Assembly: GCA_016700375.1 (NCBI GenBank)
Contig: CP065016.1
Span: forward strand, 180,001 to 212,000
Direction of reading: 5' to 3'
From: Candidatus Saccharimonadota bacterium
GTDB lineage: Bacteria > Patescibacteriota > Saccharimonadia > Saccharimonadales > UBA4665
Length of the DNA stretch: 32,000 bases
The position numbers and the translations under genes are program-made. Positions 1 to 32,000 of the stretch are shown in pieces. Within the stretch, counting starts at the first letter, position 1, and the number at the start of each line of letters is the position of its first letter. The notes below the pieces were generated by a model, which made no database searches, was not told where the DNA came from, and worked only from the letters and a program-made list of their open reading frames with translations.

Positions 1-119
1 TTCGTCAGTTTCTCGAGAGGTTTCTCTAGCGCCAGTAGTGCGTTCGGTGCTAATACGACCGTACCAGCTACCGCAGCTAACACTCCAAACCGTATAACAT
101 CATCAATAAACAAACTCAT
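1..119 (-). CDS. hypothetical protein, N-terminal fragment running off the left edge
   Basis: ATG at 119-117 (minus) opens a frame with no stop to position 1 (MSLFIDDVIRFGVLAAVAGTVVLAPNALLALEKPLEKL...). It contains a hydrophobic helix. It is too short for the ORF track and no family is recognisable. Confidence 0.3.
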   Translation of the reverse strand, partial: MSLFIDDVIRFGVLAAVAGTVVLAPNALLALEKPLEKLT

Positions 120-223
120 TGTCTCGTTTCGCGCCATACTAATAACATACTCGTACGAGTGAGTTATTAGCAAGGGGTGGATTGAACGATTGAAGGGTTG
201 GAGGTGAAGCTGCGATTGTGAGA

Positions 224-955
224 TTAGGTTTTGTCGCTAGTGCCTATTCGAGATTGTCGAGGATGGGCGGTGCGCGGGAGTACGTACAGTCCAAGACTGA
301 GGGCAAATATCACTGCAAAACCGCACATGACGCTCGGTACAGCATTAATAAACTCTGGGTTAATCGTGTTTGCAATAGCCACGGGTACCATGAAACCAAG
401 ATAGCCTGCCGTGAGACCAAGCAACGCTTGTTTAGTTCGCTGGGAACTCACTTTACGGGCCAAGTATATGGATGCTGCAACTACCAGGAGCTCAAGTCCG
501 TAGTAGTACAGCGTATACCACGACGTTGCGTAATTGCTGGTTTTGAAGATAACGTAGTTACCGCCGCAGGTCGTGGCAGAAATACCATTGGCCGCGAACA
601 GGAAATATCCCATAAAAACAAACATGGAGCCGTAGCTTAGCGCAAGCAGCCACGGTACCTTTTGTTTGGCAATGACGCTCAATAGGTGTATGCCAAGCGC
701 CGGTAACGCCGTTATGGCTACGTAGCCAATCTTTGCCCACGTCAGTTGCGACAAGCCGAATAATCCTTCGCATATTGTGTACTCGGCCAACTGAAACACA
801 GCGAGACATACAAATGTAGCTACCGAAAGCTGCACCAGTCGGCTCATTCGGTACCGCCACAAGGTCCACAGCGCCAATCCAATTTCAATTAGGAAGGTCG
901 CCATCATAACTGGCGGTGAAAAACAGAAAAATGTCGATTTATTACGGCGTTGCAT
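224..955 (-). CDS. multi-pass integral membrane protein, function unknown
   Basis: 243-aa ORF with repeated ~20-residue hydrophobic segments. Its start overlaps the upstream rdgB-like stop by 1 nt (TAATG), suggesting coupling. The + strand ORF 218..640 covering the same DNA is Arg/Cys/His-rich and looks non-coding. Confidence 0.65.
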   Translation of the reverse strand: MQRRNKSTFFCFSPPVMMATFLIEIGLALWTLWRYRMSRLVQLSVATFVCLAVFQLAEYTICEGLFGLSQLTWAKIGYVAITALPALGIHLLSVIAKQKVPWLLALSYGSMFVFMGYFLFAANGISATTCGGNYVIFKTSNYATSWYTLYYYGLELLVVAASIYLARKVSSQRTKQALLGLTAGYLGFMVPVAIANTINPEFINAVPSVMCGFAVIFALSLGLYVLPRTAHPRQSRIGTSDKT

Positions 956-1506
956 TAGGATAGTATCTCATACAGTTCTTTAATGGGGCGAATAGCCCGG
1001 TAGACTTCATCATATTCATCTTGGTTCAGCTCGGCACGGGTGCGTCCGCCGTAGCCATCCGGACAAAAAATACTATCCCAACCGTATGAAAAACCGTTAG
1101 TCCCTAGTGGGTGTTCGGCAATTTCACCGCGGATTTCACCATGCAGTATGGTCATCTTTTTGCCGTCATAGAGCCCAAAATACGCTCGGGCGGTTGCTCG
1201 GCGGCTCGGGAGGCCATCGGCCATGCGACACAAGTTTTCCGCACCGTTTTTAGCACCTACAAAAAACTTTATGAATGGTCCTGGCAGACCATCGAGCTCA
1301 TCAAACCACATCGATACATCGTCCACAAGCACTGCGGCATGTAACGCCCTGTAGGCTTCTTTTGCTTTGTGTCTGATAACGTCATCCATATGTAATGACT
1401 GAAGTTCATCGAGTTCAATATTTTTGTGAGCGAGCGGTACACCCAGTATACGCGACAAATTATCGGCTTTGTCCTGGTTGCCCGTAATAAATGTGACCAA
1501 TTTCAT
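955..1506 (-). CDS. rdgB: non-canonical purine NTP pyrophosphatase (RdgB/HAM1, ITPase family)
   Basis: 183 aa. It has an N-terminal TGNxxK motif (FITGNQDKADN), GLPGPFIKFF, and FSYGWDSIFCPDG (cf. the FGYDPIF motif). Length and motif order are typical of the Ham1 family. Confidence 0.85.
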   Translation of the reverse strand: MKLVTFITGNQDKADNLSRILGVPLAHKNIELDELQSLHMDDVIRHKAKEAYRALHAAVLVDDVSMWFDELDGLPGPFIKFFVGAKNGAENLCRMADGLPSRRATARAYFGLYDGKKMTILHGEIRGEIAEHPLGTNGFSYGWDSIFCPDGYGGRTRAELNQDEYDEVYRAIRPIKELYEILS

Positions 1507-1527
1507 TCGTACTAGTATACTAGAAGC

Positions 1528-4848
<3,321 letters not shown>

Positions 4849-4966
4849 ATGCTCACTGAAGGCTTGCTTCGGTCATTTTGGATATACAAAGCTACTTCAC
4901 TCCTTTGGTATTAGTATAGCTTATGCCTAGTAGGAGTGACAATGACGATGTTATAGTGGTTGGCAT

Positions 4967-6196
4967 ATGCGCCTTGTTCAAGTTTCTGCCCGACCTGCGT
5001 CGGTTCGTAAATATCCAAAACGCCACACAAAGCGATGGCTTTGCGTAACCCTTAGTCTTGCGCTACTAACGGCCATTCAGCTGCTGCGCCCGTTACCGAA
5101 TGCCACTCTAGTGCTTTCGCTGCCGGCCTTACCCAAAAGTAACGGATTGCAATTAGCGTGGCCAGGAAGTGGGCAAGCGTCGTTGGCCGCCGAAGGATAC
5201 GGCATACTAGCCTTGTATGGTAAGCAGGAGCCGCTTGCCACAGCAAGCATAGCCAAGGTTATTACTGCCCTATGCGTTTTAGAAAAGTATCCACTTAATG
5301 GAGATGCACCCGGGCCAACGCTAACGATGTCGAACCGCGATGTTGTTTATTACCAAGAACAGATTTCTCAAAACGGTTCTCGGTTCCCGGTTGAGCTGGG
5401 TCAGACGCTCACTGAACGGCAAGCTCTAGAGGCTATTATGATTCCTTCTGCAAACAATATTGCAGATAGCCTGGTGCGGTGGGCTTTTGGTGACCAAACG
5501 ACCTATGCCGCCTACGCAAACGAGTACCTGCAGCGGAAGGGTCTTGTACATACTCGAGTTGGTACAGACGCAAGCGGCTATGACCCGTCCACAGTAAGTA
5601 CGGCAGAGGACTTGGCACGGCTGGGCAGTATAGCCCGAAAAAATGCGGTGCTCATGGATATCGCCAGACAAGACAGTGCGTCATTTGGAGAATCAGGAGT
5701 CTACACAAACTACAACACTGCACTCGGAAAACACGGAATAAACGGCCTAAAAACTGGTAACAACGACCAAAATCCGGGTGCGCTCCTGTTTACTGCTGAT
5801 GTACAAACCGGGAGCCACATGCTGGAACTTTCTGGTAGCGTAATGGGTGCCGAGTCACTTGCAGGTGCGATTAGGTCTTCGGAAGCGCTTGTTGAAAGTG
5901 CCCTTCAAAATTTTGAGGCCGTTTCGTATACACAAGCTGGCCAGATTGTTGGTGAGGCGCGAACCGCATGGGGCGCTAGCACGCCGATTCGCACGAAAGG
6001 AGCGCTAGAATTGGTGCGGTGGAAGGCGGAAAAAGTAACTGAGCAGCACACTCTTCGTGCCGCGAGTGCAACCGTAGCCGCCAGTGTTGGCGCTTTGGTT
6101 GTACATGCGGGCGAGGTTCAATCAAGCACGACGCTAGAGATTACCACGCCTGCCGATAAACCAAGTGTATGGTGGCGGCTGACACGACTAAAGTAG
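4967..6196 (+). CDS. D-alanyl-D-alanine carboxypeptidase (serine peptidase S11, PBP5/6-like)
   Basis: 409 aa with an N-terminal anchor or signal. The three class-defining motifs occur in order: SxxK (ASIAKVIT), SxN (IPSANNIA) and KTG (GLKTGNN). Confidence 0.85.
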   Translation: MRLVQVSARPASVRKYPKRHTKRWLCVTLSLALLTAIQLLRPLPNATLVLSLPALPKSNGLQLAWPGSGQASLAAEGYGILALYGKQEPLATASIAKVITALCVLEKYPLNGDAPGPTLTMSNRDVVYYQEQISQNGSRFPVELGQTLTERQALEAIMIPSANNIADSLVRWAFGDQTTYAAYANEYLQRKGLVHTRVGTDASGYDPSTVSTAEDLARLGSIARKNAVLMDIARQDSASFGESGVYTNYNTALGKHGINGLKTGNNDQNPGALLFTADVQTGSHMLELSGSVMGAESLAGAIRSSEALVESALQNFEAVSYTQAGQIVGEARTAWGASTPIRTKGALELVRWKAEKVTEQHTLRAASATVAASVGALVVHAGEVQSSTTLEITTPADKPSVWWRLTRLK

Positions 6197-6230
6197 CACG
6201 TTTCACCTCATATATGGTACGCTCAGATAC

Positions 6231-7472
6231 ATGACGAGCTATTTTTCACCTGATTTTTTTGCAGGCAATCGAGAAAATTTGCGGGCTTTGCTGACGGGTG
6301 GCGAAATTGTCGTACTTACCGCAGCCGGAAGTCTTCAGCGCAGCGGTGATACAACGTATCCGTTTTCACAAGACAGAAACTTTTGGTATGTAACGGGAAT
6401 TGATACGCCAGATGTAGTGCTAGTTCTAACGGCTGACGACGAATACATAGTATTACCAGAACAAGACGACATGCGAGATGTGTTTGACGGCGCTATTGAC
6501 CCTAACGAACTGAGTCGGCGTTCTGGGGTTGCCAAGTGTTATTCCCAGCGCGAGGGGTGGGACCGGCTAAAATCTAACATGCAGGGCTGTACGGCTGTCG
6601 CTACGGCCCTTCCTGGTGCACTTCGGCATGCACACGGTGGATTTTACCTGAACCCTGCGAGAAAACAGCTGGCTGAACGCCTCAAACGCACGGCCCGTAA
6701 TGTTGATTTTCAAGATATACGAACCCGAATCGCTAGACTCCGCGCCGCAAAACAGCCAGCTGAACTAGCGGCGATTACCGCGGCGGTTAAACTTACAACA
6801 GATACCCTAAGTGAACTTCGTTCCGCCAAGCAACTTGGACTTTTCCGGTATGAATATGAACTTGAGGCCGCGATATCACATGGTATGCGCCAAAGGGGGG
6901 CAGCCGGACATGCGTATAGCCCAATAATTGCGAGCGGACCTCATGCAACGACATTGCACTACACAGCAAACAACGGCAAAATAGACCGAAATCACCTGAT
7001 TGTTGTTGATGTTGGTGCCGAAGTTGAAAACTATGCCGCAGATATTACACGTACGCTGTGTGTTTCAGAACCGACAAAACGACAAGCCGAGGTTCTTGCC
7101 GCAGTACGGACTGTCCAGCAAGAAGCGCTAGCCACCCTTAAAGCGGGCATTTTACTCAAAGACTATGAGCAAACAGTCACCCGCGCTATGGGTGAGGCAC
7201 TTGTTGGGCTTGGACTTAGCAACGACAAAGATGACCATGTCACGCTGCGACGCTATTATCCTCATGCAACCTCGCACTTTCTAGGTCTTGATGTACATGA
7301 CGTTGGAGACTATATGTCTGTGCTTGAGCCAAACATGGTCGTGACCTGTGAGCCTGGCATTTACATCCCCGAAGAAGGTATCGGCGTTCGGTTAGAGGAC
7401 GATGTTATTATCACGAATACCGGCGTAAACAATCTCAGCACCAATTGCTCGTACGACGCCTACGTTCTATAA
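6231..7472 (+). CDS. Xaa-Pro aminopeptidase / prolidase (M24B metallopeptidase)
   Basis: 413 aa. Pita-bread-fold metal ligand context is present: VDVGAEVENYAADITRT, HATSHFLGLDVHD, EPGIYIPEEGIGVRLEDDV. Confidence 0.85.
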   Translation: MTSYFSPDFFAGNRENLRALLTGGEIVVLTAAGSLQRSGDTTYPFSQDRNFWYVTGIDTPDVVLVLTADDEYIVLPEQDDMRDVFDGAIDPNELSRRSGVAKCYSQREGWDRLKSNMQGCTAVATALPGALRHAHGGFYLNPARKQLAERLKRTARNVDFQDIRTRIARLRAAKQPAELAAITAAVKLTTDTLSELRSAKQLGLFRYEYELEAAISHGMRQRGAAGHAYSPIIASGPHATTLHYTANNGKIDRNHLIVVDVGAEVENYAADITRTLCVSEPTKRQAEVLAAVRTVQQEALATLKAGILLKDYEQTVTRAMGEALVGLGLSNDKDDHVTLRRYYPHATSHFLGLDVHDVGDYMSVLEPNMVVTCEPGIYIPEEGIGVRLEDDVIITNTGVNNLSTNCSYDAYVL

Positions 7473-7591
7473 CCAAACAACCCAGCTTTCCGAAATTTTC
7501 AGTCAAATATTTCCTGAGGCAAAACCATGTATACCTGACGAAACATATCTTGATACGGTGAGGAGGGTAGGCACGGTTTTGACCGGAAAGA

Positions 7592-8023
7592 ATGGGTGAA
7601 AAATCGGAAAGCTGGGTTGTTTGGGTATATAATGCTTATGTAATGACGGCGTATCGAAAACAGGGTTTTATCTATTCATTTTTGCTGCGATGGTTTGTGT
7701 GCAGTCTTGGGCTCTGGATTGCAGCCGGCCTGCTGCAGGGGTCAGTAGACTACCAAAGTCGTTTTGGGGTAGTTGTGTCTGCTGGAGCGGTTCTGGCACT
7801 TATAAACTCATTTATAAAACCGCTGCTTGTTGTACTAAGCCTTCCGGCCATTCTGCTTTCATTAGGACTCTTTATGCTAGTAATAAACGGCGCTATGGTT
7901 TATCTTGCCAGCAAATTATACGGTCCGCTTCATATAGATAGCTTTAGCGTTGCAATTCTAACAGGACTAATAATTGGCGTTGTAAATTACCTTGTTTCGG
8001 CTATTTTGGACCGGAGCTCATAA
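7592..8023 (+). CDS. DUF360 / phage-holin-4-like small membrane protein
   Basis: Four hydrophobic helices with the pattern typical of this family (LGLWIAAGLL...FIKPLLVVLSLPAILLSLGLFMLVINGAMVYLAS). The true start may be the internal ATG at 7643, since a TATAAT lies at ~7627. Confidence 0.65.
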   Translation: MGEKSESWVVWVYNAYVMTAYRKQGFIYSFLLRWFVCSLGLWIAAGLLQGSVDYQSRFGVVVSAGAVLALINSFIKPLLVVLSLPAILLSLGLFMLVINGAMVYLASKLYGPLHIDSFSVAILTGLIIGVVNYLVSAILDRSS

Positions 8024-8064
8024 GGGTCTGTTAGCTCACTTATTCGTGGTATACTAGTAAAACG

Positions 8065-8280
8065 ATGAGTATATATAACTATGTTGCAATTGTTTCCATG
8101 CTATTTATGACGCTATTAATTTTAGTGCAAACCAGAGGCGCTTCTCTTGGTGCGGGCATAGGGAGCAGCGGTGAAGTGAACACCGAACGACGGGGAACCG
8201 ACAAAACCATTTACCAGCTTACGATTGTTTCGGCACTGGTGTTTATTCTTGCAATTTTGCTTGGTATTATTATTGGCTAA
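8065..8280 (+). CDS. secG: preprotein translocase subunit SecG
   Basis: 71 aa with two TM helices flanking a Gly-rich loop (LVQTRGASLGAGIGSSGE...ERRGTDKTIYQLT). Size and pattern are typical of SecG. Confidence 0.7.
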   Translation: MSIYNYVAIVSMLFMTLLILVQTRGASLGAGIGSSGEVNTERRGTDKTIYQLTIVSALVFILAILLGIIIG

Positions 8281-8305
8281 GCCGAGTGGGTGGGACTAGA
8301 ACATC

Positions 8306-10096
8306 ATGACCGTCATGAACCGCGCAACCAAACTAAGGCTTCGGCGACTGCTGCGCCGACAACAGCGCCAGGTTGAATCAGTCACTTCACGCGCAGAGGC
8401 CGGCTTTGACTCAAACTTTGTTGGCAGGCTAGAACGGTTACTAGATGTCAAGCGGTTCGTCGGAGGCTGGCTCTTTCTCGTGCTAACCATCAGCACTATC
8501 ACCTTATTGCAGGCGGTGAACCTGAGTGGTTACTATCTCAAACCCGGGCCAATACCAGGCGGTCTGTATAACGAGGGCATGCTTGGTGTCTACAGCAATG
8601 CGAACCCCATTTACGCCACTGGAGCCGTGGATACAGCAGCCTCACGGCTAATTTTTGCTGGTCTACTAAAGTACAACGACAAAAATCAGTTGGTCGGTGA
8701 CTTGGCACAAAGCTACGACGTAGATGAATCTGGGAAACAGTACACATTTTCATTAAAACCAGGACTCATCTGGCACGACGGAGCGCCGCTTACCAGTGCA
8801 GATGTTTTATATACATTCCGCACCATCCAGAACCCCGATACGCGGTCGCCACTGTTGTCAAGCTGGCAGGGGATAGCAATATCCGCTCCCAACCCGCAAA
8901 CGGTCGTATTTGGCCTTCCAGGTGCGCTTACTGCTTTCCCGCATAGCCTCACAACCGGCATAATTCCTGCACACTTGCTGCAGAAACTACCGGCCGCTCA
9001 ACTCCGCTCGAGTAGCTTTAATACCACTGAGCCAGTGGGAGCAGGCCCTTTCGAATGGGGCTCTTTGCAATTTGGAGGCGAAGCTGGCTCGGGCGAGGCA
9101 ACAACCCTACTGTCTTTTAAAACCTTTGAAAAATACAACGGTGGTCGTGCTAAATTAGATGGCTTCGTCTTGCATGTGTATGACGATGAAGAAAAACTAG
9201 TGGCAGCCTACAAAAAGCGTTCCATTGAAGCGATTGCAGGCTTGAAACGTTTACCAGCAGCACTTCAAAACGATGCCTCAGTGTATCCATATCGCTTCAA
9301 CGCCACAGCGGCTACTATGCTGTTTTTAAAAACATCAGACGGGGCGCTTACCGACCCTGTGGTGCGTAGGGCACTCGTACTCGCGACAGACAAGCAGAGT
9401 ATACGAAGCGCTCTTGCAGAAGATTTGCGGCTTGTTCATCAGCCATTTTTAGTGGGGCAACCTGGCTACGCCAAGGAGTTTGACCAGCCGCGTTACAATC
9501 CCAGTGCAGCTGTGGCCGCCCTGGAACAGGCGGGGTGGCTGAAGGGTAAAAATGACATCCGCGAAAAAAATAAAGTACCGCTACAGATTATCGTTGTGGC
9601 CGAAGAAACCCCTGATAATCAGCTTATACTGCGTAAGATTAAAGAACAGTGGAAAGCGATAGGAGTTGACATGCAAGCAGCCCTACAGCAAACCACTGAC
9701 TTTCAAAGCTCGGTTGAAACACACGCATATTCCGCACTTCTCTATACAATTTCAATCGGTCCTGACCCCGACGTATATGCGTACTGGAGTAGCACACAGG
9801 CAGACCCGAGAAGCAGTAACCGGCTGAATTTTTCTGAGTATAAGTCGACTGTAGCTGACACGGCGCTCGAAGGTGGGCGCACGCGACAAGACCCTACGGT
9901 GCGCGCTCTGAAATACAAACCCTTCTTAAAAGCTTGGCAAGAAGATGCTCCTGCGGTTGCATTGTACCAGCCCAAAATTTTATACATTTCAAGAGGATTT
10001 GTGCAGGGTCTCGATGAACACAGTATAAATACCGACGCCGACCGCTACTACTCAGTCACAAACTGGGCAGTGAAAATAGGACAAATAGCAAAGTAA
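8306..10096 (+). CDS. ABC-type solute-binding protein, family 5 (peptide/nickel type), membrane anchored
   Basis: 596 aa. A basic N-terminus plus a single TM helix (WLFLVLTISTITLL) precedes an SBP_bac_5-like body (LKYNDKNQLVGDLAQSYDVDESGKQYTFSLKPGLIWHDGAPLTSADV). No permease or ATPase genes are adjacent. Confidence 0.75.
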   Translation: MTVMNRATKLRLRRLLRRQQRQVESVTSRAEAGFDSNFVGRLERLLDVKRFVGGWLFLVLTISTITLLQAVNLSGYYLKPGPIPGGLYNEGMLGVYSNANPIYATGAVDTAASRLIFAGLLKYNDKNQLVGDLAQSYDVDESGKQYTFSLKPGLIWHDGAPLTSADVLYTFRTIQNPDTRSPLLSSWQGIAISAPNPQTVVFGLPGALTAFPHSLTTGIIPAHLLQKLPAAQLRSSSFNTTEPVGAGPFEWGSLQFGGEAGSGEATTLLSFKTFEKYNGGRAKLDGFVLHVYDDEEKLVAAYKKRSIEAIAGLKRLPAALQNDASVYPYRFNATAATMLFLKTSDGALTDPVVRRALVLATDKQSIRSALAEDLRLVHQPFLVGQPGYAKEFDQPRYNPSAAVAALEQAGWLKGKNDIREKNKVPLQIIVVAEETPDNQLILRKIKEQWKAIGVDMQAALQQTTDFQSSVETHAYSALLYTISIGPDPDVYAYWSSTQADPRSSNRLNFSEYKSTVADTALEGGRTRQDPTVRALKYKPFLKAWQEDAPAVALYQPKILYISRGFVQGLDEHSINTDADRYYSVTNWAVKIGQIAK

Positions 10097-10113
10097 GGCT
10101 CAATTCTATTGCA

Positions 10114-10710
10114 CTAAGTCTCGCGAGGTAATTGGTCATTCTTGGATTCAATTATTCCTAATTCGGTAAAATAATATCCGATTTGTGTAAGGGCAGTCGC
10201 TAGGCTCTTGGTAGATCTGCCGTATAACGTTTCGTCAGATACTCCGTTGGTACCATATCCTTTGAGAGCTGCGACAGTATTTTTCCAATGTATAAGCCAG
10301 AAGAGTTGAGTCGGCACTTGTATGCCAGGGCGTGAATCATCACGTAAGACTTTTTTTACCACAGCACTCTCACCACCATCAACAATGAAGGTCGGAACGC
10401 GGGTATTTTGGTGACTAACCATGCTGAGTAGCACACCTTTTTCGGTGCCTTCTTGGAGTAAGGCTTTGTATGTAGTCAGCTCTTTTGTGAGTAGAGCAGC
10501 AGAGGTATCAAGGGGAACGTGAGCCATATCTGATATAAGTGTCACCTGCTCTCGCTCGTCTTGAGTGAGTACAATATCTCTGCCAAAACATGCGCCCGTA
10601 ATGCTTGTGCGTTTTGCTAAATCGCTAATAAGCTCTCTGTTGAGCACTGGACTATTAGGCTCACTAATTCGATCACTACCATTACCCGAGGGGCTTGCTT
10701 CCGCAGTCAT
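10114..10710 (-). CDS. hypothetical protein
   Basis: 198-aa ORF, soluble-looking, with no motif I can assign. It is divergent from the 10792 gene. Confidence 0.5.
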   Translation of the reverse strand: MTAEASPSGNGSDRISEPNSPVLNRELISDLAKRTSITGACFGRDIVLTQDEREQVTLISDMAHVPLDTSAALLTKELTTYKALLQEGTEKGVLLSMVSHQNTRVPTFIVDGGESAVVKKVLRDDSRPGIQVPTQLFWLIHWKNTVAALKGYGTNGVSDETLYGRSTKSLATALTQIGYYFTELGIIESKNDQLPRET

Positions 10711-10791
10711 ATGATTCTATGTTAGTTGCTGCCTCATATTTTGTCTAGCAGATGTCGCTGAGCAAGCAGACTTCCTTGCTATACTGAAGTC

Positions 10792-11370
10792 GTGGTCAAA
10801 GAAATCTTGGGTTATATAGCAGTGTTTTTGACAATTGCTGCGTATGTACCGTATTACCGTGACATTTTGCGGCACAAAACGCACCCGCATATATATAGTT
10901 GGACTCTTTGGGGTATTTTGACAGCACTCCTTGCAGTGTTACAAATAAAAGGCGGTGCTGGAGCAGCTGCATGGGTTACGATAGTTGTCGGCATAGTATG
11001 TGCTGGCGTTGTCGTGCTCAGCTTTAGAATAGGTAATAAAGATATCACAAAGTCCGATACGGGTGTAGCTGCATTATCTCTTCTAGCCCTCGTATTCTGG
11101 CTTGTCGCTGACCAGCCCGTGCTTGCTATGACGCTCGTGGTTCTCGCTGACGTGCTTGCATTCGTTCCCACAATTCGAAAGTCATATTATAAACCGTACA
11201 GTGAAACGTTGTCTCTGTACGTTACGAATGTGTTTCGTTTCATACTGGCTTTTGCGGCTATACAAACATACACGTTTCTGTCTGCAGCATGGATTGTTAC
11301 TTGGATGCTCGCCAACGCACTCTTTTCCCTTATGTTGATTGTGCGCCGCAGGCAGGTTGGGGCTCGATAA
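10792..11370 (+). CDS. multi-pass membrane protein, function unknown
   Basis: 192 aa with a GTG start and about 6 hydrophobic helices. It is followed by a strong hairpin terminator. There is a faint PQ-loop-like feel (VPYYRDILRHKT), but I do not assert it. Confidence 0.6.
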   Translation: MVKEILGYIAVFLTIAAYVPYYRDILRHKTHPHIYSWTLWGILTALLAVLQIKGGAGAAAWVTIVVGIVCAGVVVLSFRIGNKDITKSDTGVAALSLLALVFWLVADQPVLAMTLVVLADVLAFVPTIRKSYYKPYSETLSLYVTNVFRFILAFAAIQTYTFLSAAWIVTWMLANALFSLMLIVRRRQVGAR

Positions 11371-11382
11371 TTGTAACCATAT

Positions 11383-11410
11383 AAAAGAACCTCATATATG
11401 AGGTTCTTTT
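11383..11410. terminator. bidirectional rho-independent terminator hairpin
   Basis: Perfect palindrome aaaagaacctcatatatgaggttctttt: a 10-bp stem flanked by an A-run and a T-run. It sits between the convergent membrane-protein gene and tRNA-Leu. Confidence 0.75.
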
Positions 11411-11413
11411 ATA

Positions 11414-11497
11414 TGGTGCGGATGAGAGGACTTGAACCTCCACGAGTTGCCTCACTAGTACCTGAAACTAGCGCGTCTACCATTCCGCCACATCCGC
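11414..11497 (-). tRNA. tRNA-Leu (anticodon CAG), type II, CCA encoded
   Basis: Reverse complement reads GCGGATG-TG-GCGGAATGGTAGACGC-G-CTAGT-TTCAGGT-ACTAG-(long variable arm)-GGAGGTTCAAGTCCTCT-CATCCGC-A-CCA. It has a 7-bp acceptor stem, a 7-nt anticodon loop with U33 and CAG, and discriminator A. Confidence 0.9.
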
Positions 11498-11557
11498 GTG
11501 ACTATTAAGAATAAAGTGCCCTGTAGTTTAGTGTCATCTCGGACGGGTATCGTTTGC

Positions 11558-11624
11558 TGGCGGATGGTAGACGAGCGTCTACGATTACTACTGGCAGTGC
11601 TACACACTGACCGCCACATCCGCA
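11558..11624. other. tRNA-Leu-derived fragments / tRNA-like folded element
   Basis: The + strand TGGCGGATGGTAGACG copies the tRNA-Leu D-arm. CCGCCACATCCGC (11611-11623) copies the first 13 nt of the neighbouring tRNA-Leu in minus orientation. GCGGATG and CATCCGC could close a 7-bp stem around two small hairpins, but no T-arm or anticodon arm is present. Confidence 0.4.
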
Positions 11625-11684
11625 TGTACTTTGTAACTATGCTAGGATAGCCCTTTTATCGTCTCTTTTCAAGCGATAGAGGCT

Positions 11685-13379
11685 ATGTATTTACAAACTG
11701 ATTATGCTATCATACCTTGCATAGACGAGAGGGCTTGGTATATGAGTAAAGTAGCACACTATTTGCAGGAACACTTGCTCGGGGAAGTAATGACGAGTGC
11801 TGATGCGCGGCGATATTTTGCGACCGACTGCAGCATATTTAGCATTGCACCCAGCGTCGTGGTCTATCCGCGGAACGAAAACGACGTCCGCAAAACAGCG
11901 CGCTTCACCTGGCAGCTTGCCGAACGTGGCCGGATTATTCCTATTACGCCACGTGGCTGGGGCACCGACCTCAGTGGCGGAGCAGTTGGTAGTGGTATTA
12001 TGTTGGTTTTTCCCGCACACATGAACCGCATAATCTCACTTGATCAAAAATCTGGCGTTGTAGTCGTAGAACCGGGTCTTAACTACGGTCGGCTCCAACA
12101 GACGCTTCAAACGCATGAACGCTTTTTGCCGCCCTACCCGGCAAGCATAGAATACAGCACCATCGGCGGTGCCGTTGGCAATAACGCTGCGGGAGAAAAG
12201 TCGGTAAAGTACGGGGTTACAAAAGATTATGTAAAGTCACTGCGTGTCGTTCTTGCAAATGGCGAGGTCATAGAAACTGGTAGAATTACAAAACGCGAGC
12301 TCAGTAAAAAACTTGGTTTAACGACGTTTGAAGGTGAAGTTTACCGTTCGCTCGACAAGCTTATAGAAGAAAATCGCGGCACTATAGACAAAACCGTGCG
12401 AGAAACTACCAAAAACACCGCTGGTTATAACATATTCGACGTAAAGCGAAGAGACGGCAGCTTTGACCTCACGCCACTATTGGTCGGCGCGCAGGGGACA
12501 CTTGGTGTCATTACAGAAATTACCTGCGAGACCGAAGCGCACAACCCTGAAACAGTTGTCTTTGCCGCTTATTTCGATAGTATTCAGGCTGCCTGTGATG
12601 CCACAGCTGCTCTCAAGGCGTTACCGAACATACCGAGCGCAATTGAGTTTGTGGACGGCAGGCTGCTCAACATCGTCAATCAGCTAAACCCAAATCAGCT
12701 CAAGAGCATACTGCCCGAGCAATTACCGAAGGCAGTGCTGATTGTAGAGCTAGACGATGCTAACGACCGGCGCCGAAAACGTAACGTCAAACGAATCCAC
12801 CAAATTTTTGAAAAAAATGCCCGTGATTACCGCGAAGCATCACGACCGTCCGAACAGTCCGAACTCTGGAAAATACGTCATGCCTCCGCAAACCTCTTGG
12901 CTTATAGCGAGGGCCAATCAAAAGCTATTCCTATTATAGAGGACGGTATCGTACCCCTAGATAAGCTAGCTGAGTTTGTCGAGTCTGTATACGCACTATT
13001 CGACACGCTAAAACTTGATGTGGCGCTATGGGGCCACGCAGGCGACGGAAACCTCCACGTGCAACCCTTCCTAGATATAAACCAGCTGGGAGATAAGCAA
13101 AAAGCCTTTAAGCTTATGGATGAATATTATGCCCTTGTTATTCGGCTTGGTGGTTCTACATCAGGACAGCACAACGACGGTAGAGTACGCGCGAATTACC
13201 TTCAAAAAATGTACGGCGAAGACGTCTATGCGCTATTTCAAAAAATCAAACAGGTATTTGACCCCTTTGGGCTGTTAAACCCCGGCGTGAAGCTTGCGTC
13301 CACAAACGAAGACATGCGAAGCTCGCTTCGTTCAAACTACTCACTAGACTACCTCTACAAACACATGCCTAGGAGCTGA
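11685..13379 (+). CDS. FAD-linked oxidase (GlcD / D-lactate dehydrogenase-like, FAD_binding_4 family)
   Basis: 564 aa. It has the FAD-binding PCMH-type pattern (PRGWGTDLSGGAVG...VVVEPGLNYGRLQ...SIGGAVGNNAAGEKSVKYG) and a C-terminal oxidase domain (HAGDGNLHV, NPGV). The likelier start is the ATG at 11742 (MSKVAHYLQEHL). Confidence 0.8.
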   Translation: MYLQTDYAIIPCIDERAWYMSKVAHYLQEHLLGEVMTSADARRYFATDCSIFSIAPSVVVYPRNENDVRKTARFTWQLAERGRIIPITPRGWGTDLSGGAVGSGIMLVFPAHMNRIISLDQKSGVVVVEPGLNYGRLQQTLQTHERFLPPYPASIEYSTIGGAVGNNAAGEKSVKYGVTKDYVKSLRVVLANGEVIETGRITKRELSKKLGLTTFEGEVYRSLDKLIEENRGTIDKTVRETTKNTAGYNIFDVKRRDGSFDLTPLLVGAQGTLGVITEITCETEAHNPETVVFAAYFDSIQAACDATAALKALPNIPSAIEFVDGRLLNIVNQLNPNQLKSILPEQLPKAVLIVELDDANDRRRKRNVKRIHQIFEKNARDYREASRPSEQSELWKIRHASANLLAYSEGQSKAIPIIEDGIVPLDKLAEFVESVYALFDTLKLDVALWGHAGDGNLHVQPFLDINQLGDKQKAFKLMDEYYALVIRLGGSTSGQHNDGRVRANYLQKMYGEDVYALFQKIKQVFDPFGLLNPGVKLASTNEDMRSSLRSNYSLDYLYKHMPRS

Positions 13380-13382
13380 GCT

Positions 13383-13700
13383 GTGCGGTGGGAATATATT
13401 GACTACATTGGTTTACTCGGAGGTGTTCTTTTGTTGTTTGCGTTTTGGCGTACTAGCACAGGGAGGTGGAAAGTGACCTCGGTGTGGTACGAGCTAGATA
13501 ACCTGTTGGCTTCAGTTTTGCTCATATTTTATACCTGGCAAAAACATGCCTATGTGAACATCCTTTTAAATGTAGTTTGGGGTATTGTGGCATTCCGTGG
13601 GCTTAGTTCTTATGCCGAGCGGCGAATGCTACGGAATAAGAATTTTAAGCGCGGCTACCAAAAAGGGAAACGTTTTATGAAACGCGTAAAGAAGTATTGA
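13383..13700 (+). CDS. small membrane protein with basic C-terminal tail
   Basis: 105 aa with a GTG start 3 nt after the oxidase stop. It has three hydrophobic helices followed by a Lys/Arg-rich tail. It resembles small CBU_0592-type membrane proteins, from memory only. Confidence 0.5.
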   Translation: MRWEYIDYIGLLGGVLLLFAFWRTSTGRWKVTSVWYELDNLLASVLLIFYTWQKHAYVNILLNVVWGIVAFRGLSSYAERRMLRNKNFKRGYQKGKRFMKRVKKY

Positions 13701-13747
13701 GTTTTATGCGAAAAACAGATACCATAGAGGACGTTCCTGTAAAACAA

Positions 13748-13832
13748 GCGGACGTGGCGGAATTGGTAGACGCGCTACTTTGAGGTGGTAGTCCTGCAAG
13801 GGGTGGAGGTTCAAGTCCTCTCGTCCGCACCA
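13748..13832 (+). tRNA. tRNA-Leu (anticodon GAG), type II, CCA encoded
   Basis: GCGGACG-TG-GCGGAATTGGTAGACGC-G-CTACT-TTGAGGT-GGTAG-(long variable arm)-GGAGGTTCAAGTCCTCT-CGTCCGC-A-CCA. Confidence 0.9.
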
Positions 13833-13843
13833 TGAGGAACCGT

Positions 13844-13920
13844 GGGTGATTAGCTCAGTTGGCTAGAGCATCTCGTTTACACCGAGAGGGTCGGGGGTTC
13901 GAGTCCCTCATCACCCACCA
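13844..13920 (+). tRNA. tRNA-Val (anticodon TAC), CCA encoded
   Basis: GGGTGAT-TA-GCTCAGTTGGCTAGAGC-A-TCTCG-TTTACAC-CGAGA-GGGTC-GGGGGTTCGAGTCCCTC-ATCACCC-A-CCA. Canonical 77-nt cloverleaf. Confidence 0.9.
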
Positions 13921-13959
13921 CAATGAATTCGAGGGTACTTTTGATATACTAGATACGAC

Positions 13960-14622
13960 ATGGGGAAACTCCAACCGACAAAACCGCTTTTAATTATGCT
14001 CTACGGTATGCCCGGTTCGGGTAAGACCTTTTTTTCTCGACAACTCTGCGAACAAATTTCTGCAGCACATGTCCAAGGCGACCGTATTCGCGATGAACTG
14101 TTTGAGAAACCAACCTACAGCAAAGAAGAAAACCACATAGTCGCCAGTCTTATGGCATACATGACCGGTGAGTTCCTGCAGGCTGGCATAAGTGTGGTGT
14201 TCGACACAAACGCTATGCGCATGACCCAGCGCAGGGCCCTCCGCAACCTCGCAATCAAATCTGGAGCGCATCCGATTTTGCTCTGGCTTCAGATTGACCC
14301 AGACTCCGCCTTCAAGCGTTCCAGCCGCCGTGACCGCCGCAAACACGACGACCACTATGCGCAAGATATGGAGCCGGGCACCTTTAGGGAGTTGCTTGGC
14401 GGCATGCAAAACCCTGAAATAACAGAAAACTACCTTGTTTTAAGCGGCAAGCACGTCTTTAATACGCAAAAAAATGCCGTTATTCGCTACCTAGTGGAAA
14501 AAAGGCTTATTACCCTCGACGCATCTACCCAGCAGCTTGGCAAACCAGGCTTAGTGAACATTGTGCCCAACCCTGCCGCTGGTCGTGTTGACCTATCTCG
14601 GCGAAATATCAGTATTCAGTAG
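13960..14622 (+). CDS. P-loop NTPase, AAA_33/kinase-like ATP-binding protein
   Basis: 220 aa. Walker A GMPGSGKTF is near the N-terminus and a hydrophobic strand plus Asp (ISVVFDTN) is Walker B-like. The substrate is unknown. Confidence 0.65.
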   Translation: MGKLQPTKPLLIMLYGMPGSGKTFFSRQLCEQISAAHVQGDRIRDELFEKPTYSKEENHIVASLMAYMTGEFLQAGISVVFDTNAMRMTQRRALRNLAIKSGAHPILLWLQIDPDSAFKRSSRRDRRKHDDHYAQDMEPGTFRELLGGMQNPEITENYLVLSGKHVFNTQKNAVIRYLVEKRLITLDASTQQLGKPGLVNIVPNPAAGRVDLSRRNISIQ

Positions 14623-14624
14623 TC

Positions 14625-15368
14625 ATGTCAGTTAAAATTATCGACGTACCGGGAATAGGACCGGTTCGTTTCGTAAAGAGTGCCCGTAGCCGCAGTATCC
14701 GGCTAAGCGTGACGACTACGGGTGTGCGCGTTTCGCTGCCACGCTGGACACCGTACGGTGTTGCAGTTACGTTTGCGGCGCGCCATACCGGGTGGATAGA
14801 AAGTGAGCGAGCGAAACAAACACGACATATCCTCAAAGAGGGAGATAAGATTGGGAAGCTGCATCTGCTTCATTTTGAAGTAGTACATGAACGAAGTGAA
14901 ACCCGTACCCGAGTAACACCTACGAAACTCGTAGTTTCTCTAAAACCAAGTGAAAACAGCTCCGACGCCACTGTCCAGAACAGAGCCGAAACAGCCGCAC
15001 TGCGTGCACTTAAAAAAGAAGCATCGGTACTGCTGCCGCCCCGCCTGAAGTCACTAGCAGAAAAGCACGGGTTGCCGTACAAAAGCGTCGGGGTAAAAAA
15101 TCTAAAACGTCGCTGGGGGAGCTGTGACACCTATGGGAACATTACGCTAAACCTGTTTCTCATGCAACTGAGCTGGCAGCAGATTGATTACGTGCTTTGC
15201 CATGAGCTTTCCCATACGAAACACATGAACCACGGGGCTAACTTCTGGGCAGAGCTAGAGCGAATGTTACCTGACGCCCGAATGATTGCCAAACGCGTAC
15301 GTCATATTCAGCCAGCCTTAGCTCCCACGAAATCCGCTACTGCTTTTGAGGACGATATGGCATACTAA
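14625..15368 (+). CDS. YgjP-like (DUF45) / M48-type HExxH metallopeptidase
   Basis: 247 aa. It has the motif series RWGSC...ITLN...L and then CHELSHTKHMNHGANFW (HExxH plus a downstream His), typical of the DUF45/SprT-like family. Confidence 0.7.
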   Translation: MSVKIIDVPGIGPVRFVKSARSRSIRLSVTTTGVRVSLPRWTPYGVAVTFAARHTGWIESERAKQTRHILKEGDKIGKLHLLHFEVVHERSETRTRVTPTKLVVSLKPSENSSDATVQNRAETAALRALKKEASVLLPPRLKSLAEKHGLPYKSVGVKNLKRRWGSCDTYGNITLNLFLMQLSWQQIDYVLCHELSHTKHMNHGANFWAELERMLPDARMIAKRVRHIQPALAPTKSATAFEDDMAY

Positions 15369-15373
15369 AGCAT

Positions 15374-16477
15374 ATGAGTGGGAAACAAAACACAAAAGCG
15401 CTGACGGAAGCGGCGGTAGAACACGAACGGCTCCAAAGTCTTATTGGCAGTATGGCGGACGGTGTTATTGCCGTAGACGATGACATAAAAGTTGTTCTTT
15501 ACAACGGTGCAGCTCTAAACATACTTGACACAAACGGCAGCATAAAAAACCGCACACTGAAGCGGCTACTGCAGCTATACGACAAAAATGGCCAGCTCGT
15601 AGACGTCGAAAAACTGGTACGAGCCGCCGAACGCGCAACAAGCAACCGCGACCTTTTGCTTCACTACGACGATGGTAGCCGAATAAACGTATACCTCTCA
15701 ATAGCACCAGTTCACTTGGGCTACGGCGAATCGGGCGACCGCGGCTATGTACTACTACTCCGTGACATCACGCATGAAAAATCACTCGAAGAAGAACGCG
15801 ATGAGTTCATTTCAGTCGTAAGCCACGAACTACGAACGCCTATAGCAATCGCCGAGGGTAATGTCAGCAACACCCAGTTCATAATAAAAAAATCCGGCGG
15901 CGACCCTGCAATTCTGGAGGCGCTTCAGCAGGCCCATGAGCAAATTGTCTTTTTGGCAAACATGGTAAACGACCTCTCCACCTTGAGTCGTGCTGAGCGC
16001 GGTAAGCTAACATTGGAAATTTCAAGCTTTAATGCACACCAGCTAGTTGCGAGTCTTGTTGATACGTACCAGCATGATGCGCAGGCAAAAGGATTATCGC
16101 TTCGCGCAGACATTAGTCCGCACCTTGAAACGCTTTCATCGAGCGAACTATACGTCAGGGAAATCCTACAAAACTTCATTACAAATGCCATAAAATATAC
16201 TGAAAAGGGCAGTGTTATTGTAGGCGCGAAGCCAAAGGGCGAGGGTATTGTGTTTACCATATCTGACACCGGCATAGGAATAAGCAAGGCCGACCAAGAA
16301 CGCGTGTTTGACAAATTCTTCCGTAGCGAAGACTTTCGAACCCGCGCTACCAATGGTACAGGTCTTGGCCTGTACGTTACTATGAAGCTGGCTCGGCTCA
16401 TTCACGCCGACATATCACTTCAGAGCGAACTAAACCGTGGCTCTACGTTCAGCATCTTTGTCCCAAACGTACACTAG
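15374..16477 (+). CDS. soluble sensor histidine kinase (PAS + HisKA + HATPase_c)
   Basis: 367 aa with no TM helix. It has a PAS-like N-terminus (SMADGVIAVDDDIKVVLYNGAA), the H-box SHELRTPI, an N-box (NFITNAIKYT), G1 (DTGIGI) and G2 (GTGLGL). No response regulator is present in the window. Confidence 0.85.
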   Translation: MSGKQNTKALTEAAVEHERLQSLIGSMADGVIAVDDDIKVVLYNGAALNILDTNGSIKNRTLKRLLQLYDKNGQLVDVEKLVRAAERATSNRDLLLHYDDGSRINVYLSIAPVHLGYGESGDRGYVLLLRDITHEKSLEEERDEFISVVSHELRTPIAIAEGNVSNTQFIIKKSGGDPAILEALQQAHEQIVFLANMVNDLSTLSRAERGKLTLEISSFNAHQLVASLVDTYQHDAQAKGLSLRADISPHLETLSSSELYVREILQNFITNAIKYTEKGSVIVGAKPKGEGIVFTISDTGIGISKADQERVFDKFFRSEDFRTRATNGTGLGLYVTMKLARLIHADISLQSELNRGSTFSIFVPNVH

Positions 16478-16523
16478 TTAATGTGATGTTTCTCACATCT
16501 CAGCAGTTTCTCATGAAAATTAC

Positions 16524-16598
16524 TTGCAGCTTTGCGTAGCCCAGCAGTATAGTGAACAAAGAACACGGGTTCGAGGTAGGTATATAACCAAATGGAGG
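16524..16598 (+). promoter_or_regulatory. candidate sigma70-like promoter and Shine-Dalgarno for the rhs gene
   Basis: TTGCAG (16524-16529), an 18-nt spacer, then TATAGT (16548-16553). GGAGG at 16594-16598 lies 5 nt upstream of the ATG at 16604. This is pattern matching only. Confidence 0.3.
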
Positions 16599-19500
16599 CA
16601 ACCATGCACGTACTTCGGTATTTTCGCCCAACAAACCAAAATGAAGTGAAAGCACGGTTTCGAACACCTCTCTCTACCCGCATAATAGCGGCTTTCTTCT
16701 GTCTGTCATTTGTAACGAGTACCTTTATTTCGACAGCGCCAGTCTCTGCCCTATTTGGTATAGGAAGCGATAAAAAACCACGACCGCTCGCTGTTGCAGA
16801 GCAGGGATATATTGACCCGAGCGGAGCCACCGGCCAGGGCACAACTCTTGGCGGCCCAGAGCCGGGCAAACTGCAACAAAAACAGCCACGCAAAGAAGTA
16901 GTTTCCAAACGAACCGCAAGCACCAAGACGTTTGATAACGGAGACGGCACAGCCGAGGTACGCAACTACATGGGCCGGGGGCACTACAAAAGCGGCAACA
17001 ATTGGAAGGACATAGACACCTCCTTGGTGGTAGACACCAACGCGGCAGACAGCTCGAACATACTTGGCGAGGCGCTTTCTTGGGTAAAAGGTAAAACCCA
17101 AGACCTGTCCACGTACAAGGTTGCGGGAAATGACTGGCAAGCCCGGTTTGCCCCCAGTGATGATGCCGTTGGTATGGTGCGTATAGAGGCGGACGGCGTG
17201 AAACTCGTCCTCAGTCCCATGGCTGCCACCCCGGGGGTCACACCCACCATCAAGACTATGCCTGATGGTACCGAAACGGTAACGTACATAAACCTTTGGC
17301 CCGAGACAGACGTTATATACACCGTAAAGAATGACATGCTTAAAGAAGACATTCTGGTCAAAAGCCGCAGCGCCGCGACGAGCTACCGTTTTAAGGTGGC
17401 AGGAGCAAAACTTACCGTTACAAGCGATGGCAGTGTAGCAATCGGGAAAACTAAGCAGACGCTTTCTGCGCTTACTATGGCAACCAGCGCAAGGGGTGTT
17501 ATAGAAAATAGCGGTGTAAAACAATCGGTAAACGGCGACATGTTGACAATATCTTTCGATAAATCTTGGATGAAGTCGCTGAAAGCTAATGATTTTCCCC
17601 TTATAATCGACCCTAGCTGGGGAAGGGGTACCTCAACAGTCAGTTGGAATTACTATGCATACAAGTCGGACGGCACGATTTGCTATTCAAACTCGTGCTT
17701 TATGAATGCAGGCTACCTCTATGACAGAGGCTGGAAGGGCTGGCGAAGTGCGTTTAGGATCGACTTTAATGTTTTGCAGGGCAAACAACTGCTTGATGCG
17801 TACATGCATCTCCACAAATCGCAAAGGAGCTTCTGGACAGGCACAACCGAAGGGCTCTATACCGAGCTTTCACATGCTAACTGTTTAAGCTACAACTGTA
17901 TAGATTATGGTTCTCCAAGGCATAGCGCATGGTTTGGCACCGATGGAGATATAAACTTCACTGCCCTAATGCAAAGTAGAATGAATATTGGCGACTGGGG
18001 TGCTTGGTTCATGCTTAACGGGGAAGAACGTGCCTATACAACGTACAAAGGCTGGGATGCAGACAACTCATATTTTGTGCTCAGCTATAACAGTGGCCCA
18101 GGAATGACGACACCGGTAAGTCCTGCAGACAAACAGGTTGTCGTCACCGACCAACCGCTATTGCAAGTTAACGCCGTCGGTGACCCCGATGGCGATGCGC
18201 CGCAGTACTACTACCGAATCGCAACGAATCCAGATGCCGAAACAGGCAGCGTCATCAACTCTGGTTGGTTACCTGGGCAAACCAGCTTCACCATTCCGGA
18301 AGGAAGGTTACAAGATGGCGTGACGTACTACTGGCACGTCTACACTTGGGACGGCTTTTGGCAAACCAACCCAAACTGGGTGCGCTCGTTCAAATACGAT
18401 GCTCGTCTCGGCAATGATAATACCTCAACACTTGATGATGGCGGGCCGGTAGACGTTAACCTTGCGACCGGTAATGTCACAACCAGCACCGGTTCTCATA
18501 CAACCAGCGCGCTAGGCGGCAGTATCGGCCTCAGCATGACATACAATTCCCCGTACCGGGCAAAATCTGGCTTGTGGTCAACGTACTACAACAATATGTC
18601 ATTCAGCGGCAACCCTGTACTGCAACGGCTTGAAAATGGTTTTAATTTTCCCTGGGGTACTTCTTCGCCCGCGCCGGGTGTAGTGAGCGCAGACGGCTTT
18701 AGTGCAAGATACGCTGGCTACTTTATCGCTCCAAAAACAGCATCCTATGCGTTTGGCTTTACTGCAGACGACAACTACTCTCTGTACCTAAACAATGAAA
18801 CAACCCCAGCCACAACTTCTGGTTGTTGTGCGCAGGGAAATTGGACGATGACTCCCCGTACGTTCACTGAGGGACAAGTTGTCCCATTCCGTTTGGATTA
18901 TTCTGAAGCAGGAGGACCCGGATATCTTCATTACGCCGTGCGGATAGACGGCGTCGAGCAGCAGATCCAACCGCAGTGGATGAAAACAGACCCGCGGCCG
19001 CTCCAAATTTCGAACGGGCTATCTGGCAAATACTACTATGACTCTGGCAGCCACAACTTCCCGAATGATGAATTCAGCTCTTTCCTGCAACGCCGTGAAA
19101 CAAATATGTATTTCAACTGGGGAGAGGGCTCTCCGTTGGCATATGGTCCCACAAATCAGTTCATGGCAAGGTATAGTGGTTTCTTCACGGCACCGGTCGC
19201 TGGCTCATATTATTTTGGTTCAGCGGGTGATGATGGAACACGAATTTTTATCCGTGGCGAAAACACCCCATATCAAAATGACTGGTCCGATCATGGTTGG
19301 CGATTGTCCTATGGTGGAGAAGTACGATTAGAAAAGGGGCAAAGTATCCCAATTACGGCTGATTATTATGAAAATGGTGGCGGGGCCGCTTTTGGATTGT
19401 ACGTAAAAGGAGCGGTTGCCGAGCAAATCATCCCAGCAGCCTGGCTCAGCACAAAGGTAAATCCGCTACCAGAGGGGTGGCAGCTGAGTGTCGATGCCGA

Positions 19501-22500
19501 TGGAGATTTAGCATACGACTATGCTTCTATACAGGCGCAAAGTGTCATTCTGTACGATAGCGAGGGCGACCAGCATGAGTATAAATGGACAGGTAGCAGC
19601 TACGCACCAGCTGCGAATGAGTATGGCGTGCTGACGCGCAATGCCGACGGCACTCTCACGCTTATAGACGCAGACGGCAAGACGTACACGTTTGACAGCG
19701 GTGGGCGCATAACTTCTGTTACGACACCTACCGACGACCGCAAACCGGCGGCGCTGAAATACCGCTATGGCACCTCACATGACCCGGTACAAAACCGCTA
19801 CATAACCCGTTTACTGGAAATAACAGATGGAGTGGACGCAAACCGCTGGGGTAAACTGTTCTATTCTGGCGACACGCAGTGTGGCGCTACCCCGAGCGGC
19901 TATCAGGAGGCACCCGCGAACATGCTCTGCGCCTTCGAAACAAACGATGGCAGGCGCACCGTATTTGCGTACCTAAACGGCCAATTAGCCCGCGTTATTG
20001 CAAACGGCGGAGAAACGGCTACATATGGATACTCAGACTCGTGTGCCCCGAGAGGCCTCAGCTGCGTAATGATGAGCAGCCAGCAGACACCACTCGCCTA
20101 CGACGCCATTAGTGCAGGTGTTCGCGCAGATAACCCAAGCGTAAATAGTGAACTATCTTACGACATCATCGGCCGTGCTCAGGACATCACACTACCGGCC
20201 CCCACCGAAAATGCGTTTCGCGCAAAACATCAGTACAAGTACTTGAACAGCGCTACGCAGACGAAAGAAGTGGGCGAAACTGAACCTATGGGTTATAGCC
20301 AGCGCGTGGAATACGATAGTCTCTACAGAACAACAAAAGCCTACGATAAAACCGGGAAATCCACCATACAGGAGTGGGATGCCGTAAAGGATCTTTTGTA
20401 CAGTGCTACCGATGCAACTGGGCTTAAATCTACCACCATCTACGACCCGAACGACATGCCCGTGGAGTCCTATGGCCCCGCACCAAGCACGTGGTTTGGC
20501 GCAGATAGAAAGCCAACCGCTGCATATCTTTCTCAGGTACCGAGAACTGCTACATCATACGATGAAGGCATGAGTGGGCTGGCAGTGACACTCTATAAAC
20601 CCAAAACGCTTACGGGAGCACCTGTGCTGCACGCTACTCGGTTTAACAATACCCCGTATGCTTCGTTTGGATTTTCTCCAACTGAAGGACCTACCACTCC
20701 ACGCACAAGTGAATATAGCTACACCGCAACTGGAAAAATTCGTATGCAGTATGCTGGAACATACAGCTTTAGAATATGGCATGACGATGGCGTACGCCTG
20801 TATATAGACGACAAGCTCGTCATTAACGATTGGGTAGACGGGGCAGACCGTTATTCTGCTGGCACATTTGTAAATAGTGCTGATAGCTACAAACGCATTC
20901 GCATTGAGTCTTATCATGTTGACAATGGCGCACCCCAAACCATGATTACCCAGCTCTTCTTGGCTACGCCGGGAGGAAGCGAAACCGCAGACGTATCGCC
21001 ATATCTAAAACCCGACTACGGCCTTCAGACGAGTCAGACGGTATATGGGGCTCCTACTGCGACCGGGCAGACTGCGACGCTTACCAGCCGAACCAACTAT
21101 GGCAACAACCCAGAACTTGGGTTAGTAAAGTCGGTCACAACCGATGCCGACGGCCCCCTGAAGCTCGCGGCAACAAGCAATTACGAAGACCTCGCAACCC
21201 TTACCAGCCCAGACAAGTATCTTCGGCAAACAAATAGTAGCCTGCCTGGTGGCGCAACGACCCGGTACGAATACTATGACACCATCAAAAAAGATGCCCA
21301 AGGAAATTACCTGAAAGATGCGGCCGGAAATTGGGCAGCAGCCGACCCCCTTCCGAACCCGTGCGACACTACCAAATCTTACCGCCAGGGCGGCATGCTG
21401 CGGTTAAAGACCGAACCCGACCCAGACGGCAGCGGACCGCAGACTGGCCGGACGGTTGAAACGGTTTACGACGATGCCGGGAAGGTGGTAGCTACCCGCT
21501 ACAATCAAGACGATTGGACGTGCACCACCTACGACACCCGCGAGCGGGTACTCACTACAACCGTACCAGCGTACAACGGTAAACCCGCCAGAACTATCGT
21601 GAATGACTATGCCGTCGGCGGAAACCCGCTCATCACTGGCAGCGGCGACGGCTCCGGTAACATCACTATAGAAACTGACCTGCTCGGCCGAAACGTGAAA
21701 TACACCGATGCAAAAGGCAATGTCACCACCAGCAGCTACGATACCAAGGGTAGGCTGACGCAACGTGTCAGCAAACTCGGCACCGAAGACTACCTGTACG
21801 ACGACTACGACAGGCTAACGGCACAAAAGCTCGACGGAGCCACCTTTGCGAGCATCGCGTACGACGAATTTAGTCGTGTCACGAGCGTGCAATACCCAGC
21901 CGGTCAACGGCTTGACCTTACTCGCGAGAGCACTTCCGCTGGCCTTGGTCGGCTCGTTAAACGCACCTACAACCTTGCCAACGACACGACACTCAGCGAT
22001 GAAGTGAGCCGTGCGGTTACCGGCGATGTGGTGAGTGGCACCGAACTGGGTCAGCCCAAATCCTACAGCTACGACACCGCCGGCAGGCTCGTGGCAGCTA
22101 CCGTAGCTGGCAATACCTTTACTTATGGTTATGGCTCCCAAGACGCAAGCTGCGCCGGTAAACCTGGTGTTGCCACAGACCTATCCCTGGCTGGCAAAGA
22201 TTCAAACAGGACGAGTCAAACGGTCAATGGCGTGAACACTACCTACTGCTACGACCAAGCAGACAGGCTGGTAGCCAGCAGCAATGCTCTCTATGACACT
22301 CCCGAGTACGACAGCCATGGCAATACCACTCGCCTTGGTTCTGGCGACACCACCACCAACTTCACCTACGACAGTAGCGACCGCAACACTGGCATCACCG
22401 AAACGAATGCCTCCGGGAGCATCACCACCACCTACGGACGTGATGTTCAGGGCAGGTTACTTTACCGACATCAGGACACCAACGGAACGAATGTAAGTAA

Positions 22501-23440
22501 TGACTACTACGGCTATACTGCCTCCGGTGACTCCCCGGATTTCATTACAGATGTAAGTGGCACTGTCACACAGAAGTATCTATCGCTTCCTGGAGGGGTT
22601 AAAGTAACCATTCGTCCAGACAGAGCCAGTGCAGGTGCTCTAACATACAGCCTACCCAATATACACGGTGATGTATTTGCGACTATCGATGCAGACGGCA
22701 AGATACTCGGTACTTACCAAACCGGTCCATTTGGAGAGAAGCTACCAAACCAAACCACTCCCTGGAACACCCTAAACGGTGGTACAATGGGATATGTCGG
22801 TGCAGCCCTAAAGCTCACTGAAGCACAGTTAGCACTTCAGCCTATTCAAATGGGAGCGAGGGTATACATACCAGGACTCGGTAGATTCCTTTCCGTTGAC
22901 CCGGTTCAAGGTGGCACACCAAATAACTATGTGTATCCGGGTGACCCGGTGAATAACCACGACCTAACTGGTACGTTAGCTCCACTTGTTGTTGCACTCG
23001 CACCGTTTGTAGGAAGGGTGGCCGTTGGTGCAGCCGTAAAGATGGCTACAAGCTACGGCGGCAAGAAAGTAGCCCAGCAAGCGGTAACGAAAAGCGTAGC
23101 GAAGAGTGCGACGAAAACGATTACAAATCATGTAGAAAAATCACCCGTAAAGCAGGCGCAAATCGTTAAGAACGCCCAGCAAGGAAGGGCAGCAGAGCAG
23201 CAGGTTAGAAACCAATTGGCAGCTAAATATGGCGAGAAAAATGTAATCAATAAGCCGTATTATAAAACAGAAGCAGGAAGGAGATACCCAGATTTTCAAA
23301 TATTACAGAATAACTCCCCTGTCTTCAATGTAGAAGTAAAGAGTGGTAATGCGATTTATGGAGGAAGCCAATTATATAAAGATGGACTTATATTTGAGGA
23401 AACTGGTATACCAACGTTCCTGATTAGGGTGCCGTCATGA
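16592..23440 (+). CDS. full-length Rhs/YD-repeat polymorphic toxin (signal peptide, beta-rich N-region, 3x PA14, YD shell, Rhs core, nuclease-like C-terminal toxin)
   Basis: 2,282-aa uninterrupted ORF. The likelier start is the ATG at 16604, given the SD. It carries many YD-type repeats (YDxxGR/YxYDxxxRL). The Rhs-associated core ends in MGARVYIPGLGRFLSVDPVQGGTPNNYVYPGDPVNNHDLTG. The C-terminal tip is variable. Confidence 0.95.
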   Translation: MEATMHVLRYFRPTNQNEVKARFRTPLSTRIIAAFFCLSFVTSTFISTAPVSALFGIGSDKKPRPLAVAEQGYIDPSGATGQGTTLGGPEPGKLQQKQPRKEVVSKRTASTKTFDNGDGTAEVRNYMGRGHYKSGNNWKDIDTSLVVDTNAADSSNILGEALSWVKGKTQDLSTYKVAGNDWQARFAPSDDAVGMVRIEADGVKLVLSPMAATPGVTPTIKTMPDGTETVTYINLWPETDVIYTVKNDMLKEDILVKSRSAATSYRFKVAGAKLTVTSDGSVAIGKTKQTLSALTMATSARGVIENSGVKQSVNGDMLTISFDKSWMKSLKANDFPLIIDPSWGRGTSTVSWNYYAYKSDGTICYSNSCFMNAGYLYDRGWKGWRSAFRIDFNVLQGKQLLDAYMHLHKSQRSFWTGTTEGLYTELSHANCLSYNCIDYGSPRHSAWFGTDGDINFTALMQSRMNIGDWGAWFMLNGEERAYTTYKGWDADNSYFVLSYNSGPGMTTPVSPADKQVVVTDQPLLQVNAVGDPDGDAPQYYYRIATNPDAETGSVINSGWLPGQTSFTIPEGRLQDGVTYYWHVYTWDGFWQTNPNWVRSFKYDARLGNDNTSTLDDGGPVDVNLATGNVTTSTGSHTTSALGGSIGLSMTYNSPYRAKSGLWSTYYNNMSFSGNPVLQRLENGFNFPWGTSSPAPGVVSADGFSARYAGYFIAPKTASYAFGFTADDNYSLYLNNETTPATTSGCCAQGNWTMTPRTFTEGQVVPFRLDYSEAGGPGYLHYAVRIDGVEQQIQPQWMKTDPRPLQISNGLSGKYYYDSGSHNFPNDEFSSFLQRRETNMYFNWGEGSPLAYGPTNQFMARYSGFFTAPVAGSYYFGSAGDDGTRIFIRGENTPYQNDWSDHGWRLSYGGEVRLEKGQSIPITADYYENGGGAAFGLYVKGAVAEQIIPAAWLSTKVNPLPEGWQLSVDADGDLAYDYASIQAQSVILYDSEGDQHEYKWTGSSYAPAANEYGVLTRNADGTLTLIDADGKTYTFDSGGRITSVTTPTDDRKPAALKYRYGTSHDPVQNRYITRLLEITDGVDANRWGKLFYSGDTQCGATPSGYQEAPANMLCAFETNDGRRTVFAYLNGQLARVIANGGETATYGYSDSCAPRGLSCVMMSSQQTPLAYDAISAGVRADNPSVNSELSYDIIGRAQDITLPAPTENAFRAKHQYKYLNSATQTKEVGETEPMGYSQRVEYDSLYRTTKAYDKTGKSTIQEWDAVKDLLYSATDATGLKSTTIYDPNDMPVESYGPAPSTWFGADRKPTAAYLSQVPRTATSYDEGMSGLAVTLYKPKTLTGAPVLHATRFNNTPYASFGFSPTEGPTTPRTSEYSYTATGKIRMQYAGTYSFRIWHDDGVRLYIDDKLVINDWVDGADRYSAGTFVNSADSYKRIRIESYHVDNGAPQTMITQLFLATPGGSETADVSPYLKPDYGLQTSQTVYGAPTATGQTATLTSRTNYGNNPELGLVKSVTTDADGPLKLAATSNYEDLATLTSPDKYLRQTNSSLPGGATTRYEYYDTIKKDAQGNYLKDAAGNWAAADPLPNPCDTTKSYRQGGMLRLKTEPDPDGSGPQTGRTVETVYDDAGKVVATRYNQDDWTCTTYDTRERVLTTTVPAYNGKPARTIVNDYAVGGNPLITGSGDGSGNITIETDLLGRNVKYTDAKGNVTTSSYDTKGRLTQRVSKLGTEDYLYDDYDRLTAQKLDGATFASIAYDEFSRVTSVQYPAGQRLDLTRESTSAGLGRLVKRTYNLANDTTLSDEVSRAVTGDVVSGTELGQPKSYSYDTAGRLVAATVAGNTFTYGYGSQDASCAGKPGVATDLSLAGKDSNRTSQTVNGVNTTYCYDQADRLVASSNALYDTPEYDSHGNTTRLGSGDTTTNFTYDSSDRNTGITETNASGSITTTYGRDVQGRLLYRHQDTNGTNVSNDYYGYTASGDSPDFITDVSGTVTQKYLSLPGGVKVTIRPDRASAGALTYSLPNIHGDVFATIDADGKILGTYQTGPFGEKLPNQTTPWNTLNGGTMGYVGAALKLTEAQLALQPIQMGARVYIPGLGRFLSVDPVQGGTPNNYVYPGDPVNNHDLTGTLAPLVVALAPFVGRVAVGAAVKMATSYGGKKVAQQAVTKSVAKSATKTITNHVEKSPVKQAQIVKNAQQGRAAEQQVRNQLAAKYGEKNVINKPYYKTEAGRRYPDFQILQNNSPVFNVEVKSGNAIYGGSQLYKDGLIFEETGIPTFLIRVPS
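16604..16750 (+). other. Sec-type signal peptide / N-terminal anchor of the Rhs protein
   Basis: A long basic n-region (MHVLRYFRPTNQNEVKARFRTPLSTR) is followed by a hydrophobic core (IIAAFFCLSFVTSTFISTAPVSA) with an A-x-A-like end (VSA|LF). Confidence 0.6.
18566..18984 (+). other. PA14 domain 1 of Rhs protein
   Basis: GLWSTYYNNMSFSGNPV...FNFPWG...DGFSARYAGYFIAPKTASYAFGFTADDNYSLYLNNE. This is the classic PA14 signature (GLxxxYY..., F-S-x-R-x-x-G-x-F, DD..xLxL). Confidence 0.7.
19013..19450 (+). other. PA14 domain 2 of Rhs protein
   Basis: GLSGKYYYDSG...MYFNWGEGSP...NQFMARYSGFFTAPVAGSYYFGSAGDDGTRIFIRGE...YYENGGGAAFGLYV. Confidence 0.75.
19540..22972 (+). other. YD-repeat shell plus Rhs-associated core, ending at the DPVNNHDLTG motif (22943-22972)
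   Basis: Repeats include LYDSEGDQHEYKW, DADGKTYTFDSGGRITSV, YDSLYRTTKAYDKTGKST, YDDAGKVVATRY, YTDAKGNVTTSSYDTKGRLTQ, YSYDTAGRLVAAT, YCYDQADRLVAS and FTYDSSDRNTGI. The core signature is R-V-Y-x-P-x-L-G-R-F-L-S-V-D-P. Confidence 0.85.
20567..20965 (+). other. PA14 domain 3 of Rhs protein
   Basis: GLAVTLYKPKTLTGAPV...YSYTATGKIRMQYAGTYSFRIWHDDGVRLYIDDKLVINDW...IRIESYH. It is inserted within the YD-repeat region. Confidence 0.65.
22056..23116 (+). repeat. direct repeat copy A (main rhs 3' core + post-core linker)
   Basis: It pairs with 26203-27263 at a constant offset of 4,147 nt. I count 17 mismatches by manual comparison, with an uninterrupted identical run at 22091-22608. Confidence 0.9.
23117..23437 (+). 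other. C-terminal toxin tip 1: PD-(D/E)xK (restriction-endonuclease-fold)-like nuclease
   Basis: Motif order is GRAAEQQV (E), RRYPDFQIL (PD), FNVEVKSGNA (ExK), GGSQLYKD (Q). This is the first segment unique to the main gene after the region it shares with orphan 2. Confidence 0.6.
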
Positions 23441-23970
23441 AAGCGAATGAATTCTATAATTCCGTCAAAAAATTTGATGTTGTATTTTTAGAAAACGGGT
23501 TTAAGAAGATAAGGCGAAACCAGTACATAAAACCTGGTTTTAAACTGCATGTAGTGCTAGATAGGTGGGGTTGGGAGAAAAAAAGAGGATGGGGCTTTTT
23601 TATCAGAGTTACCGACAATCGCTACGAAGGGCTGTATAGTAGCCATGATTATGCGCACGGCTGCCTCGACATTAATGCGTACTCACTTATAGAACGGCAG
23701 ATACTTAATAGAGAACAATTATATGACATATATGATCATTTGGAGTCACTTGAATCATTGAAGAATGATTACTGGATAACTTTTTACGACACCGAAGAGC
23801 TTGTCAAAGTCTTAGATTTGTTACTCATGCCTGTACTCGAAAATATAGAGTCATGGATAAAATATCAAAAGAAGAAACCGCTAATAACGAATTCATTAAA
23901 GAATAAAGCCAAGAGAAATGAACTTTTAGATGATCTGAAACAAATATTTCCTGATGCAAACATCTCTTAG
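23437..23970 (+). CDS. putative cognate immunity protein 1
   Basis: 177 aa. Its ATG overlaps the rhs stop (ATGA). It is strongly AT-rich relative to the rhs core. The position is typical of polymorphic-toxin immunity genes. No family is confidently recognised; the N-terminus GFKKIRRNQYIKP...F is DUF4304-like by impression only. Confidence 0.7.
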   Translation: MKANEFYNSVKKFDVVFLENGFKKIRRNQYIKPGFKLHVVLDRWGWEKKRGWGFFIRVTDNRYEGLYSSHDYAHGCLDINAYSLIERQILNREQLYDIYDHLESLESLKNDYWITFYDTEELVKVLDLLLMPVLENIESWIKYQKKKPLITNSLKNKAKRNELLDDLKQIFPDANIS

Positions 23971-24675
23971 AGCTAGTCAGACACCACCGGCATGCCGGTG
24001 GCTTGCTGAGTGGGGTCGCCTAAAAGGCGATCGTTGCCCCGCAGTATTAGTTTGATTAGTTAGAAGGCTCCTTGAGCCGATGATGCTGTGTCATCGATCT
24101 CCTGCTCTCTGATGTACTTTCTGATGGCCTGCTCTTCAAATCCAACGCTTGAAACAGCATAGCCCCGGGCCCAGAAATGTTCACCCGTGAAATTTCTGGT
24201 CTTACCGCCGAACTCTCTGGCAATGGCAATAGCGCTTTTGCCCTTCATGAAGCCAATCACTTCAGAGATTTTGTACTTTGGTGGTATCTCCATGAGCATG
24301 TGAACATGATCGGACATGAGATGGCCTTCCAGAATCTTGCATTCTTTTTGGTTAGCCAGCTCGTGAAATATTCTACCCAACCGTGGGCGTATCTCACCGT
24401 AGAGAGCTTTCCTTCTCCCTTTCGGGATGAAGACAATATGGTACTTCAAATCCCATTTTGAATGAGATAAGCTATGGTAGTCTAACGATGTAGACATAGA
24501 TGGTTTCCTTTCAGCGGGGCAACCAATCGCAAGAAGAGCACCCGAAACCTAAACGGTTCCGGGTGCTCTTATTTTCTGGGTTACTACTGGGAAGGTCAAA
24601 CCTTTGCGAGTCACACTAGTAGAACTAGTGGTTTACCTTATGGGGTAATTAGCAACTCTATCTTACGAGGGTCCT
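23971..24675 (-). mobile_element. IS200/IS605-family insertion sequence (IS200 type, tnpA only)
   Basis: The ~705-bp interval between the immunity-1 stop and the first junction element is filled by one Y1-transposase gene plus structured ends. These are an 18-nt perfect palindrome (23984-24001), an 11-bp-stem hairpin (24534-24570) followed by a T-rich run, and the hairpin cactagt-aga-actagtg (24614-24630). The size matches ~0.7-kb IS200 elements. Exact ends are not determinable here. Confidence 0.65.
24060..24497 (-). CDS. tnpA: IS200/IS605 family Y1 (HUH) transposase TnpA
   Basis: 145 aa: SKWDLKYHIVFIPKGRRKALYG..., HUH motif SDHVHMLMEIPPKYKIS, catalytic Tyr context FWARGYAVSSVG. It closely resembles the classical IS200 TnpA layout. 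No tnpB is present. Confidence 0.9.
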   Translation of the reverse strand: MSTSLDYHSLSHSKWDLKYHIVFIPKGRRKALYGEIRPRLGRIFHELANQKECKILEGHLMSDHVHMLMEIPPKYKISEVIGFMKGKSAIAIAREFGGKTRNFTGEHFWARGYAVSSVGFEEQAIRKYIREQEIDDTASSAQGAF

Positions 24676-24764
24676 ACGTGGTTTATCCTCGTGCAGATAA
24701 CAACGATGTGAACTCCCACTTTGACTATCGTATTTGCTACACTAAACCTGTTGCACCTTTAATC
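24676..24764 (+). repeat. junction/leader element copy J1 (parts A+B)
   Basis: acgtggtttatcct (part A) and gatgtgaactcccactttgactatcgtatttgctacactaaacc (part B) recur at 30418-30431 and 30564-30607. Part B also recurs at 26042-26068. Confidence 0.75.
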
Positions 24765-25700
24765 GACTACTACGGCTACACTGCCTCCGGTGACTCCCCA
24801 GATTTCATTACAGACATATCCGGAAACGTCACCGAGAAGTACCTGACCCTGCCAGGTGATGTCCTGGTCACCATCCGACCCTCTCGCCAAAGTGCCGGAG
24901 CACTTACCTATAGTCTACCCAACATCCATGGAGATATCTTTGCGACAGTTGATGCCGATGGAAAGATACTTGGCACCTACCAAACGGGACCATTTGGAGA
25001 GAAACTACCCATAGCACAAACAGGCCAGGTAGCAGGCCAGACAACTACTCAGTGGAATACCCTGAATGGTGCCAGCTTTGCATATGTCGGCCAACATGAG
25101 AAACTAAATGAAGTAGCACTAGCTACGGCACCTGTACAAATGGGCGCTAGAGTGTACATCCCTGGGCTTGGACGGTTCCTGTCTGTTGACCCTATGCCCG
25201 GCGGAACACCTAATTTATATGCTTATACGTCTGATCCAGTAAATGAATTTGATTTAGACGGTAATTGGCCGAGCTTCAAGTCAGTAGTAAAATGGACCAC
25301 ACGTATCGCGGTAGTAGCATCGTTTGTGCCTGGTCCGATTGGAATGATTGGAAGCGGAGTAGCCGCTGCTGGATATGCCTATCAGGGACAAAAAGGAAAA
25401 GCCGCTGCTGCACTAGTTGGCTTCATACCAGGAGGAAAACTAATCTCTAAGGTAGCATCCAAGAGTGGAATGGCGTCAAAGTTAATGACGAAAGTTCTCA
25501 CTGCTCAGGCAAAAGCGAAGGGAATAGGTACAAATAGTAAGCTATTCGGTACACACGGACAGGGGATACTTAATAGTGGCAGATATAGAATAGGGTGGTC
25601 AAAAGATCAGAGCTTTGTAGCATGGCGCATAGGTCAACCAGGTAAACACAATCATTTTATGAATCTTAGAACTAGCATAAAATGGAGAGGTTATAGATGA
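24678..25700 (+). CDS. orphan Rhs C-terminal cassette 1 (core fragment + unrecognised toxin tip)
   Basis: 340-aa ORF with a GTG start of uncertain reality. From 24765 it parallels the main gene (DYYGYTASGDSPDFITD...YSLPNIHGD...GPFGEKL...MGARVYIPGLGRFLSVDP...DPVNEFDLDG, motif at 25233-25262). A unique tip follows. Confidence 0.8.
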   Translation: MVYPRADNNDVNSHFDYRICYTKPVAPLIDYYGYTASGDSPDFITDISGNVTEKYLTLPGDVLVTIRPSRQSAGALTYSLPNIHGDIFATVDADGKILGTYQTGPFGEKLPIAQTGQVAGQTTTQWNTLNGASFAYVGQHEKLNEVALATAPVQMGARVYIPGLGRFLSVDPMPGGTPNLYAYTSDPVNEFDLDGNWPSFKSVVKWTTRIAVVASFVPGPIGMIGSGVAAAGYAYQGQKGKAAAALVGFIPGGKLISKVASKSGMASKLMTKVLTAQAKAKGIGTNSKLFGTHGQGILNSGRYRIGWSKDQSFVAWRIGQPGKHNHFMNLRTSIKWRGYR

Positions 25701-26041
25701 ACCCGATTGACATTATGTACAAATACGCACTAGGGGTGTTTGGTGAAAAACGAGTCCAGCGGACAAAGAATGAACTAGGAGCAATTGACATATACATCCA
25801 CCCCAATATTTCAACAGTTATGACGAACTGTTACCACCCAAGACTAGTACATATCTCCAGTGATGGTGAGTATTACTGGATGTCAATAGATGATTTCCAG
25901 TGGGAGTTTGACGATAATACACAGAATTTTCTTAAAACAACACCAGCCTACCTTGATGCAGTAAAAGATAATACTCTTTACGTTTCAGCTGTGAACATTG
26001 GGAAATTTAAGCTATTTAAAAAATTGGAGATTAAGCTCTAG
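25697..26041 (+). CDS. putative immunity protein for orphan cassette 1
   Basis: 114 aa. It has an ATGA overlap with the upstream toxin ORF, is AT-rich and acidic, and matches no recognised family. Confidence 0.65.
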   Translation: MNPIDIMYKYALGVFGEKRVQRTKNELGAIDIYIHPNISTVMTNCYHPRLVHISSDGEYYWMSIDDFQWEFDDNTQNFLKTTPAYLDAVKDNTLYVSAVNIGKFKLFKKLEIKL

Positions 26042-26192
26042 TTTCACCGCGTTTTGCTACACTTAAACGATAAGTATCTACGCCGCAGCGACCCCACTAA
26101 AAGCTATGCACTTAAGTCGTCCCGAAGGGAAGCTTGATGCCTATGCTCGGTATAAGTCACTGACCATAGATAGGGCGAGGAAAAGAACCAAA
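26042..26192 (+). repeat. junction/leader element copy J2 (partial B + part C)
   Basis: tttcaccgcgttttgctacacttaaac aligns with part B. A 64-nt spacer then precedes cctatgctcggtataagtcactg (26140-26162), which is identical to 30678-30700. Confidence 0.75.
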
Positions 26193-27584
26193 CTCGGCCA
26201 GGCCAAATCCTACAGCTACGATACCGCCGGCAGGCTTGTGGCAGCTACCGTAGCTGGCAATACCTTTACTTATGGTTATGGCTCCCAAGACGCAAGCTGC
26301 GCCGGTAAACCTGGTGTTGCCACAGACCTATCCCTGGCTGGCAAAGATTCAAACAGGACGAGTCAAACGGTCAATGGCGTGAACACTACCTACTGCTACG
26401 ACCAAGCAGACAGGCTGGTAGCCAGCAGCAATGCTCTCTATGACACTCCCGAGTACGACAGCCATGGCAATACCACTCGCCTTGGTTCTGGCGACACCAC
26501 CACCAACTTCACCTACGACAGTAGCGACCGCAACACTGGCATCACCGAAACGAATGCCTCCGGGAGCATCACCACCACCTACGGACGTGATGTTCAGGGC
26601 AGGTTACTTTACCGACATCAGGACACCAACGGAACGAATGTAAGTAATGACTACTACGGCTATACTGCCTCCGGTGACTCCCCGGATTTCATTACAGATG
26701 TAAGTGGCACTGTCACACAGAAGTATCTATCGCTTCCTGGAGGGGTTAAAGTAACTATTCGTCCAGACAGAGCCAGTGCAGGTGCTCTAACATACAGCCT
26801 ACCCAATATACACGGTGATGTATTTGCGACTATCGATGCAGACGGCAAGATACTCGGTACTTACCAAACCGGTCCATTTGGAGAGAAGCTACCAAACCAA
26901 ACCACTCCCTGGAACACCCTAAACGGTGGTACAATGGGATATGTCGGTGCAGCCCTAAAGCTCACTGAAGCACAATTAGCACTTCAGCCCATACAAATGG
27001 GAGCGAGGGTATACATACCAGGACTCGGAAGATTCCTTTCCGTTGACCCAGTACAAGGTGGTACACCAAATAACTATGTGTATCCAGGTGACCCGGTGAA
27101 CAACTATGACCTAACTGGCACATTAGCTCCACTTGTTGTTGCACTCGCACCGTTTGTAGGAAGAGTGGCCGTTGGTGCAGCCGTAAAGATGGCTACAAGC
27201 TACGGCGGCAAGAAAGTAGCCCAGCAAGCGGTAACGAAAAGCGTAGCGAAGAGTGCGACGAAAGCAACAGTTAGACAGGAAGCGAAGGCATCAATACCCC
27301 AAGGCACAAAGCAGGGACTGTACAGTTTCAATGAAAATGGAAGGCAGTACATTGGTAAATCTGTCAACGTACCGAATAGGATTAACACTCATATAGCAAC
27401 CGGAAAGTACCAAGGCGGTGAATTGACAGTAAAGCCCATGCCAGGGGCTACAAACTTGCAGCTTCGTGTTGGCGAACAAACATGGATTAATCGATGTGGG
27501 GGCATCTGTGGCGGTGACCTAAGTAACAAAATTAACTCTGTGAGACCAGAACTTTGGGACCCACTTAGTATTCCTGGCCCGTAA
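26106..27584 (+). CDS. orphan Rhs C-terminal cassette 2 (long core fragment + GIY-YIG-like nuclease tip)
   Basis: 492-aa ORF. Positions 26203-27263 are ~98% identical to 22056-23116 of the main gene. The unique tip (27264-27581) reads GLYSFNENGRQYIGKSVNVPNRINTHI...RVGEQTWIN, matching the GIY...YIG...R...H...E...N order of GIY-YIG nucleases. Confidence 0.85.
   Translation: MHLSRPEGKLDAYARYKSLTIDRARKRTKLGQAKSYSYDTAGRLVAATVAGNTFTYGYGSQDASCAGKPGVATDLSLAGKDSNRTSQTVNGVNTTYCYDQADRLVASSNALYDTPEYDSHGNTTRLGSGDTTTNFTYDSSDRNTGITETNASGSITTTYGRDVQGRLLYRHQDTNGTNVSNDYYGYTASGDSPDFITDVSGTVTQKYLSLPGGVKVTIRPDRASAGALTYSLPNIHGDVFATIDADGKILGTYQTGPFGEKLPNQTTPWNTLNGGTMGYVGAALKLTEAQLALQPIQMGARVYIPGLGRFLSVDPVQGGTPNNYVYPGDPVNNYDLTGTLAPLVVALAPFVGRVAVGAAVKMATSYGGKKVAQQAVTKSVAKSATKATVRQEAKASIPQGTKQGLYSFNENGRQYIGKSVNVPNRINTHIATGKYQGGELTVKPMPGATNLQLRVGEQTWINRCGGICGGDLSNKINSVRPELWDPLSIPGP
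26203..27263 (+). repeat. direct repeat copy B (orphan 2)
   Basis: See copy A. The duplicated alternative-frame ORFs 22284..22496/26431..26643 and 22513..22701/26660..26848 in the ORF track confirm the 4,147-nt offset. Confidence 0.9.
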
Positions 27585-27596
27585 CTGGAGAAAAGA

Positions 27597-27935
27597 ATGG
27601 ATTGGATTTTAAGCTACCCTGAAAAGACGACACGTCAATTATTAAGAGACATATATGATGCTAACCCTTCGGGTTTTGGGAGGGCTAGAGAAATAACCTT
27701 TGTCTTGACGCATATAAAAGACCAAGATGTTGAAATTCTACTCAACGAGCTACACGAAAAAAACTGGGCGACATCGTACTTAAAAAAGACGCCCCATCAT
27801 AGCTCGACAGTGGAATGTCTCCGACGAAACTATGTGCTGGACAACCTCCAGCTCCAGCTTGATGAGAAATATTTTAGTATGCTTGCAAACAAATACGAAA
27901 TAACGTTCGATGGTTGGTTTACCGAGATTGTTTAG
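27597..27935 (+). CDS. putative immunity protein for orphan cassette 2
   Basis: 112 aa. A GGAG-containing 12-nt gap follows the toxin stop. It is AT-rich, and its position is consistent with an immunity gene. Confidence 0.65.
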   Translation: MDWILSYPEKTTRQLLRDIYDANPSGFGRAREITFVLTHIKDQDVEILLNELHEKNWATSYLKKTPHHSSTVECLRRNYVLDNLQLQLDEKYFSMLANKYEITFDGWFTEIV

Positions 27936-28861
27936 CGCTAACGCTGAAAGCCTCAGGCGCAGTCTACTCCATAAAGAACTTCCACGGCGACACCGCGCTC
28001 ACCGTCAACGCGGCCGGTGTCCCGACCAGTTCCGTGCACCTTTACGACCCATTTGGGCAGACAGCACCGAGTGCAGCTTTTGGCACCGGCGGCTACGGTG
28101 GTTCTCCCAAAGACCCCAGCAATAGCTCAAACGAAGCAATGGCCTGGGCAGCTCACCCAAGCCGGAAGGCAGAAGCCAGCGACCTCTTTACCATACCCAT
28201 CATTCAAATGGGAGCAAGAGTATACCTACCAACCCTTGGCAGATTCCTACAGGTAGACCCCATAGAAGGTGGTACAGCCAATGCGTATGTGTATGCACTC
28301 GACCCGATTAATCAGAGTGATTATAGCGGTATGTTCGTATTCGCAATTGCTGCAGCGGTACCATTCATCGCTGCCGCCGCAGTTGTTGCGGCAACAGCGG
28401 TAATAAGTAGTCCTAGCGCTGTAAGAGCAAGACAGGGGGCTGCAAAAAGCATTGCGAATGCAGTAGACAATACATGGAATAAAATCGGAGCATCACTAAA
28501 ATCGCAAGCTCAACCAAAGGCAATAACAAACCCAGTCGCTCCCCCAAAACAATGCAACACGTACACTCTGGCGCCTCCACCTTATGCAGGTGTAAAGTAT
28601 CCTTCTGCAAGTGCCTCGAACTATGCACAAAAACAAGCGGCTATTACGAGTACTCAATCCCTTCTTGCAATCGGGATTAGTCCGGGAGGTTTTCCGATTA
28701 TGGGCAGTGGTCAACCAAAACGTCTTGACAACCCCCTTTACGCAAATGGTTGGACAAAATATAGTGTGCCCTATCCGGCTAATGACTTTGAAGTGCACTA
28801 CAACCTTAATACTATTACATGCCAGTACGCTGATTTAAAGACAAAGGAAGGGCTATACTAA
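27914..28861 (+). CDS. orphan Rhs C-terminal cassette 3 (divergent core lineage + unrecognised toxin tip)
   Basis: 315-aa ORF. The TTG start lies inside the upstream immunity gene and is probably not real. Rhs-core similarity starts right after the immunity stop at ~27936 (NFHGDTALTV...YDPFGQ...IIQMGARVYLPTLGRFLQVDPIEGGTANAYVYALDPINQSDYSG). The tip spans 28331-28858. Confidence 0.75.
   Translation: MVYRDCLALTLKASGAVYSIKNFHGDTALTVNAAGVPTSSVHLYDPFGQTAPSAAFGTGGYGGSPKDPSNSSNEAMAWAAHPSRKAEASDLFTIPIIQMGARVYLPTLGRFLQVDPIEGGTANAYVYALDPINQSDYSGMFVFAIAAAVPFIAAAAVVAATAVISSPSAVRARQGAAKSIANAVDNTWNKIGASLKSQAQPKAITNPVAPPKQCNTYTLAPPPYAGVKYPSASASNYAQKQAAITSTQSLLAIGISPGGFPIMGSGQPKRLDNPLYANGWTKYSVPYPANDFEVHYNLNTITCQYADLKTKEGLY
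28271..28329 (+). repeat. 59-nt core-end repeat, copy 1
   Basis: ggtacagccaatgcgtatgtgtatgcactcgacccgattaatcagagtgattatagcgg matches 29306-29364 with 2 mismatches. Confidence 0.85.
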
Positions 28862-28866
28862 CAGAT

Positions 28867-29274
28867 ATGCTATTACTCACGAACAAAGATATCGTCGACT
28901 ATGGACCGATACTTCGCTTAAAGCGGGGAACCCTGTGCATATCTTTTGCCGAAAGTCATGATGCGGAAGAAGGAAGTAGAGTAGCAGTATTACCGCTAGA
29001 ATTTAACTATGAAAATGAAGATATTGACCCAATATTTTTCGCTATGGAGAATTTTGATATTGTCGCTGACTTTACCTCAGAAAAATGGATTACAAAAAAG
29101 GTTGAGAATAATACGCACACCGAGATTTCTTCATTTCTCGAATGGTTTAATGGCGGCTTCTGGTATCGCGCACATGACTGGAGCTTAAATGGGGAAGACT
29201 ACAGAACTATTAGAACATATTTCGAAGAATACAAATCGGTCTATTCTGCATGGCTCGAAAGCATAGAAAAGTAA
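28867..29274 (+). CDS. putative immunity protein for orphan cassette 3
   Basis: 135 aa, 5 nt after the toxin stop. It is AT-rich and acidic, with no recognised family. Confidence 0.65.
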   Translation: MLLLTNKDIVDYGPILRLKRGTLCISFAESHDAEEGSRVAVLPLEFNYENEDIDPIFFAMENFDIVADFTSEKWITKKVENNTHTEISSFLEWFNGGFWYRAHDWSLNGEDYRTIRTYFEEYKSVYSAWLESIEK

Positions 29275-29305
29275 ATACCCAAATCTAAATTGACCCATAA
29301 AAGTC

Positions 29306-29364
29306 GGTACAGCCAATGCCTATGTGTATGCGCTCGACCCGATTAATCAGAGTGATTATAGCGG
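29306..29364 (+). repeat. 59-nt core-end repeat, copy 2
   Basis: It encodes GTANAYVYALDPINQSDYSG, the only Rhs-core remnant of cassette 4. Confidence 0.85.
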
Positions 29365-29956
29365 GCAGGGACTGTTTGGATTCCTGACAGCAGCAGTGGC
29401 AATCGTAAAGTATGCGGTCACAAACTACTCATCAAACAAATACGTGGCAGCAGCAACAAAAATTATTGCACCAGTGGTAAATGCGGTGAAGAGTATTGTT
29501 GCAGCAGCGCCAGCAGCCCAAGTCAGTGCAAAAACAGCCCCACCAGCAGTTAAACAGATTAATAGCATCTATCCAAAAGAAAGACTTGATTTCGGAAAGC
29601 TGAAACCAGAAAATAGGATTGGTGCGAATCCTTCGGCCCCCGTCTCATATCAAACAACACAAGTATCGGCAACTTTTTGCTTTGTATTCTGCGGGGATGT
29701 TGGACTGTCATCGGACGGCAGCGGCATACACCTTACGATTGGATATTCTCTCGGGCAAAGGTATGGAATATCCGCTGGTGTTGGAGGAGGACCTGGTAGG
29801 GTTGATACTGGTGGGCATGCTAACATTTCTTGCTCCGCTGGATTACTAGGAGGCGAGTTTAGCTCAGATGGTCTAAATAGCAACAGCTTTTCAGCTATGT
29901 TTAATTTTGTGCCTACTCAAGCAGGTTGTAGCTCAGGGCCAAGTGTGACCTTTTAA
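29324..29956 (+). CDS. orphan Rhs cassette 4 (14-residue core remnant + Gly-rich unrecognised toxin tip)
   Basis: 210-aa ORF with a fortuitous GTG start. The sequence runs YALDPINQSDYSG, then a hydrophobic helix (GLFGFLTAAVAIVKYAV), an Ala/Pro-rich linker, and a Gly/Ser-rich C-terminal half (GYSLGQRYGISAGVGGGPGRVDTGGHANISCSAGLLGGEF). Confidence 0.7.
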   Translation: MYALDPINQSDYSGQGLFGFLTAAVAIVKYAVTNYSSNKYVAAATKIIAPVVNAVKSIVAAAPAAQVSAKTAPPAVKQINSIYPKERLDFGKLKPENRIGANPSAPVSYQTTQVSATFCFVFCGDVGLSSDGSGIHLTIGYSLGQRYGISAGVGGGPGRVDTGGHANISCSAGLLGGEFSSDGLNSNSFSAMFNFVPTQAGCSSGPSVTF

Positions 29957-29977
29957 ATATACACAAACGGAGGTGTT

Positions 29978-30433
29978 ATGAGTAAAGAGTTAAAGTTTAC
30001 CGGTTCAGGAGTGAATGCACCAAGTATAAAAGTTTCCCTCGCTCGCGCAAGTGAGTCACCGTCAAAATCATCGTTCACCGTAGGTGCTACTTGGCCGTTC
30101 GTTACATTAACATTGGGGAAAAAACGTGTAGAGTTTCGAATGCCAGGTGTTATCAAATTTGCAACAGCAACTGACAGTAAAATAACGTTAAGCAAGCTAG
30201 GCTACCTTTTCTTCCGCTCTGCTGACCCAAATAACGATTTCGGCTTTTCCACCTTAGCTTTAAATAGACTAATAGTAGGGTTAAAAGCAATGGGCTTTGA
30301 ACTTGACAGCACATGTATAACTAATCTAAAGATCGCTAGATTGTTCCATGTCATATTTTTGTCTTTTGGCTTACTCTTCCTAGCCTGTGTATTCGCGGTG
30401 ATGTTTGCAACAGGTACACGTGGTTTATCCTAG
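29978..30433 (+). CDS. putative immunity protein for cassette 4, C-terminally membrane anchored
   Basis: 151 aa. A good SD (aacGGAGGtgttATG) is present. There is a C-terminal hydrophobic helix (LFHVIFLSFGLLFLACVFAVMFA). Its last codons run into junction part A. Confidence 0.7.
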   Translation: MSKELKFTGSGVNAPSIKVSLARASESPSKSSFTVGATWPFVTLTLGKKRVEFRMPGVIKFATATDSKITLSKLGYLFFRSADPNNDFGFSTLALNRLIVGLKAMGFELDSTCITNLKIARLFHVIFLSFGLLFLACVFAVMFATGTRGLS

Positions 30434-30727
30434 TACAGAGAGCGCTGGTGTGAATCTGACCCACGCGCACTTTTTCCCAAATAATGGGATTTGAGGGATT
30501 TGAGGATTTGAGGACTGTCCTCTAGCAGGAGGATTTGAGGACTGTCCTCTAGCAGCTAGCGGCAATGTGAATTCCCCATTTCACTATCATTTTTGCTACA
30601 CTAAACCATAACCATGTACACCGCCGCGGCCGCATTTCAGCCTTTGCAATCCACTCGCTCTTCTCGCAATTTCGCTTCCTATGCTCGGTATAAGTCACTG
30701 GCAATTGGCCGAACAAGACAGAGAGGT
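30418..30727 (+). repeat. junction/leader element copy J5 (A + inserted repeats + B + C)
   Basis: This is the most complete copy: A at 30418-30431, B at 30564-30607, and C core cctatgctcggtataagtcactg at 30678-30700. About 132 nt lie between A and B, where copy J1 has 15 nt. Confidence 0.75.
30487..30555 (+). repeat. short tandem/direct repeats inside J5
   Basis: ggatttgag occurs three times in tandem (30487-30512). The 24-nt unit gatttgaggactgtcctctagcag then occurs twice (30505-30528 and 30532-30555). Each unit contains the mini-hairpin gagga-ctg-tcctc. Confidence 0.8.
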
Positions 30728-30879
30728 CATGGCAATACACCCGCCTTGGCTTTGGTGCAAACGGCACACCCCAAACGTACTTCACATACGACTCGTCAGA
30801 CCGCAACACCGGCATCACCGAAACCAACGCCACTGGCTCCATCACCACCACCTACGGTCGTGATGTCCAGGGCAGGCTC

Positions 30880-31842
30880 TTGTACCGTCACCAAGATACC
30901 AATGGCAGCAGTGCCAGCAATGACTACTACGGCTACACCGCCTCCGGTGACTCCCCAGATTTCATTACAGATGTAAGTGGCACTGTCACACAGAAGTATC
31001 TATCGCTTCCTGGAGGGGTTAAAGTAACTATTCGTCCAGACAGAGCTAGTGCAGGTGCTCTAACATACAGCCTACCCAATATACACGGAGATGTATTTGC
31101 GACTGTTGATGCAGACGGGAAGATACTAAACACCCATCAAAGCGGACCTTTCGGAGAGAAGCTAGCGAACCAAACCACTCCCTGGAACACCATTAGTGGT
31201 GGTACAATGGGATATGTCGGTGCAGCCCTAAAGCTCACTGAAGCACAGTTAGCACTTCAGCCTATTCAAATGGGAGCGAGGGTATACATACCAGGACTCG
31301 GTAGATTCCTTTCCGTTGACCCGGTTCAAGGTGGCACACCAAATAACTATGTGTATCCAGGTGACCCGGTGAATCAATACGACTTAAATGGAATGTGGGT
31401 GAGCCTATTGATTAAATTATTTGTAAGAGAAGGTGGTAAGCAAACAGTTAAGCAGACCGGAAAGGAAACCGTAAAACGGGGCGCAACAAAAGTTGCCACT
31501 AAAGTACAAAAAACAGGTGCTAATCAGACTATCCCCATTTCGAGTAGTACACAAAACGTGAATATCACTATAAAGTATAGTCGCCCAAACAACGCTACTA
31601 CGATAGCCCAAAGAGTGAGCGTGCAAAATAAGCCTTGTGTGACTTGTGGCATACAGGGACAGAAAAACTACGCAGACCATATCCAACCGCTCGTAAAAGA
31701 ATATTATCAGACAGGGACAATAGATCGTGTAAGGATGAGATCAATAGAGTCCGTACAGCCCCAATGTCCAAGCTGCTCAAATATTCAAGGTGGAAATTTA
31801 AGTAATTATAGTCGGGAAATGATAGATTATTATGGTTTATAA
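30880..31842 (+). CDS. orphan Rhs C-terminal cassette 5 (core fragment + HNH/EndoVII GH-E-like nuclease tip); upstream leader frame-shifted
   Basis: In-frame Rhs homology extends upstream to the stop at 30691. Nucleotide similarity to the main gene starts at 30728. There is no ATG; the track start is a TTG. The core ends at DPVNQYDLNG (to 31392). The tip contains KPCVTCG...ADHIQPLV...QPQCPSCSNIQGG, i.e. a C-x2-C...DH...N...C-x2-C HNH-like layout. Confidence 0.7.
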   Translation: MYRHQDTNGSSASNDYYGYTASGDSPDFITDVSGTVTQKYLSLPGGVKVTIRPDRASAGALTYSLPNIHGDVFATVDADGKILNTHQSGPFGEKLANQTTPWNTISGGTMGYVGAALKLTEAQLALQPIQMGARVYIPGLGRFLSVDPVQGGTPNNYVYPGDPVNQYDLNGMWVSLLIKLFVREGGKQTVKQTGKETVKRGATKVATKVQKTGANQTIPISSSTQNVNITIKYSRPNNATTIAQRVSVQNKPCVTCGIQGQKNYADHIQPLVKEYYQTGTIDRVRMRSIESVQPQCPSCSNIQGGNLSNYSREMIDYYGL

Positions 31843-32000
31843 TTCAAATAATATTGCTGTAAAACTTGAACAAAACACTTTGTGCAAGAAGTATAATGCT
31901 GAGTATTTGGAAGCCGCACCCGGCACGATAGTAGGTGTAGCAAAAGATTTCTCTATGGCAAAAATGCCAATAAACGGCTTGCGGCATCCCCGAGAAAAGA
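31832..32000 (+). CDS. putative immunity protein for cassette 5 (partial, runs off the right edge)
   Basis: The ATG at 31832 overlaps the toxin 3' end by 11 nt. The frame stays open to the window end (MVYNSNNIAVKLEQNTLCKKYNAEYLEAAPGTIVGVAKDFSMAKMPINGLRHPREK...). Confidence 0.55.
   Translation, partial: MVYNSNNIAVKLEQNTLCKKYNAEYLEAAPGTIVGVAKDFSMAKMPINGLRHPREK

Follow-up and report, generated by a model that had tools for sequence, protein, structure and literature searches.

Rhs proteins of enterobacteria (Dickeya dadantii, E. coli, Salmonella Typhimurium LT2; PMC3150448, PMC3967940) are exported from diderm cells by type VI secretion in a PAAR/VgrG context. Fragments of the 3' core lie downstream on the same strand as orphan rhs-CT/rhsI modules, each with a distinct tip and a small immunity gene, and such modules are found fused to full-length genes in other strains, the deployment route being recombination of the main gene with an orphan core. 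The monoderm counterpart WapA (Bacillus subtilis, Streptococcus suis; PMC12704120) is an Rhs protein of very large size whose N-terminus carries a secretion signal; a pre-toxin segment separates its core from the toxin, an immunity gene follows, and truncated 'Rhs orphans' bearing tips lie downstream of the main gene. For the Saccharibacteria, a Rhs/YD/PA14 'possible secreted toxin' with a neighbouring immunity gene was described in 2018 in 'T. rhizospherense' (PMC6031116).

We analysed a stretch of 32,000 nucleotides (the window) from a 1,256,494-bp contig of a 'Candidatus Saccharibacteria bacterium' genome, a source that agrees with the guess of a first-pass annotation that the DNA came from a reduced-genome episymbiont. 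Positions 16592-32000 very probably represent a polymorphic Rhs toxin locus of Sec-dependent, WapA-type build. The first-pass annotation had proposed a full-length rhs gene with its immunity gene followed by five cassettes, and both ORF layout and profile matches confirm this, with all its coordinates holding in the gene layout. On the + strand the full-length gene and its coupled small ORF come first, followed by at least five units of core fragment, tip and small ORF. The leading part of the locus comprises:

16592-23440, + strand: full-length rhs gene, 2282 aa, with signal-like N-terminus, PA14, YD/RHS repeats, core and tip
22973-23437, + strand: main tip, roughly 150 aa, in which a PD-(D/E)xK-type nuclease domain follows a hydrophobic, Lys-rich pre-toxin segment of 48 aa
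23437-23970, + strand: putative main-tip immunity gene, 177 aa, GC 0.354, ATGA overlap with rhs
23976-24646, - strand: IS200-type insertion sequence, 671 bp (Y1_Tnp E=5e-38)
24060-24497, - strand: tnpA of the IS200 element (Y1_Tnp match)

Profile searches, as suggested earlier for this locus, detected PA14 in three stretches of the full-length protein (Pfam, E=5e-43), RHS_repeat (Pfam, 2.8e-8) and the Rhs-associated core TIGR03696 at aa 2046-2127 (nt 22727-22972; 41.9 bits against a cut-off of 32.5). PAAR, LXG and WXG domains gave no matches in the Pfam search, and the 16 kb upstream of rhs contain no secretion-system genes. Only two hydrophobic segments are present, aa 25-51, called signal-like by hydropathy scan alone, and aa 2124-2150. 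In the main tip the PD-(D/E)xK-type residues are D107, E121 and K123 (tip numbering), D/E/K being invariant in a 41-sequence alignment. The tip has 52 homologues in a representative library; family members match DUF4143 (10), NERD (8) and SfsA RE, and some are borne on RHS or Tox-PAAR-like proteins. Predicted structures of the main tip and of the cassette 1 tip have a pLDDT of about 40. No family match was found for the putative main immunity protein in profile searches.

The IS200 element is complete and lies between the main immunity gene and cassette 1. Its insertion is polymorphic, as Logan contig L001 joins 23975 directly to 24647 without target duplication. The first two cassettes then follow:

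24670-24748, + strand: conserved cassette junction element with an extended -10-like box, TTTGCTACACTAAAC, at its end
24678-25700, + strand: cassette 1 ORF; the orphan unit is given as 24759-25700 from the core start
24759-25262, + strand: cassette 1 core fragment, about 73-77% aa identity to the main core, TIGR03696 45.8 bits
25263-25700, + strand: cassette 1 tip, in which a hydrophobic pre-toxin segment of IPGPIGM type precedes a very basic C-terminal part
25697-26041, + strand: putative cassette 1 immunity gene, 114 aa, ATGA overlap, GGAGAGG motif upstream
26106-27584, + strand: cassette 2 ORF, intact, 492 aa, own ATG and 27-aa leader
27120-27584, + strand: cassette 2 tip, the 48-aa pre-toxin segment of the main tip followed by a GIY-YIG-like domain
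27597-27935, + strand: putative cassette 2 immunity gene, 112 aa, RraB-like, 12-nt gap after the cassette 2 ORF

The type of tip found in cassette 1 terminates a full-length Rhs of 2786 aa in L003, at 48% identity, and more than 10 further loci have it as well. The cassette 2 ORF is annotated as a hypothetical protein (QQS69719.1); its core fragment (26187-27119) shows 98% DNA identity to 22040-22972 of the main gene. GIY-YIG in its tip stays below the cut-off (E=0.0026), 4 further family tips having a significant match, and its putative immunity protein matches PF06877 with 24.4 bits against a cut-off of 23.3. The junction element recurs at 26053-26067 and 30545-30607, with a partial copy at 30412-30455, and is thus found as a promoter-like sequence upstream of cassettes 1, 2 and 5. 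The TTTGCTACACTAAAC box resembles TGnTATACT boxes located 6-10 nt upstream of housekeeping start codons in the window. Since a start codon is present in cassette 2 itself and a promoter-like box at three cassettes, at least the immunity genes of the cassettes may be transcribed independently. The first-pass annotation had overlooked the junction element at these three cassettes, the IS200 element and the 48-aa segment of the main and cassette 2 tips. The array continues with:

27914-28861, + strand: cassette 3 ORF, TIGR03696 45.8 bits
27950-28330, + strand: cassette 3 'type II' core fragment with motif YALDPINQSDYSG, divergent from the main core (38-41% aa identity)
28331-28861, + strand: cassette 3 tip with hydrophobic start
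28867-29274, + strand: putative cassette 3 immunity gene, 135 aa, acidic, by position and coupling (5-nt gap)
29324-29956, + strand: cassette 4 ORF; the orphan unit counted from the core remnant is 29294-29956
29294-29364, + strand: cassette 4 core-end remnant, 71 nt, type II, 93% identical to 28259-28329
29366-29956, + strand: cassette 4 tip, Gly/Ser-rich, rare family
29978-30433, + strand: putative cassette 4 immunity gene, 151 aa, 21-nt gap, GGAGG motif upstream
30545-31842, + strand: cassette 5 unit, consisting of junction element and leader ATG (30614), core fragment and tip
30728-31392, + strand: cassette 5 core fragment with a frameshift near 30742, its DNA 87.5% identical to the main gene
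31393-31842, + strand: cassette 5 tip, HNH/NinG-like (NinG E=4.6e-5, 23.8 bits, just below cut-off)
31832-32000 (window edge), + strand: start of the putative cassette 5 immunity gene, Imm33-like (PF24719 34.4 bits against a cut-off of 27)

The cassette 3 core shows 97.7% DNA identity to the 3' core of the full-length rhs in L088, and the remnant in cassette 4 is of this type and not of the main-gene type. For the cassette 4 tip only 2 homologues were found among 5.8 billion proteins. Its putative immunity protein has a C-terminal hydrophobic (membrane) segment at aa 117-150 and co-occurs with the tip in L081 (42% identity) and L088-L091 (93%). In cassette 5 a 1-nt deletion puts the leader ATG at 30614 out of frame, the ORF as called extending over 30880-31842. 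The ORF is intact (406 aa) in L088 and L091, where the tip is 100% identical and the immunity protein is present in a full version of 123 aa. Tips 1, 3 and 4 and four of the small ORFs had no family match in profile searches.

All six core ends carry the expected DP(V/I)N motif, in the form Y..DP(V/I)N..D..G with divergence setting in right after the G, and it is invariant in these and in 113 copies across related loci. The coupling of the small ORFs was likewise as described (ATGA overlaps at 23437 and 25697, gaps of 5-21 nt, an 11-nt overlap at 31832), and so was their AT-richness (GC 0.35-0.41 versus 0.49-0.54 in the cores). Two statements needed qualification: a 3' core fragment is present in each of the five cassettes, but that of cassette 4 amounts to only about 24 codons, and the tips are distinct except that those of the main gene and cassette 2 have their first 48 residues in common. 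TIGR03696 exceeds its curated cut-off in the main gene and cassettes 1, 2, 3 and 5. At the DNA level core fragments match the main gene with 98% identity over 1077 nt, 87.5% over 665 nt, 68% over 487 nt or 73% over 111 nt. In core identity to the main gene cassettes 1 to 5 read 77, 99, 41, (remnant) and 94%, and their order does not fit a simple newest-first series. Continuation of the array beyond the right edge, also claimed earlier, is not readable from the window, but syntenic contigs matching up to base 32000 carry at least two more cassettes thereafter.

Every structural element of the proposed orphan (displaced-tip) architecture is therefore present, and related strains show the predicted dynamics, giving direct evidence for the displacement model. 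In the syntenic contigs L088, L089 and L090 the full-length rhs has tip 4 with its immunity gene as its 3' end (94% aa identity and dN/dS 0.06 for the tip), and L092 has the same flanking genes as the locus in the window with a Tox-REase-9 tip. L084 lacks exactly the 1035-bp unit of tip 3 and immunity gene 3; the breakpoint falls within the 71-nt core-end repeat, so that recombination there adds or removes one tip/immunity unit at a time. Main gene and cassette 2 have a 737-nt tract in common with one mismatch and clustered mismatches at its flanks, and which of the two tips sits on the full-length gene depends on the assembly path through this near-identical tract. A role of cassettes 3 and 4 as a reservoir in this strain is doubtful, because their core is too divergent from the main gene (73%, 111 nt) for easy exchange.

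Strain comparison also reveals purifying selection on the cassettes compared. dN/dS is 0.10 for tip 2, and neither immunity 2 nor the main immunity gene shows a non-synonymous change: the former protein is identical in three Logan contigs (3 synonymous differences to L084), the latter in L001, adjoining the same tip (1 synonymous difference). The tip 5 protein is 100% identical in L088 and L091 although the whole matched stretch is only about 91% identical in DNA. Orphans occur in 11 of the 30 related loci with enough downstream sequence. Among 92 related tips we found GIY-YIG (4), Ntox21 (3), barnase-type ribonuclease (2), Ntox33 and HNH, and among 86 downstream ORFs Barstar (3), CdiI_N and Imm8; across the family tips and downstream ORFs thus appear to behave as toxins and immunities. 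Nuclease signatures in the window are PD-(D/E)xK (main tip), GIY-YIG-like (tip 2) and HNH-like (tip 5).

Judged from sequence, we propose the following course for tip toxicity, neutralisation by the small ORFs, export, autocleavage and choice of target cell. The Rhs protein would be exported by Sec and shown on the cell surface, where its PA14 domains might bind surface glycans of a neighbouring cell. An aspartyl autoprotease in the core, whose second motif is D(L/Y)xG compared to the canonical DPxGL, would free the tip, and the hydrophobic N-terminal segment of the tip may aid crossing of the target membrane. The C-terminal domain, mostly a nuclease, would then kill cells without the matching immunity protein. 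Orphan immunity genes would guard against neighbours using those tips, while orphan tips could serve as a reservoir moved onto the full-length gene by homologous recombination in core repeats. The strain comparison indicates that the main gene acquired new 3' ends, which displaced its former one (type II core and tip 4) downstream.

It is possible, though rather unlikely, that the protein is primarily a weapon or adhesin directed against the host, with PA14 binding the actinobacterial host wall, the tip damaging or killing the host for nutrients and the immunity genes merely shielding the producer before export; kin competition would be compatible with this. Such a function would suit the three PA14 domains of carbohydrate-binding type and the obligately epibiotic life of the group (established knowledge, summarised in PMC13622651), and a producer of nuclease tips that act in the cytoplasm needs an immunity protein against them regardless of the cell they target. 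However, nothing in the sequence identifies a receptor, and the orphan immunity genes, whose toxins have no export signals, are under purifying selection, a conservation whose most plausible cause is that neighbouring relatives expose the cells to those toxins. Tip replacement between strains at one locus is moreover what marks antagonism within a species in known systems (PMC3150448, PMC3967940).

We consider it improbable that the cassettes are inert rearrangement debris serving neither as toxin, immunity nor recombination reservoir. Truncated core fragments without signal peptide, the 71-nt core of cassette 4, the frameshift upstream of tip 5 and the IS200 element inside the array would fit decay. 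Yet all five tips and every small ORF are open, immunity genes have Shine-Dalgarno-like motifs ahead of them, and wherever a compared cassette has enough substitutions its dN/dS lies well below 1. In other strains the same modules make up the active 3' end of a full-length gene; the frameshift, absent from L088 and L091, may be a homopolymer error of a probably long-read assembly. An assembly artefact from collapsed or chimeric repeats, affecting all or part of the array, is less probable still. The repeat of main gene and cassette 2 spans 1077 nt with an exact run of 518 nt, and because short-read Logan contigs break there (L001 starts at 22925, L087 ends at 26531, L086 starts at 27234) it is not independently confirmed which left and right flanks belong together on either side of the repeat. 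Against an artefact, the source contig is 1.26 Mb long and independent runs reproduce the order from main tip through immunity gene to cassette 1 (L001) and from cassette 1 through its immunity gene, including their junction, to cassette 2 (L087). Cassette 2 through its immunity gene to cassette 3 is found in L084, L085 and L086, cassette 4 through its immunity gene to the cassette 5 leader in L083 (100% identity), and the stretch from cassette 4 across cassette 5 up to the window edge in L088 and L091; none of the independent contigs spans the junction of immunity gene 3 and cassette 4. The alternative pairing would yield a 4147-bp unit as circle or tandem amplification, with no component lost.

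The array shares traits with several described systems. With WapA (PMC12704120) it shares size, pre-toxin segment, immunity gene and downstream orphans, and its N-terminus is signal-like. Unlike WapA, it carries PA14 domains where WapA has its wall-binding region; LysM and other repeats that bind the wall are missing, as are a DNRLRE domain and neighbouring srtB or secF-like genes, and a histidine kinase lies upstream of rhs. The pre-toxin segments are hydrophobic helices or IPGPIGM-type and gave no match to PT-TG. The toxin of 'T. rhizospherense' comes from the same phylum-level lineage and likewise has RHS/YD repeats and PA14, about 2500 aa and an adjacent immunity gene, a likeness by description; PMC6031116 devotes a single sentence to one gene pair, without orphan array, tip typing or strain comparison. 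Type VI Rhs1 of Photorhabdus laumondii and Tc toxins (PMC8636562) also carry two Asp motifs about 16-17 residues apart at the core end before the tip, DPLGL and DPLGL separated by 17 aa compared to DPVQG and DLTG separated by 16 aa here; the second motif here lacks the Pro and final Leu of Rhs1, and cleavage is putative. CdiA-CT/CdiI orphan arrays (PMC3150448) similarly place tandem toxin/immunity modules behind a conserved demarcation motif, and their bipartite tips (N-terminal entry part, C-terminal toxin) are mirrored here by the 48-aa segment, which three different toxin domains have in common; CdiA itself, a diderm two-partner-secretion filament with a VENN motif, has no sequence relationship to shell or core here. 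Rhs orphan arrays are a known arrangement, and exchange of cassettes between related strains is seen here. The enterobacterial systems correspond in same-strand core fragments, in distinct tips with small immunity genes, in fusion of orphan modules to full-length genes in other strains and in the route of deployment. They differ in their type VI export, compared to a signal-like N-terminus, PA14 and no T6SS parts, and in the terminal motif, PxxxxDPxGL instead of DP(V/I)N..D..G. Whereas the Salmonella orphan is without initiation signals, three of the orphans here come with the promoter-like junction element, and one starts at an ATG of its own.

The ORF map reproduced exactly the six pairs of ORFs on the + strand that had been described in the first-pass annotation. 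A full-length rhs gene (main gene, ending in the main tip) and its immunity gene are followed by five orphan cassettes, numbered 5' to 3', each consisting of a core fragment, a C-terminal tip and a small ORF, termed immunity 1 to 5. All proteins of the locus are annotated as hypothetical (window proteins QQS69704-QQS69723, locus tags IPP75_010xx). The features are as follows:

11414-11497, - strand: tRNA Leu-CAG, housekeeping part
13748-13832, + strand: tRNA Leu-GAG, housekeeping part
13844-13920, + strand: tRNA Val-TAC, housekeeping part
16592-23440, + strand: main rhs ORF, 6849 nt, 2282 aa
23437-23970, + strand: main immunity ORF, 177 aa, ATGA overlap with main rhs
23976-24646: IS200-type element, 671 bp, with tnpA at 24060-24497 on the - strand (Y1_Tnp, E=5e-38)
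24678-25700 and 25697-26041, + strand: cassette 1 ORF and immunity 1, ATGA overlap
26106-27584 and 27597-27935, + strand: cassette 2 ORF and immunity 2, 12-nt gap
27914-28861 and 28867-29274, + strand: cassette 3 ORF and immunity 3, 5-nt gap
29324-29956 and 29978-30433, + strand: cassette 4 ORF and immunity 4, 21-nt gap
30880-31842 and 31832 to the window edge, + strand: cassette 5 ORF and immunity 5, 11-nt overlap

The 16 kb upstream of rhs are of ordinary housekeeping content (NAD-dependent ligase, Ham1, D-Ala-D-Ala carboxypeptidase, aminopeptidase P, solute-binding protein, FAD oxidase, the three tRNAs and a histidine kinase), and no secretion-system genes were found there. The histidine kinase, a YgjP-like protein and an AAA kinase form the upstream context of rhs. 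Besides the three tRNAs no Rfam family reached threshold anywhere in the window. The three closest full-length Rhs homologues in a set of species-representative genomes also belong to Saccharibacteria.

The main Rhs protein contains three PA14 stretches (E=5e-43), RHS repeats (PF05593, E=2.8e-8, 34.4 bits at a cut-off of 22), YD..G(R/K)(L/I/V) motifs at aa 1032-1827 and the Rhs-associated core TIGR03696 at aa 2046-2127. The profile search for the core, proposed in the first-pass annotation, gave 41.9-45.8 bits (curated cut-off 32.5) for five of the six units, namely the main gene and cassettes 1, 2, 3 and 5, with alignments reaching the end of the model; TIGR01643 matches were found in cassette 2. 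By a hydropathy heuristic, a hydrophobic stretch at aa 25-51, preceded by a basic stretch and followed by VSA, is a putative signal segment. The homologue in L003, a more distant genome, carries a classical signal ending in AYA. A domain search detected no PAAR, LXG or WXG domains in the main Rhs protein, and none of the orphan cassettes has a signal segment. Two starts are candidates for rhs: ATG 16592, with TATATA in front of it, and ATG 16604, with GGAGG upstream at the right distance; gene callers chose the former in the window and in related contigs, and the choice alters just four residues.

In a protein alignment of the six 3' ends, Y..DP(V/I)N..D..G is the sole invariant block, and the sequences after its G are unrelated. 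The end motif DP(V/I)Nxx(D)xxG noted in the first-pass annotation is present in all six window copies. The core end has the form DPVQG, 16 residues, D(L/Y)xG; D and G are invariant in the six copies and in all matched copies in related loci. Canonical Rhs proteins are demarcated by PxxxxDPxGL, with two DPxGL motifs 17 residues apart (PMC8636562). In comparison, DPVQG-(16)-D(L/Y)xG is a variant and a candidate autoproteolytic site. The length of core retained differs between cassettes, as does its DNA identity to the main gene: 933 nt in cassette 2 (98% over 1077 nt), 665 nt in cassette 5 (87.5% over 665 nt), 504 nt in cassette 1 (68% over 487 nt) and 381 nt in cassette 3, a divergent variant which we term type II core (73% over 111 nt). 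Cassette 4 holds a 71-nt remnant (the last 24 residues) that is 93% identical to the core end of cassette 3. Since these identities are not monotonic along the array, a simple newest-first series of displacements was rejected. GC content is 0.49-0.54 in the cores, lower in the tips (0.40-0.48) and lowest in the small ORFs (0.35-0.41), whose AT-richness had been pointed out before.

An array of repeated cores could arise as an artefact of assembly, a doubt raised in the first-pass annotation. We therefore compared the junctions with independent assemblies of related strains or loci from other sequencing runs (Logan contigs, L numbers). The main tip, its immunity gene and cassette 1 are joined in L001; cassette 1, immunity 1 and cassette 2 in L087; cassette 2, immunity 2 and cassette 3 in L084, L085 and L086; cassette 4, immunity 4 and the cassette-5 leader in L083 (100% identity); and L088 and L091 run from cassette 4 across cassette 5 as far as the window edge. 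The junction from immunity 3 to cassette 4 is spanned by no independent contig. A stretch of 1077 nt is common to the main gene and cassette 2; its 21 mismatches are clustered at both ends, the centre (22091-22827) having a single mismatch and an exact run of 518 nt. Such clustering is conversion-like, as would be expected after a recent gene conversion involving the main gene and an orphan. Short-read contigs break at this repeat, and which tip sits on the full-length gene, main or cassette 2, therefore depends on the source assembly; the source contig of 1,256,494 bp suggests a long-read assembly. The suspicion of an artefact is thus countered for most junctions, which were reproduced independently, but the pairing of the main and cassette-2 flanks rests on the source assembly.

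The IS200-type element between the main immunity gene and cassette 1 is complete, was missing from the first-pass annotation and has palindromes near both ends. In L001 (98.7% identical) position 23975 is joined directly to 24647 with no target duplication. The element is therefore 671 bp long, was inserted without target duplication and is polymorphic. Its Y1 transposase, these palindromes and the lack of a target duplication assign it to IS200/IS605.

Contigs with the same AAA-kinase/YgjP/histidine-kinase/rhs context represent close relatives. Three of them (L088, L089 and L090) encode an Rhs with 89% identity to that of the window over the N-terminal 1221 residues but only 44% over the C-terminal shell. 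Their full-length rhs gene ends in a type II core with 97.7% DNA identity to the core fragment of cassette 3; tip 4 is attached to this core, and downstream lie immunity 4, an intact cassette 5 of 406 aa, a full Imm33-like gene and more cassettes. Because the full-length genes of these relatives end in the type II core and tip 4, cassettes 3 and 4 of the window most probably represent the former 3' end of a full-length gene that was displaced downstream, and the displacing block would have brought a different shell end, core and tips. The last third of rhs, comprising shell end and core (window 20586-22972), is non-orthologous to L088 and L092 (44% protein identity versus 89% over the first 1221 aa); exchange therefore affects shell blocks of >2 kb, beyond tips alone. 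L092 encodes a histidine kinase identical to that of the window and carries a Tox-REase-9 tip. In L084, cassette 2 and immunity 2 are followed by the core of cassette 3, to which tip 4 is directly attached; precisely the 1035-bp unit of tip 3 and immunity 3 is missing, with the crossover inside the 71-nt repeat. These end states point to recombination in the shared core. Tip 4 and immunity 4 co-occur in L081 and L088, and the full-length Rhs of L003 ends in the tip type of cassette 1. The displaced-tip architecture proposed in the first-pass annotation is therefore borne out by core fragments with tips on the same strand and by the occurrence of tips 1 (L003) and 4 (L088-L090) on full-length genes. 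Its expectation that the array continues past the right edge is likewise supported, by synteny with L088 and L091. Synteny alone extended the array, since an exact 45-mer from the end of the window had no match in a collection of genome contigs, and exact look-ups of the proteins of cassette 5 (two start choices), immunity 3 and the DNA ligase gave none either. In L084 a 122-aa protein with several membrane segments (2771-3139) follows immunity 4 in place of cassette 5, and the right-hand limit of the array therefore varies between strains.

Substitution patterns show apparent constraint on the cassettes. In these small samples dN/dS was 0.06 for tip 4 (54 synonymous and 14 non-synonymous differences, orphan and expressed lineages mixed), 0.10 for tip 2, 0.08-0.13 for the cassette-3 core and 0.26-0.27 for immunity 4, and immunity 2 and the main immunity gene showed synonymous changes only. 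The tip 5 protein is 100% identical in L088 and L091, the whole matched stretch being ~91% identical in DNA. Between window 29366-30433 and L084 1687-2718, tip 4 differs at 5 of 588 nt and immunity gene 4 at 64 of 420 nt (dN/dS 0.26), with its 3' end replaced. This mosaic divergence would fit a recombination breakpoint lying between tip 4 and immunity gene 4, or diversifying replacement of the immunity allele.

Six different tips are found in the window, each with a coupled small ORF, and by sequence and arrangement these form six putative toxin-immunity pairs. The claim of a different tip for each cassette holds for the toxin ends, which are distinct, but the main and cassette-2 tips have their first 48 residues in common (a hydrophobic helix and a Lys-rich stretch) and diverge only thereafter. 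The same 48-aa pre-toxin segment precedes a third toxin domain in L091. As three toxin domains follow one segment, the tips appear to be bipartite, as in CdiA-CT. A hydrophobic start is seen in five of the six window tips and in ~55% of 110 family tips, and the IPGPIGM-type start of tip 1 recurs on many different C-terminal ends.

For the main tip an exhaustive search of a representative library returned 52 homologues, and in an alignment of 41 sequences the D107/E121/K123 triad does not vary. Among the relatives are matches to NERD, DUF4143 and the SfsA RE domain, and some sit on RHS or Tox-PAAR-like proteins. The triad and these relatives together indicate that the main tip is a predicted PD-(D/E)xK nuclease. 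Word-indexed searches gave no matches for the main toxin domain, three homologues for tip 1 and two for tip 4, the latter being the only ones among 5.8 billion proteins. Tip 5 resembles NinG/HNH (23.8 bits, slightly below the cut-off), and its partner is Imm33-like (34.4 bits); tip 2 is weakly GIY-YIG-like with an RraB-like immunity 2. No family was assigned to tips 1, 3 and 4. Immunity 4 is the sole small ORF of the window with a membrane segment, which hints that tip 4 may be a membrane-directed toxin. Sequence searches of the main tip, tip 2 and tip 5 against solved structures gave no meaningful matches, and the structure predictions for tip 1 (four-sequence alignment, pLDDT 41.7) and the main toxin domain alone (39.7) were both unusable.

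A metagenome scan with the core end detected 185 relatives, and 78 loci were kept. Where enough flank was available, the N-terminal and PA14 regions were conserved (31-55% identity). Orphans are present in 11 of the 30 loci for which a full-length gene and at least 3 kb of downstream sequence were available; each of the 11 has one to five orphan core ends, the window having the most. The 92 distinct family tips include GIY-YIG (4), Ntox21 (3) and barnase-type ribonuclease (2) as well as Ntox33, HNH, VRR-NUC and HSDR_N domains; the 86 ORFs just after family tips include Barstar (3), CdiI_N and Imm8. Known toxin and immunity families thus occupy the tip and downstream-ORF positions across the family.

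Copies of a junction element of ~75 nt precede cassettes 1, 2 and 5. It ends in TTTGCTACACTAAAC, and this end forms an extended -10 box, TGCTACACT, which is one base off the box upstream of 10792 and near the TGnTATACT pattern of housekeeping genes. Boxes of this kind end 6-10 nt before the starts of many genes, including many first genes of operons; they were noted at 955(-), 1528, 4967, 8065, 10792, 13960 and 15374. Shine-Dalgarno motifs are mostly missing at the TGnTATACT genes; several immunity genes of the array do have GGAG-type motifs. The position of the boxes and the scarcity of Shine-Dalgarno motifs suggest that leaderless or very short-leader mRNAs may be the norm in this genome. 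Cassettes 2 and 5 share a leader with an ATG downstream of the promoter-like box, which in cassette 5 lies 11 nt before that ATG. In cassette 2 the leader is in frame and yields an intact ORF of 492 aa; in cassette 5 the frame is lost through a 1-nt deletion near 30742, and in related strains the ORF starts at the leader ATG. Cassettes 1, 3 and 4 have GTG/TTG starts only, without a ribosome-binding motif. Orphans of Salmonella LT2 are without translation initiation and export signals (PMC3967940); cassette 2, and cassette 5 in relatives, start at the leader ATG.

It is possible, albeit doubtful, that the orphan cassettes are not silent, the junction element acting as a promoter and the array consisting of independently transcribed immunity (and truncated-toxin) operons. 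Scanning the locus for generic sigma-70 promoters and terminators was uninformative, since counts equalled the shuffled expectation; the promoter reading is based instead on the TGnTATACT pattern of this genome itself. Independent transcription of three units (cassette 1, cassettes 2-4, and cassette 5 onward) is plausible as judged from one genome. Outside the window the element was detected in Logan contigs of close relatives alone, and is therefore not family-wide. The boundaries of such operons may also be preferred recombination joints. GTGGTTTATCCT, considered as an independent repeat, was not above chance alone and forms the 5' portion of the junction element. Just upstream of the cassette-5 copy, 30486-30555 holds short tandem repeats, three of GGATTTGA followed by two perfect copies of the 27-nt unit GAGGATTTGAGGACTGTCCTCTAGCAG, which contains the palindrome GAGGAC-T-GTCCTC, and a partial extra copy of the junction element (30412-30455) overlaps the end of immunity gene 4.

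If the promoter reading were true, a 1.26-Mb genome would maintain an expressed 'immunity library' against the toxins of its neighbours and, with a PA14-bearing Sec-exported Rhs, epibiotic Saccharibacteria would engage in contact-dependent warfare with competing epibionts on the surface of a common host. Saccharibacteria live as obligate epibionts and have genomes of ~1 Mb, and some are now genetically manipulable. To our knowledge, little has been reported on how they compete among themselves or damage their hosts. The locus occupies >15 kb (>1.2% of the genome) and offers one deployable toxin with a string of spare toxin/immunity modules; this investment speaks for strong selection on Saccharibacteria by contact-dependent antagonism. 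It is hypervariable between closely related strains, and the strain series (window, L084, L088, L092 and L001) preserves intermediates of tip displacement, gain or loss of single cassettes and IS insertion, which are rarely captured so cleanly. It also supplies unannotated tip and immunity families (tips 1, 3 and 4), one with a predicted membrane-anchored immunity protein.

The comparisons show the architecture, family membership, module exchange and apparent constraint of the locus. For its mode of action, knowledge of Rhs, WapA and Tc proteins (PMC8636562, PMC12704120, PMC3150448, PMC3967940) suggests that the protein would be exported by Sec through its N-terminal hydrophobic segment and displayed on the surface, where the PA14 domains would bind a neighbouring cell. 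The tip would be encapsulated in the YD shell and released by aspartyl autoproteolysis at DPVQG-(16)-D(L/Y)xG, the hydrophobic pre-toxin segment would aid membrane passage, and a nuclease or other activity would kill the target unless the cognate immunity protein is present. Orphans would supply immunity against neighbours' toxins, and cassettes 2, 5 and 1 have enough core homology that they could also serve as replacement tips by recombination. For cassettes 3 and 4 immunity is the more plausible role, because they have too little DNA in common with the main gene of this strain for an easy swap.

In its sequence features the locus qualifies as an Rhs polymorphic toxin with an orphan array. 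The signal-like segment, identified heuristically, and the lack of a T6SS or T7SS targeting domain would fit Sec export of the WapA type. WapA has LysM/CWB cell-wall-binding repeats and, in streptococci, adjacent srtB and secF-like genes (PMC12704120). The domain search found no cell-wall-binding repeats in the main Rhs protein, and no srtB or secF-like neighbours were found. It is probably functionally alike, but as both characters are missing we regard it as WapA-like and not as a WapA orthologue. Orphans behind Sec-type Rhs genes have already been described in Streptococcus suis (PMC12704120), and in 2018 a Saccharibacteria genome was reported to encode one 'possible secreted toxin' of the Rhs/YD/PA14 kind, 2487 aa long and accompanied by an immunity gene (PMC6031116). 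This was the single such mention in the literature searched, in which we found no description of Rhs orphan arrays or strain-level tip exchange in Saccharibacteria or other CPR. The locus provides unusually clear comparative support for displacement, together with a few unannotated toxin and immunity families, in an ecologically interesting lineage.

Follow-up and report, generated by a model that had tools for sequence, protein, structure and literature searches.

The question raised by this locus is whether a long direct repeat, common to a PA14/YD-repeat Rhs gene of 2,282 aa and to an orphan cassette that lies downstream of it and lacks the 5' part, provides a substrate on which the toxin tip of the main gene can be exchanged in frame. 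The window analyzed here is a stretch of 32,000 nt from a 1.26-Mb MAG of Candidatus Saccharibacteria, very small bacteria with a parasitic way of life, and the genes of the locus carry the tags IPP75_01050-01080. The features referred to below are as follows.

16592..23440 (+), full-length main gene of 2,282 aa, a polymorphic toxin of Rhs / YD-repeat type (IPP75_01050 by tag order)
22056..23116 (+), repeat copy A: last ~305 Rhs shell residues, including the Rhs-associated core, plus the 48-aa post-core linker
22973..23116 (+), post-core linker TLAPLVVALAPFVGRVAVGAAVKMATSYGGKKVAQQAVTKSVAKSATK: hydrophobic helix (mean Kyte-Doolittle 1.9), then a Lys-rich stretch
23117..23440 (+), tip 1 (107 aa), the present end of the main gene: putative PD-(D/E)xK nuclease, E..YPDF..VEVK motif
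23437..23970 (+), putative immunity gene 1 (177 aa; QQS69716.1 / IPP75_01055), assigned by position only
23976..24645 (-), IS200 insertion (~670 bp), with TnpA at 24060-24497 on the minus strand (Y1_Tnp 5e-38, NF033573 4.8e-41)
24678..26041 (+), orphan cassette 1: 340-aa ORF with a core stub of ~68% nt identity to the main gene and a distinct tip
25697-26041 (+), putative immunity gene of orphan cassette 1 (114 aa)
26042..26202 (+), orphan-2 leader: motif TTTGCTACACTTAAAC at 26053-26068, ATG at 26106, leader peptide ..DAYARYKSLTIDRARKR..
26106-27584 (+), orphan 2 ORF, 492 aa (QQS69719.1 / IPP75_01075)
26203..27263 (+), repeat copy B: core stub and linker of orphan 2
27264..27584 (+), tip 2 (106 aa): GIY-YIG nuclease-type toxin domain
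27597..27935 (+), putative immunity gene 2 (112 aa; QQS69720.1 / IPP75_01080), RraB-like
27935..29274 (+), orphan cassette 3: Y-type core stub 27935-28329, tip 3, putative immunity 3 (28867-29274)
29294..30433 (+), orphan cassette 4: 71-nt core-end repeat, tip 4, putative immunity 4 (29978-30433)
30545..32000 (+), orphan cassette 5: leader 30545-30727, X'-type core stub 30728-31391, HNH/NinG-like tip to 31842

The main gene, its cassettes, and the repeat

From its N-terminus, the main Rhs protein has a hydrophobic segment resembling a signal or anchor (aa 31-49), followed by three PA14 domains and a YD-repeat shell, then the Rhs-associated core, the linker, and tip 1 (PA14, 5e-43; RHS_repeat, 2.8e-8; TIGR03696, 41.9 bits against a cut-off of 32.5, aa 2046-2127). 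RHS/YD repeats and TIGR03696 are shared by the main gene and orphans 1 (TIGR03696, 45.8 bits), 2, 3, and 5. PAAR, VgrG, T6SS, and LXG/WXG domains were sought in the main Rhs protein and none was detected. The toxin is presumably exported, and its expression was assumed; we infer that the tips are toxic, that the ORFs downstream of them are protective, and that the protein is delivered.

Tip 1 had been read from the sequence as PD-(D/E)xK-like. The motif is present, and the Pfam matches lie below cut-off (DUF4143, 1.6e-3; HSDR_N, 0.02), so that the nuclease label is an unproven one; comparison with the PDB and homologue searches returned no match for tip 1, and its AF2 model had a pLDDT of 37. 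The start of immunity gene 1 overlaps the rhs stop (ATGA), and a family search with its product returned no match. The GIY-YIG-like assignment of tip 2 holds at the level of its family: tip 2 itself matches PF01541 below cut-off (1.4e-3), GIY-YIG was matched by 17 of 20 family members, the tip of relative P0028 scored 26.2 bits against a cut-off of 22.6, and residues G18, Y20, Y29, G31, R39, H43, E71, and N88 are invariant. The domain is C-terminal in all 111 relatives of tip 2, and full-length PA14-Rhs proteins of 2,311-2,345 aa end in such relatives. Immunity 2 matches PF06877 (4.4e-5, 24.4 bits against a cut-off of 23.3) and has a GGAG motif upstream of its ATG. Cassette 5, at the end of the array, has a core stub 87.5% identical to the main gene (longest identical run 161 nt), a tip matching NinG (4.9e-5), and an Imm33-like immunity gene (PF24719) that starts at 31832 and continues beyond the window edge. 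The recA gene of this genome, like its other genes for recombination, is not within the window.

An ungapped comparison of 22056-23116 with 26203-27263 reproduced every figure of the sequence-only reading, which had described a 1,061-nt repeat of ~98% identity: the offset is constant at 4,147, there are 17 mismatches (98.4% identity), and the longest identical run is the 518 nt from 22091 to 22608. The mismatches fall at 22075, 22090, 22609, 22828, 22843, 22846, 22882, 22903, 22906, 22915, 22939, 22954, 22958, 22960, 22972, 22975, and 23017. Upstream of ~22040 and beyond ~23116-23120, identity at this offset is no better than random (~25-40%); blastn extended the match leftward to 22040 (22040-23116, 98.05%, 1,077 nt, gaps 0), and an independent direct-repeat search recovered the same pair together with a weaker third copy at 30728-31391. 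A 1-kb repeat at 98% identity is far beyond chance.

The two copies share a codon phase, and 16 of the 17 mismatches are synonymous third-position changes (the sole amino-acid change is H2123Y), which argues that both are real coding sequence that diverged while translated. The mismatches are strongly clustered, 14 of them within 190 nt; under a uniform-placement model, the probability of the 518-nt clean run is ~1.5e-4 and that of the cluster is <2e-5. Over the first 772 nt from 22056 only three positions differ (0.4%), whereas orphan-2 orthologues in other strains differ by 2-4%, which points to a very recent origin or ongoing conversion, with the proviso that identity inside the repeat could be overstated if the source assembly was short-read polished. 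Within copy A the Rhs-associated core occupies nt 22727-22972 and ends in the residues DPVNNHDLTG. The linker that follows precedes at least four different tips (tip 1, tip 2, the P0001/P0002 type, and the Tox-REase-7 tip of P0004), and its 3' end is a recurrent break-point at which the tips diverge.

The predicted recombinant and the evidence from related strains

Crossovers between the two copies were generated in silico at five points, and all five gave an uninterrupted 2,281-aa ORF made up of the main body, the shared linker, and tip 2, with immunity 2 starting 12 nt after it. The proposed in-frame swap, which brings in the GIY-YIG tip together with immunity 2, is therefore borne out on the in-silico product, as is the proposed loss of immunity 1, the IS200, and cassette 1: the 4,147-bp unit removed runs from tip 1 and immunity 1 through the IS200 and cassette 1, immunity gene included, to the orphan-2 leader. 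The alternatives to deletion that had been suggested, a circle or a duplication, correspond to routes published for Rhs (PMC3967940, PMC2935791). No near-identical strain spanning the region was found in exact-protein look-ups, a JGI metagenome scan (best relative 74% identical), or a search of 5.8 billion proteins, and the main x orphan-2 junction, which would link the body upstream of 22040 by way of the repeat to the sequence from 27264, did not turn up in these public data, a gap in coverage more than evidence against it.

Alternative expressed tips in other strains, a check put forward with the original reading, were found. At the same locus in sister strain L031 the flanking genes are 95% identical at the nucleotide level, the histidine kinase protein is identical, and the main gene ends in a Tox-REase-9 tip; its 3' core matches the core stub of window orphan 3 (89.6%) and not the window main gene. 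The two main Rhs proteins are 90-99% identical over residues 1-1480 and only 34-54% identical after ~1500, and the window main gene carries a ~2.4-kb replaced 3' block. In L028, the window's tip 1 together with the first part of immunity 1 is present as an orphan downstream of cassette 5, and L036 is collinear with L028 up to the linker end, where a different tip begins. L001 and L036 lack window 28330-29364 (1,035 bp; tip 3-immunity 3), which is bounded in the window by 71-nt direct repeats (29294-29364 and 28259-28329, 93%); this unit is the architecture of the 1,061-nt pair at smaller scale. Two core-end types, X and Y, coexist at the locus.

The positions that distinguish the repeat copies are themselves mosaic among strains: the orphan-2 orthologues of L001 and L002 have main-like bases at 22828-22906, and the tip-1 orphan of L028 has orphan-2-like bases at 22843, 22846, 22882, 22915, and 22958. 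All break-points between strains lie inside coding homology, at the core end or the linker end, and none at the leaders. Taken with the several independent tip exchanges between strains, the mosaic markers indicate that recombination at these homologies is recurrent. Judged from the strain sequences, tips have been exchanged among related strains at this locus and at these boundaries.

Origin of the repeat and competing explanations

We consider it probable, with good confidence, that the repeat reflects the main/orphan architecture of polymorphic toxins and is a recombination substrate for in-frame tip swapping. A cassette made up of a core end, a tip, and an immunity gene would enter the resident gene by recombination at the homologous core, in the simplest case when a circular intermediate integrates by a single crossover; this would duplicate the homologous segment and displace the old tip downstream. 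The duplicated segment would stay a substrate for homologous recombination. A crossover between the copies within the chromosome would join the GIY-YIG tip in frame to the main body, with the immunity gene of that tip next to it, and the 4,147 bp would be lost by deletion or leave as an excised circle. Were duplication to come first, immunity 1 would be retained, and shorter conversion tracts would leave the copies homogenized or mosaic. Saccharibacteria are naturally competent, and homologous recombination works in them with ~1-kb arms (PMC10633639).

It is very improbable that an assembler made one copy or the body-tip linkage, or that polishing homogenized the 518-nt interior. The mismatches do lie mostly near the repeat ends, where reads anchored in unique flanks polish correctly, no independent contig spans the full 1,061 nt of either copy, and the linkage of the tip to the main body is known from the source assembly alone. 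However, that source is a single 1,256,494-bp contig, implying long reads that easily span 1 kb, the synonymous third-position differences are not an error pattern, and the main ORF stays open across the left junction. Independent assemblies also contain the orphan-2 left junction with 329 nt of the repeat (L030), the orphan-2 right junction at 100% identity (L003), and the main repeat-tip 1-immunity 1 junction (L029). A real repeat might still be a passive residue of the last cassette insertion or local duplication, decaying by mutation and having no role in switching, with recombinants between the copies rare and counter-selected through loss of immunity 1; this we regard as rather unlikely. 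Single-crossover integration yields just such a structure (model in PMC2935791), simple deletion removes immunity 1 so that counter-selection is expected while siblings still fire tip 1 (as argued in PMC3967940), and the recombinant junction was not found in searches that returned no near-identical spanning strain. The array also shows wear, since the leader ORF of orphan 5 has lost its frame by a 1-nt deletion relative to L036 and an IS200 has inserted (polymorphically, as L029 joins 23975 directly to 24646). Against this, the copies differ far less than orphan-2 orthologues do, the mosaic markers and repeated tip exchanges speak for recurrent recombination, and the roles of scar and substrate are compatible.

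Near-identity could instead be kept because orphan 2 is a gene in its own right, transcribed from its leader into a 492-aa cytoplasmic stub-plus-toxin neutralized by the immunity protein; it would then act as a toxin-antitoxin-like module expressed within the cell, or drive immunity-gene expression, and would not be a swap reservoir. A TGnTAnAnT-like leader motif is conserved upstream of orphans 1, 2, and 5 (at 30592-30607 in cassette 5; 3 matches against 0.07 expected), an in-frame ATG and conserved leader peptide run into the core stub of orphan 2 and recur in the L036 orthologue of orphan 5, and the differences between the copies look like purifying selection. This reading is nevertheless distinctly unlikely: a generic sigma-70 scan showed promoters to be no more frequent than expected and placed none at the leader, window orphan 5 has a broken leader ORF, a Rhs shell fragment of ~300 residues alone has no obvious function, and the potential for recombination would persist in any case. 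Programmed site-specific switching of the shufflon, integron, or antigenic-variation kind, by a dedicated recombinase acting at leaders or palindromes, is extremely improbable. The leader sequences are conserved at cassette 5' ends, and a 27-nt unit with palindrome GAGGACTGTCCTC is tandemly duplicated upstream of orphan 5 and at the L031 end; but no recombinase or integrase gene lies within the array, where the sole DNA-transaction enzyme is the TnpA of an IS200 missing from a related strain, the strain break-points are not at leaders, and no inverted repeats of at least 40 nt were found in 15000-32000. Of the description of the repeat as a ready-made switching substrate, the geometry and the in-frame product stand; the arrangement can equally be read as the footprint of the last displacement, and nothing indicates programmed or high-frequency switching.

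Comparison with known tip-exchange systems

The closely comparable arrangement in Salmonella Typhimurium LT2 is a full-length rhs followed by a 5'-truncated orphan with a near-identical 3' core, a toxin tip different from that of the main gene, and a separate immunity gene, in which recombination joins the main body to the orphan tip; rhs-main / rhs-CT-orphan recombination over 522 bp at 95% identity was selected experimentally there (Koskiniemi et al. 2014, PMC3967940), whereas main x orphan-2 recombination in the present population is what we infer. A duplication-first model was put forward for Salmonella because simple deletion would lose the main immunity gene (PMC3967940). The homology here is longer (1,061 nt at 98.4%) and, unlike that of LT2, extends 48 residues beyond the Rhs core into the shared linker, there are five downstream cassettes against one, and the LT2 protein is T6SS-associated and comes from a Gram-negative bacterium, whereas a signal-like N-terminal segment and three PA14 domains are found here and T6SS, PAAR, and VgrG were undetected. 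Enterobacterial rhs loci, for which C-terminal displacement through a circular intermediate was modeled (Jackson et al. 2009, PMC2935791), likewise have arrays of dissociated tips with core fragments of variable length that are direct repeats of the upstream gene's core, and an attached tip that varies by strain at one locus. Circle excision and single-crossover integration as in that model would account for the repeats flanking the 4,147-bp and 1,035-bp units; the present locus differs in phylum, in Rhs architecture, in its X and Y core ends, and in its ~2.4-kb replaced 3' block. Circles are hypothetical in both cases alike.

WapA of B. subtilis is a wall-associated YD-repeat toxin that carries an export signal at its N-terminus, varies in its C-terminal toxin, and has its immunity gene next to it, and the Saccharibacteria envelope is of the Gram-positive type, as in WapA hosts. 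By architecture the main gene can be likened to WapA-type toxins such as that of S. suis (PMC12704120), being a large, T6SS-independent YD-repeat protein with a signal-like N-terminal segment, a variable toxin end, and an immunity gene beside it. It differs from them in its N-terminal region of three PA14 domains and in its larger orphan array. The cdiA-CT/cdiI loci of CDI systems reportedly contain tandem orphan toxin-immunity modules with stubs of the upstream gene, and CdiA-CT is said to be bipartite, with a conserved N-terminal sub-domain (entry domain) common to different toxin domains. The 48-aa hydrophobic linker, common to at least four nuclease-type tips, resembles that sub-domain; the delivery protein is a two-partner secretion CdiA in CDI and a Rhs shell here. 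Homologous recombination that repeatedly replaces the expressed end of an effector and leaves earlier immunity genes downstream is also known from Vibrio cholerae, where T6SS effector displacement leaves immunity-gene arrays (PMC5361080), and from the exchangeable Rhs tips of Serratia (PMC10539506). Those are proteobacterial T6SS effectors, unlike the present protein, and V. cholerae mostly keeps immunity genes only, whereas earlier tips are also kept downstream here.

Both Rhs C-terminal displacement and main/orphan recombination are known processes, which this locus matches; its novelty is confined to the phylum. What the locus adds is the standard Rhs tip-swapping architecture in Candidatus Saccharibacteria, where it was previously undescribed.

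The main gene and its orphan cassettes

The main gene (16592-23440) encodes a protein of 2,282 residues, which begins with a hydrophobic, signal- or anchor-like segment (residues 31-49, mean Kyte-Doolittle value 1.9) and continues with three PA14 domains. Downstream of these, YD/RHS shell repeats (PF05593 RHS_repeat, 2.8e-8, 34.4 bits against a cut-off of 22) and a Rhs-associated core were identified (TIGR03696, 41.9 bits against a cut-off of 32.5, residues 2046-2127, ending in ..GDPVNNHDLTG, the DPxG-type motif that marks off the variable tip). Homologues of the protein match TEN_YD-shell/RHS, and the closest full-length homologues among GTDB representative genomes are from Saccharibacteria/Saccharimonadales, with 45-57% identity. 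Downstream of the main gene lie five 5'-truncated core stubs (orphans 1-5), each with a different tip and a small ORF; the TIGR03696 core was also found in orphans 1, 2, 3, and 5. One small ORF, a putative immunity gene, follows each tip, either overlapping its stop codon (ATGA) or starting 12 nt downstream. The features used below are as follows.

Features of the toxin locus and its surroundings (window positions unless a contig is named)
11417-11497 (-), 13748-13829 (+), 13844-13917 (+): tRNA genes upstream of the toxin locus
22973-23116 and 27120-27263: shared post-core linker, nearly unchanged before at least four different nuclease-type tips (public proteins P0001, P0002, P0003, P0004; contigs L028, L036)
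23976-24645: IS200/IS605-family insertion between immunity 1 and orphan 1, polymorphic; TnpA at 24060-24497 (-)
24678; 26106; 27914/27935; 29294/29324; 30728/30880: positions of orphans 1 to 5, respectively
24686-24748, 26046-26165, 30545-30727: conserved leader, about 60-180 nt, 5' of orphans 1, 2, and 5
L030 1254-1363; L036 1750-1918; L029 1090-1152: the same leader in contigs of other strains or samples
30490-30555: 27-nt unit, GAGGATTTGAGGACTGTCCTCTAGCAG, duplicated in tandem immediately 5' of the orphan-5 leader and containing the palindrome GAGGAC-T-GTCCTC
31832-32000: putative immunity gene of tip 5, Imm33-like (PF24719), running off the window

Orphan 2 has the form of an orphan rhs-CT: its ORF of 492 codons joins an unrelated 32-residue leader to a truncated core like the 3' core of the main gene, and its tip and downstream ORF are distinct from those of the main gene, identity being random after 23116/27263. 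Its product is identical to QQS69719.1 (IPP75_01075), and the products of immunity 1 and immunity 2 are identical to QQS69716.1 (IPP75_01055) and QQS69720.1 (IPP75_01080). IPP75_01065, IPP75_01075, and their neighbours, deposited as hypothetical proteins, are orphan Rhs toxin-immunity modules.

Upstream of the main gene lie 16 kb of an ordinary chromosomal region, with genes for LigA, a D-Ala-D-Ala carboxypeptidase-like protein, Xaa-Pro aminopeptidase, a solute-binding protein, an FAD oxidase, and a histidine kinase, and with tRNAs. Two of the three tRNA genes lie directly 5' of an AAA-kinase/YgjP/histidine-kinase block that precedes the rhs gene. No PAAR, VgrG, or T6SS domain was found in the main protein or in these 16 kb, which likewise contain no T6SS or T7SS genes. 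A T6SS-delivered Rhs effector was considered and rejected, since the protein has no PAAR/VgrG-binding N-terminus and the locus has no neighbouring T6SS genes. Export, autocleavage, toxicity, and immunity at the locus are properties that we infer from family membership.

The leader motif TTTGCTACACTWAAAC has three matches against 0.07 expected and resembles an extended -10 element (TGnTAnAnT). From the leader, orphans 2 and 5 also gain an ATG and a conserved basic peptide (..AYARYKSLTIDRxRxR..), joined in frame to core stubs starting at different YD-repeat units (main-equivalent positions 22040 and 22316). It may be an orphan promoter and start, or a relic of a cassette end; internal promoters exist in Salmonella rhs (PMC7043789). 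At the Rfam gathering threshold the leader was unmatched (the only matches being the three tRNAs elsewhere), no exact match to it was found in IMG/VR viral contigs, and a generic scan for sigma-70 promoters and terminators gave no enrichment and nothing at the leaders. The orthologue of orphan 5 in L036, a JGI contig, is intact and encodes 406 residues. Relative to L036 1805-3025, orphan 5 of the window (30614-30976 vs 30880-31842) lacks 1 nt near 30740 and has 9 nt inserted; its leader ORF is thereby out of frame with the core stub, so that the cassette is decaying as an independent ORF. The palindrome GAGGAC-T-GTCCTC is also present at the end of L031, a contig of a sister strain (10560-10587), downstream of the main immunity gene there.

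Two core-end sequence types, X (main gene and orphan 2) and Y (orphan 3 and L031), were distinguished. The array probably extends past the window end, because L028 (ENA) and L036 both carry a further cassette, composed of an X-type stub, linker, and tip, after the Imm33-like gene. Within 10 kb downstream, L004-L006, the three closest GTDB genomes, have no further X-type core stubs.

The 1,061-nt repeat and the tips it would exchange

The sequence-only reading had described a collinear repeat, 22056-23116 against 26203-27263, as the substrate for an in-frame exchange of the expressed tip. An ungapped comparison at the constant offset of 4,147 nt reproduced its count of 17 mismatches exactly (98.4% identity) and returned 22091-22608 (518 nt) as the longest identical run. 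With blastn, 22040-23116 and 26187-27263 aligned at 98.05% identity with no gaps; identity falls to background to the left of about 22040 and to the right of about 23116-23120. A repeat search of the window independently recovered the pair, together with a weaker third copy near 30728-31391. Each copy encodes the last ~305 shell residues and 48 post-core residues, and is followed by an unrelated tip of about 107 residues.

Sixteen of the 17 mismatches are synonymous and at third codon positions, the sole residue change within the 1,061 nt being H2123Y. They are unevenly spread. The initial 35 nt contain two and the following 737 nt a single one; 14 are crowded into 190 nt (22828-23017), and the final 99 nt are free of them. 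If mismatches were placed uniformly, a clean run of at least 518 nt would have P ~1.5e-4, and the cluster of 14 in 190 nt P <2e-5. Over 22056-22827 the main and orphan-2 copies differ by 0.4%, against 2-4% among the orthologous orphan-2 copies of other strains, so the pair would be either very young or kept alike by conversion. Poorer recombination substrates are also present, namely main gene and orphan 5 (665 nt, 87.5%, longest identical run 161 nt) and orphans 3 and 4 (71 nt, 93%).

When the exchange was carried out in silico, a single open frame of 2,281 residues resulted at all five crossover points tested, and the segment removed was 4,147 bp, the size proposed from the sequence. In the recombinant the GIY-YIG tip comes last, and immunity 2, preceded by a GGAG motif, lies after it. 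Since the linker is shared, the chimera would differ from the present protein in its tip and in at most one or two shell residues.

The reading of tip 2 as GIY-YIG-like, also made from the sequence, is supported by family profile matches, an invariant catalytic pattern, and PDB sequence matches. On its own, tip 2 scored 19.3 bits against Pfam GIY-YIG (cut-off 22.6). An exhaustive HMMER search returned 111 relatives, with the match at the extreme C-terminus in every one, among them three full-length PA14x3-Rhs proteins of 2,311-2,345 residues. GIY-YIG was matched by 17 of 20 family members at E <= 0.01 (best 2.2e-7), and the tip of one public homologue, P0028, passes the curated threshold (26.2 bits against 22.6). 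Invariant columns in the 20-sequence alignment (G18, Y20, Y29, G31, R39, H43, E71, Q72, N88, N91) conform to the catalytic pattern GxY ... YxG ... R ... H/Y ... E ... N. Matches among PDB sequences were weak (E 0.006-0.2), the best being to GIY-YIG proteins (UPF0213, the UvrC N-terminus, I-TevI, SLX1). These sequence comparisons support tip 2 as a GIY-YIG nuclease-type domain.

For the parallel claim of a PD-(D/E)xK-like tip 1, the motif was seen (AAEQQ...YPDF...VEVK, i.e. E...YPDF...VEVK), and the Pfam matches were both below cut-off (DUF4143, 18.6 bits against 28.1; HSDR_N, 15.2 bits against 25.1). An AF2 single-sequence model was unusable (pLDDT 37), phmmer against the PDB gave no significant match, a word-indexed search gave no homologues, and BLASTP showed no significant similarity to the Tox-REase-7 tip of P0004. 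A PD-(D/E)xK nuclease is a plausible but unproven assignment. Among the remaining products, putative immunity 2 has an RraB-like match and tip 5 an HNH/NinG-like match.

The shared linker of 48 residues, TLAPLVVALAPFVGRVAVGAAVKMATSYGGKKVAQQAVTKSVAKSATK, consists of a hydrophobic helix followed by a Lys-rich segment, and may be a translocation or entry module released together with the toxin. Orphans 1, 3, 4, and 5 each have a different hydrophobic segment at this position.

Tip exchange among strains and the origin of the repeat

Alternative expressed tips, which the sequence-only reading had suggested looking for among strains, were found. The same chromosomal locus is represented by L031, a Logan contig (SRR21121621) of which four sibling runs contain partial copies; at the DNA level its upstream genes match those of the window at 95% identity, and the two histidine kinases have the same protein sequence. 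The L031 Rhs gene (3016-9957; 2,313 residues) is 90-99% identical to the window protein over residues 1-1480 and 34-54% identical afterwards, and ends in a Tox-REase-9 tip followed by a different immunity gene, so that at one locus unrelated tips stand on a conserved body. The 3' core of L031 (8968-9362) matches not the main gene of the window but its orphan-3 stub (27935-28329), at 89.6%. From the tip, the drop in identity, and the core match it follows that the expressed tip varies by strain, that a 3' block of about 2.4 kb of the window main gene was replaced, and that orphan 3 is a relic of an L031-like gene end. The mosaic boundary is at residue ~1480 (nt ~21034), and G+C is 56% in 21001-22000 against ~50% elsewhere. 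These data indicate that the main gene is a mosaic which would have undergone an earlier and deeper 3' replacement, of about 2.4 kb.

Smaller exchanges have the same form. The Y-type core of L036 is collinear with L031 for 584 nt and ends in window tip 4, so L031, L036, and window orphan 3 (tip 3) place three different tips on one core-end type. A unit of 1,035 bp (window 28330-29364), made up of tip 3 with immunity 3 and a single copy of a 71-nt repeat, is absent from both L001 and L036, where tip 4 continues the reading frame of the orphan-3/Y-type core (L001 1615-1685; L036 513-583). This indel is bounded exactly by core-end direct repeats, a small-scale replica of the 1,061-nt/4,147-bp structure. 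In L028, window tip 1 and the start of immunity 1 (95.8%) occur as an orphan downstream of cassette 5, the homology beginning no earlier than 22757. L036 and L028 are collinear (95.7%) to the last linker codon, after which L036 has a different tip. The 1,061-nt repeat thus has a recurrent break-point at its right edge, the linker end; in public proteins, too, at least four different tips stand behind this linker. A mosaic is also seen at the 14 right-hand marker sites: the orphan-2 orthologues in L001 and L002 carry main-like bases at 22828-22906, and the L028 tip-1 orphan carries orphan-2-like bases at five of the 14. Such markers are the pattern that would be expected of repeated conversion among copies.

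Circular intermediates were proposed by Jackson et al. (2009), who inferred that tips with core fragments are excised and inserted by homologous recombination, the resident tip being displaced to a silent downstream site and core direct repeats being created (PMC2935791). In Salmonella, Koskiniemi et al. (2014) showed experimentally that a main/orphan homology of 522 bp and 95% identity recombines and that the orphan tip is expressed, the main immunity gene being retained because the locus is duplicated before recombination (PMC3967940). Saccharibacteria are naturally competent and genetically tractable, and integrate DNA through homology arms of about 1 kb, so that cassette uptake and recombination over 1 kb are realistic in the phylum (PMC10633639). 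The 4,147-bp unit of the window is flanked by the repeat, and its terminal leader abuts the second repeat copy. A circle consisting of leader, stub, linker, tip 1, immunity 1, and cassette 1 would integrate by a single crossover into a gene then ending in tip 2, and would leave the present structure; the reverse reaction would be the deletion or circle that the sequence-only reading proposed. The same structure would also result from unequal crossing-over between sister arrays. The published mechanism of tip displacement fits the window in detail and is the best-supported reading.

Two other accounts of the repeat were weighed. That it is an assembly artefact is unlikely, although short-read polishing may exaggerate the identity of its interior and, over the whole length of the repeat, the link between main body and tip 1 comes from the source assembly only, no independent contig phasing it. 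The differences between the copies, almost wholly at synonymous third positions, form a biological pattern, and the source contig is a single one of 1,256,494 bp, which implies long-read assembly; the IPxxx locus tags presumably denote an activated-sludge long-read MAG set. The junctions, moreover, were assembled independently: L030 has orphan 1, immunity, leader, and 329 nt of the repeat with the orphan-specific left markers, the repeat with tip 2 and immunity 2 occurs in L003 (100%) and L002 (98%), and the repeat with tip 1 and immunity 1 occurs in L029. On the difference pattern, the megabase contig, and these junctions, assembly duplication was rejected. A site-specific cassette switch of the shufflon, integron, or pilin type was rejected as well, since the strain break-points lie in coding homology and there is no recombinase: 16592-32000 contains no recombinase or integrase ORF, the lone candidate being TnpA of the polymorphic IS200, and L029 (Logan, SRR34065935) joins window 23975 straight to 24646 at an empty site (GAGCTA/ATTAGC). 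Nothing suggests a programmed switch.

Homologous tip displacement is the preferred account, and the exchange proposed from the sequence is supported both as a potential of the locus and as an account of its evolution. No read, contig, or protein joining the main body to tip 2 was found, in accessible collections without near-identical strains spanning the region. Exact-protein look-ups with the main Rhs and orphan-2 proteins returned nothing on record, the best relative in a JGI metagenome scan with a repeat-encoded peptide was 74% identical, and the sole match above 90% in a homologue search with body and repeat was the source genome's own orphan 2.

Relation to known systems and significance

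The locus has the tested sequence-level features of a Rhs main/orphan polymorphic toxin locus. In having no PAAR or T6SS and an N-terminal export-like signal, it is similar to the T6SS-independent Rhs toxins of the WapA type. CdiA-CT regions have modular entry domains, which the shared post-core linker recalls. The mechanism is already known for Rhs, in which the C-terminus of the main gene is displaced and silent orphan tips can be recombined back in. Literature searches on Rhs and polymorphic toxins in Saccharibacteria/Patescibacteria gave incidental mentions only and described no Rhs toxin arrays, so it is the clade that appears new for this arrangement and not the arrangement itself.

Three public proteins annotated in Actinomycetota (P0134, P0212, P0215; Arcanobacterium, Nocardia, Alloactinosynnema) are 33-48% identical to the PA14/Rhs C-terminal region, and Actinomycetota is the host phylum of cultivated Saccharibacteria. 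These matches may stem from gene transfer between the lineages of epibiont and host, or from epibiont DNA within host assemblies.

A more speculative reading, to which we give little credence, is that the leader (~120 nt) marks orphans 1, 2, and 5 as self-expressed mobile units, circulating as recombination-proficient circles or linear DNA in competent Saccharibacteria and plugging into any core end, with the linker as a dedicated entry module for nuclease tips. Under that reading, if PA14-Rhs toxins target the actinobacterial host or rival epibionts, tip switching would retune the host or competitor range of an obligate episymbiont.

In a Saccharibacteria (CPR/Patescibacteria) genome of 1.26 Mb, one predicted Sec-type PA14-Rhs toxin and its five spare toxin-immunity cassettes take up at least 15 kb. 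These bacteria live as obligate epibionts, are naturally competent, and can be manipulated genetically (PMC10633639), so that the locus is a test bed both for the still unproven circular-intermediate model of tip displacement and for the role of contact-dependent toxins in epibiont-epibiont or epibiont-host conflict.
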